Shown in pieces: positions 1-64,000 of a stretch of 64,000 nt of DNA. Made by a program: the position numbers and the translations under genes. The stretch is taken from the IMG/VR virus record IMGVR_UViG_3300050821_016964, positions 5,794 through 69,793 of that record; one strand, given 5' to 3'. The DNA comes from a virus. The notes beneath the pieces were generated by a model. The model was not told the origin of the DNA, did not search any database, and was given only the letters and a program-made list of their open reading frames with translations. Numbering within the stretch: position 1 is the first letter of the stretch; each line of letters starts with the position of its first letter.

Positions 1-515
1 TAATCCGTGAACTGCACGCCGCCCATCGCCTGGACCTCGCGCGCCGGTTCTCCCGCCAACTGGAGGGTGCCCGACGCGTCGATGATCAGGTGGTGGGCGG
101 CGGCATCATGGTACCAGTCGGGGTCCTGCTTGGTCGCGGCCCGCGGCTGGTTCGCCTCGGCGAGTTTCACCGCCAGCGGGTGGAGCAGCTTCGCGTTGCG
201 CGGGAGGTCGATGTACGCCTCGAACTGGTAGCGGATCTTGGGAGGAACGACCCGAGGCCCCCGGGGAAGATCGAACACAGCCCCCGGGCTGCGCGTGATG
301 ACTACGGGCCCGTCGATCTCCAGTTCCAGCCCGTTGTAGTAGGCGACCGCCGGCTTATCAGCCCCAACCCCAACGATGACAGGCAGCGCCGCCAGGGCCA
401 GGAAGTCTCGCCGCGTCAGCCCGGAGCCCGGACCACCTCGGGTAAGGGCGGCATCACCAGCAGGAGCGACTCGCTGAATGCGAAGGCTAACTCTTCCGTC
501 GGAAACGGATAGCAT
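1..515 (-). CDS. hypothetical protein with twin-arginine-like motif (runs to window edge)
   Basis: Read manually: GGGGGAG RBS, ATG at 515, MLSVSDG...LTRRDFLALAALPVIVG..., open to position 3. Confidence 0.55.
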   Translation of the reverse strand, partial: MLSVSDGRVSLRIQRVAPAGDAALTRGGPGSGLTRRDFLALAALPVIVGVGADKPAVAYYNGLELEIDGPVVITRSPGAVFDLPRGPRVVPPKIRYQFEAYIDLPRNAKLLHPLAVKLAEANQPRAATKQDPDWYHDAAAHHLIIDASGTLQLAGEPAREVQAMGGVQFTD

Positions 516-603
516 GGCGTACTCCCCCAGGTCCACCCCGCTGTGATGATGTCCGGTCCACTCGCCGTCACCCACTCACTCCCACGTCTGATTCCGTACA
601 TGC

Positions 604-777
604 TCATCCCTTCTTCCGAACGCCAACGCGCTTCTTGGGCGCGTCCTCGCCCCGTGTAACAGGTTTCACGCCGGGCTTGCGCTGGGCGTTGTAGATCTTC
701 GCGGCCCGCGTCTTCGCCTCAGCCAGTGGCATGTCCTTCGCCAGTTTATCGCGGATCGCTTCGTACTGTTTCGGGAT
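604..777 (-). CDS. small basic phage protein, probable ATC start
   Basis: GGAGG-6nt-ATC CCG AAA CAG TAC...; (M)PKQYEAIRDKLAKDMPLAEAKTRAAKIYN...KKG*; in-frame TGA just upstream. Confidence 0.55.
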   Translation of the reverse strand: MPKQYEAIRDKLAKDMPLAEAKTRAAKIYNAQRKPGVKPVTRGEDAPKKRVGVRKKG

Positions 778-789
778 GGCACACCTCCA

Positions 790-1398
790 TCAGCACTGAT
801 CGGGGAAAAGTGACCACAAGGGATTATCCTCAAAGTCGTCCGGGAACCAGTGCCAGGGCTGAAGCGTGAGGGAGTACGGTTGCACTTCGGCCGCGCCGGG
901 CGCCTTCCCGTCCTGGACGCTGATGCACATCGGCCCCCCGGCGTCGAGCGTGCGCCGCCCCCAGGTGGCTTTCCCAACCCCACCGCAGCACGTCATCAGG
1001 CCGTTGCCCGACCCTGGCGTGGGCGAGGAGCCGAACCAGAGGCCAGCCTTCACCGTCGCCGTGGCGCCGGAGAGGATGATCAAGAGCGTCGTCTGCGCGT
1101 TGCCCGTGAAGGTGTAGACGTCCTCCTTCACGCCCTTCTGTCCCCCGCCTGTCACTGTCTGCCCGATTGTAATCGTCCCGCCAGCCATCTTGTGTCGCCT
1201 CCTCCACCAGCGTTTCCTACCGTCATGCGCCGCCTGCATCCGCTTGCCGATCGCCTGGACTTCGCGGTCCCACTTGTCCTCGACCTCTGGTTCGTCCTGC
1301 TTCACTCCCCACGAGCGTACCGCCAGGTTCCACACCACGTCGACCAGGATGAACCCTAGCGCAAGGATCAGAAAGAACCACTTCAGAACGCCGTTCAT
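790..1398 (-). CDS. hypothetical protein; N-terminal TM helix, strong internal start at 1188 (MAGGTITIG)
   Basis: ORF track; GGAGGAGG RBS before in-frame ATG 1188. Confidence 0.55.
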   Translation of the reverse strand: MNGVLKWFFLILALGFILVDVVWNLAVRSWGVKQDEPEVEDKWDREVQAIGKRMQAAHDGRKRWWRRRHKMAGGTITIGQTVTGGGQKGVKEDVYTFTGNAQTTLLIILSGATATVKAGLWFGSSPTPGSGNGLMTCCGGVGKATWGRRTLDAGGPMCISVQDGKAPGAAEVQPYSLTLQPWHWFPDDFEDNPLWSLFPDQC

Positions 1399-4300
1399 CC
1401 GCCGATCCTCACGCCGACTCGCTTCTTCTGCTCCTGAGCTTCTTTGGCTCGCTCCTTCAACGCGGCATACGTCCGTAGCGCCAGGGCTTCCTCCTCCGTC
1501 ACTTGGCCGGCCGTGCGCGCGGTCTTATCCGCGAAATAGTCCTTCGATTCGCGAATGTGCTGGCTCTGCTGCATCTGCCGCTCCAACTGATTTCGAGCAT
1601 CTATGCTGCGCCATTTCTCGGTCTCGACGTCGCTGACGCGCAGGCCTGAGAGGAACGGCACCAGTTCGGCGACGGCCCAGTGCTGGGGACCGCCGGCGTA
1701 CTTCCGGGGATCGATCGCCCGGTTCACCGTCGAGAGCACGCGAGACGCGGGCGTGGCGCCGAGCAACTCAGACAGCATGCGACCGGTCGTCTCGTTCCCC
1801 CCGGTGACGAGGTTCTCCAGATTGCCCACGTGCAGGTCCGCCAGATCACGGCCCGTGAAGAACTGGCGACCCGTTGTCACCTCCAGGGGCAGACGCAAGC
1901 CCGGCCGGAGCATCCCGAGCGCGGCCTCGCCCGTCTTCGCCACCGTCTCCTGCGGGGTCTGGCCGATCTTGAGGCGCCCGAACGCTTCTTCGAGTGGCAA
2001 TCCCAGCGCCGATAGATACCGCGCTGTACCCGGCTCGACTTCCGGAAGGGGAACCGCCAAGCCGGAACGCAGGTACTCGGGGACGTAGCCACCCTCCTCT
2101 TCCTGGTTCATCCCAGAGAACCGGATTGGTCCACCCGTCATCACTGGTGACTGAGTGGCGCGGGCAAGTTGCTTCGGCAAGTTCTTGCGGGGATAGGTGT
2201 AGAACGGAATCAGCCGCTTCATGACGGCCTGCTCGAACGGCGCCAGATCGTTGTAGTCGAAGTGTGTGTCGGTCACCCGCTTCGCTGCCGCGACGTCCCC
2301 CCATCCCTGCTGGAGGAGATGCTGGAACTCCGTGAGTCGGAGCGTGTCCTCCGCCTTGGTCCCGAGCTGGCGACCGACGGCGCCGAGGTCCCCGAGCCCA
2401 CCAAGGCCCAGATTCTTCCAGGAGGCCTTCGTTGCCATCGACCGGGGCAACTGCCCGGCGATCTCGGCAACGCTCTCCCGCGGCCCCAGCGGGTTGCGCA
2501 CGCCCGTCGTGGGAGGCGCCATCCCCACGCGTTCGGCGATCTCCCCTTGGGGTCGACCGATCACACCCTGGATATACGCCCGTCGGATCAGGTCTTCGCG
2601 CTGTAGCTCCGGCGTCAAAGGCCCATGGCCCGGGATCCCCGTCACCATCGGATGACCTTCCAGCCCCTGCGTCACGGACCGGTATCGCCGTGGACCAGGG
2701 GGCAGCCCCGCCATCAGGGCGTTCTCCTCGACCCCAGAGCCGATGTTGCGCATGAGCGATCCGGGCCAGATCGAATAGGTTCCCGTCTTGAACAGGTTTT
2801 GCATGTAGTCGCTAGCGGCCAGCCAGGGCTGAAGCTCCTCGGGAACCTGCCAGCGGTTCAGGAGCCGGGTCGCACCGCGTGCCGTGGGATCGGGCAGCCC
2901 GTGCTGCTCCAGCAACCCCCGCATCGCTTTCAAGGGATCGTAAGGTTCGCCCGCAGCCGCCGCATCAGCTACGGCCTGCGCCATCTCCGCCGGCACATCG
3001 TACCCCAGTGCCTCCAGGGCCCGAGTCATCCCCCCTTCGTTCGTCAACTTCGTGCGCGCGAGAACCTCGGGGATACTGACGGCACCGCCGAGCTGACCCG
3101 ACGGAATCGCGTTCCTGCCGATCACGTCGTAAACCGTGTTGGCGCTTCCGGCAACGTCAAGCGCGCGCTTCTGGCGTAAGAGCGTCGTCGCGATCGGGTC
3201 CGGATCCATGAAGGGAATCCGCTGCGCGCCCGGAATTCCTCCCTCGATGTTCGCCGCCGGCACCGTCTTGAGCCAGCGGCGCATGGCGACGGCACGCCCC
3301 TGAAGCTCGCGGAGCCGCTCGTGGGAGAAGGGAACCCCACCAGGCCCGGCGTTCAGGCGATCGAGCTGATCGCGGAGCAGCTCCTGGGTGATCTGCCGCT
3401 TGGGCAACGTTGGAGTCTTCCCCGCGTACTGCGGCGTCATCAGATCCTCGATCGCCACCCGGCCACCCGCCCAGTTCCGCAGCGCCTCTTTCCGCCGGAT
3501 CATACTCCCGTGCGTCGTCGGCAGCAGTTTCGCCTTTCCCCCGAACGCCGACTGAACCAAGTCGAACAGGCCCCGCTTCTGACCGGCCGGCGAGTACCGA
3601 TGCTGGAGGCCATAGCCCGCGAACTCGTCGTTCAAGATCGGCGTGTGCACCCCGGCCGCCGCCTCGATCGCCTGGGGGTCATGACGCCCCAGTTGCACCA
3701 GCCGGTCACCAAAGGCCTGTAGCCTCTGCTCGCCACCCGGGAGATGCGGCCCCACGAAGTCCGTCGGAACTGACTCGCGATGCTGATTCAGCCACCGGTC
3801 CAGCGCATCGGAGTCCATCCCGGTTGCCTGTGCCACCGCCTCCCGCTCCGGGTAGAGCTCGACGGCAAGCTCCCGGACCCGTCGCTCGGCAGCCAGGTCC
3901 GCCGGATGCTTCACCCCATGGAACGACGCCTGGATCTCCCGCCGGGGAACCCACCCCTGGGACTTGTCGAACAGCGACCGACGCCCCGTCTCCGCCGCCG
4001 AGGCAGCACGCGCCAGCACGTCCTCGACCGGTGCCACGCCAGGTACCTGGCGCAACCCCATATTCGCCGCTCGCCCCAGTCGGCCCGCACCCTCTAAGCC
4101 CGACACCGCCGCCGTCTGGGTCCCAGGAACGACCTTCTCGGCCGCAGCCAGGATCGGGTGCAGGCTCCGCTCGCCCGCTCTCACGCCAGCCAGCAGTCCC
4201 CGCGTGCCCGTCCCTGTCTTCGCGGCAAGCTTCCCGGCCCGCGTCAGCGCCCCCACGCCGCCCAGGTAGGTCCCCGGGTCCAACCCGATCTCCACCGCTG

Positions 4301-4661
4301 GCCCCACGAGGTTCCGCTCTGCCCAGTTCCCCTGACTCGGGTCATACCCCAGCGAGCGGAGCAGATCCTCCCCGTGGACGGTGTCCTCCTCCTTCGTCAA
4401 CCCCGCCACATCCGACCCTGGCACCAGCGAGAGCAACTCCCGCGGCTTGCCCCCCAGGGCGCCTCGCAGAGCCCGGGCACCCGTCAGCTTGTCGAGCGTC
4501 GAACCGACGTAACCCAAGCCTGAGAGGGTGCCCCGCGTGAGGCGCGAGATCTGGCTCTCCGTATCCGCCTCGTCGAGTGCGGGGTACGCGGCACTCGAAC
4601 GCGACCGAGGGAAGAGATTGAGCCGGTCGAAGGGGTCTGGATAATCGAAGGGCGAAGCCAT
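1395..4661 (-). CDS. large internal virion / DNA ejection protein
   Basis: 1088 aa, Ala/Gly/Leu-rich, at distal end of tail operon; C-terminal 'THFDYNDLAPFEQAVMKRLIPFYTYPRKN' resembles podovirus internal proteins. Confidence 0.6.
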   Translation of the reverse strand: MASPFDYPDPFDRLNLFPRSRSSAAYPALDEADTESQISRLTRGTLSGLGYVGSTLDKLTGARALRGALGGKPRELLSLVPGSDVAGLTKEEDTVHGEDLLRSLGYDPSQGNWAERNLVGPAVEIGLDPGTYLGGVGALTRAGKLAAKTGTGTRGLLAGVRAGERSLHPILAAAEKVVPGTQTAAVSGLEGAGRLGRAANMGLRQVPGVAPVEDVLARAASAAETGRRSLFDKSQGWVPRREIQASFHGVKHPADLAAERRVRELAVELYPEREAVAQATGMDSDALDRWLNQHRESVPTDFVGPHLPGGEQRLQAFGDRLVQLGRHDPQAIEAAAGVHTPILNDEFAGYGLQHRYSPAGQKRGLFDLVQSAFGGKAKLLPTTHGSMIRRKEALRNWAGGRVAIEDLMTPQYAGKTPTLPKRQITQELLRDQLDRLNAGPGGVPFSHERLRELQGRAVAMRRWLKTVPAANIEGGIPGAQRIPFMDPDPIATTLLRQKRALDVAGSANTVYDVIGRNAIPSGQLGGAVSIPEVLARTKLTNEGGMTRALEALGYDVPAEMAQAVADAAAAGEPYDPLKAMRGLLEQHGLPDPTARGATRLLNRWQVPEELQPWLAASDYMQNLFKTGTYSIWPGSLMRNIGSGVEENALMAGLPPGPRRYRSVTQGLEGHPMVTGIPGHGPLTPELQREDLIRRAYIQGVIGRPQGEIAERVGMAPPTTGVRNPLGPRESVAEIAGQLPRSMATKASWKNLGLGGLGDLGAVGRQLGTKAEDTLRLTEFQHLLQQGWGDVAAAKRVTDTHFDYNDLAPFEQAVMKRLIPFYTYPRKNLPKQLARATQSPVMTGGPIRFSGMNQEEEGGYVPEYLRSGLAVPLPEVEPGTARYLSALGLPLEEAFGRLKIGQTPQETVAKTGEAALGMLRPGLRLPLEVTTGRQFFTGRDLADLHVGNLENLVTGGNETTGRMLSELLGATPASRVLSTVNRAIDPRKYAGGPQHWAVAELVPFLSGLRVSDVETEKWRSIDARNQLERQMQQSQHIRESKDYFADKTARTAGQVTEEEALALRTYAALKERAKEAQEQKKRVGVRIGG

Positions 4662-4669
4662 GCGTCACC

Positions 4670-4837
4670 TCAGGTCACCGCTGGGCCGTGCACCTTCCAC
4701 CCCAGCAGCGCGAAGAGGACGAACTGGAGCAGGTTACCCCCGATGAAGGCGTAGTTTCGCTCGACCGGCCAGTAGGCCCAGAAGCCGAAGATTAACCACA
4801 GCAGCATGAGCACCCAGAAGATCAGGGACTTTGGCAT
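4670..4837 (-). CDS. small two-TM membrane protein
   Basis: MPKSLIFWVLMLLWLIFGFW...LLQFVLFALLGWKV; GAGGTG RBS. Confidence 0.65.
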   Translation of the reverse strand: MPKSLIFWVLMLLWLIFGFWAYWPVERNYAFIGGNLLQFVLFALLGWKVHGPAVT

Positions 4838-4845
4838 CAACCACC

Positions 4846-5940
4846 TCACAGTCGTGGAAGGTTCCACCACGCACGAAGGAACTCGGGAGGAAGCCCATTC
4901 AATTCAGGGCCTCGGAGATCCTGATACAGACTTCTCAGGACTGGGGATAGCGGTTCCCCTCGGAGCATCTGATTCGCAAAAGCCTCCGCCACAAACTCCC
5001 GTGGGTTCGTGGTTGCGTATTTGCCAAGATGCTGCTGGATTTGCTTCAGCGCTCCTGTTGGGATCGACACTCCAGGCATATAATTAGGCCAGTGATGCTC
5101 TTTCCAAGAATCTCCAAAATCACGTAAGTTCCGTCGTGATTGCCGATCCCACGCCGAGGTTCCTTTTGCCGGATTTCCAGAACCAGTCCATTCTCCTTGA
5201 AGAATCTGATCGTGAAAGGCGTGCCCGAGTTCGTGGATAGGCGTTTGATCCGCGCTGATTGGACCGGCCATTTCCCCTCGCCTGACACCCTTCCGGATGG
5301 ACTGCTCCATCAAGCTGGAATCTCCCCACTGATCAAGATTCAGGTTGGGCATGATGTGCGGGTCCATCGCTTTTCGAACCGGACCAGTCATATCTGGTCC
5401 CCGCATGGTCAGATTCCACGCCAGAGCATCGGGCTGGTAGACCGCAGAAACATCCTGGATGTCATCGGAGCTTCCAAATACCGCGCGCTGGTATTCGGGC
5501 TCGATGTTCAATTTTGCTGGTGATTTCTGAGCTAGCGCCTCGAATCTCCCCAACGGATTATCTTGCCGTCGGAGTAACTCCAGCGCTTCCGGATGGGCAA
5601 TCGCCCCCGACTCATCCCCCGCGAACCTGCCGATGGCCCTGGCGATCGGGTTGACGTCGTCGGCATGGGCCAGTGCCCGGGCGCCGCGGGTGGCACCCTG
5701 AATACCCTTGTACGCCCCAAGCGCCGGCCCCGCCAGGGCAAGCGGGTCCAGGATCATCTCGGCCCCGAAGCCTTTTGCCGCTCCCCACGGGTCGTTCTCG
5801 TCGCTGAGCCCGTACGCCGACAGCAGATCCTGACCACTCGCGCGCGAGCCGATGTTCCCCGCCAGAGCACCACGGAGGAGAGCACCTGGGGTGTCGAGGG
5901 CATAGCCGACGGAGCCAAGGGCGGAAATCAAAGGATTCAC
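4846..5940 (-). CDS. probable ejected virion protein with C-terminal HExxH zinc metallopeptidase-like domain
   Basis: TPIHELGHAFH...KYATTNPREFVAEAFA zincin motif; N-terminus resembles that of 1395..4661. Confidence 0.6.
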   Translation of the reverse strand: MNPLISALGSVGYALDTPGALLRGALAGNIGSRASGQDLLSAYGLSDENDPWGAAKGFGAEMILDPLALAGPALGAYKGIQGATRGARALAHADDVNPIARAIGRFAGDESGAIAHPEALELLRRQDNPLGRFEALAQKSPAKLNIEPEYQRAVFGSSDDIQDVSAVYQPDALAWNLTMRGPDMTGPVRKAMDPHIMPNLNLDQWGDSSLMEQSIRKGVRRGEMAGPISADQTPIHELGHAFHDQILQGEWTGSGNPAKGTSAWDRQSRRNLRDFGDSWKEHHWPNYMPGVSIPTGALKQIQQHLGKYATTNPREFVAEAFANQMLRGEPLSPVLRSLYQDLRGPELNGLPPEFLRAWWNLPRL

Positions 5941-6287
5941 GCTGAAGTCCCGTCCGTGATCCAGCCGAGTGTGACGAGAGCAGCCAGAAGCGACGCCAGG
6001 GCCGCTCCACTGGCTTTCGAGCCAGTCACGGCAACAGGAGCTGCTGCTACGGCCGTCGCGAGCACGGGAGAGGCAGCCTGAAAGACACTCGACGCCTGGG
6101 TGGCCGCTGTTCCGAGTCCAAGAGCCGTACGGCCCGCTGCCGCCGTGATGACCCCGGTCGCGCCCCCGATCGAGATCACCCCGGAATCACTGACGGCCGC
6201 GTTGATCACGCTGACCAGGTTGCCCGCGAGATAGGGGTTCGCCAGCGCGATCGCAAGCTGGGACTGGGTGTCAGGATCAAGCGGCAT
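5937..6287 (-). CDS. short head/tail fibre-like structural protein
   Basis: N-terminus LAIALANPYLAGNLVSVINA shared with 6613..8727. Confidence 0.5.
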   Translation of the reverse strand: MPLDPDTQSQLAIALANPYLAGNLVSVINAAVSDSGVISIGGATGVITAAAGRTALGLGTAATQASSVFQAASPVLATAVAAAPVAVTGSKASGAALASLLAALVTLGWITDGTSA

Positions 6288-6301
6288 CGTCGTCCCCTCT
6301 G

Positions 6302-6601
6302 TCAGATAGGCCCGCTCACCATCGTTTCGAGCCACTGGCGATAGGTGATTCCATTATTGTATGGTGTGTCAAGCCACGTATTGAGCGCGGGGACAATGTT
6401 CTGGAAGAATACGTTTGCCTGGAAAGCGTTCAAATACTGGAGCGCCGTACCCGTGAAGATCGGATCGGCGAAGTTGGCGCCGGACTGCGTCAGGATACCG
6501 GCATCCGTGGTGAGGGCACGCGCAGCCCTCAAGATGTTCGCTGCCTGGGCCTGCGCATCGCTCGCAAGATTCAGTTGGACTGCTGTGTACACTTGGGCCA
6601 T
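6302..6601 (-). CDS. hypothetical protein (possible fibre assembly chaperone)
   Basis: GGAGG RBS, 99 aa, directly follows the fibre gene. Confidence 0.55.
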   Translation of the reverse strand: MAQVYTAVQLNLASDAQAQAANILRAARALTTDAGILTQSGANFADPIFTGTALQYLNAFQANVFFQNIVPALNTWLDTPYNNGITYRQWLETMVSGPI

Positions 6602-6612
6602 CGTATCCTCCC

Positions 6613-8727
6613 TCAGTTGATCTTCCGGGCCGTCATGTAACTTCCCTTCAGCACCGAGTTGCTTTGCGTACTCGTGACGCTGGCGAACTGGAGTGTCACC
6701 GTACCGGCGTTCGAGCCGTTTGCGATATAGGCGTAGATATGGACACCACCCGTGAAAGCCACGGCGTTGATCATGTACGCCTGGCTTGGCGTCGAGAACG
6801 CCGTCTGGTTGTCGTCGCTGAAGACGGCGATACCCGTGGTGTTCCCAAACGTCGAGGTCGCGACTGTCGTCGGACTGGCTGGCCCGGTCAGTTGAAACGC
6901 CATGCCCCCAGTATCGCCGGTCGAACCCGTGCAGGTCAGGTGGAACTCGGCCGTCCAGATCTCGCCGGCCCCGATGGCGAACGAGAGCCCGGTCAGAGCA
7001 TTCGTGCCCTGGGTCGCCGAGGTCGTTGTCACCGTGCTCGTCAGCCCACCATAGGCCACCCCAGACGAGTACTTTGCCGACGACATCAAGCCGTAGGCCA
7101 CCATGGCCGCCGCAACATCACCAGACTGCTGACTGGCAAGCGAGCCACCGAAATAACTGATTTGAGGAGCACTTCCGCTCGTACCCCAACGAAACGCTTC
7201 ACGGCCACCTGAGGTTGCGTTGAAGTCCTGCGCCATCAGCCGGCCAAAGCCCGTATAACTCGCGTCGGTACTGACCGTGAAACCGGCGTCGAGATACGCC
7301 ACGTCGCGGGCGGTCGAGGTGCTGGAAATCCCCTGAAGATCAACAAGTGGGGCGGTCTGTGAAGTTCTGGCAAGAACAGTGACCGGCGTTACACTAGAAG
7401 TTGGAGCGCCGCACAGGATACCACCTGTTCCTGCTGGCTGATTCCAATCCAACCGAAAACCGACTATACCGGCTGACGCTGTCGCCACCCCGGAATTGCC
7501 ATTACCTGCAAACTGTAATGGCACTTGGCATCCAATTAGGTTGCCACTTGATGAAAAGACTGGCGTAGATATATTGGCAGTAATCGATAATGTTGTGCCA
7601 TCGAAAGTCAATAAGTTTGACGTGTTGACCACGCCAGAACCAGCGAACAATACTCCGTTGGACTGTCCCCCGCTGACCGTCGTCGTGCCGATTGTGATCC
7701 CACTGCTAGAGTTGGCCAGCACGAACGCGGTAGTAGCTAATTGAGTCGTGTTCGTGCCAACCGTCGCCGTGGGAGCTGTGGGAGTGCCGGTGAACGCAGG
7801 AGAGCCCAGTACAGCCAGCGTCCCCGTGGTTGCCGGAAGCGTCAGAGTACCGCTGGCTGTCGCGGAGGCCTGAAGCTCAGTCACGCCACTCGAAGAACCC
7901 GAGAGCCCGACCATGCCCGTGAACGTGGGACTGGCGATCGGAGCCAGAAGAGCGAGCGCTGCCGTAAGGCCGGTCACACCCGACTGGGGAATGGCTCCAA
8001 CGTAGGCCGCGGCAATCGCGGTCCCGTTCCAGACACCCGTCGTAATTGTGCCTACAGTGGCGATGTCACTTCCGACTAGTTTCGCCGCCGTGATCGAACC
8101 GGCCAGCATCGCGTTCGTGACCTGGGCGGCGCCGATCGTCGTCGTGATCGCCGTCGTGCCCGAGCCGGTCACATTACCGGAAAGCGTGATCGCCTGGTTC
8201 GCCGTCAAGAAACCCTGCGCGCCTACGTAAGTCTTCGTCGCGACGGTCGAGGACGTGAGGCCCGAGTCCAGGAACGCCCCGGCACCATCCGAGGCCTGAA
8301 TGGCTCCCGAGGCGCCGACGGAACTGCCACCACCCCCTCCTGAGCCATTAGCCGCGGCTGTGATCCGGCCCTTGCCGTCCACGGTGATATTAGCATTCGT
8401 GTAGCTACCGGCCGTCACTGCTGTCGCGGCCAGGGTAACCGCAATCGCCGTCGTGCCCGAGCCGGTGGCATCCCCCGAGAGCGTGACCGACTGATTCCCC
8501 GTGATAAATCCCTGGGCACCGACATAAGTCTTCGTGGCAAGAGTGCTTGTGGTCAGCCCGGAATCCACAAACAGACCGCTGCCGTTGGAGGCCTGGATTG
8601 CTCCTGAGGCGCCCACTGCCGAGCCCGCCGAAGCGCTGGCATTGATCACGGTGACCATGTTGCTGGCCAGATAGGGATTGGCCAGCGCATTCGATAATTG
8701 GGCCAGATCTTTTCCGTCGAGCTGCAT
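6613..8727 (-). CDS. fibre protein (Thr/Gly/Ser-rich, internal duplication)
   Basis: Motifs 'AGSYTNANITVDGKGRITAA' and 'SPAFTGTPTAPTA...NTTQLATTAFV' typical of phage fibres; two copies of VGASGAIQAS...TKTYVGAQGF...TLSG..TGSGTTAI. Confidence 0.75.
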   Translation of the reverse strand: MQLDGKDLAQLSNALANPYLASNMVTVINASASAGSAVGASGAIQASNGSGLFVDSGLTTSTLATKTYVGAQGFITGNQSVTLSGDATGSGTTAIAVTLAATAVTAGSYTNANITVDGKGRITAAANGSGGGGGSSVGASGAIQASDGAGAFLDSGLTSSTVATKTYVGAQGFLTANQAITLSGNVTGSGTTAITTTIGAAQVTNAMLAGSITAAKLVGSDIATVGTITTGVWNGTAIAAAYVGAIPQSGVTGLTAALALLAPIASPTFTGMVGLSGSSSGVTELQASATASGTLTLPATTGTLAVLGSPAFTGTPTAPTATVGTNTTQLATTAFVLANSSSGITIGTTTVSGGQSNGVLFAGSGVVNTSNLLTFDGTTLSITANISTPVFSSSGNLIGCQVPLQFAGNGNSGVATASAGIVGFRLDWNQPAGTGGILCGAPTSSVTPVTVLARTSQTAPLVDLQGISSTSTARDVAYLDAGFTVSTDASYTGFGRLMAQDFNATSGGREAFRWGTSGSAPQISYFGGSLASQQSGDVAAAMVAYGLMSSAKYSSGVAYGGLTSTVTTTSATQGTNALTGLSFAIGAGEIWTAEFHLTCTGSTGDTGGMAFQLTGPASPTTVATSTFGNTTGIAVFSDDNQTAFSTPSQAYMINAVAFTGGVHIYAYIANGSNAGTVTLQFASVTSTQSNSVLKGSYMTARKIN

Positions 8728-8751
8728 TGTTCACCCTGGTTCACTAATGCT

Positions 8752-8770
8752 AAGCGCAGGCCCTGCGCAA
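8752..8770. repeat. parS-like palindrome copy 1 (aaGCGCAGGCCCTGCGCAA)
   Basis: Intergenic, 15-bp core palindrome; also at 24126, 36761, 46586. Confidence 0.8.
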
Positions 8771-8772
8771 GT

Positions 8773-9366
8773 TCAGCCCCGACCCATCGCCGCCAGGAGG
8801 GGATTCTGCTGCGGGCTCCGCCCCGCCAGTGCGCCCGCTCCCCCGGCACCCGCCCCGGCAAGCCCGGCCCCGGCCGCGCCAGCACCCGCCAGGCCGGCTC
8901 CTGTGCCTCCCGCCATCATCCCCGGCGGCATGCCGCCCTGGCCACCCTGCTGGAGCATCTGGAGCATCGCCATGAGCTGCTGGAGGCTGGCCTCGTCCCC
9001 GTCGCTGCCCGTCGTGTCCTGGTCCCCCGGGGGAGGGATCGCCTCAACCCCGCCGGGAGCCGGGGGCTGGGCCCCAGGCTGGCCCAGGAGAGCCGCCAGG
9101 ACGTTTGGGTCCATCGCCCCGGGACCCGAGTCGGCCGCAGGCATGCCACACGTCGGACACGAGCCGTCGTCCGCCGTGGGCGCACCGCATGATGGACACG
9201 GGGGACCCATGCCGGCCATGCCCATCGGACCACCCGGAAGCGCCCCGGCCAGCATCGCCTGCAAGATCATTGGATCGGGCTGCTCCCAGTTCCCCTCGGG
9301 ATCGGGGATGCCCGCGCCCATCCCGCCGCCCATCGGAATCCCGCCCCCGCCGCCTGGAATCATCAT
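8773..9366 (-). CDS. Gly/Pro/Met-rich low-complexity protein with CxxC..CxxC zinc ribbon
   Basis: CPSCG...CPTCG; GGAGGG RBS. Confidence 0.55.
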   Translation of the reverse strand: MMIPGGGGGIPMGGGMGAGIPDPEGNWEQPDPMILQAMLAGALPGGPMGMAGMGPPCPSCGAPTADDGSCPTCGMPAADSGPGAMDPNVLAALLGQPGAQPPAPGGVEAIPPPGDQDTTGSDGDEASLQQLMAMLQMLQQGGQGGMPPGMMAGGTGAGLAGAGAAGAGLAGAGAGGAGALAGRSPQQNPLLAAMGRG

Positions 9367-9387
9367 TACACCCTCCCGCGGATGTGC

Positions 9388-9714
9388 TCAAAGGCCAAAA
9401 GACTCTGTTACAGTCTCCCCCCGGCGCCGAAAGCGCTTCGGAGCGGGTTCTGTCAACGCAACGATTTGCACTTCCTCCGAGACCGCATTGATCGCTGTCT
9501 CTACCGCTTCCGCTTTGCGTTGCCATCGATCAGCCCGACGTTGGCCATTATGCCGCCACTCTCGGTACTGTTCGGAACAAGGATGTTTAGGATCCTCGGG
9601 GTATCGTTTCAAGTCCCGCTCCTCTTCGCTCTTCATATCCTGGCAATGCCTGACGAGTTCGCGAAGAAGACCAATCTGCTCGGACGTCACACCCCCACCG
9701 CCTGGAATCATCAT
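9388..9714 (-). CDS. hypothetical protein (inserted cassette)
   Basis: First codons MMIPGGGG duplicate the start of 8773..9366. Confidence 0.5.
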   Translation of the reverse strand: MMIPGGGGVTSEQIGLLRELVRHCQDMKSEEERDLKRYPEDPKHPCSEQYREWRHNGQRRADRWQRKAEAVETAINAVSEEVQIVALTEPAPKRFRRRGETVTESFGL

Positions 9715-11216
9715 TCGAATAATCCTCCTATCGGATTTCCTCGATACATAGCTCGTGCGCCTGGGACTCCCGGAGTCTTGGCAGTCTTGTTGCCCTTAAC
9801 ACCAACACGAAGCTTGCCCAACATCTGCTGAACCAGCCTATTATTTCCCTGCCCGAGTTCGAAAGAGAAAAATGGAACTGCGCCAGACAACCGTGATTGG
9901 ATCTCCGGCCCAAACGCCATCATGAGCGCCTTCTCCTGATCAGGAGTCAGCGAGCCAAATGGCTCAAGCTGCTGTAGCGCACCCATCAGCGAATTTGGCA
10001 GTCCCAAGCTCTTGAGGCGCTCCGCACCTGATGGCGTAAGACCGATCTCCTCCTGAAGTCCAGGTGGTAGCGGAACATTGGCTCCTGCAAGAGTCGCGGC
10101 TCGAAATGTCGGATTTTGAAGCTTGGCCTGATCGGCGGCAATTTTCTCTCGCTCAATCTTGTTGGATTCAGGCAATGCCGCTGCCTGAGCAGTAAGAAGC
10201 CCGGACTCCGCCTGAGCCTTCTGCCGTTGCATCGGCAGTTGTTCCCGCTCCAAGGCCAAGCGACCTTCCCCAAGCCTGGCACTCGCCGCGTGTGCCGTTG
10301 CTTCTGACCGGAGTGTCGCAACTCGTGCATCAATCTCAGCACGTCGCTGGGGATCGTTGTATTTCTCCCGCTCAAAAGCGAGCGCCTGCGCGGCCTGCTC
10401 CTTCTCGAATGCAAGCCGAGATTGCCCCAAGCCAACGCCTGCCTCTGTCGCTCGGGCTGTCGCGCCATGAGCCTGAGCCTGCGCTTCGGCTGCGCCAGCT
10501 TGCTTGAGGCCAATCTGCCGCTCCATTTCGCCTGCCGCCTGTCCCTGATACTCCTGATTAAACCCAACGGCGTTCCGGAGACTCTCGGAGTTGCTCGCCA
10601 AGCCTCCCCGCGCAAGCATCGCATCCACCACTCGTTGCTGATTCGTCAGACGATCCTGCGATCCCAATGCCTCTTGCAAAGGATTGACGGTAAATTCCCG
10701 CGTCCCTGGATCGGCGCGAAAGACCGTGGCACCCAATGGCGATTGGCTCGACTGCATCCACTGACCACGGCTCATGCCACCGTGGTACTTCGCAAACAGA
10801 TCCGAAAGTTCTTTCCTGTGAGCCGCAATCCGAGGATAATCGTTGACGCCAGAGCCAGCCGCCTGAGCTACGTCTGCGTGCTGGTTAATCAGGTTCAATT
10901 CGGCTTGTCCAAATGGTATCGGAGCCTGAGGAGCCACGGATTGCATGCCGGGAGCCGGCGCGGCCATCGCCTGACTTCGCGCTAGGTTCGCCGCCACATC
11001 CTGACCGACTCGTCCCCACTTCGCCGTATCCCGTTCGGCTCCTCCAGAGCCAAACACAACTGGGGGCGGCGACATCTTGATGCTACCGTCCGGCATGCGC
11101 ACGCCCGGCTTGGGAGGAACCGCACGAATACGACCTGGCGCATTGATCCCCACTCGCTTAGGCGCAAACGAAATATCGGGATTGTCGAAAATCAGGTCCG
11201 TCGCGAAGTCTGCCAT
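9711..11216 (-). CDS. probable DNA ejection / internal virion protein
   Basis: Ala/Gln/Glu-rich coiled-coil composition; position after pilot-like gene; lower GC than flanks. Confidence 0.55.
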   Translation of the reverse strand: MADFATDLIFDNPDISFAPKRVGINAPGRIRAVPPKPGVRMPDGSIKMSPPPVVFGSGGAERDTAKWGRVGQDVAANLARSQAMAAPAPGMQSVAPQAPIPFGQAELNLINQHADVAQAAGSGVNDYPRIAAHRKELSDLFAKYHGGMSRGQWMQSSQSPLGATVFRADPGTREFTVNPLQEALGSQDRLTNQQRVVDAMLARGGLASNSESLRNAVGFNQEYQGQAAGEMERQIGLKQAGAAEAQAQAHGATARATEAGVGLGQSRLAFEKEQAAQALAFEREKYNDPQRRAEIDARVATLRSEATAHAASARLGEGRLALEREQLPMQRQKAQAESGLLTAQAAALPESNKIEREKIAADQAKLQNPTFRAATLAGANVPLPPGLQEEIGLTPSGAERLKSLGLPNSLMGALQQLEPFGSLTPDQEKALMMAFGPEIQSRLSGAVPFFSFELGQGNNRLVQQMLGKLRVGVKGNKTAKTPGVPGARAMYRGNPIGGLFE

Positions 11217-11219
11217 AGA

Positions 11220-12107
11220 TCACCCCGAGAAGGACGCCAGCGCCGCGAGAATCGCATTTTGTTTCTGCGCCTGCACCTGTGCCAGCGCTGCCTGGTAGTC
11301 GAGCGCCGAGCCATACTCGCTGGCCTGGGCCCCGACCTGGGAACCATACTCCTGCGCGCCCACGCCGGCCGCCCCGATATTGGTTTGCGCGGCTTGGTTC
11401 TGGGCGTTCGTCGCGCCCGCCACGTTCTGGGCCAGAGCCTGGCCGAAGTAATTCGCCTGGAGCGCCTTGGCCAGGGGCGACGTCGCCCCCAGCCCGCTGC
11501 CGGCAAGCTGCTGGGTCGCCGTCTTGGCCTGCCCCTTGGCCTGTCCCCAGTTTTGCGCGTTGTTCAGGTTGATGTTCGCCTGAAGCTGCGAGGGCGAGAT
11601 CCCCAGCCCCGCCGGCACTCCGGTAGGCGGTGCCGCCACGTTGGGCGCAGGGGCCGCGCTGCCGTACCCGTAGTTCCCGACGGCGCCTCCGCCTCCGCCA
11701 CCCGAGCCACCACCGCCAATCCCCGCCTGGCCCGCAAGCCCCTGGAAGTAGGGCAAGAGCGTGTTGAACCTACCCTGCTGGTTCTGAGCCGACAGGAGGG
11801 CCGGAGCCGCACTGGACACCGCCGCCTGCTCCTGAGCCTGCGCCCCCTGCTGAGCTCCATACTCCTGGGCCTGAGCCCCGATCTGAGCCTGCTGGTTGCC
11901 GTACTGCCCCTGGAGGCCAGCGATCTGGGTGGCGTACTGGCCCTGCTGCTGGCCCTGCTGGAGCTGGTACTGGTTCTGCTGCGCGGCCTGGGCCTGGCTC
12001 CCGGCGTTAAAGCCACCACCGCCGGCCGGTTGCATCAGAGCCGCGTTCAGCGCATTCAGACCCGATGGCGAATTGGCACCCCCCGAGAAGAAGCCGGCGC
12101 TCGACAT
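11220..12107 (-). CDS. DNA pilot/ejection protein (P22 gp7-like composition)
   Basis: Gln/Ala/Gly-rich, 'QQLAGSGLGATS' motif, position after tail genes. Confidence 0.6.
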   Translation of the reverse strand: MSSAGFFSGGANSPSGLNALNAALMQPAGGGGFNAGSQAQAAQQNQYQLQQGQQQGQYATQIAGLQGQYGNQQAQIGAQAQEYGAQQGAQAQEQAAVSSAAPALLSAQNQQGRFNTLLPYFQGLAGQAGIGGGGSGGGGGGAVGNYGYGSAAPAPNVAAPPTGVPAGLGISPSQLQANINLNNAQNWGQAKGQAKTATQQLAGSGLGATSPLAKALQANYFGQALAQNVAGATNAQNQAAQTNIGAAGVGAQEYGSQVGAQASEYGSALDYQAALAQVQAQKQNAILAALASFSG

Positions 12108-12161
12108 TACAATAGCCCTCGTCTCGCTCTAACTTACCACCCGCTCCCAGGATACCCACCT

Positions 12162-13511
12162 ATGGGCAGCCCGATCAATCAGGTGCACGGATTCCCCCGG
12201 TTCCCCAACAGTCCAACACCCCAGAGCTTTCTTCGGAGGAGCGCATTTCTGGACGGCATCTTGAAGTGTTTCTATGGACCGGGCCAACCTCCCGACTCGG
12301 GAGCTCAACCAGGCCTGGATGCAGAGGGCAACGAGAGCATCAAGGTCTACCAGCCGCCTACTGACTGGGCTCCCGTGAACGCCTTTCTGCGGATCCCCCA
12401 GGTCGTCTTCCTGTCCAAAAGCGTATATCAACAATTGGGGTTGGGAACCGTGGCGCTCGTTTGCTGGACCCAGGCGCACTATAACTACACCACCTGGGGA
12501 AGCACTGGCCCAGACGGAGACTGCGAGGGAGCATATTACGATCCCACGGCAATCATCTGGACCCAAGCCGAACTGGAGGGTACCGCTCCCATCACGGATT
12601 CCGAGCAAGCCGAAGACGCTCGCCTCACCAGCCTATTCGAGGAGGTCGCCTCTCGCCTCACCATCCTGAGACCAGGGCGAACGTTCGTGACCTACTGGAG
12701 CGAGTGGGACATCGCGAACCCCGATAGTTTTGGCGGTCCATACGGCATGGATTACACCATGCGGCATCTCTTAGCCCCCCCGCTCACGGAAACCGTGTTC
12801 CTCGGGACTGACTTCCTACACATCTACTGCGGACTCCCTGTCTATGACAACGCGAGCCGCTTTAGCGCCGGACGTGTCTTCGCATTCACCACCACCTCTC
12901 CCGAAGATCCCACATCTTTCACGCCATTCAACTCCTCGTACGCCAGGCTCGCCCAGGCTTACCCCCTCTTCCGTCGCTACGCCGCTTGGGTCTATGCCAA
13001 CCGCTTCGACGGAAACGGCATCGACTGGACCGCCAACGACGGCGTTACCGTGGAAGACACAAGCATCGCGGACGAATCAGGAGACGCGTCGTATCCCCAA
13101 TACCCTTTCGGAAGTTACTCGTACGACTTTTCCGCTGGTCCATGCAGTCCCGTAATCACTTGGGTTCCCGGTGGCAGCCCGGTCGCCAATCCGTTCCTGT
13201 CGACCGATATTCCGTACTTCCCATCACACTTCGCCGTCCCCGATCCCATCGTCGGCGCACCCGGCCCTCTGATTCCCGACGCCTCCATCGCCGCCGCGCT
13301 TGCGCCTGTACTGTCGGACCAGATGGCCACAACCAACACGCAGGAGGAGACGGCCGGCGAGTGGCTGAAAGCCACATGCGACCTGTGCAGCGACTTCGGT
13401 GTCCAGTTCATGGGCGCCTCGACGGCTCTGACCGCCGACGACGTGGTCACCATGATCGCCGCATGGTTCGGGTTCGACCCGCTTACGGGAAAGGATTTAC
13501 CGTCGCCCTAA
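12162..13511 (+). CDS. hypothetical acidic/aromatic protein, antisense to structural operon
   Basis: Protein-like part of ORF 11259..13511 begins MGSPINQVHG; stop overlaps the convergent gene. Confidence 0.7.
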   Translation: MGSPINQVHGFPRFPNSPTPQSFLRRSAFLDGILKCFYGPGQPPDSGAQPGLDAEGNESIKVYQPPTDWAPVNAFLRIPQVVFLSKSVYQQLGLGTVALVCWTQAHYNYTTWGSTGPDGDCEGAYYDPTAIIWTQAELEGTAPITDSEQAEDARLTSLFEEVASRLTILRPGRTFVTYWSEWDIANPDSFGGPYGMDYTMRHLLAPPLTETVFLGTDFLHIYCGLPVYDNASRFSAGRVFAFTTTSPEDPTSFTPFNSSYARLAQAYPLFRRYAAWVYANRFDGNGIDWTANDGVTVEDTSIADESGDASYPQYPFGSYSYDFSAGPCSPVITWVPGGSPVANPFLSTDIPYFPSHFAVPDPIVGAPGPLIPDASIAAALAPVLSDQMATTNTQEETAGEWLKATCDLCSDFGVQFMGASTALTADDVVTMIAAWFGFDPLTGKDLPSP

Positions 13512-14281
13512 CTTAACCAAATTGGGGCCTGGAACTGGAACGTGACGAGCGTCTGAGACTCAGCCGGGGGAGGCGGGTTCGTCACCACGACGAACTGGTG
13601 GAGAGCCTCGATCCACGTCCCTGCGGGAAGCTGATCGAGCGGGTTGAACTGAGGGATCGTCGCCATCACCGGAGACCCCGATGTCTTGCTCTTCAGATCC
13701 ACGGGCATGTTCGGACCGGGGGGATTCGTGATCGGCTGCGTCGAGCCGTTGCCGAAGATGTTCACCAAGTAGGAGCCACCCGATCCCGAGACGACCTGCG
13801 CCAGGAAGATCGTCGTCCCTGCGGTGGTAGGCAAGCCAATCGGCACTCCGTTCCAGAGGTAGAAGCTGCCGTTCAGGTTGATGGGTGCGTCCGAGAGCGT
13901 GATCCCATCGGGGCCGATCTCGATGCCGCCGATCTTGATCCCCCCAGGGCCACCCCCGCCGGAGTCCCCACTCTGGGCATTGGCCCCGAAGTTGATGGTC
14001 CCCCCGTTCATGTTCAGACCGTTGGTTCCTGCCGGGCTATTGATCGTCAGCGGCGAGTTCATCGTGACGGGCGCGTTCTGGGTCTGGGGGATCGAGTCAT
14101 CCAGCATGGCATAGAGCTCTTGCGCCAGCAGGGTTGCCCCCACAGGCCGGATGTCCCCCGTCGTCGGGTCCGCCTTGATCACGCCATCCCACGTCTCGCG
14201 CAAGAGCCTCGTGGCCTGATCGCCAAAGAAGCCCAGGAAGAAACAGAAGGGCAGCGCAATCAGCCAGTCATACCAGTGCAT
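13508..14281 (-). CDS. putative virion structural protein
   Basis: ORF track, GGAGG RBS, within tail operon. Confidence 0.55.
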   Translation of the reverse strand: MHWYDWLIALPFCFFLGFFGDQATRLLRETWDGVIKADPTTGDIRPVGATLLAQELYAMLDDSIPQTQNAPVTMNSPLTINSPAGTNGLNMNGGTINFGANAQSGDSGGGGPGGIKIGGIEIGPDGITLSDAPINLNGSFYLWNGVPIGLPTTAGTTIFLAQVVSGSGGSYLVNIFGNGSTQPITNPPGPNMPVDLKSKTSGSPVMATIPQFNPLDQLPAGTWIEALHQFVVVTNPPPPAESQTLVTFQFQAPIWLS

Positions 14282-16864
14282 CTAACCCACCGCCTCCGCT
14301 CCATTGACCGTGATCCTAAACACGCGGATAGGCTCCTCGACCTGGACCCCGGAGATCTCGGGGCTCACGTACCGATCGCCCGATACGTTAAGTTCCAAGT
14401 GCCCTTCCAGCCGCAAGATGGCTCGCCCCTGCCGCTGGGTGAGGTCGACGATGCCCACTGGGTCACCCGCCGTGATCAGGATGGAGCCGTCAGCATCCCG
14501 GGTCCACGGGCGCGGCTCTTCGATGTGGTTGTAGTAGAGCTGGAGATCCGCCGTCCCCACGCTGACCGGCACAAAGCTGATCTCCACGTCGCGGGCGTTA
14601 TCCGCTTCCAGATCGTTGCTAAAGCGAAACCAGCCTGCTCGCCACTGGTAGTCGATGCCGCCGACGACGTACTCATCCCCTGGCCGGGGGATGCACAGCC
14701 AGGGAGTGAGCACGTCCAGGCGGGTAGCGCTTCGTGCCACCACCCGGCGCCACTGCCCCTTGCTCGTGCCGGCCGTCATGAAGACCGCCAGGTTCACCGA
14801 GTCGGGCGAGAAGTTGGCGCCTAGATCCGTCAGGGAGGTGGCCGAGGAAGAGCCCACGGTTCCACGCACGGTTGCCCCTGGAGTCCGTAAGCCATCCGTC
14901 CAGCCCACGTTGAGACAGCCCATTTCGCGATGGTCCATACCAAAGAATACTCGGGCAATCCCCACATTGGCGTGCGTACTGGAGCAGACCGGACGATGGT
15001 ACTCCTCAATCCACCACCGGTTCTGTCTGTAGTTGAAGCAGATCGCATGGCGTGGATATTTACTCCCGGTCATCGCCACGAACCACCGGACGGTCGCGTG
15101 GACCTCCGAGTAGCAGGCGTGCCAGAACGTCGTGGGCGCGTCCCAGTTCACCCGGAGCGGGCTCGGGCTGTCGTCGCGGAAGATGTCCTGGATCGGCTCG
15201 CTGATCGCCTGAGAGATCCCCCCGGTGAAGGCGTGGATTCCCTGCTCGTCGAGCATGTACGCCGTGTCCTCGGCCTGCACCCAGCACCTTTGATTGATAC
15301 ACCCCCGCTGAGAGGACAAGAACACCGCGCCGTCCGTGGCGGGATCGTCCTTGAAGGTGAACCGGTAGATATGCCGGTTCTCAAGGATGTAGAGGAAACT
15401 GGAGAGCGCCATCAGGCCCGTGAGTTCGTCGCCATCCTCTTGGAGCTCCAGGGCATAGATGGGCGGCCAGCCCTCGGGAAGGCCCGCTTGGGTGTAGTAG
15501 ACGAGGCGCCATTCTCCCGGTGCGGGCCTGATGGCGTAGAACGCAAATAGGCTCGAACTATCGGTGTACAGGCTGTCCAGGGTCAGCACCTGGTTGACGG
15601 TATCTACCGAGTCGATCAGGTACGTCGAGTTGGCCCCGACCACGTAGAGCGTGCGCCCCGCCATCGTGACGGGCCAGCGGGTTCCAGTGCCGTAGACATG
15701 GTTCGACCCGGCCGTTACCAGGACGTGCCCATCCGTGTAGACCCCATCGACCGCGGCGAAGACACGGCCCAGGAACGGAGCCAGGGCCGACTTCCACGAA
15801 GGGGGGAAGCTGTTCAGGTTCGCCAGGCTGTTCCCCAACTCATCGAACAGGGGGACCGGCGTGTTGCCCAGGATGTCCGTGTCGGAGTTGTTGCTGACGA
15901 AGAGCGTCGACTCCAGATCCTGCGTGTCGATGTCCACGTAGAAGGTCGAGGCCTGCCCCGCTGTGTTCCTGAGGATCTGTCGCCCCACCACCTTGATCGC
16001 GAAGGGGCCATCGGGAAGGGGAACGTCCACGTAGGTTGTCTGGCTGACGGAACTGGCCCCCTGCATGCCAAGGGGAGTAAGAACCACATCAAACAGCAAG
16101 AACCTTGCGATAATCTCGGGCACAGTAAACGTTTGCACGTTCGTTACGGTTACCGTATCACCGGGAGGGTAAACTGTGATGTCCTGACCACCAGCGTAAA
16201 ACACACCGGTCGCCGGTGCTGTTTCATCCACGGTGTAATAGAGAAACGCCGAATTAATCCCAAAGCCATCAGGAAGCGAAGGACTATAGCCAGGAATAAA
16301 AGTGATCGCCGGGTTTGAAATCGGGCTCAGATCACTGAAATTCCCATATTCATCGTAGTAACGAACATAGGCAAAGTAATCGAAATTCTCTCCGCTGATC
16401 ACCGTGTTGATCGTCTCAGTGCCATTCTGTCCACCCGACCAAGATGTGGTGGTGGTCATGAGGATGTTGCTAAACGCCCCCGTCAGCCAGACCTGACCGA
16501 TCGGCTCATCCGGCGCGGGCACGCCCGCCACCTGCGCCTGGAGCTTCTGCCCGTCCCAGCGAAGCATGGGATCGATGCCGTTTGCCATCAGCACGAGGCC
16601 ATCGAAGACGGGCACGATGTTGAGGGGATACCCGGGCGTCAGATCATCCCGGATCACAGCCCGGAGAAGGGTGGGCTCGCCATCGAGGATGTTACGGCCC
16701 CACGACTGGGCCGCCAGGACGATCGTCGCTTGCGGCAGGATCAGGAAACCCGAGGTCTCGGAGCACGAGGCCGACAGGACGATCGTGGCCGTGGCCAGCC
16801 CGGGATACTGCGCCGTGGCCGTCAGGACAATCGTCGCGCTGGACGTGACGGTGTAAGTGGCCAT
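14282..16864 (-). CDS. tail stabilisation / tail tubular protein B-like (P22 gp10-like)
   Basis: 860 aa, beta-rich, 'DGDELTGL', 'RGCINQRCW', 'AISEPIQDIF' pattern typical of podovirus nozzle proteins. Confidence 0.65.
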   Translation of the reverse strand: MATYTVTSSATIVLTATAQYPGLATATIVLSASCSETSGFLILPQATIVLAAQSWGRNILDGEPTLLRAVIRDDLTPGYPLNIVPVFDGLVLMANGIDPMLRWDGQKLQAQVAGVPAPDEPIGQVWLTGAFSNILMTTTTSWSGGQNGTETINTVISGENFDYFAYVRYYDEYGNFSDLSPISNPAITFIPGYSPSLPDGFGINSAFLYYTVDETAPATGVFYAGGQDITVYPPGDTVTVTNVQTFTVPEIIARFLLFDVVLTPLGMQGASSVSQTTYVDVPLPDGPFAIKVVGRQILRNTAGQASTFYVDIDTQDLESTLFVSNNSDTDILGNTPVPLFDELGNSLANLNSFPPSWKSALAPFLGRVFAAVDGVYTDGHVLVTAGSNHVYGTGTRWPVTMAGRTLYVVGANSTYLIDSVDTVNQVLTLDSLYTDSSSLFAFYAIRPAPGEWRLVYYTQAGLPEGWPPIYALELQEDGDELTGLMALSSFLYILENRHIYRFTFKDDPATDGAVFLSSQRGCINQRCWVQAEDTAYMLDEQGIHAFTGGISQAISEPIQDIFRDDSPSPLRVNWDAPTTFWHACYSEVHATVRWFVAMTGSKYPRHAICFNYRQNRWWIEEYHRPVCSSTHANVGIARVFFGMDHREMGCLNVGWTDGLRTPGATVRGTVGSSSATSLTDLGANFSPDSVNLAVFMTAGTSKGQWRRVVARSATRLDVLTPWLCIPRPGDEYVVGGIDYQWRAGWFRFSNDLEADNARDVEISFVPVSVGTADLQLYYNHIEEPRPWTRDADGSILITAGDPVGIVDLTQRQGRAILRLEGHLELNVSGDRYVSPEISGVQVEEPIRVFRITVNGAEAVG

Positions 16865-16872
16865 TCATCAAG

Positions 16873-17361
16873 TTATCCAGATACCGCACTCGCAGTCATC
16901 GTCGTTTGTAGGCTGTCGCCCGAACTCACAGACTGTGTTCCACCGCTGAACGGCGCCTCCATTTCGAGCGTCCCGGACGTCCCGGTTGCCGCCGAGCAGA
17001 CGAACATGCCGTAGACGGTGTAGGTCCCGAGCATGGCGAAATTCACGGTACTGGCGTTCGTCGTCGCATTTCCTGAGACCGCCCCGTTGCCCCAGGCGGG
17101 CCGGTTGCCCATGTAACCCGTCGAGTAGGCGATCTCCGTCCAGCCAGTGTGAGAGGCCAGCGTGTCGCCGGCTAGCAGGGTGGGAGTGGGGCTGTTGTTG
17201 ATGAGCCCCAGATACCACGTCGTGATCGGTGTCCCGCCGACAAGTTCCGTACTCAGCGTGTGGGCCAACCCGGCATTGGTGAACGTGATCCCCTGCATCA
17301 TCGCACTGCTGACGATCAGGGTCAGAATCAAAGCTCCGAGGAGTACGCCAGCGGTCATCAA
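16873..17361 (-). CDS. phage structural protein
   Basis: 'TNAGLAHTL...TWYLGLI...GDTLASHTGWTE...Y.GNRPAW...GDSLQTT' resembles a common phage tail-region family. Confidence 0.65.
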   Translation of the reverse strand: MMTAGVLLGALILTLIVSSAMMQGITFTNAGLAHTLSTELVGGTPITTWYLGLINNSPTPTLLAGDTLASHTGWTEIAYSTGYMGNRPAWGNGAVSGNATTNASTVNFAMLGTYTVYGMFVCSAATGTSGTLEMEAPFSGGTQSVSSGDSLQTTMTASAVSG

Positions 17362-17750
17362 AAGTGCTCCCTTCCCGTTTTGATCTCACCCGTCGTGATC
17401 TGTAACGTGGGACTACATCCCATGACTTCGACCGTGTTCACCGGGATTTCCACCGGGACGGTGTCCGCCTCCCATTTGACTTTACCGTCAGGCCCACGGC
17501 AGACGGTGTGGGTATTGAGCACCAGCCTGGAAGGAGGCACTTCCTCCGCCTGCGCCTCGACCGTCACGAGCTCCGCTGTGATGTGCCCATGGCGCGTGAA
17601 CGCAGGGATCGGGTCACCGGCCGGTAGCATCAGGATCGCCATCGCAACCGCCTCGTATCGCCCGTCCGCCGAGCGCACGGGAATCGACACCCGCACCGTC
17701 TGGTTCCCCCCTCTGACGACGTTTACGACCCTCGCACCACCCGTAGCCAC
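17358..17750 (-). CDS. hypothetical structural protein
   Basis: 'VCRGPDGKVKWE' motif; coupled to neighbouring genes. Confidence 0.5.
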   Translation of the reverse strand: MATGGARVVNVVRGGNQTVRVSIPVRSADGRYEAVAMAILMLPAGDPIPAFTRHGHITAELVTVEAQAEEVPPSRLVLNTHTVCRGPDGKVKWEADTVPVEIPVNTVEVMGCSPTLQITTGEIKTGREHF

Positions 17751-17751
17751 G

Positions 17752-18465
17752 CTACACCCCCTCGTCCAGGTAAGGATCTTGACCCACGAGAAGCGCCCCC
17801 GAGGCCACCTGCGCCAGCACCCGGTCCCCGTCGGGCCGGCCGATCACCTGAGTCGCCAGCACTGGCCCCCCCGGATCACCCCCCGGCATCACCTCGAAAA
17901 CCTGCTGCTGGGCCTGAACCACGTCGCTGGCCTGGTACCAGTAGGCTGCCAGGTACCTGCCGGGGGCCGTCAGATAGCCCAGTCGGTAGTTCTGGCCGAA
18001 GCGACCGGAGACCTGGGCATCCGGCAGAAGCGGCAACGTAAACTCGTCTGCCAGCACACCTTCCCGGTAGATTCTGACGATCGGCGCGGCATCCGGCAAG
18101 CCAGCAGTCTCGGCCGCGGCGAAACACTGGAGCTGGAGCGGCACCTCGTCCCCTTGCTGGTACCGGCCAAGATAGTCCTCGACCTGGTGAGGCAGCATCC
18201 CCGGCACATCGGCCCGGCACCGGAGAACCAGGATCGCGCCAGCCGTCCGGGAGACCGTGAGAAATCCCCCGCCCGCGCTGGCCCTGGCCGACAGCACGAT
18301 CGAGGGGTAGGCGGCGACAGGGAAGGCGGCCACGGTCTGCGCCTGGCAGTGCAGGATCAGGACGGCCAAGGGCGTGGTGAGCAGGAAGTTGTCGAACGTC
18401 GCCGTCTCGCTGGCCGACGCCGAGAGGATGATCTCGGCCGAGGCAGTGACGCTGTACGTGGCCAC
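17752..18465 (-). CDS. structural protein, paralogous to C-terminus of 20329..23568
   Basis: DYLGRYQQGDEVPL...FEVMPGGDPGGPV vs DYLGRFQQGQEVPL...FEVLPGGDPAGPV. Confidence 0.65.
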   Translation of the reverse strand: MATYSVTASAEIILSASASETATFDNFLLTTPLAVLILHCQAQTVAAFPVAAYPSIVLSARASAGGGFLTVSRTAGAILVLRCRADVPGMLPHQVEDYLGRYQQGDEVPLQLQCFAAAETAGLPDAAPIVRIYREGVLADEFTLPLLPDAQVSGRFGQNYRLGYLTAPGRYLAAYWYQASDVVQAQQQVFEVMPGGDPGGPVLATQVIGRPDGDRVLAQVASGALLVGQDPYLDEGV

Positions 18466-18468
18466 GCA

Positions 18469-18927
18469 TCATTCCTCGATTTGTGCGGTGAGCATGATCA
18501 CCGGAGTCCCGGGAGAGGTCGCCTCGAACTGGGCCGACTGGCCCCCAGGGACAGGGATGAACAGGTCGGGAACCAAGAACTCGATCACCCCGCTCTGCGG
18601 CTGCACGTTCCACCAAAGGCCCCCGTCCGTCGGCGATGTCGGCTCTGCGCTGGCATTGGCCCCATAGGTCCCCTGAGGCGTCACGTTGTCGTTCGGGTTG
18701 TTCTTCGCCGCCACTGCCGAGGAGAAGGTCCCGAAGTTCGACGTCGATCGCGTCAGCCGGATCTTGACGGGCGTGTCCGTCCCCCCGGCCGGCTGCTGGC
18801 CCGTGAACCGCAGGCTCTTGATCACGAGCTGCTGATTCGCTGGCGCCTTGGCCTGGAGGAGGGATTTCGCTGTCGCAGCAACCAGGGTCACCTCGCCACT
18901 CGTAGCATTTACAATCACGCCCGCGAT
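18469..18927 (-). CDS. structural protein, probable ATC start
   Basis: GGAGG-TGTGTC-ATC GCG GGC; (M)AGVIVNATSGEVTLVAATAKS. Confidence 0.6.
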   Translation of the reverse strand: MAGVIVNATSGEVTLVAATAKSLLQAKAPANQQLVIKSLRFTGQQPAGGTDTPVKIRLTRSTSNFGTFSSAVAAKNNPNDNVTPQGTYGANASAEPTSPTDGGLWWNVQPQSGVIEFLVPDLFIPVPGGQSAQFEATSPGTPVIMLTAQIEE

Positions 18928-18937
18928 GACACACCTC

Positions 18938-20329
18938 CTAACCAATCCAAGCCCAGGTATTCGGCGTCAGCACAGGGGGCGTCCGGGTAATCACCACGCT
19001 TCCCCCCGCCTGATACGCGCCCACGTCCGGATTCGTCGTTCCCGAGAGCCCCGGCAGCGAGCCTCCCCCCTTGTAGCCGGCTCCCTTCAGTAACGAGCCG
19101 CCACCGCTCACTGAATTGAGCGAGAAGTCCAGAGTCGATTCTGAAGTGAACGGACTTGCCGTGCAGGTGATCGTACCGAACACGTTAACGCCAGGTACCA
19201 AGTATGAATCGAAGTTGTTTGTGTTATTGTAAACCGCACAATTCTGAAGATGGAAGTACCCGTACGACGATGCCGATCCACCACTGGTAAAGCCATACAC
19301 GCAGTTCGACGCAATACAGTCCACGAGGCGCACCATTGCTGGACCAAGGCCCCCGTAGAACCCCGTCGGTGTACTGGGTCCCCCGACGTTATCCGCCACA
19401 CACTCGATCACATCAATGTAATTGCCGCCGCTGAGATGGAAACCAATCGCATTACTCTGGTTCTGGCCCGTCGCGACACAGCGGTACGCCGAACTGTACG
19501 AGGTCAACACGATGCCGACGTAACCGCCGATGGCCGTACAGTACGAGTACCGCAGACTGTTGCCGCCGCCCGATGCAAAGCCGGTCCCCCCAGAGGCGGG
19601 AGCCGCCGTGCAGTTGCAAATCTCGGCTTGCCCATTCGACATTTCAAAGCACGTCGCCAGAGCCGATGCCGAGCACGTCTCCAACCGGATGTTTGCACCG
19701 GCCGCGTTGATTCCGGTGCACCCTGTGTAAGACGATGGATTCGTAAACGACAGGTTGTTGATGTTTACGTCGTTTCCAGTGACGTTGACACACGTTACGC
19801 TGTTGGCGCCAGGATTCAAGACCGGCGGCGTATCCGTATTCCATGGCGTGCGATTCGTGCTGTAGCCGGATACAAACGCAAACGCCGTCGAGGCGCCCCC
19901 TGGAGGCGTCATCCGACCGCCAGACACATTGTTCGACGCCGACAGCGTGTAGGTGCCAGCCTTGATATAGATTCCGTTGCTCGTAACGGCTAGACCCGAA
20001 GCCATCCCTGGAGTCGCCAGGGCACCCCCCACCTTGATCGACGCTGCGGTCCAAGACGGAGCCGAGTCCACCGTCACCACCGTCGCAGAACTGTACGCGG
20101 TGATCTCCTTCCAAATCGTCCCGTCCGTGATGAAGTTCCCCACCATCGCTGCGGTGAAGATCGCCGTCGTGGCCGTCACCGTCGTGCTGGCCGACGTGAC
20201 GGTCCCGGTGGCGATCGGCGTGTCCCGAATCGAGTAGTCGGTACCACCGAGCGACGGATCGAACCCGCCGCCTTGGGAATCGCTCCCGGTGGTCCGGACC
20301 TCCCAAATTACGCCACTTCCGAAGGCCAT
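18938..20329 (-). CDS. tailspike-like right-handed beta-helix protein
   Basis: Periodic Cys/Asn/Gly repeats (NCTA, YCTA, RCVA, ECVA, DCIA, NCAV); ends 'NPDVGAYQ'. Confidence 0.65.
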   Translation of the reverse strand: MAFGSGVIWEVRTTGSDSQGGGFDPSLGGTDYSIRDTPIATGTVTSASTTVTATTAIFTAAMVGNFITDGTIWKEITAYSSATVVTVDSAPSWTAASIKVGGALATPGMASGLAVTSNGIYIKAGTYTLSASNNVSGGRMTPPGGASTAFAFVSGYSTNRTPWNTDTPPVLNPGANSVTCVNVTGNDVNINNLSFTNPSSYTGCTGINAAGANIRLETCSASALATCFEMSNGQAEICNCTAAPASGGTGFASGGGNSLRYSYCTAIGGYVGIVLTSYSSAYRCVATGQNQSNAIGFHLSGGNYIDVIECVADNVGGPSTPTGFYGGLGPAMVRLVDCIASNCVYGFTSGGSASSYGYFHLQNCAVYNNTNNFDSYLVPGVNVFGTITCTASPFTSESTLDFSLNSVSGGGSLLKGAGYKGGGSLPGLSGTTNPDVGAYQAGGSVVITRTPPVLTPNTWAWIG

Positions 20330-23300
20330 CAGCTCACACTCGGTTTCTGCCCCACCACCAGTGACCCGGTCGCCAGGTTGCCCAGCACCAGATCCCCGGT
20401 GCTCCTGGCGATCGTCGCAGCGGCAACCACCGGGCCGGCCGGATCACCCCCGGGAAGCACCTCGAAGATCCCCAGGGCGATCCCCGTGAAGCCGCCCGTC
20501 GGCGCCTCGTAGAGGACGCCGTAACGTCCTACAGGATAGCCTTCCCCGATCCAGAGAGCGAGTGAGTAAACCTCATCGACCCGGGAATAGCGCAGGTGGA
20601 CCATGTTGGCCACCTCGACCAGCGCATGCGTATCGAGATCGTACACCCGCACCCAGGGCGTCCGCGTGGTCGGCTCCGTCGGCTGGCCATCCTGGTCGCG
20701 CACGATCGTCCAGAGGGGCACCTCCTGCCCCTGCTGGAACCGGCCCAGGTAGTCGCTGGCGAAGTCCACCTCGGGGAAGACGGACCGGGCTCGGGCCCGC
20801 AGGATGATCGTCGCCGTCGCCGACGTCGTCGCGTCCCCGTGGACGGAACAGACGGCCGAGAGGATCAGCACGGCCTCCGCGTCCGTCGGCAGGTTATGCA
20901 TCGTCGTCTGGCTGGCCGAGGCCGACAGGATCAGCGTAGCGCCGGCCTGCGCCATGATCTCGACGACGTACGGAAGCGGTCCATGCACCCACGGTTGCCG
21001 GCGCCGCACCGGCCGGATCACCTCGACCGGAGTCCGGAAGCTCGCCCCCGCCGGCGCCGGCCGGGCGGGCACGCATGCCGCCGCCAGGACGATCGTCGCC
21101 GTGGCGAACTGGACCGAGCGGTCATTCGTGACGGCGCTGGCCGCCAGGATGATCGTCGCCTCGGCCGACAAGAAGTAGGGCGTCGGGCCCTTCGCCGTCG
21201 CCCGCAGAATGATCTCCGCAGCACCAGCCACCGGGTACTCGCGATTGGCGCGAGCCGCCGCTGCCAGAATGATCGTGGAACCGACGGACCGGGGATAAGC
21301 CGTCGGGCCCTTCGCCGCCGCTGACAGGATGATCGTCGCCGTGGCCGCGACAGCCCATCCTGTCTTGTGGGTCGCAGCGGCATGCAGCACGAGCGTAGCC
21401 GTGGCCATCCCCTTAAGGCCGATCGCAGCCGTAGAACTCGCCCTCAGGATCAGACTCGCCGAACCGCTCGCCATCCAGCTCTCAGGTGGCCGGCTGCCGG
21501 TCCACTTCACCAGAAGATAATTACTGACCTGGGTGATCTCGGTCGGGGTCAATACCCGATTGTAGATCACCACTTCCATGATGTCGTTTGTGCATATACT
21601 GAATGGACCTCCTCCGATACACAGATTCGACCCCAAAACCAGCGCGTCCCCGCTGTTGGATGTGAGGTTTGCGCCATTAATGTACACTGCGGCACTCGAT
21701 CCATTACTGACGGCGCATGTTACATACAGTTCTCCTGGCACAATCGGACTTGCAAGGGAGAGCGGATCTTCAAAACCACCCGGATTCGCAGGTGATGGAT
21801 TATTTCCAGAATAAATGTCTCCGTTTAATCCATCCGCATTGATATACCAGACCGTTCCCTGTTCTAGATTAGTGATTTCCCCTGAAACAACTTTAACCGC
21901 TCCGTTCCAACCACCGTAAGAATGGTCCGTAAACTGCACAATCGGACCTCCAACATTAGCTTCCACCATCGACCACACCGCAAAGATGCTGATCGGCGTA
22001 TTTCCAGAAGCGCTGAACGGATTACCGCGTGGCCCGTTGTAAGTCGTCGCATTTCCAGGCGGTATCTTCGCCGAGATGAAGAGTGGCCCATCGTAAATCA
22101 CGTCCAGCCATGCAGCGTATTGATCAGCCTGCACGGCATTCGTCGGGTAAAACCTTAGCGACGGCAAATTACTGGGGCCATATAACTGGATCGCATAAAA
22201 CGCGTACGGCTGACCGACCGGAATTCCAGCATCAGGTCCCGGATAGCCACCAGGCTGGTTGTTGATGACGAGCGCCTGGTACGAACTCTGATCCTGCCAA
22301 CTCCAGATCTGATCTCCGGGAACCGCAGGATACTGAGTAATGGAACCAGATGCCGAAGGTGCGCTGGCGGAATAAACACCTTGGTTCGCGTCCAGCCAGA
22401 GCACGCAATTGGCGATTGCCAGAGGCGTCGTGATCGGAGGCACTCCCGGCGGAGGCAACGGCTGTCCGGAACCAGCCGGGTTTATCGTCACGGCAACCAG
22501 AGATGAACTGCTATAATTGTAAATCACGTTCTCAAAAAGAGAGCCACCGAATGACGCTACTACCATGTCGTTACCCAAAGGTAACGACGAAACAGAAATA
22601 GCGGCGCTCCCCGAACGAACCGGGGCCGTGCCCAAGTTCGTATTCGTCTCGCCCTCCAGAATGAAGTCCACGGTCCCGTAAGGCACCTCCGCACCGCCGA
22701 CAGCCGTGGTGACATTCGCGCTAAGTTCGACTGGCTGGCCAGGATACGCCGTGTTCGGAACAGCGATCAGAGTCGTTACTGTCTGCTCCACCGGGGGCGG
22801 TGGGGGCGGCGGCGCCGCATTTCGAATCCCTAGGTCCCACTTCAGCGTGAGATAGCCAATCACGTTCGCAATCTCGGTCGTCAGAAGCGCCCGGTTATAG
22901 ATGATCACCTCGCCGATGTCGGCGAACGTGTTCTGGGGTGCCATGGCGCCCAGAAAGAAGGCACCGCTGATGCCAAGCTGCGCGGCCGCTGGGTTCGTCG
23001 TGTAATTGATCCCGTTGGAATAAAACCCAGCCGTCGTGCCGTTTGACACGAACATGCAGCCATACGGCGTGTTGATGTTGAACGGCGCCGACTGCTGAGA
23101 GACAGGATTCAGGGTTCCGTCCAGTCCGCAGAACAGCATCGCGCCATAAGCGCCGATATACCAATTCGCTCCATTACTCAGAGTCTGCTGGCTCGCGATC
23201 GACGGTGATCCCCACACCACGAAGATCGTGATCGGGGTCGCCGAAACCGTATTGAAAGGGATCGTCCCAGGAGCGAACTCGATCCCTAGGAAGCAATTCG

Positions 23301-23568
23301 AATTGACCTCTGCGCCCGGCAGTGGGGTGAAGAAACGGATCGTCGGCAGGCCATTATAGGTCTGACTGTCGTACTCCGGCTGGTAGGAGACCGGAGACGT
23401 GATCGCCGTATTGTAGGCAAGCCCAGGGTTGCCCGGCGTCCCATAGCCGCTCTGGTCCAACCACCGATAGACCAGGTCACCAGGATTCGCCAGCGAGCTA
23501 AAACTGTAGACGTCCTTGCTGGCATCCAGCCACATCACACAGTTGGCAATGCCGAGGGGACCGGGCAC
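20329..23568 (-). CDS. receptor-binding/adhesin protein: two LamG-like domains, Ig-like domain, ATIIL repeats
   Basis: Two 'IANCV(M/L)WLDA...EVIIYNR.L' units, 'TVTTL...GQPVELSANV...GTVDF' Ig-like, about 10 A(T/E)IIL.A repeats. Confidence 0.7.
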   Translation of the reverse strand: MPGPLGIANCVMWLDASKDVYSFSSLANPGDLVYRWLDQSGYGTPGNPGLAYNTAITSPVSYQPEYDSQTYNGLPTIRFFTPLPGAEVNSNCFLGIEFAPGTIPFNTVSATPITIFVVWGSPSIASQQTLSNGANWYIGAYGAMLFCGLDGTLNPVSQQSAPFNINTPYGCMFVSNGTTAGFYSNGINYTTNPAAAQLGISGAFFLGAMAPQNTFADIGEVIIYNRALLTTEIANVIGYLTLKWDLGIRNAAPPPPPPPVEQTVTTLIAVPNTAYPGQPVELSANVTTAVGGAEVPYGTVDFILEGETNTNLGTAPVRSGSAAISVSSLPLGNDMVVASFGGSLFENVIYNYSSSSLVAVTINPAGSGQPLPPPGVPPITTPLAIANCVLWLDANQGVYSASAPSASGSITQYPAVPGDQIWSWQDQSSYQALVINNQPGGYPGPDAGIPVGQPYAFYAIQLYGPSNLPSLRFYPTNAVQADQYAAWLDVIYDGPLFISAKIPPGNATTYNGPRGNPFSASGNTPISIFAVWSMVEANVGGPIVQFTDHSYGGWNGAVKVVSGEITNLEQGTVWYINADGLNGDIYSGNNPSPANPGGFEDPLSLASPIVPGELYVTCAVSNGSSAAVYINGANLTSNSGDALVLGSNLCIGGGPFSICTNDIMEVVIYNRVLTPTEITQVSNYLLVKWTGSRPPESWMASGSASLILRASSTAAIGLKGMATATLVLHAAATHKTGWAVAATATIILSAAAKGPTAYPRSVGSTIILAAAARANREYPVAGAAEIILRATAKGPTPYFLSAEATIILAASAVTNDRSVQFATATIVLAAACVPARPAPAGASFRTPVEVIRPVRRRQPWVHGPLPYVVEIMAQAGATLILSASASQTTMHNLPTDAEAVLILSAVCSVHGDATTSATATIILRARARSVFPEVDFASDYLGRFQQGQEVPLWTIVRDQDGQPTEPTTRTPWVRVYDLDTHALVEVANMVHLRYSRVDEVYSLALWIGEGYPVGRYGVLYEAPTGGFTGIALGIFEVLPGGDPAGPVVAAATIARSTGDLVLGNLATGSLVVGQKPSVS

Positions 23569-23578
23569 GGCTCCCCTC

Positions 23579-24091
23579 CTACGTCACAATGAACGTCTGC
23601 TGGTCGGCCGTCTGAACCCCGGCCACGGAGCCCTGGATCAGGACGTAATAGGTCGTTGCGACCTCGAAGCCATTCACAGAAGTACAGGCGAGCTCGTAGA
23701 GATAGAAGCCCGTCACGTTCCAGGTTCCCCCGGAGACGTAGTTCCCGTTGCCCACCGACCCGTCGAGCGAGAATGTGTTGTTGTCGATCACCGTGACGGT
23801 GGTACTGCCATTGGCCGCGGTGTTGCCCAGGACGCCGGCCACCGTGACGTAGGTCCCCGTCGTCAGCTCGTGGTTCGGGCTCGTGATCACGATCGGCGTG
23901 GCGTTCGTGGCACCCGTGATCGACCCCGTATCCAGGAACGTCGCGACCGCCGTCACATCGGGCAAGATACCAAGAGGACCGTAAACCCGAACGGTTGGGA
24001 GAGCATCCAGGTTGATCGGAGTCCGGGCCGAATCCAGAATCAGGACAGGCGCGTTAAGTTGTGACTCCAGTTCAACATAGCCCAGAAACAC
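23579..24091 (-). CDS. structural protein with E1-FCCH-like beta domain
   Basis: 'ITGATNATPIVITSPNHELTTG..VTVAGVLGNTAANG...TFSLDGS'; GTG start after GGGGG RBS. Confidence 0.65.
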   Translation of the reverse strand: MFLGYVELESQLNAPVLILDSARTPINLDALPTVRVYGPLGILPDVTAVATFLDTGSITGATNATPIVITSPNHELTTGTYVTVAGVLGNTAANGSTTVTVIDNNTFSLDGSVGNGNYVSGGTWNVTGFYLYELACTSVNGFEVATTYYVLIQGSVAGVQTADQQTFIVT

Positions 24092-24125
24092 GGGACGCCC
24101 CCTTTCCGATTCGTTCACTTTTGGT

Positions 24126-24144
24126 TTGCGCAGGCCCTGCGCAA
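24126..24144. repeat. parS-like palindrome copy 2 (TTGCGCAGGCCCTGCGCAA)
   Basis: Perfect 9-1-9 palindrome, intergenic; 24110-24146 matches 46584-46620 (reverse complement) at 36/37. Confidence 0.85.
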
Positions 24145-24146
24145 GT

Positions 24147-24326
24147 TCAGGGGCCATCGAACTTCACGCGCGCCCATCCCATGCGCGGCCGGAGCTCGCC
24201 AGAGCGCTCCGCCACGATGTTGACCTGCTCCCGGCTTTTGCCGGGCTCGATGTCGTTCGGATCGGCATTCGTCTCCAGACCCGCGAAATCCCGAATGACG
24301 ACCCGAACGACTGGCTTGACGCCGAT
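24147..24326 (-). CDS. small tail-associated protein, probable ATC start
   Basis: GAGGAGG-TGTGCC-ATC; (M)GVKPVVRVVIRDFAGLETNADPNDIEPG... Confidence 0.55.
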   Translation of the reverse strand: MGVKPVVRVVIRDFAGLETNADPNDIEPGKSREQVNIVAERSGELRPRMGWARVKFDGP

Positions 24327-24340
24327 GGCACACCTCCTCG

Positions 24341-24661
24341 TCAGCAGATCGTGCTCAGGGCGGCGATCGTCTTCACCAGGAGGGGACTGTCGGGAGCCTT
24401 GATCTTGCGCGACTCGGCCAGGGCGTGATCGCACAGGCCCTTGACGACGCCCAGGGTGAGCTTGAGGCGGTTGTCGCCGTCCGTCGCACACTGGGCCGCG
24501 CACGCGGGGTCGGCCGCCGCCTTGGCGATCAGGTCGAAGAAGGGCTGCACGGACGCCTCGCCGAGGACGCTGTTGATCTCCCCGGCGTGCGCCTTGGGAT
24601 CGAGGCCGAAGCCCTTGACGCCAGCGTTGACACACTGAAGAGCCTGAGCGGGAACGAGCAT
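24341..24661 (-). CDS. hypothetical protein
   Basis: AAGGAG RBS, MLVPAQALQC... Confidence 0.6.
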   Translation of the reverse strand: MLVPAQALQCVNAGVKGFGLDPKAHAGEINSVLGEASVQPFFDLIAKAAADPACAAQCATDGDNRLKLTLGVVKGLCDHALAESRKIKAPDSPLLVKTIAALSTIC

Positions 24662-24766
24662 TGGGAATGTACTCCTTCTGAAAATGGACGTCTCCAAAAC
24701 ATTGATCTCCCGGGTTCTCAGTCGCGATATCTGGTCCCACGTCAATATTTGACGTAAGTCGTTATA

Positions 24767-26188
24767 CTACTGAGAGTTAGGGAAGAATTGGGCGGGCATG
24801 TACTTCGGTGAAACCCATCGTGGCCGCTGGCCACCCATTGCGCGGCCCTGGTAGCTTCGGCTGTCTGCGGCCATGGCTTCTTTCAAAGCGGTATTGTACG
24901 CCTCAACCGCTGCGCCTTCATCCTGAAGGTGACGAGCTATAGATAATTGTTTTTCTATCCCCCGGAGCATCGCCGTCTGCATACTCCCGAGCTCGACGTC
25001 TACGGGATCGCTGATCGCGTAGAGAGAGTTGAGCACGCTGGCCGTGGGCGCGTCAAGCACGGTCAACTGGGTCGGGCTCAGCACGGCGTTCACCACCAGT
25101 TCCTGGGTCGGAGGCGCCTCGCCGATCCAGCCCGTGGGTGCGATGGTGGGCGTGCCGATGCGCAGCACCGATCCCGCCATAGAGGAGTCGAAGGTTGTGC
25201 CAGCGCCGGTCACTGTGAGGGAGTTGGCATTGAGCGTCACAACGCCCGCGCTCACGTTCTCCCACCGGAGCGGCCGGGACCGCCTCTGGTACATGAAATC
25301 GATCGTCTTCTCGATCGCTGGATAGGGATGGAATCCGACGCATAACCTTCCTAGGTACAACCGGTTACCGCGAATACTGTAGAACCGCGGCGTACCCGAC
25401 GAATACTGAAACCGCTGGAACCAGAGCTGATCGGTGGGGTCCGAGTAAGTCAGACCGCCAAAGTTGCCTTCGAAGATCGCCGTGTCCTGCTTGATGAAAT
25501 CCTCGGGCAGCAGATAGTCATCCTGATAAAGCGTGTACGCCGTGGTCGGAGGAGACCGCCAGGTCCCCGAGAGGCCGTCCCAGGGCGTGAAGGAGAGGCC
25601 CGCCCCTGAAGACCCATTCAGGCTGAAGTTGTTCGCGTCCAGGACCGTGACGGCCGCCCAGTTGGCGTTGACGACCGCCATCAGTTGGCCGGTCACGGCC
25701 ACGAGGACGTTCTCGATGATCACCGGATCACCCGTCGTCAGGCCGTGCTGGGGACTCGTGATGATGATCGGCGTGTTGAAGATGATTCCCGTGATCGGCT
25801 GCGGATCATAGTCGAGGTCCATGTCGAAGTTGACCTGCTCGGTCAACAGCAACGTCTGCGCATTCACCACCTGCTGGACGTCGGAGGTCACCACGCCGAT
25901 CCGGACCTTGCACAGGGGACCCGCCCACGAGGGGAGCGGGCCGGCCTGGTAGAGGAGCAGTTGCCGGGTCATGTTGTTGTACGCCGCGAACCCGGTCACG
26001 AAGGGAGGATTGGTCAAGATCCGGTTGTGGTTGATGAGATAGGTCCAGAGCCTGACGTTGATCAACTCCCGGTAGGCGCTCTGACAGGCCCGCCTCGCAT
26101 CCCGCAGCGCCAGCGCGTCCGGAGTGCCGCCGAGGAAGTCGATGGCGTGCTGAACAGCATCACAATAAACGAAAAATTCTATGCTCAT
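24767..26188 (-). CDS. head-tail adaptor / tail tubular protein A-like
   Basis: 'YLLPEDF', 'GTPRFYSI', 'FHPYP...IDFMYQRR' adaptor pattern plus FCCH-like insert; downstream of portal. Confidence 0.65.
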   Translation of the reverse strand: MSIEFFVYCDAVQHAIDFLGGTPDALALRDARRACQSAYRELINVRLWTYLINHNRILTNPPFVTGFAAYNNMTRQLLLYQAGPLPSWAGPLCKVRIGVVTSDVQQVVNAQTLLLTEQVNFDMDLDYDPQPITGIIFNTPIIITSPQHGLTTGDPVIIENVLVAVTGQLMAVVNANWAAVTVLDANNFSLNGSSGAGLSFTPWDGLSGTWRSPPTTAYTLYQDDYLLPEDFIKQDTAIFEGNFGGLTYSDPTDQLWFQRFQYSSGTPRFYSIRGNRLYLGRLCVGFHPYPAIEKTIDFMYQRRSRPLRWENVSAGVVTLNANSLTVTGAGTTFDSSMAGSVLRIGTPTIAPTGWIGEAPPTQELVVNAVLSPTQLTVLDAPTASVLNSLYAISDPVDVELGSMQTAMLRGIEKQLSIARHLQDEGAAVEAYNTALKEAMAADSRSYQGRAMGGQRPRWVSPKYMPAQFFPNSQ

Positions 26189-26421
26189 TAGAACGTCTTG
26201 ACCTGCCAGCCCGGCGGAACTGTGCAGGTACCGCCCGTCATGTCGAAGTCGATCCGATTGTCCGGATGATTGGCGATCGCCACCGAGGCCGCTGCGGGCA
26301 GCCGGATCGTCTGCCGCTGAAGGTCGACGGTAAAGAGGCCGGAGAGCGTGAAGCCCATCTCCTCGCCCATCGCCGGAGCCTGCTGAGTCATTGCGCCCGC
26401 ATCGTACCGCTTCTTAGTCAT
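26188..26421 (-). CDS. hypothetical protein
   Basis: ORF track, translationally coupled. Confidence 0.5.
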   Translation of the reverse strand: MTKKRYDAGAMTQQAPAMGEEMGFTLSGLFTVDLQRQTIRLPAAASVAIANHPDNRIDFDMTGGTCTVPPGWQVKTF

Positions 26422-27074
26422 TTTGCCCTCGTACCGTGAACCCCGGAAAGCTTTGCGGTGAGTGCCTCTTCCAGATCGAGACGCTTACGCCCATGCCCGA
26501 GATCCGGGTTGTCAGCGATAGCCTCTGCGACTCTCGCCTGCACCAGATCGGAGGCCACGCGATAAGGACGTGGAACCACTTCTTGGTCCGTAGGAGGTCG
26601 AACGTCGATCGCACCGGACACCTCCGCGCCGCGCTCCTCGGCCACCCGCTTGACGTCGCTCAGGCCGTCCACCCATGCACGCGGATCACCAGGGAAGCGA
26701 GCCAGACCGCCACTATACCACTTTCCGGTCGGGTTGACCCCCGCCTCCTCGGCCTTGCGCATGTACTCCTGAACGCTCCCCGCAGGCAGATGGGCGAACT
26801 GGCCGCCGCCGGTCTGGTGGTACCGGCCCTGCATAAAGGCCCGGTCGGTCCCACGCGCGCCTGGGAAGGTGCGAGTCGCCAGCATCTCCGCCATGTTGTG
26901 GCTCTGGCCATTCAGCCGCATCTCCCAGTACCGGACTTGGATGTCGAAATCCTGACTGACGCGCACCATCTCGAAGCGCTGACCGAAGGTGATCGTCTCA
27001 CCGTCCTCGTAGGGTCTCAGCGGTCCCCTGGCCTTCCGATATGCTCGCCGGCTGAACGCCTCATCCTCGTCCAC
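26418..27074 (-). CDS. conserved portal-adjacent hypothetical protein
   Basis: GTG start after GGAG; protein-like half of ORF 26418..27635. Confidence 0.55.
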   Translation of the reverse strand: MDEDEAFSRRAYRKARGPLRPYEDGETITFGQRFEMVRVSQDFDIQVRYWEMRLNGQSHNMAEMLATRTFPGARGTDRAFMQGRYHQTGGGQFAHLPAGSVQEYMRKAEEAGVNPTGKWYSGGLARFPGDPRAWVDGLSDVKRVAEERGAEVSGAIDVRPPTDQEVVPRPYRVASDLVQARVAEAIADNPDLGHGRKRLDLEEALTAKLSGVHGTRAK

Positions 27075-27076
27075 GG

Positions 27077-27289
27077 CTATTTCTCCCGCACGTCGTACAC
27101 GGCTTTCGCCAAGGCAATGATCAGCCGCTCGGCATCGTCGGGGGAGAGCGACACGTCGATGGGCTCCCCGTCGTCCGCGATCACGAACGAGATCCCGACC
27201 CGCACAGGCCCCCCGTCCATGGGATGGAGACCGTCCACCGACAGGAACTCCAGATCGGTGTACGGCGTGGCTACCGGATCGTCGTTCAT
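27077..27289 (-). CDS. hypothetical protein
   Basis: ORF track, overlaps portal stop. Confidence 0.5.
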   Translation of the reverse strand: MNDDPVATPYTDLEFLSVDGLHPMDGGPVRVGISFVIADDGEPIDVSLSPDDAERLIIALAKAVYDVREK

Positions 27290-29355
27290 CGCGTGTTCCT
27301 CGGAGCCCCGTTGGGACCACCCTGGGATGTCGAAGCGCTCGCGTGCTGAGGCGGAGGCGCCGCCCCATTGCGACCTGGCGGCGTGCCACCTGGAGATGAT
27401 GGAGACTCGCTTGTAGGTGCAGGGGGTGGAGGCATAGGTAATTGGAAAAGCGCAGGGTTAAGATCTCGAGTTTTCGCCCAAAAAGCCAACAAATTGTTGA
27501 TCGGCCCGAGCTGGCCGGTGCCCTGGGCGAACTGGTTAAACACCGGCAGCAGGATCTGCATGGCGCTGTCGGCATTGGCCATGTCCCGGTCCCGGTTCGG
27601 CTTGCGGGTCGACCCCGCCTCGATCCGGAACTCAAGCTCGTGCATGCACGCCAGATCCTTCGACGTGACGTGGAGCGCCCACAAGGCGCTGGCCGTCACC
27701 CCCAAGATCGGCAGCACGTCGTTGGGCTCCAGGAGCATCCGGGCGGCGATCCCCTCCTTGCGGGCCGCCTCCGTCATCCAGGCCTCGACTCGCTTCGCCA
27801 TGTCGTCAGGCCGGATGTTCTGGTTCTGCGACTTAATGTCTGACTCGGTGGCGCTCCTGTCCTGCTTCATCTGCGACGTGCCGTAGAAGATCTCGTTCAG
27901 CCCCACCCGCTTGTCAAAGTTCCGCTCCACCGCCTCAATAATCTTCCAGATGTCGGCATTCATCTGAGGGAACTGGAGAATCTGCACGCACTCCCGGATA
28001 TCCCGGTTCTGCGTGTCGAGCTCCACCATCGACAGGTCCGCCCCCTCCAGGACAGTCATCTTCACCTGGTCCGACATCTCCTTGAGGATCGCCACCACGT
28101 CCCGCAGGGTGTTCTTGATCTTGGAGCACACAAAGCTGTATGCCCAGCAGAGGAACCGTAACTCGCCAAGCGCCGCCTTGAGGATACTCTGGGGCCACGG
28201 TGATCGTGGTACCGTGTGAAAATCGAGCACAGAGACGGGCCATAAGATCCCAGCCCCCTTGTTGGGATCGGCCCAGAAGGGAACAGGCCATGCGAGTCGC
28301 TCCTTGATGTGCTGGATACCGTCGCCAGGAGAGCCGTCGCCCAGCATGGGGAGATCCTGGATCTCCGGCGGCAGGTTCAGGGGGAAGTTCACACCCCGGG
28401 CCACCACGAGGTAAACGAAGTCGCCCACCAGGGGGTCCAGGATCTCGCTGTACTCGTTCAGATCGCCCGGCAGGAGATCGCTCTCGCCCCGGCTGATCCC
28501 CGAGCCCGAGAGCCGGCCGCCTACGCCCATGCGGCTATAGATCTCGTAGTAGACCATCAGGTCGTTCGTACGGCCCCGCTGCCGGTCCAGGTACCGACGG
28601 TTCGACTCCACCTCCGTCTGCATGTTGGCGCTCTCATACGCGCCCTTCAAGGAGCCCTTCTTCAGGCCAAACCGCCGCTCGACGGCCCAGATCGGCTGAC
28701 AGATCATCCGGGCGATCCACCACGCTTTGGTGAAGTCTTCGGCATCCGGATCGACGAACAGGAAGTCGACTGAGTCGTAGAAGCTGCCAACCATCTTGGT
28801 CTTCGAACCAGGCGGCGTGATCATGCCCGTCCATAAGCAACCCCTTCCCTTGATGATCGCCTCTTTGATCGCTTGATCCGACTCATCCTTCAAGCCCAAT
28901 TCGTTCGGCGTCCAGTTCAGATACGCACTGAGGAGAAGCGACTTGAGCGCGTCCAGATTGGTCCGGGCCTGTTCCTGCTGCTGGGTCACCATCCAGAGCA
29001 TGGGATCCGGGATGGCCGTGGGCGGGATCTCGACGGGGAGGCGGGGATTGACCTGGCGGATGGGGTTCTGGGCGTAAAGGAGAGGGCCGAAGATCGAGAC
29101 CACCTCAAACATCTTGCAAAGCGTCATCCGGAAGTTGGGCTCTTGCACATCAATCGATACACCACGAGATGCTTGTATGTCTCCCTTGTACACTAAATTA
29201 TTGAAGTTGCCGCCCTCGGGGTGGTAGAAATCGAAACATTCGTCGGCTGTCTTCTGGAAGTGGGCGTCCTTGTACTCCTTCGCCTTCATCAGCTTATCGA
29301 GCCACAGACGGCAGAGTGGCCCAAGTGCAAACTCGCCAGTCGTCGCGGTCTGCAT
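27286..29355 (-). CDS. portal protein (P22-like)
   Basis: 689 aa; 'FVDPDAED', 'RSATESDIK', 'FRIEAGSTRKPN', Pro-rich tail; downstream of terminase. Confidence 0.85.
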   Translation of the reverse strand: MQTATTGEFALGPLCRLWLDKLMKAKEYKDAHFQKTADECFDFYHPEGGNFNNLVYKGDIQASRGVSIDVQEPNFRMTLCKMFEVVSIFGPLLYAQNPIRQVNPRLPVEIPPTAIPDPMLWMVTQQQEQARTNLDALKSLLLSAYLNWTPNELGLKDESDQAIKEAIIKGRGCLWTGMITPPGSKTKMVGSFYDSVDFLFVDPDAEDFTKAWWIARMICQPIWAVERRFGLKKGSLKGAYESANMQTEVESNRRYLDRQRGRTNDLMVYYEIYSRMGVGGRLSGSGISRGESDLLPGDLNEYSEILDPLVGDFVYLVVARGVNFPLNLPPEIQDLPMLGDGSPGDGIQHIKERLAWPVPFWADPNKGAGILWPVSVLDFHTVPRSPWPQSILKAALGELRFLCWAYSFVCSKIKNTLRDVVAILKEMSDQVKMTVLEGADLSMVELDTQNRDIRECVQILQFPQMNADIWKIIEAVERNFDKRVGLNEIFYGTSQMKQDRSATESDIKSQNQNIRPDDMAKRVEAWMTEAARKEGIAARMLLEPNDVLPILGVTASALWALHVTSKDLACMHELEFRIEAGSTRKPNRDRDMANADSAMQILLPVFNQFAQGTGQLGPINNLLAFWAKTRDLNPALFQLPMPPPPAPTSESPSSPGGTPPGRNGAAPPPQHASASTSQGGPNGAPRNTR

Positions 29356-29364
29356 CGATCACCC

Positions 29365-29718
29365 CTACAGCGGAGATGTGCCAGCCAGGGAGGGGGCAAC
29401 GCGAACCGCCGCCTTCTTCGCCTCAAACGCGGCGAGCACCTCGTTGATCGCAACGTCGCGTGGCGTCAGCTCCCAGACGCCACCTTCGTGGTTCGGGTTC
29501 TGCTTGAGCCAGGGATCATCCTTGTGGTGCGCGCCCAGCCGGAAGGTGTGGTCCTTGGTGTTGGTCGTGTGCAGCGCGAGACTGATCGTCTTCTCGCCGA
29601 CAGCGATCACCACCCCCGTGCTCGCCATCGGGCCTGCCCGGTTCCAGTTCCAGAGCACGGTCATGCCGAGCTCGACTCGCGGCATCTTCCACTCAGGTTC
29701 ATGGGTTCCGTTCTTCAC
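29365..29718 (-). CDS. hypothetical protein
   Basis: GGAG RBS, GTG start. Confidence 0.5.
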   Translation of the reverse strand: MKNGTHEPEWKMPRVELGMTVLWNWNRAGPMASTGVVIAVGEKTISLALHTTNTKDHTFRLGAHHKDDPWLKQNPNHEGGVWELTPRDVAINEVLAAFEAKKAAVRVAPSLAGTSPL

Positions 29719-29975
29719 GGGAAAACTCCTGGCTTGAACGCAGCCGCATTGATCAGGTCCAGCATCGCCTGAACCACGACGATCAGAAAGGGTCGGCTCC
29801 GCGCGTCCGGAAAGACCTCGGTGGCGTTGGCGAGCACGGCCGTCAAGAACGCGCCCTTGGTCCAGCCCTTCTCGAAAACCTGCCACGCCACATTCTCCAG
29901 CGCAACCAGGTTCACCTCGCCTGGAAGCACCGTCATGACGAGTTTGATCGCTGCCCAGATCTCAGGCCAGAGCAT
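29715..29975 (-). CDS. small hydrophobic protein (holin-like candidate)
   Basis: GGAGG RBS, hydrophobic segments. Confidence 0.4.
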   Translation of the reverse strand: MLWPEIWAAIKLVMTVLPGEVNLVALENVAWQVFEKGWTKGAFLTAVLANATEVFPDARSRPFLIVVVQAMLDLINAAAFKPGVFP

Positions 29976-30020
29976 CAGGAACCTCCCTCGGGATAAGACG
30001 TTTCGTCGAGAGTACCAGAA

Positions 30021-31487
30021 TCACGGCACATGGGGAAGCGCCCCGGCCATGCGCGCCTTCCACCGCCCGTTCGAGAAGGTCCCCGGGGCATAGTCACGGC
30101 TCTCGGCCTCCTTCAAGATCGCCTGGCACTCGGCGGGGGAGGGGAGATAGCCGGTCCGCTGCATGAACTGGAGCTTGAGCCGGTAGTAGTGGTCGAAGAT
30201 CCGGTTCGACAGCCACCGGTCCTTGAGGTCGTAGTGAAGTGTGCGCTTGTAATCATTGTGCTTGATCGTGCTGGCCGTCTCGCCCGGAAACGTCCCGGCC
30301 CGGATGCCAAAGTGCCTGAGCATCAGGTAGAACAGCGTGTCATCGCAGCCCCAGCCCTGGAGCGTCTCGTCGTACCCGCCGGCCGCGAAGTAGGACGCCG
30401 GATGCAGGACGACGGAGCCCCCCATGTGGGAGCGAAGCGGGGCGGCGATGTGGTAGTGGTTCTCCCGGAACGTGCGCCTGACCTCAGTCGCCCAGGAGGG
30501 CTCCACGAGCACGTCGGCATCGAGGAAGGCCCAGATCTCATTGGACCGCTCGGCGTGGCCACCTGGCAGATCTCCAGCCGCGTGGCGAGCTCCGGCGTTC
30601 CGGGCCGCGCCCAGGTTGAACTTCTCCTTGCCGGAAACCGTGATGACCTGAGCCCGGGGATCGTTCAGGCTCCGCACCCAGTCCCCCGTGCCGTGGGGGC
30701 ACGACCAGTCGACCACAAGGACGAAGACCTTGGGTTGATCGAGCCAGCGGGGAACCGTCTGCTTGAGGTGATCGAGCCGGCTCATGCAGGTCGTGATGAT
30801 CCGGATCGGCGCGTCCGTGGTGAACGAGTATCCCGTCTCGACCTTGTGCGGGTGGGTGACGGCGTAGGGGAATCCCTGGTTCGGCGGTGCCACCTTGGCC
30901 CGGGAGCCGATCTCGTGCCAGGGGCCAAAGGGGATCTCCAGGCTCCGGAGCACATACACCAGGATCTCGTCCAGCCCCAGGCGACCAAGCGGGTACCAGA
31001 GGTGAATCTCCTCCTTGTCGTCGCAAAATGGCCAGATCTCCTGAAGCTCCGGCGAGTCGAGGATGCCCGAGGCCAGGATCTTCTCGGCCGCCTTCCGGGA
31101 GAACACCACACCCCCCCCGCTGATCCGCTCGCTGATCTCCCCCCGGTTCAGAACCGTTCCCGCCACCGGGTACTGGGGGATCGACCGCAGCGGACGCCAG
31201 AACCGGGTATCAGGGTCAACACGAAGAATCCAGGGAACATCCATGCTCAGACCCGCCGTCAGCATCCGGGACCACCACTGCCCTCCACACTCAGCCCGCC
31301 GGAGATAGAATCCATCCAAGTAGCGCGCCTTGTGCTGCTCGCAGAGCGCGGCGTAAGGCGGACAGTCCACGCCGTCCGAAAGAACCTGCACCGGCGCGTC
31401 GGGTGCACTGGCCCTCAGGTTCCGCAAGCAGTAATCTAGCTGCACTGGGCCTTCAGCGGCGACGGTCAGAACAACCCCGAAATTCAT
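30021..31487 (-). CDS. two-domain GT-A glycosyltransferase (GT2/GT7-like)
   Basis: RVDPDT and FLDADV DxD motifs, 'VVDWSC', 'FNLGAARNAG', 'GGYDETLQGWGCDD'. Confidence 0.8.
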   Translation of the reverse strand: MNFGVVLTVAAEGPVQLDYCLRNLRASAPDAPVQVLSDGVDCPPYAALCEQHKARYLDGFYLRRAECGGQWWSRMLTAGLSMDVPWILRVDPDTRFWRPLRSIPQYPVAGTVLNRGEISERISGGGVVFSRKAAEKILASGILDSPELQEIWPFCDDKEEIHLWYPLGRLGLDEILVYVLRSLEIPFGPWHEIGSRAKVAPPNQGFPYAVTHPHKVETGYSFTTDAPIRIITTCMSRLDHLKQTVPRWLDQPKVFVLVVDWSCPHGTGDWVRSLNDPRAQVITVSGKEKFNLGAARNAGARHAAGDLPGGHAERSNEIWAFLDADVLVEPSWATEVRRTFRENHYHIAAPLRSHMGGSVVLHPASYFAAGGYDETLQGWGCDDTLFYLMLRHFGIRAGTFPGETASTIKHNDYKRTLHYDLKDRWLSNRIFDHYYRLKLQFMQRTGYLPSPAECQAILKEAESRDYAPGTFSNGRWKARMAGALPHVP

Positions 31488-31496
31488 AGGTGTCTC

Positions 31497-32048
31497 GTGA
31501 ACAAGGTGCTAGGAATCGGGCTAAATCGCACGGGAACCAAGAGCCTCAACAAGGCACTCCGCCAACTGGGCTTCAACGTCCACCACTATCCTTCGGACTC
31601 GATCACCGCCATGGAGGTCGTCTCGGGACGCCCCTACTCGATCCTCGAACGGTGCGACGGGCTGACGGATCTGCACGCCACGGTGCGGTTCAAGGAACTC
31701 GACGAGCAGTACCCGGGGTCCAAGTTCATCATGACTCTGCGATGGCATGGAACATGGCTCGATTCCTGCCGCCGGCACTTTGAGTACTACAAGGCCAATC
31801 CTGATGCTCAGCCTATCCGAAGCATGAGCCGCACACTTCACCTGAAAGCCTACGGCGCCGACGAATACGATGAAGCCACCTTCCAGGCGGCATACCAGAG
31901 GCATTCCCACGAGGTCGCCGAACATCTAGGAAGACAAGGACCTGAGAAATTGCTCCTCCTGGATGTCGTCGGCGGCCAAGGCTGGGAGAAGCTCTGTCCC
32001 TTCCTCGGCGTCCCGATCCCCGACCGGCCCTTCCCAGTCACACGCTAG
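31497..32048 (+). CDS. sulfotransferase-family protein
   Basis: 'KVLGIGLNRTGTKSL..AL..LG', 'YPGSKFIMTLR', 'GWEKLCPFLGVPIPDRPFP'. Confidence 0.85.
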   Translation: MNKVLGIGLNRTGTKSLNKALRQLGFNVHHYPSDSITAMEVVSGRPYSILERCDGLTDLHATVRFKELDEQYPGSKFIMTLRWHGTWLDSCRRHFEYYKANPDAQPIRSMSRTLHLKAYGADEYDEATFQAAYQRHSHEVAEHLGRQGPEKLLLLDVVGGQGWEKLCPFLGVPIPDRPFPVTR

Positions 32049-32263
32049 ACCAAGCCGATGGCGAGCACCTGCTGAGCGATCCCCGACGCTCGCGAGTCCT
32101 TGGGATCGAACCACAGGATCTCCGGCGCACCGGGCGCTGCGCCCGAGCAGGCGTCCACGATGGTCGCGCTGTCAACCGCCATGTACGCGACGTCGTTCCA
32201 TGCCCGGATCACCAGGGGCGTCTCATCGGGCACGTTGAGCTTCTTGAACTCGCCGAACGTCAC
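32045..32263 (-). CDS. hypothetical protein
   Basis: GGAGG RBS, GTG start. Confidence 0.45.
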   Translation of the reverse strand: MTFGEFKKLNVPDETPLVIRAWNDVAYMAVDSATIVDACSGAAPGAPEILWFDPKDSRASGIAQQVLAIGLV

Positions 32264-32805
32264 CGAAAACCTCCGAGCAGGCCAACCTGCCGACAGCCGT
32301 CCGGTCCACACACGGTTGCGGAAGCACCAGGAACCGGCGCATAGGTCACTGGAGGCAGAGCCGGCGCTACCGGCACGACGGATGTCGGTATCGTGTAAGT
32401 CCGCGTTATCGTCACTGGCGCCACCTCGGACGTCCTGACAACCTTGCGGGCCGGTCCCCGCGCCCGTGCGTTCCGCAGTTCGATCCAGTTCATCAGCCGA
32501 GTCTGGTCGGTATCCTCCCAGTCGAAACCGGAGACGTCCCGCGCCACGTACACCCGCACCGGAGGCGGAGCTGGCTCATGAATGATCTGGGGCGCAGGCG
32601 GCGGTTGAGCCGCAAGCCTGGACAACCTATTATCGATCGCCACGATCTCAGCCATCAATCTTCCGATCGCCTCCATCGTCTCGTGCCGGTCCGCCGCCAT
32701 CCGCTCGATGACGGCAGCCGACCGGTCCACGGGAGGAGGCGGAGGCGCCACGGGAGAGCCGAACATCCCCTGGCCAAGAACCGCAATAAACAGGAGCGTG
32801 ATCAC
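32260..32805 (-). CDS. secreted/membrane Pro-rich protein
   Basis: N-terminal signal-like segment, C-terminal CGPDGC. Confidence 0.55.
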   Translation of the reverse strand: MITLLFIAVLGQGMFGSPVAPPPPPVDRSAAVIERMAADRHETMEAIGRLMAEIVAIDNRLSRLAAQPPPAPQIIHEPAPPPVRVYVARDVSGFDWEDTDQTRLMNWIELRNARARGPARKVVRTSEVAPVTITRTYTIPTSVVPVAPALPPVTYAPVPGASATVCGPDGCRQVGLLGGFR

Positions 32806-33698
32806 GATATTCCTCCCTCAGTCGAAGTTGCCGTAGTTCCATGGCGTCGGTGGTGGCGGTGGTGGTGGCGGTGGGCTTGGCCCGGGTCCGGGCCCCGGGG
32901 AGGGATGGGAGGCACCTGCCCACCTCGGAGGGCAGCGAGATCCGCCTGGAGTGCGACCTTGTCGACTCCGAACGGGTCCAGATCACCGTTCGAATACCAG
33001 TCCGGCGAGAGTTGCGCGTAGCACTCCTCCACCCACGCCGGGTTGACGAGAGCCGCCTTGGTGATCGTTCGCGTCGACGCCCAGGTGCAGATAGGAACCC
33101 CTGACTTGTTATAGCCGCAGCTACACACACAGTGCCCACCAGCGATCTGGGCGGCCGCCCCCGTCACGACGTCCCAGAGGTTCGGCGCCGTCGTCCACCC
33201 CTGGGGCAGGTTGATCCCAAAGGTCAGAGGGCCGAAGAGGACCATCGCGACCTGGAGCTCCAGCCAGTTGGTCCAGTCCACCGAAACGTAATCGTCGTAC
33301 TTATGAACCGCGCCCGCCAGGGTCAGCCCAGTCGCCTTGGTGTAATCGAGAACGTCTGTGATCACACAGCCGTTGTCGCCCGGTCCGCAGATCGTCGTGT
33401 AGGAGTTCCCCGTCTCCGCGTCGGTGGCGATCACCGGGGTTCCCGACTCGTTCCCGGTGTAGATGCCGATCTCGTGCTCGACGGCGGCAATGACGCAGTC
33501 GCCATCCTGATCGTTCAAATACATCTGAGCGATCGCCGACGTCGCCTTCCCGCTCAGGTCCAGCGTGTCCGGTGGCGCGGCCGTGGCCCCGAACCGAAGA
33601 TAATCCCGCAGCCGGAGGACCACCTTCTCCGAGCGCGGAGGACGCCGCCCGAGATGCACCACTCGTCCGTCGTGAAGCGTGACTCTCTCGACTGGCAT
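32802..33698 (-). CDS. papain-like cysteine peptidase (possible lysis enzyme)
   Basis: 'MYLNDQDGDCVIAA' (Cys), 'GGHCV' (His), 'TWA'. Confidence 0.7.
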   Translation of the reverse strand: MPVERVTLHDGRVVHLGRRPPRSEKVVLRLRDYLRFGATAAPPDTLDLSGKATSAIAQMYLNDQDGDCVIAAVEHEIGIYTGNESGTPVIATDAETGNSYTTICGPGDNGCVITDVLDYTKATGLTLAGAVHKYDDYVSVDWTNWLELQVAMVLFGPLTFGINLPQGWTTAPNLWDVVTGAAAQIAGGHCVCSCGYNKSGVPICTWASTRTITKAALVNPAWVEECYAQLSPDWYSNGDLDPFGVDKVALQADLAALRGGQVPPIPPRGPDPGQAHRHHHRHHRRHGTTATSTEGGIS

Positions 33699-33707
33699 CG
33701 GACCTCC

Positions 33708-34148
33708 CTACAAAGGCCACCACCAGCGCAGGCCGGCGGCGTGATCAAAGAACTTCTGAGCATACGCCGCCCGCGTGGCCGCGTCCTTGGGCTCGGTCCC
33801 CGCAGGCACCAGGGCCGAGAAGGGCCCCGAGTACTTCTGGAAGAACGCCGCCTGCCGGGCCGTGGTCGCCGTCGTCTGGAGCGCGGCCAGAGCCGCCTCG
33901 ACGGTCCCTCCTGCCGCGATCACGTTCCCCGCCGCCGTGAAGCCGTCCGCTTCTGCGCTACACACGTCCGTCCGGTTCCGGTGCCCATCCCGGATCTCCG
34001 GCACATCGGTCCAGAAGAAACCGGCGACTCCGCGGTTGTCCCAGAGGACGACCAGGGAGAGCAGCACGATCACCACCCATTGCCAGTTAATGGACGTGGG
34101 CAGCGAGATGGCGAATCGGCGGCGGGTCGGAAACGAGATGTACGACAT
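33708..34148 (-). CDS. membrane-anchored hypothetical protein (start uncertain)
   Basis: TM segment WQWVVIVLLSLVVLW. Confidence 0.5.
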   Translation of the reverse strand: MSYISFPTRRRFAISLPTSINWQWVVIVLLSLVVLWDNRGVAGFFWTDVPEIRDGHRNRTDVCSAEADGFTAAGNVIAAGGTVEAALAALQTTATTARQAAFFQKYSGPFSALVPAGTEPKDAATRAAYAQKFFDHAAGLRWWWPL

Positions 34149-34641
34149 GCGGCTTTTCCTTCGGCGCTTTCGACTCATGGTGACGCACCACGGGTGAAGG
34201 GGCAAGACCCGCCGGCGCGGCCGCAGCGACCGCCGAAGTCATTGCAGCCGGCGCCGGCAGGATGGGTACGGGGTCCGGCGCGACTGACGCCTGTGTACCT
34301 CCAGGCATCACGGTTACGCCGAAGTACCCGTATCCCTTGTAGCCGATCGCGTCGGTCACGATCACGGAGACGACGTAGTTTCCAGGCACCGCATAAACGT
34401 GTTCCAGATCGAAGGATTGACCCTGAAGGCCAAGCGCCTCTGATCCTGAGCCGTCGCCGTAGTCGACAGTGGCTGTGCAGGAGCTTGGGGCTGGGTCGGT
34501 GAAGACTCCGGCCCGGCAGAATTCTCCGGGCGTGATGATGGCGTTGATTCCGGCATCGACCACCGGGGGGATAGGTTCGATCAGCGGTGCCAGGAGACTC
34601 CGGCACTCAAGCCGATCGAAGGTGAGGGGACGAATCTTCAA
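34087..34641 (-). CDS. PKD-domain protein with planctomycete LEPR-XLL-like motif
   Basis: 'RPLTFDRLECRSLLA'; 'TATVDYGDGSG...HVYAVPGNYVVSVIVTD'. Confidence 0.75.
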   Translation of the reverse strand: MKIRPLTFDRLECRSLLAPLIEPIPPVVDAGINAIITPGEFCRAGVFTDPAPSSCTATVDYGDGSGSEALGLQGQSFDLEHVYAVPGNYVVSVIVTDAIGYKGYGYFGVTVMPGGTQASVAPDPVPILPAPAAMTSAVAAAAPAGLAPSPVVRHHESKAPKEKPHVVHLVSDPPPIRHLAAHVH

Positions 34642-34644
34642 GAG

Positions 34645-34743
34645 TGTCTCCGGTGGGATTCAAACCCACAGACACGGTGCCTTGCGTTCCTATCTACCCG
34701 CGGCATTTCGCGTCGGCCTTTTGAGAACGGGCACTTCAGAGAC
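34645..34743 (-). ncRNA. tRNA-like structured RNA (acceptor stem and T-arm, no D/anticodon arm)
   Basis: GTCTCTG/CGGAGAC+A acceptor, GTGGG-TTTGAAT-CCCAC T-arm, central GTGCC/GGCAC and CGTTC/GAACG helices. Confidence 0.5.
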
Positions 34744-34811
34744 GCCGCATTTCCGTGGACCGCAACCCACTAGGGCGCGTGCTCTCTTCGCTGAGCGGCA
34801 GAGACAGAGAC

Positions 34812-34840
34812 AGCCTACCACGATTCTCCCAGATGTGCAA
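34812..34840 (-). promoter_or_regulatory. sigma70-type promoter TTGCAC-N17-TAGGCT (extended -10)
   Basis: Exact 17-nt spacing; same GTGGTAGGCT as the promoter at 40813-40822. Confidence 0.6.
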
Positions 34841-34845
34841 ACGAC

Positions 34846-34947
34846 GTCGCCCGGCACTTCCGAGAAGCACCGAGCGACAGAGGGATCGTACGCGACCTAC
34901 AAGTCCATCAAGTTTCAATCCGCCCCCAGAGTTAAATCCAGGGGAAC
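34846..34947 (-). CRISPR. mini-CRISPR unit A: one repeat, 33-nt terminase-derived spacer, hairpin
   Basis: Repeat 34912-34947 = GTTCCCCTGGATTTAACTCTGGGGGCGGATTGAAAC; spacer 34879-34911; 15-bp hairpin 34846-34878 that pairs fully (G-U) only on the minus strand. Confidence 0.8.
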
Positions 34948-34949
34948 TC

Positions 34950-34978
34950 ATTCTCTCAATAACCACAAATTAGGTCAA
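34950..34978 (-). promoter_or_regulatory. promoter of mini-CRISPR unit A, TTGACC-N17-GAGAAT
   Basis: 17-nt spacing, TGn extension, abuts the repeat; -35 overlaps terL stop. Confidence 0.65.
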
Positions 34979-36732
34979 GCCAGAGTCACCCCCCGCTTGT
35001 CGCCGCCCTGCTTGCGTGCCCATGCCTTCTCCGCTGCTTTAATACTTTTGTACGTCGCGTACGAACCCTCTTGACTCTTCTTGTGCGCGAGCTTGGGCTT
35101 GTGGTAGTATAAACCAGTGTACATACACAGATAGCCTAGATTATCACATTGGTGGCTGTCCTTCGCCAGCGGCTTGTCTGTCACCTCACCGGCAACGACC
35201 TTGAACGCGTACCGCTCCATGTTGCGCACCAGGTGCGGGCAGGAGCCGCGGAGAATCCGGATCTTGGTGGTCCCGTCAGGCCGCACCCGGAGCCAGTCCT
35301 TGATCCGCAGAATGCGGCCCGTGGGATCATCGTACCCGTAAGTCAGCATCGTGCCACAGGTAGGCGTGCGGATCTTGAGCGTCTTGAACGCGTTCCGGTA
35401 CTGGGTCTCGGGCAGCATGCCGGAGCCGAGCTCACGCAGGTTCCCCCCGTGCGAGTCGAACAGGTGGGCATACATCTCCAGGTCGCCGATGTGGTCCTTC
35501 AGGGCCTGGGCTAAGAGCGCCGCATCGCAGCCCCGGATGTACGCTTCGTCGTAGAAGTACACGTAGTCGCCGTAGAGTAGGGGGTCCACCCCTGGCGTGC
35601 CGTCGTACTTCATGGGCGGGACAGCACAGAAGAGGAGCGCGCCGACCTTGAACCCGGGATCGATCGAGCAGAAGTGGCACCAGGACATGGGGATCGCGAA
35701 CGGCTCGACACCATGGACGCCGCGGGGGAAGAAGTGGCTCTCGAAGACGCGGGTGCCCGAGATCGCGAAGTCGCCGTCGATCCGGAGCCGGCGATCGTCG
35801 TCGGTCAGGCTGCTCTCGAAGTCTCGCTTGGCCCGCTCGGGCATGTGGACGTTGTCCCAGATCGACAGGAAGAACTCCTGCACCAAGGGCGTGGACGTGT
35901 CCCCCGTCTCCGCCTGCTCCTCGGCGATCGCCCCCGCCCGCTGGTGGAGCTCGAAGAGCGCCTGCGTCCCGACGTGCGGGGTGGCGCCCCACCAGAAGAA
36001 ACCGTTGCGGTCAATCAGGCGCGCCATCGCCTCGGTAAACCATCCTTCGTTCACTACCTCCTCGTCAAAAATACATATGTCGACATCTACACCCGAGATT
36101 GCTTCGGGGTCCGCCTTGGACGAGTAAAAATTGCACTCCCACCCGTTCTTGAGGACCAGTTTGGTAGGAATCCCCGCCGCCTTCTTCTCCCACGAGATGT
36201 CCTTGATCAGCCGGGGGGGGATCAGGGGAGGCGCGGGCTTGCCCCGGCCCAGGTCCCCGGGTCGCCGGGCACGCCAGACCTTCGTGGCCGGGTCCCGGAT
36301 CATCTGGAACGAGCCGGCCCGGCCGAGCTTGCGCCAGATGACCTCGCCGATCTTGTTCATGTCCCGCGCAACGACGATGGCCCGGCCGTTCTCCCGCGGG
36401 TACTTGTCCGGGTTCGGGTGCATCCCCGTCATCGCCCAGCCGAGCTCGATCATCGAACTGGTCGTCTTGCCCGAGCGGTTCGAGCCGATCGCGACCCGCT
36501 GCCTGGCCATCGAGTTGTGGAACGCCCACTGAGCCGGCATCGGCTCGTAGATCCGCAAGGCCTCGCACTGGCGCCGCTCCAGCTCCAGGAGCATCGCCCG
36601 GACCCGGGCCACCTCCGTCGGCGCCAGCGTCCCCCCCTCGCCAGGGAGATGCAGCCCCGCGTTCTCCAGGACGACCGGATCGAATGCCCCGTGCCGGTGC
36701 CGCGGACCCCCGATATTCCGCCGCTCGGGCAT
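34975..36732 (-). CDS. terL: terminase large subunit
   Basis: Walker A GSNRSGKT, Walker B ICIFDEE, 'WGATP', nuclease 'SIDPG' and 'SHQCDNLGY'. Confidence 0.93.
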   Translation of the reverse strand: MPERRNIGGPRHRHGAFDPVVLENAGLHLPGEGGTLAPTEVARVRAMLLELERRQCEALRIYEPMPAQWAFHNSMARQRVAIGSNRSGKTTSSMIELGWAMTGMHPNPDKYPRENGRAIVVARDMNKIGEVIWRKLGRAGSFQMIRDPATKVWRARRPGDLGRGKPAPPLIPPRLIKDISWEKKAAGIPTKLVLKNGWECNFYSSKADPEAISGVDVDICIFDEEVVNEGWFTEAMARLIDRNGFFWWGATPHVGTQALFELHQRAGAIAEEQAETGDTSTPLVQEFFLSIWDNVHMPERAKRDFESSLTDDDRRLRIDGDFAISGTRVFESHFFPRGVHGVEPFAIPMSWCHFCSIDPGFKVGALLFCAVPPMKYDGTPGVDPLLYGDYVYFYDEAYIRGCDAALLAQALKDHIGDLEMYAHLFDSHGGNLRELGSGMLPETQYRNAFKTLKIRTPTCGTMLTYGYDDPTGRILRIKDWLRVRPDGTTKIRILRGSCPHLVRNMERYAFKVVAGEVTDKPLAKDSHQCDNLGYLCMYTGLYYHKPKLAHKKSQEGSYATYKSIKAAEKAWARKQGGDKRGVTLA

Positions 36733-36760
36733 GTCCCAGCACCCCTTCCCCAGCCCGAAC

Positions 36761-36779
36761 TTGCGCAGGGCCTGCGCAA
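36761..36779. repeat. parS-like palindrome copy 3 (TTGCGCAGGGCCTGCGCAA)
   Basis: Perfect palindrome between putative terS and terL. Confidence 0.85.
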
Positions 36780-36792
36780 ACCGAAACCGTAC

Positions 36793-37296
36793 TTAGTTGA
36801 ACGGTTCGTGAGGCTCGTCTTCAGGAATCTCCTGAAACTCTTCGGCCGCAGCAGCTTGCGCCTCCTGGGCTGCAAGGGCCTCGGCAGCCTTCCGTTCCCT
36901 GTAGGCACGCCTCCCCGCGGGGGTATGGGCAGGATAGGACGTGAGCACCCGGAGCTGGGGGATCGCCGAGGCGACAGCGCCCAGGAGCTCCTCCTCGGAC
37001 ATCTCCTCGACTGCGGTGGTCCGCACGTCGTCGGAGTGCCAGTTCACCAGGCGGCAGATCGAGTCCAAGATCCGCTGGCGGGAGATCGCCCCCGTCTTGG
37101 CATTACAGAGCTCGTTGACCATGATCTCCGCCAGGGCCGCCTGGCCGTCCTTCTGCTTCTCCCGGCCGAGGGCCTCGTAGATCTCGTTCAGAAGGCCCGA
37201 GCGGTCGAACGACGAGCCGGGGCGAGCCAGCGCCTTGACGACCTTCCGGTTCGTCAACGTGTTAACCAGCGATTCTTCCTTGCTAGGACGAGCCAT
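36793..37296 (-). CDS. putative terminase small subunit
   Basis: Immediately upstream of terL; 'MARPSK' start, 'VEEMSEEEL' motif. Confidence 0.55.
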   Translation of the reverse strand: MARPSKEESLVNTLTNRKVVKALARPGSSFDRSGLLNEIYEALGREKQKDGQAALAEIMVNELCNAKTGAISRQRILDSICRLVNWHSDDVRTTAVEEMSEEELLGAVASAIPQLRVLTSYPAHTPAGRRAYRERKAAEALAAQEAQAAAAEEFQEIPEDEPHEPFN

Positions 37297-37319
37297 GGCG
37301 CCCAGTCTACCAGAGGCGC

Positions 37320-37362
37320 AAAAACACGGCCAGCCTCCCCCGCGCGACTGGGAAAGGCTGGC
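37320..37362 (-). terminator. intrinsic terminator closing CRISPR-derived unit B
   Basis: GCCAGCC...GGCTGGC stem followed by GTGTTTTT on minus strand. Confidence 0.65.
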
Positions 37363-37387
37363 TGTGCGAACTGCGTCCCTTGGAGAA

Positions 37388-37424
37388 GTTTCAATCCGCC
37401 CCCGACGGTGAGGCCGGGGGAGAG
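37388..37424 (-). CRISPR. solitary CRISPR repeat (unit B)
   Basis: CTCTCCCCCGGCCTCACCGTCGGGGGCGGATTGAAAC, 37 nt, internal hairpin; last 16 nt identical to the unit A repeat. Confidence 0.8.
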
Positions 37425-37427
37425 CAC

Positions 37428-37456
37428 ACTATGCCCGAGCCTCAGGGCATCGTCAA
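37428..37456 (-). promoter_or_regulatory. promoter of unit B, TTGACG-N17-CATAGT, containing inverted repeat ATGCCC-N8-GGGCAT
   Basis: 17-nt spacing, abuts the repeat as in unit A. Confidence 0.6.
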
Positions 37457-37957
37457 GGTCGGCTCGCCCCGGATCTCCCAGCAGTGCGTGTACGTGAAGT
37501 TGCCACTCGACCGCTTCACGGCGTTCATCAACTTCACCGCCGTTCCCGTCGTCCAGTCACACAGAGGCTCCCAGCCAGCGTTGACATCGAAGATCCAGTG
37601 ATTCCCCCCCTCGTACCGCGAGGCGATCCAGTGCGTGTACCGGTACCGGGCCCGGAACGGCACCTCCGGCGCCATCCAGGGACCGCCCCACTGCACCCGG
37701 ACCACCCCGCGGTAGGGCAACTGGCTCGCCACCGTGCGGTGGTGCCGCAGCCCCAGCTTCGTGATCGCCTCGGCCATCATCGAGGGGTTCATGTACCCCC
37801 GCTGCTCGAAGTCCCCCAGGCGCGGCCGCACCTCCTCCAGCGAGCACCCGACCGCCGCAGCCAGAGCCGCGGGGCCGCAGTTACACCCCCACTCCTCGTA
37901 CGCCGCATCCAATTCGTCCGAGCTGAATCCACACCCCGGTCGCGTCGCGGTTCTCAT
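37442..37957 (-). CDS. C39-peptidase-like hypothetical protein
   Basis: 'CNCGPAALAAA...THWIA...IFDVN' Cys-His-Asp pattern. Confidence 0.55.
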   Translation of the reverse strand: MRTATRPGCGFSSDELDAAYEEWGCNCGPAALAAAVGCSLEEVRPRLGDFEQRGYMNPSMMAEAITKLGLRHHRTVASQLPYRGVVRVQWGGPWMAPEVPFRARYRYTHWIASRYEGGNHWIFDVNAGWEPLCDWTTGTAVKLMNAVKRSSGNFTYTHCWEIRGEPTLTMP

Positions 37958-37969
37958 CGCCTCATCCTT

Positions 37970-38218
37970 TCAGAATGGTCTCTCCCACGGCTTCGGCTTG
38001 ATCGGCAGCCTCGCCTCCGGTACCCCGTCTACGGTCCATCCCTTACTGGGCGAGTCGGGCGATAACCCTTTCGGAAGCCCCAGGAAGTCGAAGTACATAC
38101 CACAGTCGGCACACTTGATCGTGATGTCCGCGCTATACGACTCGACGCGCCCTTCGTCATCCGTGAGACGGTTCACGTTCGTCATTGCCTCGAATGATTC
38201 GTGCTTACACTCGGCCAT
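37970..38218 (-). CDS. small Zn-finger-like phage protein
   Basis: MAECKHE...ITIKCADCG; AGGAG RBS. Confidence 0.6.
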   Translation of the reverse strand: MAECKHESFEAMTNVNRLTDDEGRVESYSADITIKCADCGMYFDFLGLPKGLSPDSPSKGWTVDGVPEARLPIKPKPWERPF

Positions 38219-38502
38219 CGATGTCTCCTGTCCCAATCCTCGCGCAACCGCTCCGTGCCACACTCGTGGCGCGACAGCGTGTAGTCGCCCGTCAGGATGT
38301 CCTTGTGCAGCCGGTACGCCCCGTAATTCGTCCCCGGCAGCTTCTCCAGGAAGCGGTCCTCGGGAGACCTGCCGTCGATCATGGCGCCGATCACCGAATG
38401 CGGAAACGCCTCATTGAACTCCCAGCGCGTGATCCTCAGGCACTCGCCCGGCTTCATGGACCAGGCTACCTCAAGCAGATACCACTCCATGGAAACACTC
38501 AC
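38182..38502 (-). CDS. hypothetical protein
   Basis: ORF track. Confidence 0.45.
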   Translation of the reverse strand: MSVSMEWYLLEVAWSMKPGECLRITRWEFNEAFPHSVIGAMIDGRSPEDRFLEKLPGTNYGAYRLHKDILTGDYTLSRHECGTERLREDWDRRHRWPSVSTNHSRQ

Positions 38503-38518
38503 GAGCGTCGCCCTTTCG

Positions 38519-38950
38519 TCAAGGATTGCCCAACTGTTCTATCAGAATCTTCTCGATCGCATCTTGGAACTTGTCGAGCGCCTCGATGGCCAGGAAGGAA
38601 TCCTCATTGTCAAGTCTGTACTCGATCAGCGTCTCCCGATAGGCGTTCCGGATCAGCCCCTGGACCGTGTTCAACGCCTGAAGCGTCTCCAGACGCAGTG
38701 TCGCCTTGGGCCGCTCCACCGGGGGCGCCACGCTGACATGAACCTCATGCGATTCCCGGGATGGCTTAGTCTCCTTTAACCGGACACGGATCGCATCACA
38801 GAAACGTTGATCAAGACCATCGCAAGATCTGAGTACCCAGTGGAGATAGTCTTTGGGAATCTCCCCGAGATACCTCCCTTTGTACTTCCCGAATGGCATG
38901 ATAGCTGACCTCATGCGAATCTTATTCATATTCTGATTTCGCAGTCCCAT
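38519..38950 (-). CDS. DUF3820 / exonuclease X C-terminal-like domain protein
   Basis: 'MPFGKYKGRYLGEIPKDYLHWVL'. Confidence 0.7.
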   Translation of the reverse strand: MGLRNQNMNKIRMRSAIMPFGKYKGRYLGEIPKDYLHWVLRSCDGLDQRFCDAIRVRLKETKPSRESHEVHVSVAPPVERPKATLRLETLQALNTVQGLIRNAYRETLIEYRLDNEDSFLAIEALDKFQDAIEKILIEQLGNP

Positions 38951-39529
38951 AACCCTTCTCCTGGACCCAGTCCGCATCCGGGCAAGTAGGCCGGTTCACG
39001 GCCGTTCTCGTCGGTGGGGGCCATTCCCCACGAGGTACAAGGCTTGCTATCGCTCAGTCTGGTACCGGCAGCCGCCGGTAGGCTTCCTGCGATCTCCGAC
39101 TAGGGGTGCTACATGACCCCCTTGCCCTCCGGGATGCAGCGGTCGGCAGAGCCCGGAATTTTTTGATTGAGTCGGTCGATCCAGAACGTTGTTCCCACGG
39201 GTTCCTGGAAAACCCGCTCCGTTTGCAACTAGGGAAAGCCAGTGGGCCATATGGGCACAGCCAGTGTGACGGCAGAGTGCGCAGGGAGACTGACCGGGGG
39301 TAACCCGTGGCGTTGCCCCGGACCACGGTCCGGATAGGCGCCCTTTCATTGACCCGGTGTTTTCGCGCAGATTCCCCGCCGCCACGTCGCGACAGCAAGC
39401 AGCAAAATTGCGAGGTTCGCCTTGGCCAGATGATGTCTTTGGTGTAGGCTTCAAGGCGAAGGGTGCCCCGCGTACAACGGGAACCAAGTGGATGCCTCGG
39501 GGTTTACGGGCCCCGGGGCATCTGCGTTT

Positions 39530-40692
39530 TTACCCTGTCTTCCCTTCGGCTGCAAGTCGTCTTCCGAATTCGTCCATGTCTTCCCGGCCACCGTGAATCG
39601 AAACGTAGTCCGGACGCGAGTTCCAATCCTCGACCGCACAATTCTCGAAGCGGATCTCAGCCACAAGCAAATCGCCCCATTCGGAATCGAATACCGCGAC
39701 GTGAACGTTGCCCCGCTCCGCCTGGATCGCCTGGAGTTTCTCGATCATCTCGCTTATCCGCACGGTGCCTCCCTCACTTCGTAGTTCCCGCGGAGCTGAA
39801 GGTCGCGCTTCAGACCCGCGATCTCCTTGCCTATCTCTAAATCCTTCGCCAGAACCCCACGGTTAACAGGATGGTCCTCAGGCGCTAGCCAGAGCCACTC
39901 CAGGCCCAGCTTGAGCCGGTCCTGCTCACGCCGCTCGATCAGTTCAGAAAGCATCATCGGGTTTCCTCGCTGCCTTGAGTTCCTTCCTGTATCGCCTCGA
40001 CGGCACGATGCTACGGCGACAACCTGGGCAGCGCGTGACGTAACCAGCGGCCCGACCGTGGAATTTCCGTAGGGTGACCTTCCAGCCCTTGAGCGTGTCG
40101 TCATCCTCCGGATGCTTGCCGCAGAAGTAGCACGTCACATCGGCCTGCATCAATCCTCCGACGGGGGCTTGGCCGAGTTGACGGGATCGTTCGCGGCACC
40201 CTCCCGGAAGCGGGCGCGGGTGTCCTGGGCCCACTGGGGCTCCGGCTCCGGCGGCGGGGGGATCTCCTCGGGGTCCAGGATATCCCGGATCGCCACCACC
40301 TCGTAGATTACCGAATCGCAGAGCGGGCAGAACCGCACCGTCATCCGCTCGCTCATCACCTCGGCCCGGGTCGCTAAGGCCTCGACGCCGGCCCGCAGAG
40401 CGTCCAGGTGCTTCTCGCAGCACGCCGGGGCCCGGATCACCCGGCAGAGCACGGCAGCCCCGAGGCGGGTCGCCTGCTCCCGCGTGACGAACCATTTCCG
40501 GGCCTCGTTGTCCCACCGGCCGCCGACTGCGGAGATCCTGGCGCGGAACGGGTACGTGTCCCGCCCGGCCAGGAAGTAATCCCCCTGCCCCGTCGGCCAC
40601 GCTTCCAGTGTCCCCCGGGCCGCGCTCGACCGGGAGCAAGATTCTTGCCGCAGCCGGAACGGCGCCTCGGGTGCGCTTCTTGGTTTCCTCAT
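39530..40692 (-). CDS. cluster of four small coupled ORFs (39530-39763, 39754-39957, 39944-40150, 40150-40692), two Cys-rich
   Basis: Overlapping start/stop codons with RBSs; CxxC motifs. Confidence 0.5.
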
Positions 40693-40733
40693 CTCGGTTC
40701 CCCCGCAAATGTTCCGCACTGCCAGACACGGGG

Positions 40734-40822
40734 ATTATAGACCGGTTCGCAGCCCACGTCCAGAGGAAAGTGGTAGGAAATGGTACGCGACACTTGACGC
40801 CTATCGTAGGCTGTGGTAGGCT
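40734..40822. promoter_or_regulatory. divergent promoter pair at the strand switch
   Basis: Minus: TGGACG-N17-TATAAT (40762-40734); plus: TTGACG-N17-TAGGCT (40794-40822) with palindrome GCCTA-TCG-TAGGC. Confidence 0.7.
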
Positions 40823-40847
40823 CCGGTCGACACCTCGGAGGAGCACG

Positions 40848-41036
40848 ATGCCGCAGACGCAGATCGAAGCTGAACTGGTCCACGCCCTGGAGGAAGCCTC
40901 GTTCGTCACGCTCCTCCTGGCGTATGCATGCGGCACCGACAACGAGGCGGACAACAAGGCACGGGAGTCGTTCGTCCGCATGACGCTGGCCTGGGACAAG
41001 CTGATCAAGAAGGCAAGAGAGGGGAGTGAGAAGTGA
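40848..41036 (+). CDS. hypothetical protein
   Basis: GGAGGAG RBS, MPQTQIEAEL. Confidence 0.6.
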   Translation: MPQTQIEAELVHALEEASFVTLLLAYACGTDNEADNKARESFVRMTLAWDKLIKKAREGSEK

Positions 41037-42283
41037 GCACAAAACACGCCGAGATCTTCGCCGCTTTAGCGGCTCCGTTTCATCCCAGTGACGTCAAGCA
41101 GCGGGACGGCCAGGGGCGGAACAAGCTGAGTTATATCACGGCCAGGACCGTCATGAATCGCCTTGACGAAGTGCTCGGACCGGAGGGGTGGCACTTCGAG
41201 CTTCAGCCGTGGGGAGACTCGCTGATCGGCACCCTGATCCTCTTTCTCCCGGATGGAACCGTCGTCAGAAAGAGCGACGCCGGCGGCCGGGCCGGGATGA
41301 AGACGGCCGACGACGATACCAAGTCCGCGGCATCGGACTGCCTGAAGCGCTGCGCCGTGCTTGTAGGGATCGGCAGGAGCCTCTACGGTGATGGCCAGGT
41401 CAGTTTCGGCGCCGGGAACGGCCAGCAGCAGCCCCAGCCGGCAATGCGGCCCGCTGACACGCGCTCGGCCACGGAGCGGCTGATCGACTGGTGCGCCAAG
41501 GAGGGGCACTCGGGGCGGCTTCAGGCGATCGCCAGAAGCGTCTACAACTGCCAGGCCCCGGAGCTGAACGCGGTTCAGGCCAAGGCGATCTACAAGCTGA
41601 TCAAGGACTCCGGCGCCGTGGGCAGCGTTCCACAACCCGGGCCGCGCTTCCCGATCGAGCAGCGAATCGAGGAGGATACCCGGCATTCCCAGGATATGGC
41701 AGCGGCGAGAGCGTCGCGCCAGCCCGATCCCGTGGATCAGGTAGTCGAGAACATCAAGGGCGCCCAGGAGCCGGGGAAGAACGCCAACGGCAACCCGGTG
41801 AAGTTTGGCTGGCCGCACTCGGGAGTGTCGCTGTTCGCGTGGATGAAGAACATCAGTAAGGCGTTCGGCAAGGACGTGATCGGCATCGTGAAGGACCGCT
41901 TTCCCGAGCAGATGGCGACCGATGGAACCTTTCGATCGTGGCCGCCGGCCATCGTGGAAGAGGCTGCCGTCGACATCGCGAAGTTCGTGTCGGGCTGGCC
42001 CGGCTACTCGGGCGAGTTCGACAAGCGCTTGCCCGTCAGCCTACATGACCTGCGGGACAAGCTCTGGACCGCAGCGGGCGAACTGGCCGATGCCCTGGGC
42101 CAGCAGCCGACGACGGAGGCGATCGAGAACCTGATCCAGCAGACCAGCCAGTCGCTGGCCGGCCGCTTCGGCGGCGAGGTCATCGACGTACTCGAGGCAT
42201 GCGAGAACAAAGAGATGCTCGAAGCGATCCTGGAGGTCGTCGAGAGTGATGTCAAGGATTCCAAGGCCCTTACTGCGGAGTAA
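41033..42283 (+). CDS. Rad52/Sak-family single-strand annealing protein
   Basis: 'LAAPF..SDVKQR...LSYITARTVMNRLDEVLGPEGW...KSAASDCLKRCAVLVGIGRSLY'. Confidence 0.85.
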   Translation: MSTKHAEIFAALAAPFHPSDVKQRDGQGRNKLSYITARTVMNRLDEVLGPEGWHFELQPWGDSLIGTLILFLPDGTVVRKSDAGGRAGMKTADDDTKSAASDCLKRCAVLVGIGRSLYGDGQVSFGAGNGQQQPQPAMRPADTRSATERLIDWCAKEGHSGRLQAIARSVYNCQAPELNAVQAKAIYKLIKDSGAVGSVPQPGPRFPIEQRIEEDTRHSQDMAAARASRQPDPVDQVVENIKGAQEPGKNANGNPVKFGWPHSGVSLFAWMKNISKAFGKDVIGIVKDRFPEQMATDGTFRSWPPAIVEEAAVDIAKFVSGWPGYSGEFDKRLPVSLHDLRDKLWTAAGELADALGQQPTTEAIENLIQQTSQSLAGRFGGEVIDVLEACENKEMLEAILEVVESDVKDSKALTAE

Positions 42284-42285
42284 AT

Positions 42286-42825
42286 ATGGCAAACGTTCTC
42301 GTGCTTCGTACCTGCAAGGCAGATCTGACGAGTCATGAAGGGTTTCAGTGGCCAGATAGCGGCCCTGTATCGGCGCCTGATTGGGACTCGATACCGGAAT
42401 GTGGCCGCGGCCTCCATGGTCTGCTGTGGGGTGAGGGTGACGGTTCGCTGCTGAACTGGGAGGAAGATGCGAAATGGCTCGTGGTCGAAGTGTCTGAGGA
42501 AACGATCGTCGAAATTGGGCTCAAGGTGAAATTCCCAGCTGGCGTCGTCGTGCATTGCGGTGATCGAGTTTCCGCAACCAAGCATCTGGCCGAGAACGGA
42601 GGCCAAGGCCGGGCGATCGTGGACGGCACGGCCACGGCGGGGGACAGCGGCACGGCCACGGCGGGGGAGGACGGCGTGATCGTGATTTCCTACTGGGATG
42701 CGACGAAGCGGCGCTATCGCTTGGCGGTTGGTAATATTGGGGAGAACGGTATCAAGCCGAATACGATGTATTGGGTTGTCGATGGTGTGCTCCGCGAGAA
42801 AATTCTATCCCCTCAGGAGGCATGA
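42286..42825 (+). CDS. conserved phage protein (DUF7666-like) with GTATAGDS repeats
   Basis: 'VLVLRTC..DLTSH.GFQWP..GPV.APDW...ECG.GLHG.LWGEG'; 24-bp tandem repeat near 42624-42668. Confidence 0.7.
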   Translation: MANVLVLRTCKADLTSHEGFQWPDSGPVSAPDWDSIPECGRGLHGLLWGEGDGSLLNWEEDAKWLVVEVSEETIVEIGLKVKFPAGVVVHCGDRVSATKHLAENGGQGRAIVDGTATAGDSGTATAGEDGVIVISYWDATKRRYRLAVGNIGENGIKPNTMYWVVDGVLREKILSPQEA

Positions 42826-43388
42826 TGTCCATTCGAGGTTTGACCCCATCAGTTGTGCTTATCAACCCGAAGTTTCCTCATAACTTGGCTGCGACTCTGC
42901 GCGCCGCCTCTTGCTGGGGGGCCCGCCAGGTCTGGTACACGGGAACCCGATTGCAGCGAAAGATGGATTCTCTCAGTCGAATTCCACGCGAGGAACGCAT
43001 GCGGGGCTATCGTCACGTCGAGGTGGTACCCGATCAGCGGCCTTTCGACCATTTTCGTAATGCTGTGCCTGTCGCGGTTGAGGTCCGCGAGAACTCCGAG
43101 TGCCTGACGTTTTTTGAGCACCCCGAGGACGCCATTTACGTGTTCGGACCAGAAGATGGGTCGATCCCGAAACCGATCTTACACTGCTGCCATCGGTTCG
43201 TGTTTATACCAACTCACCACTGCCTGAATCTTAGCCAATCCGTGAACTTGGTGCTTGGGCACCGACGGCTCTACGCGCAGTGGACCGGGAGGGAACAAGT
43301 CCCTCTTCTTGGAGATGTACTTCGCGAGGAGCGAGGACTTCCTCGAACTCCTTCGGTGATTGATGTTGTTGGCTGGGATGGAATGTAA
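42822..43388 (+). CDS. SpoU/TrmH-family (SPOUT) RNA methyltransferase
   Basis: 'VVLINPKFPHNL...RAASCWG', 'YVFGPEDGSI', 'CLNLSQSVNLVL'. Confidence 0.85.
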   Translation: MMSIRGLTPSVVLINPKFPHNLAATLRAASCWGARQVWYTGTRLQRKMDSLSRIPREERMRGYRHVEVVPDQRPFDHFRNAVPVAVEVRENSECLTFFEHPEDAIYVFGPEDGSIPKPILHCCHRFVFIPTHHCLNLSQSVNLVLGHRRLYAQWTGREQVPLLGDVLREERGLPRTPSVIDVVGWDGM

Positions 43389-43516
43389 GGAGATCCAATG
43401 TCCCCCATTTCGCCGATTGTCGACATGTTGACTGAGATCCACTACATCCTCTGCTGTGAGATCGGGATCACCGGGATCATGCTGGGAATCCTGGTGGGAA
43501 GCTGCTGGAGGCCAAA

Positions 43517-43935
43517 GTGAACTACGAAGGATTTTCTGTCCCGTTGGATGAGGCGAAAAAGTTCGAGATCCGCCTATGGGGTTACGAGTTCAAGCCGTCC
43601 CCGGACATCACGGCTTACGAACTTGCGTTGTTGATCCCGTTTCTGTCTCGCGGTATGTGGGCTACGGAAGCGGAATTGCTGCAATTACCACCCGAGTGCC
43701 AACGGCACGTTGTCGGTCAGTGGAGTTGATGACATGGCTGCTGGAGGCCCAAGTGATGAATGAGGCATTTGTTGCTCTTGTCGCCCATATGAGGGCGATT
43801 CAGCAGGAGTGGTTCAAGACAAAGCCCGAGAACCGGCCTCCCGATTTGCTCCGTCAGTGCAAGGAGGTGGAGGGACGTGTCGACAAGGCTATCGAGCGGT
43901 TTTTGAACAAGCAACAGAGTCTTTTCGAGGAGTGA
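43517..43935 (+). CDS. two small hypothetical ORFs (43517-43729, about 43729-43935)
   Basis: ORF track, coupled. Confidence 0.45.
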
Positions 43936-43937
43936 CC

Positions 43938-44855
43938 ATGAATCCACTCCACGCCGAAACATGGGCTCGGTTCTATTACGAGTGTGGCCTGAACCCCCTG
44001 CCGTCACGGACGGACCGCAAGGGTCCTCTCGTCGACGACTATGCCCGCTACCGGGACGTCGAGCCAATCCCCAGAGAGTGGCTGGGGAGGAACTGGTGGC
44101 GGAACATCCAGATCCCCTGTGGCGTGCCCTGGCGTCTGCTCGTCGTGGACGTCGACGGGCCGCGAGCGCTTCAGCAGTGGTGCCGGTGGCATCTCCTCGG
44201 GCGGGAGTGGCCCGAGACGTGGACGGTGCGGACAAAGGGGGGCCGGCACTACTACTACCGGATTCCCGAGGGGGTCGCGACATGTCCCACCCGCAAGATC
44301 TGGCTGGAAACGAAGGACCACCGCGTGGTCAAACATTCCGAGATCCAGATCCTGGCCGACAAGGCGCTCGTGATCGCCCCCCCCTCCCGGCATGTCGACC
44401 CGCCCCACCCGGTGTACGCGTTCCTCTCCGGCCGGGCGCCCTGCGATGGACCGATGGCGACGGCCCCCATGTGGCTCGTTAACTGCAAGGAGTTCAAGGT
44501 GTTAGGGAGACCGAAGAGAGTTCCCTTCCGACGCCGCGCTGCCGTCACGATGAACCAGCGGGAGTGGGAGTCGATCGAGGCGATCCCCGAGGCGATGAAG
44601 ATGGCGATGGCCCAGTCGTGGGGCCTGCGGTTCGCCTCACTCCATCCCAACTCGAAGGGCTGGGTCTCCTGCCACGCGATCGACCGGGAGGACCGGAACC
44701 CCTCGGCCAGCCTGCACCTGCCCTCAGGCGTGTTCTGGCAGTCGGGCCAGCGGGCCATGTCCTTCCCCGGCCTGGCGGTCGCCCTGGGTGCGGCCAGGGA
44801 CATGGTGGAAGCGTACGCACTGTGTGGGATCTTGCACGCGGAGGCTTCGAAGTGA
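43938..44855 (+). CDS. bifunctional primase-polymerase (Prim-Pol, AEP)
   Basis: 'LLVVDVDG', 'TVRTKGGRHYYYR', 'VIAPPSRH'; C-terminal 'CHAIDREDRNPSAS'. Confidence 0.85.
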   Translation: MNPLHAETWARFYYECGLNPLPSRTDRKGPLVDDYARYRDVEPIPREWLGRNWWRNIQIPCGVPWRLLVVDVDGPRALQQWCRWHLLGREWPETWTVRTKGGRHYYYRIPEGVATCPTRKIWLETKDHRVVKHSEIQILADKALVIAPPSRHVDPPHPVYAFLSGRAPCDGPMATAPMWLVNCKEFKVLGRPKRVPFRRRAAVTMNQREWESIEAIPEAMKMAMAQSWGLRFASLHPNSKGWVSCHAIDREDRNPSASLHLPSGVFWQSGQRAMSFPGLAVALGAARDMVEAYALCGILHAEASK

Positions 44856-45544
44856 TCAACCTGGAAATCGATGAGATGCCGTCAAGAATTGCTTCCCTAC
44901 CGGTCGATCCGGTCCGGAAGATTCCCGTGCCCTGGTTCGTCGCCTGGATCGACGGCAAGCCGGAGTTCCGGGTGGCCGATGGAGAGAAACGCTCTCTGGC
45001 CGTCCGGGAGAAGCGGTGCTGGGTCTGCGGCGAGAAACTGGGCCGGATCATGACGTTCGTGATCGGACCGATGTGCGGGATCAACCGGACGTCAATGGAG
45101 CCACCGTCGCACTCGGACTGCGCTCTCTACTCCGTGCGTCACTGCCCGTTCCTCAGCCGGCCACAGATGGACCGCCGGGAGTCGGGCATGGACGCGCTGG
45201 TCGAACAGGGGGCGAGTTGCGATGGCGAGATGATCCGCAGGAATCCGGGTGTCTCTGCTCTCTGGAACACGCGGGATTACAAGATGTTCAACGACGGCAA
45301 GGGCGGCTATCTCCTCCGCGTCGGAGATCCGGAGTCCGTCTGGTGGTTCTGCGAGGGACGTCAGGCTACGTGCGAGGAAGTCGAGGCCTCGATTGTTTCG
45401 GGTATCCCCCTCCTGCTCAACATGGCTCGAAAGCAGATCGAGGAGGATGCTCAAGTTCGTCTTCAGCACGTGCTGGAGCTGATCAAGGGGCAGTACCGGG
45501 ATCTCAAGCCGTGGCTTCCCAAGCCGCTGGAGGCTGCCAAATGA
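44852..45544 (+). CDS. conserved Cys/His-rich phage protein
   Basis: 'PVPWFV..CWVCGE..FVIGPMC..EPPSH.DCA.YS..HCPFL'. Confidence 0.7.
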   Translation: MINLEIDEMPSRIASLPVDPVRKIPVPWFVAWIDGKPEFRVADGEKRSLAVREKRCWVCGEKLGRIMTFVIGPMCGINRTSMEPPSHSDCALYSVRHCPFLSRPQMDRRESGMDALVEQGASCDGEMIRRNPGVSALWNTRDYKMFNDGKGGYLLRVGDPESVWWFCEGRQATCEEVEASIVSGIPLLLNMARKQIEEDAQVRLQHVLELIKGQYRDLKPWLPKPLEAAK

Positions 45545-45759
45545 GCCGAACGTGTTCCTGGCCCGATTGCCCACAGCAAGTTCCGATCGCAATGCTCATG
45601 TGCAAAACACACTGGTTCCGACTTCCCCCTTCGATCCGCTCAGCGATCTGGGCAGCGTATCGCCCAGGCCAGGAGGAGGATGGCGAGGTCAGTGACGCCT
45701 ACTGGAAGGCGTTCAAGGCGGCACAGGACTGGATCGCCACCGTGGAGGCTTCGAGATGA
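45541..45759 (+). CDS. small Zn-binding phage protein
   Basis: 'TCSWPDC..MCKTHWFRLP..IWAAYRPGQ'. Confidence 0.7.
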   Translation: MSRTCSWPDCPQQVPIAMLMCKTHWFRLPPSIRSAIWAAYRPGQEEDGEVSDAYWKAFKAAQDWIATVEASR

Positions 45760-45925
45760 CGATGCTCGACACCTATTGCATCTGCGTCTGGGATGTCGAT
45801 ACGGGACGGTGGGAAGAGCGTTCGAGCGGCGTTACCCGGGCGCAGCTCCGCGATGAGATCCGTGAACTGCGTCGAGAGGGGTGGACGTCAGTCAGTGTTC
45901 TCATTGAGAGGGAGTACTCTCTGTT

Positions 45926-46231
45926 ATGACCATCGAAGATGAACTCGCCGAGTCCAAGCAGGCTGTCACGGAACTGTCCGAGATCCTAGTCCGGACGGCA
46001 ATCACCGCAGAGACGGCGATCCGGGTGCTGATGTCGCTTGCCAAGCGGACGGGCGTGCCGGAGCCGAACCTCGTGAAGGCGATGTGCGAGACGGATGCCC
46101 GGGTCGCGGCCGATCTGAAGGCTGGCCGGTTCAGTGCGCTGAAGTTTGGCGAAAAACAGATGCTGGAACGAGCGTCCCTCAGTCTTCCCACGAATGGCGA
46201 GGCGAACGATGAGCCTGATCCCCTGCGATAA
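45926..46231 (+). CDS. hypothetical protein
   Basis: ORF track, GGAG RBS. Confidence 0.5.
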   Translation: MTIEDELAESKQAVTELSEILVRTAITAETAIRVLMSLAKRTGVPEPNLVKAMCETDARVAADLKAGRFSALKFGEKQMLERASLSLPTNGEANDEPDPLR

Positions 46232-47228
46232 GATCGACGTCACCCGCCGGAGGGAGGAGCCGGAAGGGCTGATGGCCCGACTGATGGAGTCGTTCCGTGT
46301 CCATGGGCAGTTGGCGGTTGTCACCGTGATCAAGCATCCGACAGTGCCGGGCCGGTACCTGATGCTGGCGGGCCGGCGGCGGCTGGCGGCGGCGCTGCGG
46401 CTCAACTGGCGGCACATCGAGGCCCGGATCGTCACCGGCAACGAGATCCGGAACGAGATGGTGACGATCACCGAGAACGTCGACCGGCTGGAGCTGACGA
46501 CGGTGGAGCGGGACCTCGCCATCACCCGCTACGCCGAGCTCGTCCGCCAGCTCCAGGCCCAGGAGGCGACCCAGGACCCGCGGACTTGCGCAGGTCCTGC
46601 GCAAACCAAAAGTGAACGAACCGCACGAAACGCGACTTCCCGGCGTCCCAACGAGCCTACGGTAGTCAAGCAGGTGGCCGAGACATTCCGCGTATCACCC
46701 AGAACGGCCCAGGCTGTCCTCAGGCGGGGCGACGCGCTCTCGGAGGAGGATCGGCGGATGCTGGACGTCCGGGGCGTGCGGGACGGGCGCCTGGACCGCC
46801 TGATAGCCATTCCCAACCACGAGCAACGGGCGCTCGTGATCGAGTCGATCGGTGAGGGGGTCGCGTACACGGACGCGATGGCGGGGATCCTGGGGCAGGA
46901 GTTTGTCCGGGGGGAGGACGACCTCTCCCCGGTGGAGTGGCTGGCCACGCTCCCTCTGACCACGAAGCCGGTGAACCAGCAACGGTTCCGGTCGGACGCG
47001 CTGCTCTACCGGAAAGTCCAGAAGGCCAAGATCACCCTGGCCGAGGGGATCAACTGGGGGGATCTGAAGACCCAGCACGACGCCCAGGGGATCTTCTTCC
47101 GGCGCCTCCTGTTCCTCCTGGAGTGCCCCCATCCCCGGGAGTGGATCGTCTGCGGCGGGTGCAAGGCGGGAATTCAGGAGGGCCGGGACCATCTGGCCTG
47201 TCGCGGCGGTGGGTTTCTACTGAGCTGA
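46209..47228 (+). CDS. ParB/Spo0J-like protein
   Basis: 'LMESFRVHGQL.VVTV...YLMLAGRRRLAA...ITENVDRLELT', HTH 'KQVAETFRVSPRTAQ'. Confidence 0.85.
   Translation: MSLIPCDKIDVTRRREEPEGLMARLMESFRVHGQLAVVTVIKHPTVPGRYLMLAGRRRLAAALRLNWRHIEARIVTGNEIRNEMVTITENVDRLELTTVERDLAITRYAELVRQLQAQEATQDPRTCAGPAQTKSERTARNATSRRPNEPTVVKQVAETFRVSPRTAQAVLRRGDALSEEDRRMLDVRGVRDGRLDRLIAIPNHEQRALVIESIGEGVAYTDAMAGILGQEFVRGEDDLSPVEWLATLPLTTKPVNQQRFRSDALLYRKVQKAKITLAEGINWGDLKTQHDAQGIFFRRLLFLLECPHPREWIVCGGCKAGIQEGRDHLACRGGGFLLS
46586..46604. repeat. parS-like palindrome copy 4 (TTGCGCAGGTCCTGCGCAA), inside parB
   Basis: Perfect palindrome encoding TCAGPAQ. Confidence 0.85.
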
Positions 47229-47238
47229 AGGAGAAGCG

Positions 47239-48373
47239 ATGTCACGGAGAACGAGTATCACCTTCCGGGGAGAACCTGATGTCGAAGTCGAGTTCGAAGT
47301 CGAAGACGATCCTGAGACCAACGGATGCTGCGTCCTCTGGAACTTTGCCGACGAACACATGCGCGATGTCGAAGCGACGGCGGAGGAGGACACGGCGATC
47401 TGCGAACAACTCGCCGCCATCGAGTACGACTACTGTGACGACTCGGCCGGCTTACCTGGAACGCCTTGAGGAGCTCGTGAACTCATGATGAACGACCCCG
47501 ACTTTCGCCAGTGCATCCAGGAGGTCTCGCATCGCTACGATACGCCGCCGGTACTCACCAACGTTCTCGTGGAGGCGGTACGCCGGGTTGCCGGCTATGG
47601 CTACCAGAGGCCCGGTGGCGACCCGATGCTCGACGTGCTGGACGTCATCCGGGAGATCATCCCGAGCCCGTCGATCCAGGATGTCCGGGTGGCCACCTGG
47701 CTGATCGGGAATAACTACGAGGCCAAGGACATCGGCTACATCTGCGCCTACTGCCGGATGTCCAAGGACGTCTCGGGCTGTAACGCCGTGTGCATCTCGC
47801 ACCGGGAAGCTCTGGCTGAACTTTTGGAGGCATCATGAAGTACATCGACTCGGAGTTCGAGGACTATCTCAAGGCTTTCTACCCCGAGGGAACCATTCCC
47901 GAGCAGCGGCAGCAGGTCCGCCAGGCATTCGTGTGCGGCATCTGGTGGCTCCTGAACGAGCTGCGTCGGAACAAGGCGATCGCCATGGAGCACGAGTTTG
48001 TGGTTCAGATGCAATCCGAGTGTTATGAGATTAAAGACGAGATCGTAGGGAGGTTCAACTGATGACCGCGCTGGAGTTTGCGATCGCGAAGATGGACCCC
48101 GAGATCAAGGCTGGATTCCTGATGTGGCTTGCCGAGAAACCCCAGCATGTCCAGGAACTGGCGAACCAGTTCCCGCCCCGGATGCAGATCATAATCAACG
48201 GCGTCGCGCACTGGATCATCGGCTACACCGAAACCGATGATCCCACCCACGCCCACCTGCTGGTGGCCGACGTCAACCCGGTGACTCCCGATAGCCATAA
48301 GCTTGCCCTGGAAAGGCTTGTGTCGGTCTGCCCGGAGAGACTGACGGTCTACACTAACCCGGAGCTGAACTGA
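47239..48373 (+). CDS. four small hypothetical ORFs (47239-47469, 47485-47838, 47835-48062, 48062-48373)
   Basis: RBSs and coupled start/stop codons. Confidence 0.55.
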
Positions 48374-48374
48374 C

Positions 48375-49916
48375 GTGCTTACTCCCCACGACTACCAGAC
48401 GGAAGCCATTGGCAAGGGACTGGCCGAACTGGACCGGGCCGAGGCCGCGCTCATCGTCATGCCTACCGGGACGGGCAAGTCGATGGTGGGGGGGGGCGTG
48501 CTCCACGAGGTGGTCCGCCGCGGGGGACGCGGGATGGTGCTCGTGCACCGGAAGGAATTCATCTCCCAGTGGGGGAATGCCCTCGACGCCTGGGGGATCA
48601 ACTGGGGTGTCGAGCAGGCGGAGCAGAAGTGCCACCGGGACACGCTTCACGGACGGGTGGACGTCGTGATTGGCTCCAAGGACACGCTCCGGGGCGCCCG
48701 GCTCGACAGGTGGCACAAGGACACGTTCAGCGTCATTGTCTCCGATGAGGCGCACCGGGGGGTGGCCCGCTCGTGGACGAACATCTTCGGCCACTTCGGA
48801 TCGGCCCGGCGGCTGGGGCTGACGGCAACCCCCGAGCGCACGGACGAGGAGACGATCCAGGGCGTCTTCGGCAACGTGGCGTACGAACTCCCCTTCTGGG
48901 AGGCGGTCGACAAGGGGTATATCGCCGCCCCGCTCTTCATCCGGCCGACGACACACATCGACCTGTCCGCCCTGAAGGACTCGGGAGGCGACCTGAACCA
49001 GGGGGATCTGGAGGACGCGATCAGCAAGCACATCGAAGAGCTCGTGAACCTGGCGCTGCCTCACCTTGACGGCCGGCCGATCCTGACCTTCACCCCCCGG
49101 GTCCACTCGGCGACGGCGATGGCGGCCGGCTTTAGAACCCATCCCCGGGGGTTCCCCTCGGCCAGCGTGTCGGGCAAGAGCCAGGACCGGGACCTGGTGA
49201 TCCAGCAGTTCCGGGAGGGGCAGTTCCGCAACCTGTGCTCGTGCGACCTCCTGCGGGAGGGAACCGACTTTCCCGACGTGGGCAACCTGGCGATCGCCAG
49301 GCCGACGAAGAGCGGCCTCGTGTACCGGCAGATGCTGGGGCGGGGCCTGCGGAAGAAACCCGACAACTTCTGCATCGTCGTCGATTACTCGGTCAAGAAC
49401 GGCAAGCACGACATCTTCGAGCCGATCAACCTGTTCGACGCGACCGGGATGGACCTGGATGTGCTGGCAATCGCCGGCAAGTTCGTGAACGAGGGGAAGC
49501 ACAAGGACCCGCGGGACGCGCTGAAGGAAGCCGAGAGAGTCCACCGGCAGGAGGTGGCTCTGCGGGTGCAGGCACGCGAGCGCACGCCCAGTTACAAGAT
49601 GCTGGCCTACGACCCGTTCCAGATCGGGAGCTTGCTCGGTATCCCCAACCGGCAACGGGAGGGGCAGAAGCCCTGCTCGGCGCGCTCACGGGATGTTCTG
49701 GAGCGATACAAGCTCGATCCTACGGGGATCTCCAACACCCAGGCCCAGAAGCTGATCGCCGAACTGGACCGCCGGCAGGCCGAGCACCTGGCCACGCACC
49801 GGCAGCTTGCCCTGCTGGTCTCCAAAGAAGTTCCCGTGGAGTTTGCGCGAGAGATGACCTTTGAGGCCGCGCACGAGGATCTGGACATCATCATCGGAGG
49901 GAGAAAGAGGGCATGA
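48375..49916 (+). CDS. SF2 DEAH helicase
   Basis: MPTGTGKS, SDEAH, GLTATPER, QMLGRGLR. Confidence 0.92.
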   Translation: MLTPHDYQTEAIGKGLAELDRAEAALIVMPTGTGKSMVGGGVLHEVVRRGGRGMVLVHRKEFISQWGNALDAWGINWGVEQAEQKCHRDTLHGRVDVVIGSKDTLRGARLDRWHKDTFSVIVSDEAHRGVARSWTNIFGHFGSARRLGLTATPERTDEETIQGVFGNVAYELPFWEAVDKGYIAAPLFIRPTTHIDLSALKDSGGDLNQGDLEDAISKHIEELVNLALPHLDGRPILTFTPRVHSATAMAAGFRTHPRGFPSASVSGKSQDRDLVIQQFREGQFRNLCSCDLLREGTDFPDVGNLAIARPTKSGLVYRQMLGRGLRKKPDNFCIVVDYSVKNGKHDIFEPINLFDATGMDLDVLAIAGKFVNEGKHKDPRDALKEAERVHRQEVALRVQARERTPSYKMLAYDPFQIGSLLGIPNRQREGQKPCSARSRDVLERYKLDPTGISNTQAQKLIAELDRRQAEHLATHRQLALLVSKEVPVEFAREMTFEAAHEDLDIIIGGRKRA

Positions 49917-50191
49917 TCTTGATCTTCGAGCAGGATACGCGGAAACACGACAACGGCCGTTTCACGTTATGGCCAGCGCTATTCCGTGGCTGGTGGAGGA
50001 ACCGTAGGAATTGGCGAATCGCCTGGGGACTCTGGTCGATCTCCTACTACCCCGAGCCTGGGCTTCGCAGCTTCTTCGATTGGGTTGAGGACGGGAAAAC
50101 GACATGGGTTGGCGGAGATGCCAGGAATTCTCATGAATAACACACGCACGAGGATCCGGACATCATCATCGGGGGGAGAAAGAGGGCATGA
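49870..50191 (+). repeat. 47-bp direct repeat (49870-49916, 50145-50191) flanking ORF 49913..50140
   Basis: CGCACGAGGATCYGGACATCATCATCGGRGGGAGAAAGAGGGCATGA, 2 mismatches. Confidence 0.9.
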
Positions 50192-50714
50192 CACGCTGCG
50201 ACTACTGTGGACGACGTTTCGATCGGCCTGGGTTTTATCCGGACTGCGAAAAAGCGCATCCCGCGCCTGACCTCGCCCAGGCAATTGCCGAACTGATTGA
50301 GATGGATCTGGCAAACCGTCGTGGCTGTGGCATCAGCGGTATCGATCCGGACATCCAGGACGAGATCCGCGATACCTGGGCTGAACTCGTCCGCCAGGAA
50401 CTGGAGAAACGGGCATGAAAGAGTACGCCGACTACATCCGAACCATCGTGGCATGGGTGCTCCTTCAGGACGACATCGCCGAGTTCGCGGTCCGGTTTCA
50501 TCCGGTGCGATTCGGGACGCCAGCGATCCAAGTGATCCTTCGTTTCCCCACGGCCATATCTCAGGAATGTAGCGTGTCTTATGTATGGAGTATCCTGCAG
50601 CTTGAGCATGCGGGAGAGGTTGACGCCGTCATGGTACGTACGCTCGAAACCCTGGCGGACGAAGCACGGACGCACCGGCCCAAGAGCAACTTCAAGGCGA
50701 GCCCTTTCTCATGA
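49913..50714 (+). CDS. three small hypothetical ORFs (49913-50140 Trp-rich, 50188-50418, 50415-50714)
   Basis: ORF track, coupled. Confidence 0.55.
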
Positions 50715-50998
50715 GCACCGCGCGCACGCAGCCAAAGCTGAACGGTGTCTATCTGCGCGTGGGCGAGATCGCGGGTATGCTGGGCGTGAACGTCAAGACG
50801 GTCCGCAGGTGGATCGATACAGGACGACTGGAAGGACACAGGATGCCCGAGAATGTGAACCAACAGCAGGAGCGGAGGGTGCACCACGAGGTGCTGCGGG
50901 ACTTCCTGGTCAAGGCCGGCTACAAGCGCACCGTGCGCGATCTGGACGACAAGGTGAAGCGGGAGAAGGCAGCACCGGTCAAGGAGGTGACGTCGTGA
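50711..50998 (+). CDS. excisionase/MerR-like HTH DNA-binding protein
   Basis: 'YLRVGEIAGMLGVNVKTVRRWIDTGRLEGHRMP...RRV'. Confidence 0.8.
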   Translation: MSTARTQPKLNGVYLRVGEIAGMLGVNVKTVRRWIDTGRLEGHRMPENVNQQQERRVHHEVLRDFLVKAGYKRTVRDLDDKVKREKAAPVKEVTS

Positions 50999-51298
50999 TC
51001 CTGCTCCTGATCCTCGGCGCCTGGTTCCTCGTGGCGCTCGTCGCCGGGCCGCTGGTCGGCCGATTTATGTGGGTGGGAGGCGATCGGCGATGAAGATCAA
51101 AGAGGTGATCGAACGGGAGTGCTGCGACGAGCGAAAGCATGATCTCAAGCCTTATGGGGGAACCGTTGAAAGAGTTGCAATGAGCGCGACCTATTACTTC
51201 TGCATCCACTGTGGGCAGATTTGGGTCGATGGAACCCGGAGAGATGGTGCGGGAGGAACCGAGATCTACCTCCGTAAAGTGGCTATCAGGGACACCGT

Positions 51299-51508
51299 AT
51301 GACACCTGCCCTCTACTTCGCCGTTGCCGACGTGATCTTCGTCCTCGTGGTCGACGCCCTGTTCCTCTTCCTGCCCCACCTGTTCAGGGGCGGTACCATC
51401 AGCGAGGGGATCCGCCGGCTCGCGGCCGGGATGCCGTGGGTGTGGCGGATCGGATACATCGTGCTGGCGGTGGTTCTATTCGTACACTTGTTTTTGGTGA
51501 AACCATGA
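51299..51508 (+). CDS. small membrane protein
   Basis: Two hydrophobic segments around 'GGTISEGIR'. Confidence 0.55.
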   Translation: MTPALYFAVADVIFVLVVDALFLFLPHLFRGGTISEGIRRLAAGMPWVWRIGYIVLAVVLFVHLFLVKP

Positions 51509-52035
51509 AGGGACTGACGGAGGAATGGCTCCGCGCCAACCGCCGGGGAATCTCCGATGAGGACTTGGAGAAGGCCCTGGACCAGGGCAAAGCAGAATAT
51601 CTCTCGTTTTCGTATCTCGGCCGCTTCTTTGGATTTGATGTGACCTTCGAGCCTATTATCCGCCGGGATGTCCGGATCTGGATTCCCATCCTGGGCTGGC
51701 GCCCCGCTGCCGTGAACGAGTTCAAGAGCGTGAAGGCCAAGATCCATCTGAAGCAGCGCGATCGGGCCATCGTGTGCGAGGCAGCACGCCTCTCGGGACT
51801 GCCCAAGGCCACGGGCAAACGCCAGCTCTCGATCTTCCTGCGCGTGCCCAAGGGACAGCGGCGGTGGGACGAGGACGCCTTCTGGAAATCGACGCAGGAT
51901 GCCTGCGTGCACGCGGGCCTGCTCGTCAATGACTCACCGGTCTGGATGAGGTTAGGAACGATGAAGTACGATCCGGAACGGGGACCGCTACGAACCACGC
52001 TCATTCTAGAGGATCTGCCCAGTGGCACGCCGTGA
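51505..52035 (+). CDS. RusA-like Holliday junction resolvase
   Basis: 'RRWDEDAFWKSTQDACVHAGLLVNDS' resembles RusA catalytic motifs. Confidence 0.6.
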   Translation: MKGLTEEWLRANRRGISDEDLEKALDQGKAEYLSFSYLGRFFGFDVTFEPIIRRDVRIWIPILGWRPAAVNEFKSVKAKIHLKQRDRAIVCEAARLSGLPKATGKRQLSIFLRVPKGQRRWDEDAFWKSTQDACVHAGLLVNDSPVWMRLGTMKYDPERGPLRTTLILEDLPSGTP

Positions 52036-52498
52036 GAGCAACCCGAACTTCCGGCCCTTTGGCTCCGCGGGGTTCACCCTGGCCGGGATGACGGCGAAGG
52101 AGCAGGCGGAACTAGGCCCGCACGAGCGCATCCAGGCGGTGTGGCCGCTGCTCTTAAAGCTCTGCTCGGGGCATGTCCAGCGGCTGGAGAAGCTCGGAAT
52201 ACGCGTCGTGATGGACGACCTGCTCCAGGAGATCGCCGCCACGCTCCTGGAGCGGGACGACAAGTGGGACTGGCAGAAGGGGAGGTATACGACGTTTGTG
52301 AACATCGTCTGGCGGAACGTCCGTCAGAGGCTCGACGAGACCCGGGGTGTCGTCCCGGCCCCCCACAACGCGTGGGCGACCATGCAGAAGCTCCGGAAGG
52401 CCCAGGAGGCTGGCGGTTTGAGTGGAGCGAAGCAGAAGACCTTGCGTAGCCTGGAGATCGTGCATCACGACCAGATGGCCCTGAAGGAGCCGCGATGA
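52022..52498 (+). CDS. sigma-factor region 2-like protein
   Basis: 'DDLLQEI...KWDWQKGRYTTFV..VWRN'. Confidence 0.65.
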   Translation: MARRESNPNFRPFGSAGFTLAGMTAKEQAELGPHERIQAVWPLLLKLCSGHVQRLEKLGIRVVMDDLLQEIAATLLERDDKWDWQKGRYTTFVNIVWRNVRQRLDETRGVVPAPHNAWATMQKLRKAQEAGGLSGAKQKTLRSLEIVHHDQMALKEPR

Positions 52499-52989
52499 AC
52501 CTTTACCAAGTCCCGAAAGCATACGAAGCCTGGCTGGCCGCCGTCGAGGAGGCCGAGGGGGAGCTCTCGCCCGAACTGGAGGAGATGCTCGAAGAGATCG
52601 AGGGCACGATCCTGGACAAGGCCGACGGGGTCTGCGCCCTGATCCGCAACGCCACCGCCGAGGCGGAGATGTGCCGGGTTGAGAGCGCCAGATTCGCGAC
52701 ACGAGGACGTCAGGCAGCAAATCAGGCTGACCGCCTCAAGGCCCTGCTGATGCGGGCGATGGTGGCCTATGGTGTCGACCGGGTCGACGCCCAGCGGTTC
52801 AAGGTGGCGATCCGGAAAGCCTCTACGCCGTCGATCCGCTGGAAGTACCCCCTTGAAGATCTGCCCGGATGGGCCAAGCGGTACAAGCTCGAACTGGACG
52901 GCACCAAAGCTCAGCAGGAGTACAAGCAGTCCGGCTCGCTTCCGGATGGGTTCACCGTCGACTATTCCGAATACCTGGCCATCGAGTAG
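52495..52989 (+). CDS. Siphovirus Gp157-family protein
   Basis: 'MNLYQV...LEEIEG.ILDKADG...RLKALL...FKVAIRKAS.PS'. Confidence 0.8.
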   Translation: MNLYQVPKAYEAWLAAVEEAEGELSPELEEMLEEIEGTILDKADGVCALIRNATAEAEMCRVESARFATRGRQAANQADRLKALLMRAMVAYGVDRVDAQRFKVAIRKASTPSIRWKYPLEDLPGWAKRYKLELDGTKAQQEYKQSGSLPDGFTVDYSEYLAIE

Positions 52990-52998
52990 GAGATCGAG

Positions 52999-53502
52999 AT
53001 GGACGTTTCACGCCGAGGGTTCCTGGGCTCGCTCCTGGGTACCTACATTGCCACGCAAGCTCCTTGGATCGCCCGGGCGCCAAACTTCTTCGAGCCGTCC
53101 GACACGACGTCCCTCTATCGGTTGCTCCTCATCCTGGCCGATGGTACCGAGATCAAGGGGCCGGCGATCAAGGACGTCGCCAATGATGTCCTTACCTACA
53201 CGTACAGCTTTATCGCAGAGCCCATCGAGGTGAAGCGTCCATTTGCTGCGATCGGTACCGTCTTGGTGGGGCCGACGGGAGAACCGCTCTGTCGTGGTAA
53301 CTGGCCGTCATTGCAAGCGGTTTTCCCAGGCGACACTCTAAGGGCCACCCATCATGTTCCGCATACCCTCATTGCTGAGGGATTTCTTCACGGTCCCAGG
53401 CCACAGGGTCGGCGACCGTTGAGCGGTTTCGCCGATGGGGATAGCATCATCGTCGTCCGGGAACCGATCAAGCGACGGAAGATCATCATGCCCAAGTCAT
53501 AG
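52999..53502 (+). CDS. hypothetical protein with twin-arginine signal
   Basis: MDVSRRGFLGSLLG. Confidence 0.65.
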   Translation: MDVSRRGFLGSLLGTYIATQAPWIARAPNFFEPSDTTSLYRLLLILADGTEIKGPAIKDVANDVLTYTYSFIAEPIEVKRPFAAIGTVLVGPTGEPLCRGNWPSLQAVFPGDTLRATHHVPHTLIAEGFLHGPRPQGRRPLSGFADGDSIIVVREPIKRRKIIMPKS

Positions 53503-53531
53503 GACCGATTCCAGATGCCTGCATTCACTCA

Positions 53532-53912
53532 TTGGCCCCGCAAGGACACTCGTTCTCGCGGGGCCAATATCGTAGAGTGAGATGGTCGATGCAGATCGTT
53601 AACCCGATGGAGAGCGCGATGCTCAGCGAGGCCGTACAGCTCGAGATTGCCCGCCAGATGCCCATCATCCTCAGCGTGCTCGTCACGGGGATCATGACCT
53701 GGCGCAAGCTCACCAACTTGACCCATCAGATGAACTCCGGGCTCGAAGCCCTGGAGAAAAACCGTCTCGCGGCCAGCGATCGGCTGATCCGCGAGACGGT
53801 CAAGAGCGAGGGCTTCGAGGCGGCCGAGATCATCGATCGGTTGCGGCTGGAGATTTCCGAGCTTCGGGCTCGGCTTCAGACTCGTTCCGAGGCTCCTCCT
53901 CCGCCGGTTTAG
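53532..53912 (+). CDS. single-TM coiled-coil protein (start likely internal)
   Basis: MPIILSVLVTGIMTW followed by coiled coil. Confidence 0.5.
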   Translation: MAPQGHSFSRGQYRRVRWSMQIVNPMESAMLSEAVQLEIARQMPIILSVLVTGIMTWRKLTNLTHQMNSGLEALEKNRLAASDRLIRETVKSEGFEAAEIIDRLRLEISELRARLQTRSEAPPPPV

Positions 53913-54400
53913 AAGATGTCGGTTCCTGGAATGGCAGGGTTGTCTGGAGCCCCTCCAGGCGGCGGCTGGCGGCCTTCCTCGCCACGCGTAGATACATCCG
54001 GGTCATCATGGCGAGGTCTTGCAGGTACGCGAGCTGGGCTTCGAGTTCTTCGACGGTGGGATTGAACGTCAGGTTTGGCAGAAGCGGGTTCTGGCTCACG
54101 GGACGGGTTCTCCGAAACGGGGGCGAACTGGAGCCCGGCAAAGGGCTCGCCATCGGGTCGATAGAGGGGCCTGATGCACCGGGGCTGACCCGCAGTCGCG
54201 TACGGGATCTCCACCCAGCCCTTCTTGCAGAGCACGTTCAGGGCATGCTTGGCGCTCGTGCGCCCGGCCATCCCCAAGCCGTGGGCCATCTGCTCCATGC
54301 TGGGCTGGAAGCCATGCGCCAGCAGGAACCGGAAGAACCAGGTCAGAATCTCCTTCTGACGCTTCGTCAGATCCTGGGGCGGCATGACGTCGACGCTCAC
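53909..54400 (-). CDS. LexA-type winged-helix DNA-binding protein
   Basis: 'LTKRQKEIL..F....GFQPSMEQMAHGLGM...AKHALNVLCKKGWV'. Confidence 0.75.
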   Translation of the reverse strand: MSVDVMPPQDLTKRQKEILTWFFRFLLAHGFQPSMEQMAHGLGMAGRTSAKHALNVLCKKGWVEIPYATAGQPRCIRPLYRPDGEPFAGLQFAPVSENPSREPEPASAKPDVQSHRRRTRSPARVPARPRHDDPDVSTRGEEGRQPPPGGAPDNPAIPGTDIF

Positions 54401-54765
54401 GACTCCTCCTTACGTGGGCTGGGCCAGTGCTCGTCAGGATCGGGAATCGAGTCGTCAGCAGAGACGAAGAGGCCCTTGATCCTGTCGCTCTGCGTCATCT
54501 CGAACTTCGCTGGCGCCGGCTCGTCGGGCGGGTTCGGGTTCCAGTCGGCCGCCATGGCAGCTTCAGCCTTCTCGGCGCTAAGAGCGACGAGATAACTGTG
54601 GAAGTCGGGGTGCTCGCCACACCATTCGTGCTCCTCGGTCCCTGGCCAGCCAGTTCCTAGAACAGATCGCCTCGGAGGTTTGATCCGACATACTCCATGA
54701 CCCGGATAATCGTCTATCCGATTCCAGTAGGGGCACGTCTTGCATATTGGTCGTTCAATCGGCAT
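54397..54765 (-). CDS. Cys-rich phage protein
   Basis: 'CKTCPYW...GVCRIKPP...WP....WCGEH'. Confidence 0.65.
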   Translation of the reverse strand: MPIERPICKTCPYWNRIDDYPGHGVCRIKPPRRSVLGTGWPGTEEHEWCGEHPDFHSYLVALSAEKAEAAMAADWNPNPPDEPAPAKFEMTQSDRIKGLFVSADDSIPDPDEHWPSPRKEES

Positions 54766-55726
54766 GGGAAACCTCCCTCTGCATGTCCGCCAAGTCTTCG
54801 AGCGTCACCCTCCCGTCGGGCGCTTCGGGATCATCAGGCACAACCGACGGCTGGACGTCATCCGGAGGCTCGGGTAGCAGGATGAGCCACTGGTCGCCGC
54901 CGACGTCGCGGCGGACGGCGTCCCGGTACGCCTCGGCGACCCGCTCCCGGGTGATGATGATCGGGCGGCCTACGACCTTACTTTTTGCGTGTCCACACCA
55001 ACAGCTCATCGCCGCGTACTGGGGCAGTCCCAGAAGCCCGGCATTGCGGGTCTGGTATACGTCCTCCGTCGTCACCTTCTGGCTCTCAGTCTCATCGGAA
55101 AATTCGTAGCGGTACCAGGGAGGCTTGAGGATGTCGAACACCCTCATGTCGTACAGGATCAGCCCTGTGGGCAGGGCGTCCATCTGCTGGATGCCGCCCA
55201 TGATCGCGGCCATCTCCCGGGGCACCATCTTGAGCTGCCAGTCGGGGTTCGGGTTCTCGCTCTCCCGGTTCAGGAACCGGAAGACGTAGGGCAACTCGTC
55301 CGGGGGTGGGCCGCAGTAGGGTGCGGCAATCGTGGCAGGGGGAAAGCGCTTCCTGGTTTCCCCGTAAGCGAGATCGCCGGTCGACCGGAACTCCTGGTTC
55401 TGGAATGCCTCTTCGGCCTGTCGTCGGTCCATCATAAACTCCCACGCCATGTCCCAGAAGGGGGGTGCGCCGTGGTCGACGTACCGATCGGGCTGCATGT
55501 CGGCATCCGCCATCAGCAAGAAGCTCGCCCCCGTCCGCTTGGCATCCAGAACCACCTTGTTCCGGAGCATCGTGACGGGGGTTCCGAAGACTTCCTTGAG
55601 GCGGAAGATCTTGCCGATCCGCTCGTCCTGCTTTATCCGCAAGACCGTGGTGGTGATCCAGTCGGCGCAGTCGTGCCAGACCCAGCCATCCCCAGGGAAC
55701 TGGGCGATCGCGATGTCGTATTTCAT
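54755..55726 (-). CDS. GT-A-fold glycosyltransferase-like protein
   Basis: 'MLRNKVV..A...ASFLLMADADM', 'PTGLILYDMRVF..LKPPWY', 'TEDVY', 'CGHAK'. Confidence 0.7.
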   Translation of the reverse strand: MKYDIAIAQFPGDGWVWHDCADWITTTVLRIKQDERIGKIFRLKEVFGTPVTMLRNKVVLDAKRTGASFLLMADADMQPDRYVDHGAPPFWDMAWEFMMDRRQAEEAFQNQEFRSTGDLAYGETRKRFPPATIAAPYCGPPPDELPYVFRFLNRESENPNPDWQLKMVPREMAAIMGGIQQMDALPTGLILYDMRVFDILKPPWYRYEFSDETESQKVTTEDVYQTRNAGLLGLPQYAAMSCWCGHAKSKVVGRPIIITRERVAEAYRDAVRRDVGGDQWLILLPEPPDDVQPSVVPDDPEAPDGRVTLEDLADMQREVSHAD

Positions 55727-56013
55727 GCCATGCGCCCCCAGTTAATCGTGAGAACCCCGCCGTCCTGGTCCACGATGAAACCGTCGTCCTTGAGTTTCAT
55801 AACGATTGCCGCCAGTTGGGGGCGAGAAAGGCCAGCAGGCCCCCATTCGTCGTGGAGAACCTGGTTGTGGGTCGTTTCGCCCCGGTCCGCCGCTTGGCGG
55901 ATGGCGAAGTACAGCGGACCCGTCCACTCGGCCAGATCCCCAAGCTTCAGCCGGTGGGCTTCCACCAGGCGCCGGGCCTCGCTGGCATCAATGTGGTTCG
56001 GTGGTTCTGGCAT
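55723..56013 (-). CDS. hypothetical protein
   Basis: AGGAG RBS. Confidence 0.55.
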   Translation of the reverse strand: MPEPPNHIDASEARRLVEAHRLKLGDLAEWTGPLYFAIRQAADRGETTHNQVLHDEWGPAGLSRPQLAAIVMKLKDDGFIVDQDGGVLTINWGRMA

Positions 56014-56032
56014 ATGTACTCTCCTGGAAACG

Positions 56033-56090
56033 AAAAAGCCCGGCTCTCACAACACGATGTCATGGTAGCCGGGCGTACCGTGGGTGTCAA
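56033..56090 (-). terminator. terminator of capsid operon overlapping promoter TTGACA-N17-TACCAT
   Basis: GCCCGGCT...AGCCGGGC then TTTTT on minus strand; -35 at 56085-56090, -10 at 56062-56067. Confidence 0.65.
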
Positions 56091-56108
56091 GTGTAGCCTA
56101 CGCCGGAA

Positions 56109-56711
56109 TCACCAGTAGGGCGAGCCGGCATTGACCAGCATGAAGGTCGTCGAGGTCGTCGCGTTCGTCGAGGCCGCGCTCGACATGGCGTTGCCATAGA
56201 CCTGGAGGAGCTGCTCCCCCGTGACGGTGAGGCCGGTCAGGAGGGCCTGGGCGTCAGCCAGACGGCCGGAGTCGGTCCCCGCCGTCGACGCGGCACCGGT
56301 ACCGGCCCAGAGGTAGTCACCGACGGCGACGGTCGCACCGCCGGGCGGCAGGGTGGCCAGAACGGGCCCACCCACGACGACGTAGAAGAGATCGCCCGCA
56401 GGAACCCCGGCCGGTGGGAGCTTCTCGTCGACGATGCCGGTGATCTCGCCGGGGCTCGTGCAGTACCCGCCGACGGAGTACCAACCGAGGCCGGCCGTCT
56501 TCTTGAAGCTGACCGCCCGGCCGGGCAGAAGGGCGATCCCCGAGTCGTTGCGGCAGACCCGCAGACGGATGAACTCGCCAGTACCGTAGTACACGTCCTC
56601 CTGGAAGAACAGCTTCCCGAGGTAGTTCGCTCCCCCCGTGTTGGGCGTGATCGCGCCCGGGCCGTAAGTGTCGCCCCGGAACCAGGGGAGATTCTCATAG
56701 ATCCCTGACAT
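56109..56711 (-). CDS. capsid decoration/cement protein candidate
   Basis: Directly downstream of MCP; Gly/Ala/Thr-rich 200 aa. Confidence 0.6.
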   Translation of the reverse strand: MSGIYENLPWFRGDTYGPGAITPNTGGANYLGKLFFQEDVYYGTGEFIRLRVCRNDSGIALLPGRAVSFKKTAGLGWYSVGGYCTSPGEITGIVDEKLPPAGVPAGDLFYVVVGGPVLATLPPGGATVAVGDYLWAGTGAASTAGTDSGRLADAQALLTGLTVTGEQLLQVYGNAMSSAASTNATTSTTFMLVNAGSPYW

Positions 56712-56727
56712 GGAAAGACCTCCCTGG

Positions 56728-57852
56728 TTAGGTGTACTGGGCCCACTTGGCGAAGTAGCGGGGGTTCGACTTCATGTTGCCGAACTGGCGGATCATGTAC
56801 CGGTCCGCCATCGAGGCCTCGTCGTAGTACGGACCCATCGGCTTGAAGATCCGATCGTCCAGGCAGCAGAGCATCATCTCGTCGATGTTGAGGCCATACC
56901 CCTGGGGGTTGTTGTTGGCGTCGGTCGGAATCCCGAACTCCCAGGTGATCTCCGCCCCCTCGAAGCTCTGCACGTCCCCGAAACCGAGGTTGCGAAGGGT
57001 CGGCCGCGCGCCTAAGGCGTCGCCGGGGATCTGGACGTAGACACGCTCCTTCGTGTCCAGGAGCTTCTCCCACTGGCGGAAGAGCTCGCGATCGAGCATG
57101 ACGATGTCGATCAGCCCCTTCTGGCTATCGTTGCGCTTTGAGTGGAGGATGCCGAAGCGCAGGGCGTCGTGGCAGGTATTGGCCCAGGTGTCGGGGGAAT
57201 AGCCCCACGAGACGTTGGTGTAGTCGACGATGATCGGCGACCAGAAGTCATACTCGACGTCCCCGGTGCCGACCGGCCACATCCCCGTCCAGGAGCCGCC
57301 ATAGTTGCCCAGGGCGCAGGAGAGGCCGCCGTAGGTATTGCCCGGCAGGGCAACGTAAGGGCCGACGCCGGCGGAGCCCGCCTGCTGGGAGGCCGTTCCC
57401 TCGAACGTGTCCAGACCCATCAGGGTCTTGGCGTTGGCGGCGGCGTTGCCGTCCTGGTAGAACTGCGGCCCGTACCGCTGGGTCATGTCCTCCGCCATCG
57501 ACTCGACCATCTCGCTGATGTACTTGATCAGCGCGGGCCGGCCGCGGTTCATGAGCTTTTCCTTGTCGGTCACGAGATCCTGCATCACGTAACCGCGCCA
57601 GGGCACGCTCGCCCGCTTGAAGTTGTCGGAGCGGCTGAAGCTGACGGTGTCCCCGTCGGCATAGCCGGTCAAGGCCCGCTGACGGTACTGGATACCCCAG
57701 TTGAGGTCCGTACCGTCGTGGTTGAACTCGATCCGCCCCTTCGCCTTCATCAGACTGAGGAACTTCCGGTTGCGGATGGTGTTATCCTCCGCCCCCAGCA
57801 TGTACTCCTCGATCGTCGTCTGCAAAACACGGTTAAACTCCTGGGCAGCCAT
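56728..57852 (-). CDS. major capsid protein
   Basis: 374 aa, strongly biased codons, follows scaffold-like gene, ends 'QFGNMKSNPRYFAK'. Confidence 0.85.
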   Translation of the reverse strand: MAAQEFNRVLQTTIEEYMLGAEDNTIRNRKFLSLMKAKGRIEFNHDGTDLNWGIQYRQRALTGYADGDTVSFSRSDNFKRASVPWRGYVMQDLVTDKEKLMNRGRPALIKYISEMVESMAEDMTQRYGPQFYQDGNAAANAKTLMGLDTFEGTASQQAGSAGVGPYVALPGNTYGGLSCALGNYGGSWTGMWPVGTGDVEYDFWSPIIVDYTNVSWGYSPDTWANTCHDALRFGILHSKRNDSQKGLIDIVMLDRELFRQWEKLLDTKERVYVQIPGDALGARPTLRNLGFGDVQSFEGAEITWEFGIPTDANNNPQGYGLNIDEMMLCCLDDRIFKPMGPYYDEASMADRYMIRQFGNMKSNPRYFAKWAQYT

Positions 57853-57883
57853 GAGTTATGGCTCTCCTTTCGTGCCAAAGATC

Positions 57884-58159
57884 CTACATCGCCCGCACGG
57901 TCCCCGCCCCTGCCACGCCATCCCCGCAGATCAGCACCCGGTACGGGAACTCGCCCCACTCCGAGAAGCCCCGCTCGAAACTCTCTCCCTGCTTCAGGAC
58001 CGGCGACTGCCACTTGCCGTCTTCACCCTGGACCTGAACGTCGTCCCGGTCCATTGCCACCGTCCAGCGAACCACGGCACCGGTCGGGACGTTGATCTGC
58101 GCCGGTACCGGGCCGGCCTCGGTGATCGTGATGTGGTAGATGGAGCCCAGGGGCGGCAT
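57884..58159 (-). CDS. cupredoxin-fold-like protein
   Basis: 'INVPTGAVVRWT...WQSPVLKQGESFERGF...GEFPYR....G..GTVR'. Confidence 0.6.
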   Translation of the reverse strand: MPPLGSIYHITITEAGPVPAQINVPTGAVVRWTVAMDRDDVQVQGEDGKWQSPVLKQGESFERGFSEWGEFPYRVLICGDGVAGAGTVRAM

Positions 58160-58177
58160 GGAATCACTCCTCACTGG

Positions 58178-58360
58178 TCAGACCCGCGCCACAGGTTTGA
58201 GAAGAGACCGAAGCAGGAGAGCCGTCAGCACCAGGCCGGTGGCGCCGATCAGGAGCCAGTCCACCGGATCCCCCGCAAAGCGGGGGCAGGGACAGCCGGA
58301 CCCGCAGGTGCAGGGAGAGCAGACGTCACAGCACGCGGCCAAGAGCGTGAGTGCATTCAT
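58178..58360 (-). CDS. small Cys-rich membrane protein
   Basis: ACCDVCSPCTCGSGCPCP plus TM helix. Confidence 0.5.
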   Translation of the reverse strand: MNALTLLAACCDVCSPCTCGSGCPCPRFAGDPVDWLLIGATGLVLTALLLRSLLKPVARV

Positions 58361-59418
58361 CACTCGGGGACTCCCTCGGTCTTCATCATCAGCCGCTGGC
58401 GGAGACTCATGTTGGGCTGCGTGTCCTGCTTCGTTGGCTGGCGGGCCCCCGAGGTCCCCCGCCGGCCGATCGTCCCCGCTACCGAGAGCGGCGCCTCCGC
58501 CTGCTGCGCCGGGGTTCGCGCCGCGTTCGTCTGTGATGCCGCCTGCGCCTGGGCCTGTTGACGGAAGAAAGCGTTCTGGACGGCACTGACCCCGGCGGCA
58601 TGAAGCTGGCGGACATCGTGAAGCCCTCCCTGGAAGAGCGCATTCGTCACCCGCTGATACATCTGACCGGCCGCGGTCAGGGGACCACCCCGCTGGCCTC
58701 CCTGGAACATCCACGTCGACTCTCGCTGGATCAGAGCGTCCGCCTGCTGCTGCTCCTGATATACCGCCATCTGCGCCTGGACGATCTGCTGCGCCTCCGA
58801 CGCCACCCACGGCTTCAACACCTCGTCCGGCGCCTGGAGGAACTTGTCCCGCCAGTCGGCATAAGCCTGCACCTTGTCGGCGATCGCCGGGTCATACCCA
58901 GGCTTGGCTCGCAGGGCGCCCGTCGCTTCGTCCGTCTCCACCTGCGCCAGCCACTCCCGCTTGAAGGGAGGCGCCGCCCAGGGCTTCGGCTGCTGGGCCT
59001 GCTGGAGTGCCTGCTGCTGCTGACGCTGGGCCAGGAACTCCTGGAACTGGGACGCGTAGGGCTGGACCCGCTGGCCGACCTCGGCGTGGAAGTTCCGCTG
59101 CTGGAGCTGCCGATACGCCTGAAGCAGGTTCGTCAAGGCCTGCGTGTCATCCTTCCAGGGCAACTCCATCCCCTGCGCCCTGGCGAAGTCCGTGATCCCC
59201 TGCCACTCCGCCGGAGTCGGCTGCTGCCCCTGGACCGGGGCGCCGTCGGCCGCCCCCACCGTCGTCGGGCCACTTAGCGCAGGTCCCGCGCTAACTCTGC
59301 CCTGCTCCGCCGGTACCGCGGCATTGATCCGCGACTCCAGACTCCCCGAAGAAACCGAGGAGGACGAAGCCCCATCGGCACTCGTTGCACCACCCTGGAC
59401 TACCTGCTCGTCCGCCAT
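58360..59418 (-). CDS. capsid scaffolding protein candidate
   Basis: Gln/Ala-rich helical 352 aa upstream of MCP; GGAGG RBS. Confidence 0.7.
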   Translation of the reverse strand: MADEQVVQGGATSADGASSSSVSSGSLESRINAAVPAEQGRVSAGPALSGPTTVGAADGAPVQGQQPTPAEWQGITDFARAQGMELPWKDDTQALTNLLQAYRQLQQRNFHAEVGQRVQPYASQFQEFLAQRQQQQALQQAQQPKPWAAPPFKREWLAQVETDEATGALRAKPGYDPAIADKVQAYADWRDKFLQAPDEVLKPWVASEAQQIVQAQMAVYQEQQQADALIQRESTWMFQGGQRGGPLTAAGQMYQRVTNALFQGGLHDVRQLHAAGVSAVQNAFFRQQAQAQAASQTNAARTPAQQAEAPLSVAGTIGRRGTSGARQPTKQDTQPNMSLRQRLMMKTEGVPE

Positions 59419-59451
59419 AACTCGTGCCTCCTGGAACAGATCCCGCCTGTT

Positions 59452-59628
59452 TCAATCTACCACGCGCTGCGACTTCTCCGGCCGGGGCGCCTTCTTCACG
59501 CTCCGGATCGCCTTCAGCCACTGCTCCTCAATCCCCCGTTCCGCCGTCAGCCGACCTAGCCGGTACCCCGTGATCACCCCAGCGACGTACGCGACTGCCA
59601 GAGCGAGCCAAATATAGCCTGGATGCAT
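59452..59628 (-). CDS. small membrane protein
   Basis: Read manually: MHPGYIWLALAVAYVAGVITGYRLG... Confidence 0.5.
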   Translation of the reverse strand: MHPGYIWLALAVAYVAGVITGYRLGRLTAERGIEEQWLKAIRSVKKAPRPEKSQRVVD

Positions 59629-59793
59629 CAGCGTCCCTCGATAAGGTATCCCGAATCACCAGGTGGAGACCCGAACCACCCGAAATGTGCCGCTAAACTT
59701 GGCAGCGATGCCCTCTGACAACTGTCTCGCGTGCGCCTGCGTGCGCGGCTAGAGACCTAAGACTTAGCTTCCTCTATGCCCGCGTGACGCGTC

Positions 59794-60012
59794 TCACACA
59801 ACTGGGCGATGACGCCCCGCGATCACCGCAATCCCACCCACCCGATCCTCTGCCAGCACCTTCTCGGACGGCGACTCCATCCGGTTCAGCCACAAACAGT
59901 ACTCCATCGCCCGCTGCTCGGCACCCTCCCCGCTGAACGACACGCACCAGCCCTCGCCCCAGACGTTCCACGCCTTCTCCGTAAGCTTGTACCCGTACTC
60001 AAGCCTGATCAT
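59794..60012 (-). CDS. hypothetical protein
   Basis: ORF track. Confidence 0.5.
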   Translation of the reverse strand: MIRLEYGYKLTEKAWNVWGEGWCVSFSGEGAEQRAMEYCLWLNRMESPSEKVLAEDRVGGIAVIAGRHRPVV

Positions 60013-60024
60013 CCCTACCCCCCC

Positions 60025-60285
60025 CTACTTTGTGTAACCCAAGGCCACCAACACCCGTAACGCCTCCGACCACGTCGGAAACGGACGCCGGTTCTCCCGC
60101 TTGTAAACGTCCATCGCCATCACAAACGCCACCTCGTCCACCGTGTAGTTCATCTCCGACGTCGTCGGGTCCACACCCGGCAACTTCCCCCGGCCCGATA
60201 ACCGACGCTCCCGTGCGATCCGGACCGCATTCGCTGCCGCCCTCTTCCCATGCTCCACCTTCACGTAATTCCAAACCATCACCAT
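60025..60285 (-). CDS. Planctomycete-type conserved small protein
   Basis: 'DPTTSEMNYTVDEVAFVMAMDVYKRENRRPFPTWSEALRVLVALGY' recalled as typical of Planctomycetota. Confidence 0.65.
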   Translation of the reverse strand: MVMVWNYVKVEHGKRAAANAVRIARERRLSGRGKLPGVDPTTSEMNYTVDEVAFVMAMDVYKRENRRPFPTWSEALRVLVALGYTK

Positions 60286-60344
60286 CCGCCTTCCCTAGCC
60301 ATAGGCCAGAACCTTATCCTAGCCATACCCAGGAGAACCACGCC

Positions 60345-60563
60345 ATGACTGCCCAGCAACTCCAGAGCCTCCACGAACTCCTGTTCCAGTGCCAGAGCAC
60401 CGCCAAGGTGGCCCACTTCGCCGCCGAAGTCTCCACCGCCGCAGGGGCCGAACAGACCATGCGACTCAAAGCCACACATCGCGCCGATGCCCTGAAGTGG
60501 GACCGCTACGGAAATACCCTACGCCAGGCCATCGCCGAGCTCGAAGCTAACCCGCCAACGTGA
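60345..60563 (+). CDS. hypothetical protein
   Basis: AGGAG RBS, MTAQQLQSL. Confidence 0.55.
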   Translation: MTAQQLQSLHELLFQCQSTAKVAHFAAEVSTAAGAEQTMRLKATHRADALKWDRYGNTLRQAIAELEANPPT

Positions 60564-61317
60564 CGTAAACCGGGACGGCGTAGGTGTGCACCTACGTTTC
60601 TGATGGCGACGCAAAAAACCGGGGGGATACGTAGCATCAGCGTGCCCCAGCCTGGGGGCCTGCCCGCCCCTGGGGGTACGCCCCCGCCGTCGTGACGGCA
60701 CGCCACCCAGGCCGTCACACCCCACCGCACGCGAGACACAAAGCCATGCGTACGCAAGGGTTGCGGGATGGCGAGAGCATGCAGAGCAGGGGCACGACGG
60801 CGGGACACAGCTTTTCCGGCACGCCGTGCATGCAACCATGTGCCACCCGCCCATCGCCGCCTGGTCCGTCGTCCCGTCCGCCTACTGGTCTAATCGCACG
60901 GCCGTGCCATTTGCCCCTTGGCGTCGAGTGGAGCGTTGGTCCTCGTCGCGCCATGCTGCCTCTCGGTCCGTCCCGAGCACCCGGCAGCGCTAGCCGTACT
61001 GCGGCGTTCAGGGCGTCTCTCCGCCCCGTAGCGTGAGGCTGGGCATAGGGGTGGTGCGATTCCCCCTCCCCCGTCCCGCGATGCGTCTACGGGGCTCGTA
61101 GGCGTATCTGCGCCCGGAGCAGGGGTTAGGGCTGTACAGGGATCTGTACAGTATACAGCTTGACTTTGGGCTGTTGTCCTACGCTCTCGGTCCTGTCCCA
61201 AAGATTTCTACTCGTGGTGTGGCTTGGAGTTCGGGCTGAACTAGGGTCCGGGTGTTGACTGCCTCTGTAGCATGGGACGTGTGACAGCACGACGGACCTT
61301 GAGACGGAGGTGAGGCG

Positions 61318-61849
61318 ATGGACCCTGTAGTGACGATTCGCGAGATGGAGCAGGCGGAGAAGGACGGAGATGAAGAGACGGCGTACGACTGCGCTATCGC
61401 ACTACGGGACTGGTGCCGCAAGGGCGGGTTCCTCCCATGGGACGGGACTGAGTTGCAGGATTCGCAACGTAGGTTGCTGCTTTCACATTGCACGCGCGTC
61501 ATCCGGGTTTACGGTGCGGCCGACCGCGCATTGTGGGCATGATCCGGGCACCGAGCTATCCCCCTGCTCTGGTGCGGGGGGAGTGCTCGTTGCCTTGACC
61601 TGTCCTTTGACCCCCTTGGAGCTGAAGCCGATGACTGCGACGGAGGAGTATTGGGAAGACGTCTACCGCGCCCATGCCGCTCGCCTGGTGCGCCGGTTTG
61701 GGTGGGAGCGCATCAAGTCCACTCTCTGCGCCCGGGATTGGATCGCACCCATGCACGACACACCGGAGAATGCCCGTTACATCGAACGCTACGAGCACGC
61801 TAACCGGATCTGGAAGAGTCTCGTTAGCCGAAGGGCGGTGCACTCATGA
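61318..61849 (+). CDS. two small early ORFs (61318-61542, 61631-61849)
   Basis: GGAGG and GGAG RBSs; 'ALRDWCRKGGFLP'. Confidence 0.6.
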
Positions 61850-62895
61850 GCGCTGCCCTCACCACCCCCTGGCGCCTGGCGCAGCCAACGCCACAACCAC
61901 GACTTGCGCTGGCCGATGCGCCCGTCCTGGTCCCGTACTGGGAGCAGTACGCACCCCGCACCCTTGGCGAAGTCCTCGGGCAACCGCAAGCCGTCGCCCT
62001 GCTGTCGGGCTTCCTGGCTAACCCCTGCTCCCGTGGCATCTTCCTGCATGGGCCCACCGGGTGCGGCAAGACGACATCGGCGCGTGCCCTGGCGAACGAC
62101 CTAGGCGTATCCCATTGGGGCTTGCATCAGGTCGCGAGTGGCCAGCTCGATCTTGAGCGCTGCGATGACATCCTGCGCGAGATGAGACTGACCGCGATGG
62201 ATGGTGGGTGGCGCGCGATCATCATTGACGAAGCGGACACCATGACACCTCGGGCGCGGCAACTCCTCCTCTCGTGGATGGAGTCGATCGGTCCCAAGAC
62301 GGTCGTCATCCTCACCACCAACAACCCGGATAGCTTCTCCCGCCGCGAGCGGAGCCGGTTCCTCAATGTCGAGTTTGTGGACGGCTCCGAGGACGCGCTG
62401 GCAGGAGCGCAAGCGCTGGCGGATTCGATCTGGCGCGATGCCACGGGAGGGGAGGATGGTCCCGACATCGCGACCCTGCCGAACGTCGTGATCGATGGCA
62501 AGGTGTCGTATCGCGAGGTCGCTAACGCGCTGGAGTCGCTCATACGCTACGGCGCCGCGCCCCTCCCGTCCAAGCCCCATCGCCTGGACGCGCTGGTTGC
62601 CCCTGCCCCGGTCAAGGCGCAGGCGACGGTCAAGGCCGCTTCACGGGTCGCCGGACGCGCCGGATCAGCTCCGGTCGCCATGCCTCACACGTCGCCTGCG
62701 GCATGGTGGGATGCCCTGTCCCAAGCCGACCGCGCCACCGCGCTTCGCGCCGTCCCGATGGCCTCGATCCCCTTTGCGAAGGTTCAGGAGCGCGTGACCG
62801 AACTCCTCCGGCGCGGGACGATGCCCGAGTACGGCCGTTACTTGAACATTCAGACCGTCATCACCACCGCCCATACCCTGGCCCAAAGGAGCTAA
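61846..62895 (+). CDS. AAA+ ATPase, clamp-loader (RFC/DnaX)-like
   Basis: 'EQYAPRTLGEVLGQ', GPTGCGKTT, IIIDEAD, ILTTN, SRF. Confidence 0.85.
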   Translation: MSAALTTPWRLAQPTPQPRLALADAPVLVPYWEQYAPRTLGEVLGQPQAVALLSGFLANPCSRGIFLHGPTGCGKTTSARALANDLGVSHWGLHQVASGQLDLERCDDILREMRLTAMDGGWRAIIIDEADTMTPRARQLLLSWMESIGPKTVVILTTNNPDSFSRRERSRFLNVEFVDGSEDALAGAQALADSIWRDATGGEDGPDIATLPNVVIDGKVSYREVANALESLIRYGAAPLPSKPHRLDALVAPAPVKAQATVKAASRVAGRAGSAPVAMPHTSPAAWWDALSQADRATALRAVPMASIPFAKVQERVTELLRRGTMPEYGRYLNIQTVITTAHTLAQRS

Positions 62896-62900
62896 CCCCC

Positions 62901-63164
62901 ATGTCCACGACTATCCTATACACCCAGTTGAGCCCTTACGACGTCGGCCGACTGGCCCATCTTATCGACGAGCACGTCGAACAGCTCACCCCGGGTTGCG
63001 TCGCGAACCTGTCCGAGTTCTGGAGGAACTATCCGACTGTCCTCCGCCATGTTATGCGGCGTGCGTGGCTCGTTCCGCAGTGCGCCGCCATCCTCGATGG
63101 TAGCGACCACACGCCAGGCGGTGACGGCTCATTCTGGTTGGGTTATCACGCTACCGCGAAGTGA
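62901..63164 (+). CDS. hypothetical protein
   Basis: AAGGAG RBS, MSTTILY. Confidence 0.55.
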   Translation: MSTTILYTQLSPYDVGRLAHLIDEHVEQLTPGCVANLSEFWRNYPTVLRHVMRRAWLVPQCAAILDGSDHTPGGDGSFWLGYHATAK

Positions 63165-63267
63165 CCTCCCCGCCCTGCGCTGGCCTGACCGCCGGCGCAG
63201 GGATTCGACCCCGGCCCGCGTCGGGCCCCGGTCGCGCACCCGCACCCACCCCAACGGAGTCCCCTGA

Positions 63268-63564
63268 ATGCCGACCAAAACCAAGGCCACCACCACCAAC
63301 AGCGAGCGCCCGGTGATCGTCTGCACCGAGTACAAGGGCGTTTTCTTCGGCTACGCGCACGACACCGCCGGTGACTCTATCCACCTGCGCGGCGCCCGCA
63401 TGGCGATCCGCTGGCGCACCACCCGCGGTGTCATGCAGCTCGCCGAGACCGGCCCCCCGCCCGAAGCCACCATCAGCGCCCGCGCCGATCTTGAGCTCCG
63501 AAAGATCACCTGCGTCATGGAGGTTACCCCGATCGCAGTTACCACTTGGGAGGCCGCAAAGTGA
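63268..63564 (+). CDS. DUF6948-like phage protein
   Basis: 'RPVIVCTEYKGVFFGY...LRGARMAIRW...GVMQLAETGP'. Confidence 0.75.
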   Translation: MPTKTKATTTNSERPVIVCTEYKGVFFGYAHDTAGDSIHLRGARMAIRWRTTRGVMQLAETGPPPEATISARADLELRKITCVMEVTPIAVTTWEAAK

Positions 63565-64000
63565 AAGCGCGCACGCCCGAGAAGTGGTGTGACTATCGCC
63601 CAGTCGTCACCGTGATGGACGTCCTCGAGACCGGCGCCTGTTTCTCTGGAATCCAGGAATTCCTCACCTCACATCATCGCGTGATCACCGCGCCCGCCGA
63701 TCGCTACCGAGAGTCCCACATCCAAGTTGCCGCCCGTGCTGACGGCTACGGCGGCTACGGCGACGGCGGCTACGGCTACGGCGGCGGCTACGACGGCGGC
63801 TACGGCTACGGCTACGGCGACGGCGACGACGGCGACGGCTACGGCGACGGCGGCTACGGCTACGGCGGCGGCGGCGGCTACGGCGGCGGCGACGGCTACG
63901 GCTACGGCGGCGGCTACGGCGACGACGGCTACGGCGACGGCGGCGGCTACGGCTACGACGGCGACGGCTACGGCGGCGGCTACGGCTACGACGGCGACGG
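63561..64000 (+). CDS. Gly/Tyr/Asp-repeat protein (truncated at window edge)
   Basis: GTG start; from 63741 a low-complexity GGC/TAC/GAC array (DGYGGYGDGG...). Confidence 0.75.
   Translation, partial: MKARTPEKWCDYRPVVTVMDVLETGACFSGIQEFLTSHHRVITAPADRYRESHIQVAARADGYGGYGDGGYGYGGGYDGGYGYGYGDGDDGDGYGDGGYGYGGGGGYGGGDGYGYGGGYGDDGYGDGGGYGYDGDGYGGGYGYDGD

Follow-up and report, generated by a model that had tools for sequence, protein, structure and literature searches.

Short islands of A/T-ending codons interrupt the packaging and portal genes of a GC-rich soil phage; the islands are real and lack a single common cause. Two of them, on the Walker B motif and on a nuclease-domain motif of the large terminase gene terL, most likely mark empty intein homing sites. 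The fuller reading, in which these two sites are footprints of intein and homing-endonuclease traffic and the rest are of mixed origin, is put forward tentatively, at somewhat under an even chance.

The window, a 64-kb stretch out of the 69.8 kb (~63% GC) of this soil phage, was compared with relatives, whose proteins and loci carry P and L numbers, respectively. Its gene set consists of 63 calls made from ORFs and third-position GC content (GC3), without a gene finder. All 63 calls were searched for A/T-ending codons (AT3) with a maximal-segment scan, against a null in which the third letter of every codon is drawn from amino-acid-specific usage; calibration was done gene by gene, with thresholds from 2000 simulations. 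Thirteen islands score at least 9, compared with 0.50 by chance, and nine score at least 10.5, compared with 0.10 by chance (300 simulations). The genes and sites discussed below are as follows.

36037..36105, minus strand: AT3 island on Walker B, terL codons 210-232, 13/23 A/T-ending in the scan (P=0.058; per gene 0.0025)
35110..35151, minus strand: AT3 island on the nuclease-domain motif HQCDNLGY, terL codons 528-541, 10/14 A/T-ending in the scan (P=0.021)
35017..35071, minus strand: terL C-terminal AT3 island (35017-35049, 7/11; scan P=0.28, per gene 0.0125, the weakest of the islands) and spacer counterpart (35039-35071)
34975..36732, minus strand: terL, large terminase, 585 aa (phrog_2, E=3e-19; Terminase_6N)
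34880..34947, minus strand: CRISPR-like repeat unit 1 (34912-34947) with an adjoining spacer-like 33 nt (34880-34912)
37329..37456, minus strand: repeat unit 2 (37388-37423), with a promoter-like site on one side (37456-37428) and a terminator-like hairpin on the other (37362-37329)
27286..29355, minus strand: portal-like gene, 689 aa (homologue P0227 matches P22_portal, 29.9 bits, cut-off 26.1)
29143..29178, minus strand: AT3 island, portal codons 60-71, 10/12 A/T-ending (P=0.066)
27388..27486, minus strand: AT3 island, portal codons 624-656, 24/33 A/T-ending (genome-wide P<0.0005)
24767..26188, minus strand: adaptor-like gene, 473 aa (homologue P0314 matches SU10_adaptor, 28.9 bits, cut-off 27; the P0242 match is weak)
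24905..24958, minus strand: AT3 island, adaptor codons 411-428, 14/18 A/T-ending (P=0.003)
26153..26182, minus strand: AT3 island, adaptor codons 3-12, 9/10 A/T-ending (P=0.18)
25319..25378, minus strand: mild AT3 excess, adaptor codons 271-290, 10/20, under the scan threshold
14930..15065, minus strand: claimed tail-protein patch, within chance; the gene encodes a virion structural protein (PHROGs)

The preliminary description had named eight A/T-codon patches, and its quoted codons are found in the sequence as written. The scan recovers seven of the eight; the exception is the tail-protein patch, where 17 of 46 codons end in A/T against 10.2 expected (pointwise P=0.017) and the segment score stays below 5. 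To call the surrounding genes near-uniformly G/C at third positions was too strong, as GC3 is 0.86 in terL, 0.80 in portal, and 0.79 in both the adaptor gene and the gene for the 860-aa virion protein. The placement of the patches on conserved motifs holds no more than loosely: when whole islands are ranked by how often the residue found in the window also occurs in 45 terL and 40 portal relatives, they fall between the 6th and 46th percentiles, and adaptor codons 411-428 lie within a weakly conserved stretch. Contigs from four other soil runs reproduce, with 0 differences, the terL nuclease, terL C-terminal and adaptor islands together with part of the portal tail island, which makes assembly chimeras unlikely.

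Homologues are plentiful. For terL, 172 were found (top identity 75%), and 87 of 89 searched loci (L003-L091) have a homologue of the portal-like gene; the window's portal-like protein itself has no family match in PHROGs and Pfam profile searches. LAGLIDADG-type inteins of relatives sit at exactly the junctions of both terL catalytic islands. The junction I219|C220, occupied in P0067 and P0121, maps to 36075/36076 within the Walker B island, and the 5' edge of the nuclease-motif island coincides with junctions Q528|C529 (occupied in P0036) and D530|N531 (P0121, P0060 and L024). Seven of eight insert-bearing proteins (5 terL, 3 portal) match intein-type domains (LAGLIDADG_3, Hom_end, Intein_splicing or Hint), several of these matches scoring under Pfam's curated cut-off; L091 and L024 also match such domains. 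The window carries Cys as the +1 residue at both islands (C220 and C529); in its closest relatives, P0002-P0005, residue 220 is A, C, V and V and residue 529 is V, V, A and A. Amino-acid identity to P0002, the closest of these, is 83% in the Walker B island and 93% in the nuclease-motif island, with 78% over terL as a whole, and both islands are synonymous-only.

Intein junctions coincide with two of the three terL islands (P=0.024, for a hypothesis framed after the terL islands had been seen) and hold only two of the seven window islands over all three genes (0.48 expected, P=0.077). In the window, the terL Walker A junction and the adaptor N72|M73 junction both lack an island, and the portal junction shows only a hint of A/T excess; the mild excess in adaptor codons 271-290 begins at the relatives' junction Y270|S271. 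No recognisable intein or homing endonuclease was found among the phage ORFs scanned with Pfam, and a scan of IMG/VR turned up no allele with a Walker B intein.

A family-wide test, with the window excluded, measured the excess of A/T-ending codons within ±8 codons of intein junctions at five sites. The excess is 29.9 at Walker A (P=0.0007), 19.2 at the portal junction (P=0.017) and 11.1 at Walker B (P=0.06); none is seen at the terL nuclease junction (P=0.45) or, among 15 relatives, at adaptor Y270|S271 (P=0.83). Fisher's combination of the five sites gives P=0.0008. Along terL, the relatives' top two A/T excess peaks lie 8 and 12 codons past the Walker A and B junctions, and better-conserved positions have no larger excess (r=-0.14 and -0.33). 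Single loci illustrate the range: in L091 the intein at Walker A has A/T-rich stretches of its own (51/73, 10/10 and 18/22 codons), and the extein tract after it is A/T-rich as well (11/13 codons); the intein-free L011 has an island (18/31) spanning the Walker A junction, and the intein-free L010 one (17/25) spanning the portal junction G172|C173, where the +1 residue is Ile; in L024 an intein is present and its flanks lack A/T richness.

Because the two synonymous-only islands sit on intein junctions, a nuclease other than a CRISPR one is their likely cause. Intein-free alleles would be cut at these junctions by the intein's endonuclease. Thereafter, a tract could have been copied in together with the intein, the intein then being lost precisely, or silent changes that blunt endonuclease recognition could have built up. 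Either route could retain the +1 cysteine in a short stretch of atypical synonymous codons, and silent changes would go towards A/T because almost all codons in the genome already end in G/C. The choice of route, like endonuclease blocking at the window's sites, is something we infer. Precise intein loss is, for this phage, a hypothetical step. The amino acids within both catalytic islands are of the phage's own-clade type, which makes a distant A/T-rich donor an improbable source.

The other islands have other histories. Adaptor codons 3-12 reflect a general A/T enrichment at gene starts: across 43 genes, AT3 drops from 0.28-0.33 in codons 1-15 to 0.16-0.21 deeper in the gene, which explains this island. 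The portal tail island falls within a proline-rich, variable C-terminal tail (55% amino-acid identity to P0122 versus 91% overall), a linker that is A/T-enriched in several relatives. Portal codons 60-71, which show lower amino-acid identity to the closest relatives, an island not common to L010 and no intein in the relatives examined, are unexplained, as are adaptor codons 411-428. The terL C-terminal island is plausibly the carrier's own version of the sequence that its CRISPR mini-array targets, in which differences placed mainly beside the repeat would prevent self-targeting.

The evidence for such a mini-array lies next to terL. Immediately to the left of repeat unit 1, positions 34880-34912 encode EGSYATYKSIK, identical in 11/11 residues to terL residues 555-565 (35039-35071); 25 of the 33 bases are the same and all eight differences are synonymous, which bears out the earlier claim that this patch is the counterpart of a spacer. 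Six of the eight fall within the 10 bases adjoining the repeat, and all four repeat-proximal codons differ between spacer and gene (P=0.045), with rare codons in the window's terL copy and common ones in the spacer. Repeat unit 1 weakly matches CRISPR-DR9 in Rfam (minus strand, E=0.27) and has a promoter-like site on the same strand (34978-34950); each of the two repeat units has such a site upstream, on the strand whose transcript would read repeat first and spacer second. In contigs from the same soils, copies of the repeat are separated by 35-37 other letters, the layout of a CRISPR array.

These observations suit a reading close to that of the preliminary description: silent changes over spacer-length stretches would let lineages survive host arrays or rival phage mini-arrays that target essential genes, the phage itself also bearing a spacer directed at its own terL in un-recoded form. 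The reading stays alive because a CRISPR-linked island occurs in terL too; several islands are about one spacer in length (11, 12 and 14 codons), and archaeal viruses that carry mini-arrays and have a mutated target locus of their own are described (PMC6858448). As the cause of the islands at large it is nevertheless rather unlikely. The spacer-linked island is the weakest of all and lies in a stretch of amino-acid divergence from the closest relatives. Its codons are the same in 5 of 11 spacer-gene pairs, a share that equals background, the same-codon fraction being 0.53 between the portal genes of the window and L010 (84% protein identity), so the spacer could come from an ordinary diverged relative. 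L010, the one relative compared as DNA, has 9 of the 11 residues in common with the spacer-like stretch and no nucleotide match. Escape from type I and II CRISPR usually takes just one or two changes.

Nor were spacers found for the other islands, in searches that were all very shallow. The flank of repeat unit 2, the one other phage-borne flank, has no counterpart within the window; four spacers from co-occurring soil arrays, a tiny sample, gave 0 matches at up to 3 mismatches; and degenerate peptide patterns returned nothing in a very shallow search of IMG/VR. Pfam scans found no Cas families in the phage. The exact fit to intein junctions and the +1 cysteines are not predicted by protospacer recoding, and the proposal that the remaining patches are genome-wide scars of spacer escape is not upheld: two synonymous-only islands sit on intein junctions instead, and of the patches said to hold synonymous change beyond chance three do not fit, the tail-protein patch being within chance and the portal tail and terL C-terminal islands divergent in amino acids.

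Short tracts might instead derive from lower-GC relatives at co-infection, by gene conversion without a site-specific nuclease. Family GC3 spans 0.42-0.98, the islands are lineage-specific and placed differently in the window and L010, the portal tail, terL C-terminal and portal 60-71 islands show lower amino-acid identity to the closest relatives, and lower-GC relatives tend to share more in-island codons with the window, on small counts. Yet the amino acids of both terL catalytic islands are clade-native, no donor stands out, and homologous exchange with no local break would normally involve longer tracts than the 30-70 nt seen within motifs; such mosaicism is distinctly unlikely as the general source. 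Least likely of all are rare-codon clusters or embedded signals selected for slow translation during folding, open mRNA or internal promoters: gene starts and ends are generally A/T-enriched, which accounts for 26153-26182, and the portal tail island recurs in 6/29 relatives, 100-200 nt ahead of the next gene's start, but the window's three terL islands are A/T-rich at the same positions in 0/29 relatives (L074 has an island at the same C-terminal end and none on the two catalytic motifs), any island occurs in just 8 of 30 GC-rich terL genes with the window counted, L010 portal islands lie elsewhere, and 0/6 sigma-70-like sites within 24000-37500 coincide with an island. A position-conserved rare-codon signal fails for terL.

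Intein footprints and the mini-array may also belong together. On this broader, doubtful proposal, dense silent-codon islands would serve as armour against two kinds of sequence-specific nuclease, intein homing endonucleases and phage-borne crRNAs, that contest the same essential genes, and the phage pairs armour with a weapon, a spacer on the un-armoured allele of its own terL. If so, the phage would exclude close kin without a recoded terL, and codon islands could show where nucleases once attacked the genomes of uncultured phages.

Rare-codon clusters, local runs of non-preferred codons, and A/T-rich gene starts are known; the phage resembles the latter in the genome-wide A/T enrichment of its first 15 codons and differs in that its internal islands are not position-conserved among homologues. 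RNA anti-CRISPRs are solitary CRISPR-repeat units in phages (Camara-Wilpert et al., 2023; PMC10651486), and the solitary repeat mimics here are alike; single units with the repeat's first 16 nt are also found in other IMG/VR contigs (21 stretches). Unlike those units as there described, unit 1 adjoins a spacer-like match to a phage gene, needless for a pure repeat decoy. Virus-borne mini-CRISPR arrays act in interviral conflicts (Medvedeva et al., 2019; PMC6858448), and the likeness extends to a cas-less repeat and spacer, a target locus near the array and a difference in the carrier's own locus. By comparison with the systems in that account, the virus here is a bacterial phage from soil whose repeats come as single units instead of repeat-spacer-repeat, the target is terL, and the carrier has eight silent changes, not a point mutation or deletion; no rival virus perfectly matching the spacer was found, L010 having been compared as DNA. 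Inteins are known in the P-loop and Walker B motifs of phage TerL and in portal proteins (PMC5050341), their invasion co-converts flanking extein sequence and their removal requires precise deletion (PMC10643990, PMC5050341), and empty alleles may resist invasion (PMC10643990, PMC5050341; cf. PMC1654191). A limited literature search found no description of codon islands as markers of empty intein sites. The TerL P-loop and Walker B motifs and the portal are likewise intein sites in the phage's relatives; in the phage, by contrast with the homing systems of these accounts, the sites are empty, and the signal is a silent run of A/T-ending codons that keeps the +1 Cys and lies within a GC-rich gene.

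The clustering of A/T-ending codons in this phage is far beyond chance, and the resulting islands are real but of mixed origins. The source record (69,793 bp, IMG/VR) is rated complete; the window comprises its bases 5794-69793, has a GC content of about 63%, and is matched by near-identical contigs in four other soil metagenome runs. On its minus strand, genes for structure and packaging form a block that includes:

34975-36732, minus strand: terL (phrog_2, Terminase_6N)
27286-29355, minus strand: portal-like gene, 689 aa, with a homologue in 87 of the 89 loci searched (L003-L091)
24767-26188, minus strand: adaptor-like gene, 473 aa, with homologues matching SU10_adaptor

The 689-aa protein itself has no family match, and its homologue P0227 matches P22_portal above the cut-off; via such chains of homology, the gene names used in the preliminary description are reasonable. 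Some portal homologues come from Isosphaeraceae and Singulisphaera records, a hint that the wider phage family infects planctomycetes. A glycosyltransferase gene (minus) and a sulfotransferase gene (plus) occupy 30021-32048, between terL and the portal gene, within the packaging module. A 20-45-nt motif (GCCGCCAGGACGATCGTCGC and variants) occurs in seven copies inside two structural genes (16710-16837 and 20795-21339) and probably encodes a repeated peptide. Two gene boundaries (8739-8776 and 24113-24150) share a 38-nt element, 87% identical between them, that contains a GCGCAGGCCCTGCGC hairpin and may be a terminator or a regulatory site.

Sixty-three genes were called from ORFs and third-position G/C content (GC3), and maximal segments enriched in A/T-ending codons were scored against a null that preserves the amino-acid sequence of each gene and its overall fraction of such codons. 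Genome-wide, 13 segments reach a score of at least 9, vs 0.50 expected, and nine reach at least 10.5, vs 0.10 expected. The background is less even than the near-uniform third-position G/C first described, at 79-86% in the named genes. Seven of the eight patches picked out by eye are recovered, with genome-wide P from <0.0005 to 0.28, but the one in the tail protein is not (17/46 codons vs 10.2 expected, with every segment scoring 5 or less). Outside those eight patches lie four further strong islands:

46584-46628: in a ParB-like gene
21718-21963: 82 codons, in a 1079-aa Big_3_5/Laminin_G_3 protein
43812-43967: at the 5' end of a Prim-Pol gene
16217-16303: in an 860-aa virion protein

Since the Prim-Pol domain does not begin until residue 54, the start of that gene may be miscalled. 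Several islands are reproduced with no differences in independent contigs of other runs, which makes chimeras unlikely and rules out an assembly chimera for the islands so covered. Among the differences listed for the four runs, whose cover is patchy, none falls inside any island; the covered islands are identical in those contigs, and the variant listing says only that.

The two islands on the catalytic motifs of terL stand apart. Long terL homologues carry inserts, matching intein or LAGLIDADG families, at three motifs (residues numbered as in the window terL):

K89|T90, Walker A: protein P0025, locus L091
I219|C220, Walker B: proteins P0067 and P0121
Q528|C529, nuclease motif: protein P0036
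D530|N531, nuclease motif: proteins P0121 and P0060, locus L024

Inteins of mycobacteriophages are known from the TerL P-loop, TerL Walker B and the portal (PMC5050341). In the window terL, one strong island (codons 210-232) spans the Walker B junction and the other (codons 528-541) begins at the nuclease junction; the Walker A junction has no island. Both keep Cys at +1, the residue after the junction; at these positions Ala or Val predominates in the closest relatives. Otherwise the amino acids of the two islands are native to the clade, and identity to the homologue P0002 is 0.83 and 0.93 vs 0.78 overall. Truly synonymous-only change is seen in these two islands and in no other. The best-supported new reading, which we hold tentatively, is that the two catalytic islands could mark empty intein homing sites.

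The same link was sought in relatives, excluding the window, within 8 codons on either side of the terL and portal junctions in dereplicated GC-rich genes; with sequences >90% identical to a kept one and genes with GC3 <0.72 dropped, 45 and finally 30 of 89 terL rows remained, and 40 and finally 29 of 86 portal rows. A/T-ending codons are in excess at the Walker A junction (29 terL genes, P=0.0007), marginally so at Walker B (29 genes, P=0.06), and not at the nuclease junction (29 genes, P=0.45). Portal inteins occur at G172|C173 in the homologues P0125, P0139 and P0150, and the excess is present at that junction (28 genes, P=0.017). P0125 and the terL protein P0036 are encoded on one 67.7-kb contig, with inteins in both genes. 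At adaptor Y270|S271 there is no excess in 15 genes (P=0.83); the window adaptor has a mild 10/20 A/T run beginning there. Combining the five sites by Fisher's method gives P=0.0008, and the excess does not follow conservation. Individual loci illustrate the pattern: L091 has an A/T-rich tract (11/13) in the extein after its resident Walker A intein, itself A/T-rich, the intein-free L011 has an 18/31 island across the Walker A junction, and the intein-free L010 has a 17/25 portal island centred on G172|C173, with Ile at +1.

Against empty homing sites, only two of the seven window islands over three genes coincide with a junction (P=0.077; for terL by itself, P=0.024), and the hypothesis was formed with the data already in view. 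The intein in L024 has ordinary flanks, no intein or homing endonuclease is recognisable among the scanned ORFs of this phage, and no intein-bearing allele was found at the DNA level for Walker B (in IMG/VR) or for Q528|C529. A search of IMG/VR with terL alone returned no relative. The best DNA relative in alignment-based scans is L010 (60% identity in terL, 84% in portal); relatives on GTDB contigs reach at most 39%, except one 104-residue fragment at 45%, and among 401 sampled genomes of a single phylum the relatives reached only 40%.

CRISPR-directed recoding of the two catalytic islands is possible, but one further phage-borne repeat flank and four soil-array spacers, a minimal sample, have no match in the window, and degenerate peptide patterns for the two islands gave no hits in IMG/VR. 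Plain mosaic import fits the islands in variable regions but not the two catalytic ones, and a donor search by in-island codon identity produced no standout (counts of 5-17 codons). The portal 60-71 and adaptor 411-428 islands are in poorly conserved regions; at neither site was an intein seen, and no spacer among those sampled matches. The portal tail island (27388-27486) lies in a proline-rich stretch with only 55% identity to a relative whose overall identity is 91%, and it recurs at the same tail in 6 of 29 relatives. The island at 26153-26182 corresponds to codons 3-12 of the adaptor gene, and A/T enrichment of gene starts is genome-wide. Position-conserved rare-codon clusters are rejected for terL, as the three window islands recur in 0/29 relatives and any island is present in only 8 of 30 terL genes, window included. 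None of six sigma-70-like promoter sites falls inside an island.

At present the result is a caution: within a single genome, islands that look alike have three or more different causes. Should silent A/T-ending islands in GC-rich phage genes turn out to mark empty homing sites or protospacers, past nuclease conflicts in uncultured phages could be located by a simple codon scan with no intein, spacer or host in hand. Such a scan would also yield evidence, at the sequence level, for the stage of the homing cycle at which inteins are lost or alleles become resistant.

The single cause put forward at the outset, scars of repeated spacer escape, is unsupported beyond its anchor, which concerns a CRISPR-like repeat in two copies flanking terL:

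34912-34947, minus strand: first copy
37388-37423, minus strand: second copy

In soil contigs the second copy recurs with 35-37 unrelated nucleotides between occurrences, an arrangement like that of a CRISPR array. On the minus strand, a sigma-70-like site lies upstream of each copy (units 34880-34978 and 37329-37456), the second copy is followed by a 13-pair terminator-like hairpin, and each unit resembles a small transcription unit. Single units with the same 16-nt repeat start are also present in IMG/VR loci L092-L112 (21 stretches returned), usually followed by a CCCCCGG...CCGGGGGAAAC hairpin; these contigs share no close terL with this phage. Two copies are exactly 2512 nt apart in contigs L094, L105 and L107; in L107, an unrelated phage, the gene between the copies is no terL relative. 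A DNA methylase at L107:6612-8516 is interrupted by a Hint and LAGLIDADG insert; inteins are thus also present in other phage contigs bearing this repeat. Downstream of terL and the mini-array is a 770-nt gap, where a T-arm-like hairpin (GTGGG-TTTGAAT-CCCAC; 34650-34675, minus) yielded no tRNA or tmRNA by ARAGORN and nothing in Rfam above the E=0.1 threshold.

The anchor itself holds: 34880-34912, adjoining the first repeat copy, encodes EGSYATYKSIK, identical to terL residues 555-565. The two stretches differ at eight silent positions, of which six fall within the 10 nt adjoining the repeat, and all four repeat-proximal codons differ (P=0.045). The terL counterpart is the weakest island (7/11 codons, per-gene P=0.0125) and sits in an amino-acid-variable stretch; 5/11 codons are identical between spacer and terL, an ordinary level of divergence here, the same-codon fraction being 0.53 between portal genes 84% identical in protein. 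Directed recoding of this counterpart would be a plausible reading. In archaeal viruses with mini-arrays, as described by Medvedeva et al. (PMC6858448), the carrier locus is mutated and the target lies close to the array, and this phage matches them in both respects.

Follow-up and report, generated by a model that had tools for sequence, protein, structure and literature searches.

The locus that was studied here raised the question of why a single CRISPR-type repeat should stand directly behind a phage terminase gene, and what an RNA made from it would do. The DNA analyzed, referred to as the window, was a stretch of 64,000 nucleotides (positions 5,794 to 69,793 of the IMG/VR virus record IMGVR_UViG_3300050821_016964). 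The terL gene for the large terminase subunit of 585 amino acids was located on its minus strand at 34975..36732 and was recognized by the models Pfam Terminase_6N (E 1.3e-4) and PHROG phrog_2 (E 3.2e-19); the product was 25-26% identical to the terminases of GenBank phages. Just 3' of terL lay a locus designated unit 1, which read on the minus strand as a promoter-like site, a 36-nt repeat, a 33-nt guide and a 15-bp hairpin. The original prediction had described a cas-less CRISPR guide gene composed of these four elements. All of them were present at the positions given by it, and the lay-out of unit 1 agreed with such an anatomy.

The promoter-like site (34950..34978, minus strand; TTGACC, 17 nt, GAGAAT, with TG preceding the second hexamer) was a candidate found by consensus scanning, and it was the sole such match in 2 kb, where 0.3 were expected. 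It overlapped the stop codon of terL, and its -10 element ended 2 nt 5' of the repeat. The solitary repeat GTTCCCCTGGATTTAACTCTGGGGGCGGATTGAAAC (34912..34947, minus strand, 36 nt) folded into an 8-bp stem, a 6-nt loop and an 11-nt tail CGGATTGAAAC, the stem thus ending 11 nt from the guide. The Rfam CRISPR-DR9 model matched the repeat over its full length at a sub-threshold score of 18.9 bits (gathering score 45). The guide TTGATGGACTTGTAGGTCGCGTACGATCCCTCT (34879..34911, minus strand) was antisense to terL and was followed immediately by the hairpin (34846..34878, minus strand; fold z of -2.97). Because of its three G-U pairs, the hairpin was specific to the minus-strand RNA. There was no T-run 3' of it, and a terminator scan gave no hit at this hairpin. 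No tRNA, tmRNA or Rfam family was found over the window at gathering scores. A plus-strand open reading frame (34469-35074), which passed through the guide and the repeat in the EGSYATYKSIK frame, was rejected as a gene because of its GC3 of 0.63, compared with 0.86 in terL. A promoter within the repeat tail (TTGAAA) was also considered and was dropped, because some units were followed directly by a start codon.

The window had a single copy of the unit 1 repeat, as did the whole 69,793-bp virus record. A search with a covariance model near unit 1 detected no degenerate second repeat (E up to 10), and when the sequence downstream of unit 1 was aligned locally to the repeats, the observed scores were reached by 1060 and 1659 of 2000 shuffles. 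A mini-array has at least two repeats, which flank one or two spacers, and one repeat per unit was found here. A search for type I-C cas genes in the phage with six Cas proteins of the Gemmataceae genome G003 (tblastn against the 69,793-bp record, E up to 0.1) returned none. Ordinary spacer acquisition could not yield unit 1 without a later loss, because only one repeat was present.

The repeat belonged to a family that formed arrays in Gemmataceae, with 36 repeats in G003, at least 48 in G005, 67 in G618, 9 in G415 and 13 in G438. The array repeats differed from that of unit 1 by 1-2 bases outside the loop. The repeat of unit 1 had one difference from that of G618 in 27 specified positions outside the loop. 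The variation fell in the loop and the 5' overhang, and according to the cited part of a study of BhaCas5c (PMC8524198), that enzyme tolerates changes in both, while the 3' overhang near the cleavage site matters. These arrays adjoined cas3, cas5c, cas8c, cas7, cas4 and cas1; NCBIfam models of Cas3, Cas8c/Csd1, Cas7/Csd2, Cas4 and Cas1c matched beside the G003 array, and Cas5d adjoined the arrays in four of the five genomes. The repeat was assigned to type I-C by its stem-loop with an 11-nt 3' tail and by the position of the family arrays beside I-C cas genes. The predicted match to Planctomycetota arrays was confirmed. The phage host is probably a member of Gemmataceae (Planctomycetota).

Two details of the original prediction were changed by this assignment. 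It had expected an 8-nt handle, whereas the handle left by Cas5c in type I-C systems is 11 nt (PMC8524198, as described in the part cited), which is also the distance between the stem end and the guide. It had further allowed a type III use, for which no support was obtained: the arrays adjoined I-C genes, the Cas6 model TIGR01877 matched in none of the five array-bearing genomes, which are incomplete assemblies (controls matched in 6 of 14), and Cmr2 was found in two of the five on contigs apart from the arrays. Host spacers were 33-39 nt long, so the 33-nt guide was inside the range, at the short end (10 of 180 spacers had 33 nt). When the 180 spacers of the five genomes were compared with the phage and the viral loci, the best of the matches extended over 14 and 17 nt, and the longer one, which was G+C-rich and reached 26/35 overall, was rejected as a protospacer. 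In comparison with the Gemmataceae type I-C arrays (G003, G005, G415, G438 and G618), which have a 36-37-nt repeat, unit 1 had the stem base and the 11-nt tail in common with them, but it was solitary, phage-borne and different in the loop (ATTTAACT). Unit 1 is very probably a CRISPR-derived unit of a repeat and a spacer.

The origin of the guide was then sought in terL itself. The plus strand at 34879-34911 was identical in 26/33 positions to the reverse complement of 35039-35071, the self site within terL (minus strand), where the plus strand reads TTAATACTTTTGTACGTCGCGTACGAACCCTCT. The reverse complement of the guide encoded EGSYATYKSI plus AA, and EGSYATYKSI was also encoded at the self site. 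The likeness was exactly 33 nt long and abutted the repeat, as the 15-nt flanks of the pair were identical in only 3/15 and 1/15 positions; it was bounded precisely by the repeat on one side and by the hairpin on the other. Elsewhere in the record, no 33-mer matched at more than 20/33. A pseudogene fragment of a second terL was rejected, the likeness of both DNA and protein being confined to the 33 nt. As had been predicted, the alignment of the guide and the self site gave 26/33 identity with seven differences, all of them synonymous, including a TCC/AGT serine switch. When seven random substitutions were made in simulation, the peptide was kept in 8 of 2,000,000 trials. The mismatches fell at guide positions 3, 6, 7, 8, 9, 15 and 27, in agreement with the claim that the self copy differed in the seed (positions 3, 7, 8 and 9). 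The claim that the spacer had kept GC3-typical codons while the self copy was AT-shifted held for Lys, Ser and Ile, whereas the Gly (GGA/GGT) and Thr (ACC/ACG) codons did not follow it. Judged by this pattern of substitutions, the guide is derived from a terL allele that was subject to the same constraint on its coding and specified the peptide found in the tail of the phage's own TerL.

The same inverted pair could in principle act without Cas proteins, the 33-mer of a read-through terL transcript pairing with the terL 3' end in a long stem (an RNase III site or 3' stabilizer), or a small RNA serving as an antisense regulator of terL mRNA. The predicted fold of 34835-35085 as a single RNA (-104.9 kcal/mol, z of -5.43) contained a long-range stem in both the minimum-energy and the centroid structures, as such a cis-acting or antisense RNA would. 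However, a stem is inevitable from an inverted repeat, and this one was weakened by five of the mismatches. The idea also leaves unexplained why a host CRISPR repeat should lie exactly beside the 33-mer and why the arms should differ synonymously only, and the element was absent in the nearest relative with available DNA. We considered this explanation very improbable.

Relatives with the spacer-type codons had been anticipated, and none were found: a guide match better than the carrier's own 26/33 was absent from viral_contigs, metagenome_contigs and GenBank phages. A pattern that allowed for every synonymous coding of the guide peptide had no match in viral_contigs, and a looser pattern gave four matches, all unrelated. 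The closest TerL relatives were 75% to 61% identical and available as proteins only; at the protein level alone, no close relative was found in viral or metagenome contigs, and GenBank phages held nothing near to terL. The nearest relative with DNA was 60% identical, encoded EGSYALYKSIL and had no element like unit 1. TerL matches were found in none of 401 Planctomycetota genomes and in one of 252 Gemmataceae genomes, at 42% identity. In one soil run in which the phage was present, there was also a contig with about 94% identity to terL (nine differences over 151 nt), and five of its seven listed differences were at third codon positions. Synonymously diverged siblings may thus co-occur with the phage.

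The lack of a matching allele in all collections searched, together with the missing downstream repeat and the hairpin without a T-run, is also what a relic would leave behind, namely a decayed mini-array or a captured piece of a host array whose guide has neither a living target nor a function. Against a relic, the repeat stem and the 11-nt tail were intact and the promoter-like site was well placed. Additionally, unit 1 was identical (0 differences) in contigs of the soil runs X1 and X4, which belong to different studies, possibly of one campaign. A relic was considered improbable. In run X1, a 151-nt contig over unit 1 was shallower than its neighbors, contig depth being a quantity that could not be ranked. 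The RNA run X6 gave no contig over unit 1; contigs cannot show small RNAs.

Further, the position of the expected PAM was inspected. At the self site, the PAM-equivalent read directly from the sequence was GCT (35036..35038, plus strand), the complement of the third base of the Lys565 codon and the first two bases of the Ala566 codon. Published type I-C target sites carry TTC or TTA (10.1101/2024.12.27.630466, in the cited part of that report), and a TTC PAM had been suggested for the target. Ala566 was invariant in the six closest TerLs. Therefore, if it is kept in the relatives, the PAM position would read GCY there and not TTC.

A second solitary-repeat unit, unit 2, was found 2.5 kb from unit 1. 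It consisted of a promoter-like site (37428..37456, minus strand; TTGACG, 17 nt, CATAGT), the repeat CTCTCCCCCGGCCTCACCGTCGGGGGCGGATTGAAAC (37388..37424, minus strand), a guide-like stretch of 25 nt (37363..37387, minus strand) and an intrinsic terminator (37319..37362, minus strand; a 13-pair stem, an 8-nt loop and a T-run), with a predicted product of ~50 nt. The repeat differed from that of the G438 array at one of 34 positions. The 25-nt stretch had no match in the phage's own genome or in the viral and host loci examined. The open reading frames beside the units had no PHROG match and no known acr gene was recognized among them; the two scanned frames nearest unit 2 had no Pfam match. The repeat family also occurred as solitary units in nine other IMG/VR contigs, and similar solitary repeats preceded genes in other phage contigs. 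None of the 15 solitary units in other viral loci had a second match in the loci examined. In this phage group, the role of such units mostly requires no phage-derived spacer. In the host genome G003, a solitary unit was located between cas3 and cas5c. In L002, another IMG/VR contig with the 18-mer, no TerL was found, and a 10-nt match of its guide in the host locus L021 was set aside, 0.36 such matches being expected by chance.

These observations brought forward a different explanation, absent from the original prediction, according to which both units are anti-CRISPR RNAs, either Racr-like decoys or Cracr-like regulators. Such RNAs would sequester the Cas5c/Cas7 of the host or direct Cascade to a host promoter of cas or defense genes, and the terL-derived 33-mer would be incidental, for example, a result of recombination with an array that once targeted the phage lineage. 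Two separate units, each with a promoter-like site and a 3' hairpin or terminator, fit this explanation, as do the short guide-like stretch and the near-exact host repeat of unit 2, whose ~50-nt product resembles type I-C crlRNAs of 49-50 nt (10.1101/2024.12.27.630466, cited part). According to the cited sections, a type I-C Racr, RacrIC1, works (PMC10651486), and a type V-A Cracr is composed of a viral repeat, a spacer-like stretch and a terminator (10.1101/2024.10.29.618823). The solitary units in the nine other contigs, the G003 unit between cas3 and cas5c, the absent target, the GCY at the PAM position, the unmatched stretch of unit 2 and the gene-preceding solitary repeats elsewhere point in the same direction. 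However, a decoy has no need of a coding-derived 33-mer with exact boundaries. When 190,318 bases of host loci, which need not be those of the true host, were searched with the leading 10, 11 or 12 nt of each guide, there was no match, a weak test, and the lack of a recognized acr gene beside the units also speaks against it. For the two units together this explanation was regarded as possible but doubtful. Taken separately, unit 2 fits the Racr class better than unit 1 does.

It was proposed that the phage carries in unit 1 a cas-less type I-C crRNA gene with a single repeat, directed against sibling phages, an interviral weapon from which the carrier is spared by seed mismatches. We tentatively assigned this reading a probability of roughly 0.45. 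The RNA of unit 1 would be transcribed from its own promoter, and cleavage by host Cas5c where the repeat stem ends on its 3' side would give the guide an 11-nt handle, CGGAUUGAAAC. The 3' hairpin would replace the absent downstream repeat. Host Cascade loaded with the guide, together with Cas3, would then destroy co-infecting siblings that have the guide-type terL codons. The carrier would be spared by the seed mismatches at positions 3, 7, 8 and 9 and those at 6, 15 and 27, as well as by GCT where the PAM should be. Against this proposal, a partly matching guide might, in type I systems, trigger primed adaptation against its own carrier. A precedent for the processing was found in type I-C solitary repeat units with one repeat, which in the cited part of one report yield Cascade-dependent RNAs that begin with an 11-nt handle and end within the loop of a 3' hairpin (10.1101/2024.12.27.630466).

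The original prediction had gone further and proposed that the phage recoded its own terL allele. Such recoding is unproven; the pattern is accounted for just as well if the spacer came from a sibling that had diverged beforehand. In an extended form of the proposal, the guide and the own terL allele would make a tightly linked poison-antidote pair, and type I-C repeat units on either side of the terminase genes would generally serve Gemmataceae phages to exploit or disarm host Cascade. Selection would have driven the codons of the self allele near the seed and the PAM to synonymous, A/T-ending forms (AAA AGT ATT AAA GCA), so that the carrier would be immune and siblings with the ancestral codons would be killed by the guide. 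We viewed this extension as speculative and rather unlikely.

If the proposed crRNA function is correct, conflict between viruses by means of CRISPR is not limited to those of archaea but also involves soil phages of Planctomycetota, type I-C systems and a gene reduced to a single repeat, a single guide and a hairpin. The guide and the self site, two 33-nt sequences with synonymous differences only, present a natural experiment on the mismatches that protect a carrier. Solitary type I-C repeats stood before phage and host genes and at both ends of terminase modules, which suggests that in this group they have roles beyond arrays and decoys.

The use of host CRISPR against close relatives is already known from archaeal viruses, and the cited parts of two reports (PMC6858448, PMC11656645) describe virus-borne mini-arrays against close relatives, with self loci that carry mutations and targets located close by. 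The mutated self locus and the nearby target, presented as new in the original prediction, were both already stated for the Saccharolobus portogloboviruses SPV1 and SPV2 (PMC6858448, cited part). As described in these parts, the SPV1/SPV2 mini-arrays resemble unit 1 in having no viral cas genes and a promoter before a host-type repeat (PMC6858448, PMC11656645), a point-mutated own orthologous locus and a targeted region near the array (PMC6858448); their spacer corresponds to a gene of close viral relatives, as is proposed for unit 1. In contrast, their repeats flank 1-2 spacers, whereas unit 1 has one repeat and a 3' hairpin as the substitute for the second; SPV1 and SPV2 carry 100% mutual matches (PMC6858448), whereas the target virus of unit 1 was not found in the collections searched. 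Those viruses are archaeal, and unit 1 is found in a soil phage of bacteria (Gemmataceae) with a repeat of a type I-C family.

The second known class, the Racr RNAs including RacrIC1, resembles unit 1 in that a solitary host-like repeat in a phage directly follows a predicted promoter where no cas genes are present (PMC10651486, cited part), but unit 1 has a full-length phage-derived guide, which is needless for a decoy. A third class comprised the crlRNAs of host type I-C solitary repeat units and the viral Cracr, which, in the cited parts of two reports (10.1101/2024.12.27.630466, 10.1101/2024.10.29.618823), join, like unit 1, a single repeat to a guide and, at the 3' end, to a hairpin or terminator, with an 11-nt handle expected and an RNA dependent on host Cascade, features that for unit 1 would follow by inference. 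In the crlRNA and Cracr, at least ~9 bases on the PAM-proximal side are complementary to host promoters, those of cas or toxin genes, by TTC/TTA (same parts of 10.1101/2024.12.27.630466 and 10.1101/2024.10.29.618823). For unit 1, in contrast, the pairing partner is a structural gene of the phage, the match to the self site lies on the PAM-distal side, and that site carries GCT.

The virus record (69,793 bp) was rated complete by CheckV. The gene of the large terminase subunit, terL, was located on the minus strand at 34975-36732 of the window (Pfam Terminase_6N, E 1.3e-4; PHROG phrog_2, E 3.2e-19). The search for TerL homologues returned 172 among 8000 scored candidates, and GenBank phage terminases were 25-26% identical to TerL. 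A PKD-domain gene (34087-34641) lies downstream of terL, and the gap of ~335 nt between the two genes houses a solitary repeat unit (unit 1). Its four elements follow one another on the same strand as terL: a promoter-like site (34978..34950, minus), one copy of a 36-nt repeat (34947-34912, minus), a 33-nt segment, here called the guide (34911-34879, minus), and a 15-bp hairpin (34878-34846, minus). No degenerate second repeat was present at unit 1. In the neighbouring region, a 208-nt soil metatranscriptome contig aligned at window 34600-34778 with 0 differences and extended ~29 nt further left; it spans the region in which the PKD-domain gene begins, and carry-over of DNA is possible. At 34479-34529 on the minus strand, similarity to the RAGATH-5 RNA motif was weak and below threshold (24.1 bits; gathering score, 50; E 0.14).

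The unit 1 guide was the reverse complement of terL codons at 35071-35039 (the self copy) at 26 of 33 positions, and the best other 33-mer match in the whole record reached 20/33. The 15-nt flanks of the guide and of the terL site matched at just 3 and 1 positions, hence the likeness is guide-sized and begins at the last base of the repeat. All seven differences preserved the peptide EGSYATYKSI, a TCC/AGT serine switch among them, and in a simulation the peptide was retained after seven random substitutions in 8 of 2,000,000 trials. Therefore, a common coding constraint governed the divergence of the guide and the terL copy. An origin by local inverted duplication and later drift is excluded. 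The sequence features named in the original prediction, from the promoter-like site, 36-nt repeat, 33-nt spacer and 15-bp hairpin to the synonymous 26/33 match in terL, were all present, and it was concluded that unit 1 is very probably a CRISPR-derived repeat-plus-spacer gene. That the unit is a relic was considered improbable, and a Cas-independent role as an RNA stem or antisense more improbable still; the predicted guide/terL RNA stem follows by construction.

An 18-base part of the repeat was found in 15 stretches of species-representative genomes, nine of them from Planctomycetota. In seven of these nine the hairpin was complete and followed by the tail; the copy was solitary in all but one locus, which had three close copies (two exact). 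A covariance model of the repeat was made from 13 solitary units including both units of the phage, so the phage units' own scores arise by construction. Run on five of its source genomes, the model detected true arrays with a period of ~72 nt in G003 (36 repeats) and G005 (48, 10 and 4 repeats). Pattern searches independent of the model were performed on 252 Gemmataceae genomes. One of these, G438, had arrays whose repeat differs from that of the second phage unit (unit 2) at 1 of 34 positions, and nine matched unit 1, its loop left aside, with no more than 2 mismatches. Arrays were present in three of these nine (G618 with 67 repeats, G003 and G415). The G003 array is preceded by cas3, cas8c, cas7, cas4 and cas1c, Cas5d adjoins arrays in four of five genomes, and Cas7/Csd2 adjoins the G438 array. 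The expected match to Planctomycetota arrays was thus obtained in Gemmataceae beside type I-C genes; since the arrays adjoin such genes, the repeat is a Gemmataceae type I-C repeat, and the phage host is likely a Gemmataceae. The Rfam family CRISPR-DR9 aligned with the repeat in full length but sub-threshold (18.9 bits; gathering score, 45). No homologues of six G003 type I-C proteins were found in the phage, and none of 180 host spacers matched it. The repeat model matched genomes G001, G002 and G004 at 8, 2 and 11 places, none of the listed matches forming an array; type I-C cas7 was not found in these three, possibly incomplete, genomes.

The BhaCas5c enzyme is described as recognizing mainly three nucleotides just downstream of the cut, tolerating changes in the loop and the 5' overhang, and leaving an 11-nt 5' handle (PMC8524198). 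Across the phage units, the stem base is conserved along with the 11-nt tail, and variation falls in the loop and the first bases. Type I-C solitary units with one repeat are reported to yield Cascade-dependent RNAs of 49-50 nt that carry the 11-nt handle and terminate within the loop of a 3' hairpin (10.1101/2024.12.27.630466). We proposed, as the best single reading and with a probability of about 0.45, that unit 1 directs the host Cascade against sibling phages, the guide target, the RNA and the PAM being putative.

The TerL relatives showed 75, 70, 71, 69 and 61% identity, and the peptide was similar in only this closest clade, (E/Q)GS(Y/F)A(T/L)Y(K/N)SI(K/L)A. Accordingly, a guide donor that encodes the identical peptide and differs at 21% of bases would be a close sibling. 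The TerL protein alone as the query found no relative in viral and metagenome contigs; an alignment of the six closest TerLs found two contigs (60% and 54% identity), the former reading EGSYALYKSIL and having no unit after terL. A pattern of every synonymous form of EGSYATYKSI gave 0 matches in viral contigs, and a looser peptide pattern gave 4, all unrelated. Hence, the near-perfect guide matches foreseen in terL of related phages did not appear in viral or metagenome contigs. A 151-nt contig from run X4 of a soil in which the phage is present, aligned at window 36218-36368 outside the guide site, had 9 differences from terL, five of the seven listed being at third codon positions. Its source is probably a sibling strain present in that soil, which hints at the co-occurrence of the phage with siblings that have diverged synonymously.

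The self site is preceded by GCT, as had been noted. All six closest TerLs have Ala566, so a donor resembling them would carry GCY at the PAM position, rather than the TTC suggested for relatives, if Ala566 is kept. The type I-C sites described in the published study are TTC or TTA (10.1101/2024.12.27.630466). Set against these, GCY counts against canonical interference, unless residue 566 of the donor differs or another PAM is read.

The original prediction held that the guide keeps genome-typical codons and that the phage recoded its own copy. The GC3 of terL was 86.5%. The seed end of the self copy reads AAA AGT ATT AAA GCA, five A/T-ending codons, and holds two of the three AAA codons of terL, a gene with 29 AAG codons. 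The corresponding guide codons are AAG TCC ATC, and the first part of the claim stood for these codons against AAA AGT ATT, but not for the Gly and Thr codons, which are equally typical in both copies. Three runs of at least four A/T-ending codons were found in terL, a count reached in 5 of 20,000 shuffles, and such codons are clustered in the gene generally. The two other runs, at 36067-36093 (codons 214-222) and 35110-35151 (codons 528-541), overlie conserved TerL motifs and have no known guide link. The one relative with DNA reads AAA TCG ATC at the site, which fits a change in either direction. Selection for escape possibly shaped the self copy; a spacer from an already diverged sibling fits the data equally well.

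Unit 2 (37319-37456, minus) has a promoter-like site, the repeat and a 25-nt stretch, and it ends in a clean intrinsic terminator. It is situated 2,476 nt upstream of unit 1, before a 167-aa ORF and terL, which the two units thus bracket. Neither the phage nor the host loci examined contained a match to the 25-nt stretch. These surroundings shift the odds towards an anti-CRISPR role of the units, which was judged less likely than use against sibling phages but more likely than the other alternatives. Solitary phage repeats are reported to act as RNA anti-CRISPRs (Racr), with a type I-C example tested (PMC10651486), and viral crRNA-like RNAs (Cracr) to silence host cas promoters (10.1101/2024.10.29.618823). 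Unit 2 fits these classes, but unit 1 does so only if its terL-derived guide is incidental. In soil DNA runs X4 and X5, a repeat like that of unit 2 (window 37388-37423) occurred in two copies per contig, separated by 35 and 37 other bases, and a contig of RNA run X6 had one copy with 2 differences; these contigs resemble pieces of CRISPR arrays from other members of the soil communities.

Nine other IMG/VR contigs together carry 15 solitary units of this repeat family, several of them 0-20 nt ahead of a start codon, and none of the units had a second match among the loci examined. An unrelated phage lineage (L048, L054, L055, L047/L049) has a unit 3 nt before the start of terS (Pfam Terminase_2) and a second one past the terminase genes, at a distance of 2,512 nt, with ~27 nt and then a terminator behind it (L048 822-855 and 3334-3367; L054 1581-1614 and 4093-4126). 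This lay-out about the terminase genes is the same as in the window. L048 1-3367 and L054 760-4126 have 99.8% identity, which ends with the final base of the second repeat; over the 11.5 kb beyond it the contigs have nothing in common (L057 was also compared). The second repeat is either a mosaic junction or an assembly-chimera point. Solitary units were also found in Planctomycetota genomes (L007, L009, L011, L012, L016, L017, L018 8625-8667), often just before start codons; behind several of them, the final 9-11 bases of the repeat recur once or twice. Some host genomes with solitary units, which are incomplete, yielded no type I-C cas7. A solitary unit with its own terminator between cas3 and cas5c of G003 resembles the published type I-C crlRNA genes.

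Virus-borne mini-arrays against relatives have already been described, as have self loci that carry mutations and targets situated close to the array (PMC6858448; review PMC11656645). No account of Planctomycetota/Gemmata type I-C phage CRISPR units was present among the best 10 of 28 literature matches. Unit 1 shares the architecture of the published type I-C solitary repeat units, and its guide is full-length. What is new is the combination, in type I-C, of a single repeat with a full-length guide derived from a phage, together with the host group (probably Gemmataceae) and the positions of the two units about the terminase genes.

Follow-up and report, generated by a model that had tools for sequence, protein, structure and literature searches.

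A solitary type I-C CRISPR repeat beside the terminase genes of a soil phage of planctomycetes as a candidate gene for a short crRNA-like guide

Upstream of the terminase genes of a soil phage of planctomycete bacteria lies a compact intergenic unit, called unit B here, which most likely hijacks the CRISPR proteins of the host. The reading we prefer, with a probability of roughly one half, is that unit B is a gene of the phage whose product, a small crRNA-like RNA, would be loaded into the host type I-C Cascade as a short guide. This reading is ranked first because a sister unit on the same phage, unit A, itself looks like a guide and because the geometry of unit B copies that of non-cutting regulators of the host. 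It is favoured over a mere decoy on account of a terL copy recoded in the seed, which is found for unit A, and of host I-C crRNA-like regulators of the same build, and it is made largely by analogy with unit A.

The phage DNA comes from a 69,793-nt IMG/VR virus record that is rated complete. Bases 5794-69793 of that record form the stretch of 64,000 nt that was analysed (the window), and phage coordinates below are those of the window.

Anatomy of unit B

Unit B spans 37456-37319 on the minus strand, between ORF171 and an ORF in the terS position, and is made up of a promoter, a repeat, a unique stretch of 25 nt and a terminator. Its parts and the neighbouring genes are as follows.

37428..37456, minus strand: promoter, with the -35 hexamer TTGACG (37456-37451), a 17-nt spacer and the -10 hexamer CATAGT (37433-37428)
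37388..37424, minus strand: solitary 37-nt type I-C CRISPR repeat, identified by its likeness to array repeats and by its fold
37363..37387, minus strand: guide-like sequence (psi-spacer) of 25 nt, the unique stretch before the terminator stem
37319..37362, minus strand: intrinsic terminator, a 13-pair stem with an 8-nt loop (37362-37329) followed by the U-tract CGTGTTTTTG
36793..37296, minus strand: terS candidate ORF of 167 aa directly downstream of unit B, assigned by position
34975..36732, minus strand: terL, large terminase subunit (phrog_2, 3.2e-19)
37442..37957, minus strand: ORF171, upstream of unit B, with 56 homologues in the protein collection and a W..NCGP motif

An earlier, sequence-only reading of this DNA had described the same succession of parts, namely a TTGACG-N17-CATAGT promoter, a 37-nt repeat sharing its last 16 nt with unit A, and about 25 nt of unique sequence running into a GC stem with a U-tract. 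All of them are present, the repeat at 37424-37388, the unique stretch at 37387-37363 and the 13-pair hairpin with CGTGTTTTTG after it. The claim that the unit is CRISPR-derived and has a promoter and a terminator of its own is likewise upheld by the identity with host array repeats, by the promoter scan and by the hairpin. Its placement upstream of a putative terS is right as to position; the name terS is owed to position only, the 167-aa ORF having no PHROG or Pfam match.

The promoter agrees with a sigma-70-like consensus at 9 of 12 positions, and the stop codon of ORF171 (37444-37442) falls between its two hexamers. Between 34000 and 38500 there are three promoter-like sites against 0.7 expected from shuffled sequences, and two of the three directly precede the two repeats. 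The modelled fold of 37428-37318 consists of a repeat hairpin and a separate terminator hairpin (-54.2 kcal/mol, z = -2.67), an energy matched by 2 of 200 shuffles. The repeat hairpin is predicted to have 8 pairs, 37420-37413 pairing with 37406-37399, and it leaves in the predicted fold an 11-nt tail on its 3' side, CGGAUUGAAAC, which ends in ATTGAAAC. The window contains the unique 25 nt, TTCTCCAAGGGACGCAGTTCGCACA, a single time when up to 3 mismatches are allowed, and a guide extended from them to the canonical 33-37 nt would enter the 5' arm of the terminator stem. No Rfam family was matched and no tRNA genes were found.

The whole of unit B is flanked by a 15-nt inverted repeat (14/15; 37214-37228 and 37461-37475) whose arms fall within the two neighbouring genes, at the 3' end of ORF171 and in the 5' portion of the ORF in the terS position; by a rough estimate such a repeat would be met by chance in 500 nt with a probability of about 0.03.

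In type I-C systems, Cas5c cleaves at the 3' base of the repeat hairpin. For the transcription, processing, loading and targeting of unit B we infer the following course. Host RNA polymerase would start at the unit B promoter, a few nucleotides into the repeat, and host Cas5c would cut the transcript at the 3' base of the repeat hairpin. The product would carry the last 11 nt of the repeat, CGGATTGAAAC (37398-37388), as its predicted 5' handle, followed by the guide-like sequence and by the terminator hairpin, which would take the place of the missing second repeat. Cascade would then assemble on this processed RNA. Since a stable 13-bp hairpin leaves a free stretch of about 25 nt, where host spacers have 33-37 nt, the complex would probably be shortened and would probably bind its target without cutting it. 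If the RNA is a guide, we give about half of the weight to a target in a rival phage or another mobile element and about half to a cas or defence promoter of the host, as for the viral crRNA-like RNAs known as Cracrs.

The repeat and the type I-C system of the host

The last 16 nt of the repeat, GGGGGCGGATTGAAAC, together with the TT that follows, are common to unit B and unit A (34927-34912). This 16-mer has exactly two copies in the 69,793-nt record, those of units A and B, 2,476 nt apart. Weak matches to the handle at 50216 and 59449 were set aside, as they are found inside coding sequence and have no hairpin. The stems of the two repeats differ and both still pair.

Over its full length the unit B repeat is identical at 34 of 37 positions to array repeats of Isosphaeraceae and Fimbriiglobus (loci L024 and L032/L041). 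A search for the two-repeat pattern found arrays with 37-nt repeats and a period of 70-74 nt in 53 GTDB genome stretches, 46 of them titled Planctomycetota, and the taxa that bear them include Singulisphaera, Isosphaeraceae, Fimbriiglobus, Gemmataceae and Schlesneria. The arrays of two Singulisphaera genomes (L028, L072) adjoin genes for Cas8c/Csd1, Cas7/Csd2, Cas4 and Cas1c, all above curated cut-offs, and a Cas8c match is present in 40 of 121 Isosphaeraceae genomes. By these comparisons the unit B repeat is a true CRISPR repeat of the host type I-C system in its 37-nt planctomycete form, which counts in favour of the guide reading, and the host type I system that the sequence-only reading had expected can be named as type I-C of Planctomycetota.

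Soil runs that bear the phage also hold contigs in which the unit B repeat is matched twice with 34-39 other letters between, and an RNA run holds repeat-only pieces that differ from the unit B repeat by 1-4 letters; we read both as probable host arrays living beside the phage. In the RNA run X6 (assembled contigs of a library that possibly contains DNA), exact contigs cover 34024-34480, 36818-36968 and 37910-38090 of the phage. At unit B this run has repeat-only pieces that run into other sequence and no contig across the guide, contigs being unable to show transcripts.

The repeat is solitary, as had been claimed: in the 100 nt that follow unit A and in those that follow unit B, local alignment found neither an intact nor a degenerate second repeat. 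Descent of the unit B terminator from a second repeat by decay was rejected, the alignment score of 8 comparing with a shuffle mean of 7.8 and being equalled in 256 of 500 shuffles. Cas7/Csd2 was not found in the phage record.

These features bear on a second reading, which we consider possible at clearly less than even odds, that unit B encodes an RNA anti-CRISPR (Racr). The transcript would be nothing but a repeat mimic that draws Cas5c and Cas7 away into malformed complexes and so lowers I-C immunity, the 25 nt after the repeat would carry no information and the hairpin would merely end the RNA. A near-perfect host repeat with its own promoter, in an intergenic position, with no second repeat and no Cas7 found in the record, fits this well, and the reading needs nothing beyond what is seen. 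Racrs have been shown to work, the type I-C RacrIC1 among them (PMC10651486). A guide would also compete for Cas proteins, and the guide and decoy readings can therefore both hold.

None of 1,023 host spacers from the arrays fetched has a full-length match to the window (the best is 17 nt), and none of 1,064 unique host spacers has one to about 180 viral loci and the phage. Hence the PAM is not derivable from real protospacers.

Host regulators of the same build

Type I-C loci of Isosphaeraceae carry, between cas3 and cas5, genes made of a solitary repeat, a short guide and a hairpin. We picked 28 of them from 40 Isosphaeraceae I-C loci. For 20 of the 28, the opposite strand contains a partial match to the PAM-proximal end of the guide at a distance of 100-180 nt; 4 more are matched upstream on their own strand, and no match was seen for the last 4. 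The opposite-strand matches run for 14-19 nt from the PAM-proximal end, with mismatches often at positions 6 and 12. One example, to which L086 and L089-L123 are alike, is the following.

L085 7414-7600, plus strand: host regulator gene, with its target at 7384-7362 on the minus strand

By their sequence and arrangement these elements appear to be crRNA-like autoregulators of the CreR/CreA type. The target is flanked by TTC in 13 loci whose repeat has the usual 32 nt, whereas in the 8 loci with the 37-nt form (L085, L086, L115, L116, L117, L119, L121 and L122) it is GCC in 6 and GTC in 2, and the 37-nt form of I-C may read a different PAM. The 37-nt form also has a longer, lower-scoring Cas8c.

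The free guide before the hairpin measures 26 nt in a Singulisphaera regulator and 25 nt in unit B. That the 25 free nucleotides and the hairpin of unit B copy the host regulatory crRNA-like genes speaks against the Racr reading, in which this stretch would be idle, and for a loaded guide.

Unit A and its counterpart in terL

Unit A lies on the far side of the terminase genes and is built in the same way.

34950..34978, minus strand: promoter, TTGACC, 17-nt spacer, GAGAAT; starts 3 nt after the terL stop
34912..34948, minus strand: solitary repeat, its stem-loop diverged yet pairing, its last 16 nt the same as in unit B
34879..34911, minus strand: spacer of 33 nt, whose antisense reading encodes EGSYATYKSI
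34835..34878, minus strand: terminal hairpin, 34878-34864 pairing with 34860-34846, with a weak U-tract
35039..35071, plus strand: the phage's own counterpart of the spacer at the terL 3' end, 26/33 nt identical, with the 5' flank GCT

The terminal hairpin was not picked up by the terminator scan. The spacer is an inverted copy of the 3' end of terL, complementary to it at 22 of 24 positions in the PAM-distal part, and the peptide EGSYATYKSI read from its antisense is identical to TerL at 10 of 10 residues. The seven differences between spacer and terL, at spacer positions 3, 6, 7, 8, 9, 15 and 27, are all synonymous in terL and include a switch between serine codon families; when 7 substitutions were placed at random 200,000 times in a simulation, the peptide survived once. 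Five of the seven fall within the first 9 nt of the spacer (Fisher p = 0.0086). The GCT flank of the terL counterpart would become GCC by a synonymous AAA-to-AAG change in the adjoining lysine codon.

We infer that the unit A spacer was probably shaped under coding constraint, either in the terL of a relative or in the phage's own terL at an earlier stage, and that the carrier's own copy has probably been recoded where Cascade reads first. Such a seed-recoded pattern would be expected only if the unit A RNA guides Cascade to DNA. It suggests that unit A is a guide against the terL of relatives to which the carrier would be immune through recoding. A rival with a perfect match to the unit A spacer was not found in the searches.

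This has consequences for both readings of unit B. A pure decoy needs no recoding, and a unit of the same build that has a seed-recoded self-counterpart thus argues against the Racr reading. The sequence-only reading had seen in the two units a two-part Cas-manipulation system. The pairing with unit A stands; the manipulation part has to be amended, unit A being apparently not just a decoy, since a spacer that is a recoded terL copy suggests a conflict between related phages that is directed by guides, and not pure manipulation of Cas proteins.

Searches for a target of the unit B guide

In its own phage genome, the unit B guide has no match longer than 9 PAM-proximal nt and no peptide-level counterpart. 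Among other mobile elements it gave no match in IMG/VR, one weak match in GenBank phages (E = 6) and plasmid matches at E of at least 1 in unrelated taxa. The JGI metagenomes yielded two matches, which is about the number expected by chance (a rough estimate with an assumed collection size). Both are without a handle or a PAM, diverge after position 24 and show no likeness to the phage, and one of them has no DNA relative in the 121 Isosphaeraceae genomes.

Host DNA was searched for PAM-adjacent partial seeds. At up to 2 mismatches, the 121 Isosphaeraceae genomes hold 6 matches to the guide and 7 to its reversed control. Across 869 kb of host DNA from 93 CRISPR/cas loci, seed runs reach 12 at most, a length attained by 132 of 200 shuffled guides, and by eye the guide resembles none of the 28 host crRNA-like guides that were picked. 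Runs of at least 9 PAM-proximal nt in the host cas loci and genomes do not rise above chance, the sampled genomes being without the exact unit B repeat. The proposal of the sequence-only reading that unit B is a decoy or a silencer of host genes thus gained nothing from the partial-seed search of host cas loci and genomes. The negative host searches are nevertheless weak evidence, since the unit B repeat is not present in exact form in any genome sampled and the guides of host regulators vary between genomes. For the Racr reading, the lack of any target match in the collections searched is what a decoy predicts, and it counts against the guide reading of unit B.

The ORF171 gene of a relative was considered as the origin of the unit B guide because an antisense frame of the guide, GCANCVP, resembles GCNCGP of ORF171. 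This was rejected, the peptide GCANCVP being absent from all 56 homologues. Short matches to the guide in 80 loci of ORF171 relatives turned out to be a conserved motif and a ribosome-binding site. The W..NCGP motif is invariant near the N-terminus in the ORF171 family, which has no Pfam or PHROG name and whose relatives are common in IMG/VR contigs (122 found).

Solitary repeats in other phages

The 16-mer GGGGGCGGATTGAAAC occurs in 21 IMG/VR loci. In 11 of them (8 contigs, 10 distinct units) it is part of a full hairpin-plus-handle form, and all 11 are solitary. Stems differ between units and between phages with the pairing kept, and none of the 10 other distinct units showed a self-counterpart, which counts against the guide reading.

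In the lineage of L005, L016 and L018, two solitary repeats 2,512 nt apart bracket terS (phrog_51) and terL (phrog_2). Six proteins of the unit B phage have no tblastn match in the loci of this lineage, and the bracket therefore recurs in a second phage lineage. The pairing of units A and B around the packaging genes, which had been pointed out before, is in this way seen twice.

The same arrangement is not general in the TerL clade, as far as the collections searched suggest. An exact-peptide search of IMG/VR with TerL found nothing, and a profile search found 80 loci with at best 60% identity, none of which has a repeat unit near terL. TerL was found in none of 401 Planctomycetota genomes. 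Among the 121 Isosphaeraceae genomes it has 4 prophage-like relatives (41-42% identity), none with a repeat unit within 1.5 kb of terL. Closer TerL relatives (P0002-P0005) are 75-69% identical. A terL variant of roughly 94% identity is present in X4, one of the soil runs X1-X4 in which the phage occurs.

Elsewhere, the same solitary repeat stands directly before start codons (L005 840-880; L023 2843-2870; L012; L015). In L005 it ends 11 nt before the ATG of terS and in L023 the ATG directly follows GAAAC, an arrangement in which the repeat would be part of the mRNA leader. Such repeats leave no room for a guide, which favours the Racr reading.

A further possibility is that unit B has no RNA function at all and is the relic of a captured repeat-spacer or a crossover point for the exchange of packaging modules. 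L005 1-3367 and L016+L023 760-4126 are 99.8% identical over 3,367 nt, and this homology stops exactly at the last base of the solitary repeat, after which nothing is shared and different guide-like sequences follow. That the guide-like sequences differ behind a common repeat also speaks for the guide reading. The breakpoint is either a mosaic junction at the repeat, which would suit a crossover point, or an assembly join, which would deprive the argument of its force. Also in keeping with a relic or crossover point are the bracketing of terS-terL by solitary repeats in two lineages without a tblastn match and the 15-nt inverted repeat (14/15) around unit B. However, the distance from promoter to repeat is the same in both units, the hairpin is intact, the full 11-nt handle and a strong terminator are kept, and stems that vary between units and phages go on pairing. 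With promoter, hairpin, handle and terminator all maintained, we regard a relic or recombination site as improbable. Explanations other than a guide, a decoy or a relic are given a similarly small share.

A more speculative and rather doubtful extension of the guide reading treats units A and B as a linked cassette of weapon and immune allele around the terminase genes. Single-repeat guides would turn Cascade on the packaging alleles of co-infecting relatives, and the phage's own allele would be protected by recoding (PAM and seed, in terL) or by replacement (the terS-position gene, which has no known relatives). Linkage would keep guide and immune allele together, and the repeats would serve as crossover points of the module.

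Other features of the window

At 63707-64000 there is a tandem array of short units, with 15 overlapping copies at a spacing of 9-15 nt, which continues past the last base of the window. Two copies of a 47-nt sequence (96% identical; 49870-49916 and 50145-50191), in direct orientation, each end in a ribosome-binding site and ATG, and two neighbouring genes therefore have a leader and start in common. A sequence of 38 nt, containing the GC palindrome GCGCAGGCCCTGCGC, is found at 8739-8776 and again (87% identical) at 24113-24150, 15 kb apart; the pair may be a shared terminator or regulatory hairpin. A recombinase of the Rad52/22 family (2.7e-15; 41033-42283, plus strand) is encoded where the plus-strand gene block starts. 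The phage record yielded no tyrosine integrase.

Significance and relation to known systems

The range of CRISPR repeat mimics carried by phages is widened by these units, which add soil phages of Planctomycetota and the 37-nt type I-C repeat. Units A and B together make a compact test case for separating the uses of such RNAs as decoy, regulator and weapon. The sequence of unit A is exceptionally clear evidence for real guiding by an RNA that has one repeat and, where the second would be, a terminator, and unit B, if it is a short non-cutting guide, would provide a natural minimal scaffold for type I-C repression. In the papers considered here, the planctomycete host range with the 37-nt I-C form, the recurring pair of solitary repeats around terS-terL and the seed-recoded own copy next to unit A are absent, and the matches listed in a full-text search on mini-arrays, crRNA-like RNAs and Racrs make no mention of Planctomycetota under any form of the name.

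Solitary repeat units and Racrs, including the type I-C RacrIC1, were described by Camara-Wilpert et al. 2023 (PMC10651486). Like these, unit B is a single host-like repeat in a viral intergenic region, after a promoter and without a second repeat; of the cas genes, Cas7/Csd2 was looked for in the phage record and not found. Unlike the Racrs as presented in that text, it has its own terminator, a defined 25-nt tail and a sister unit with a real spacer. Racrs inhibit CRISPR, as unit B would on the Racr reading. The 2,103 viral units from IMG/VR3 listed with that paper may already include unit B.

Closest in build are the Cracrs of Liu et al. (10.1101/2024.10.29.618823). CracrVA1 combines a single repeat with a spacer-like part and a rho-independent terminator, and shortened guides are reported there to give complexes with fewer backbone subunits. 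This precedent also speaks for the guide reading of unit B. Unit B has the same make-up of one repeat, short guide and terminator, and belongs to type I-C, of which there are examples among the Cracrs. By the definition in that paper, the guide of a Cracr shares 9 or more PAM-proximal nt with the promoter of a host cas or toxin gene or with the regulator of the host itself; for unit B no such match above chance was found in the host loci and genomes searched. The phyla named in the same text are Pseudomonadota, Bacillota and Actinomycetota, whereas the host here belongs to Planctomycetota. Units A and B also differ from the stacked Cracr array in lying 2.5 kb apart, each with its own promoter.

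Host regulators of the CreR/CreA type, crRNA-like RNAs encoded in cas loci, are the subject of Shmakov et al. (10.1101/2023.03.03.530964). The Isosphaeraceae genes between cas3 and cas5 of I-C loci resemble them in build and in the partial PAM-proximal matches nearby. Unit B differs in being on a phage, outside a cas locus and without a nearby partial match.

Viral mini-CRISPR arrays serve related viruses in fighting each other (Medvedeva et al. 2019, cited through PMC11656645). The repeats of both phage units match those of the host in the same way, and the unit A spacer corresponds to terL, a conserved gene of its own kind of virus, with the copy of the carrier mismatched; unlike the mini-arrays as described there, the phage units have a single repeat and a terminator hairpin in place of two repeats around a spacer. 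A match of the spacer to a related virus, which characterizes mini-arrays, was not found for unit B in IMG/VR, GenBank phages or JGI metagenomes, and for unit A it is indirect, by way of the recoded counterpart in its own terL. Solitary repeat units, Racrs, Cracrs and viral mini-arrays have thus all been described already, and it is with them that unit B belongs.
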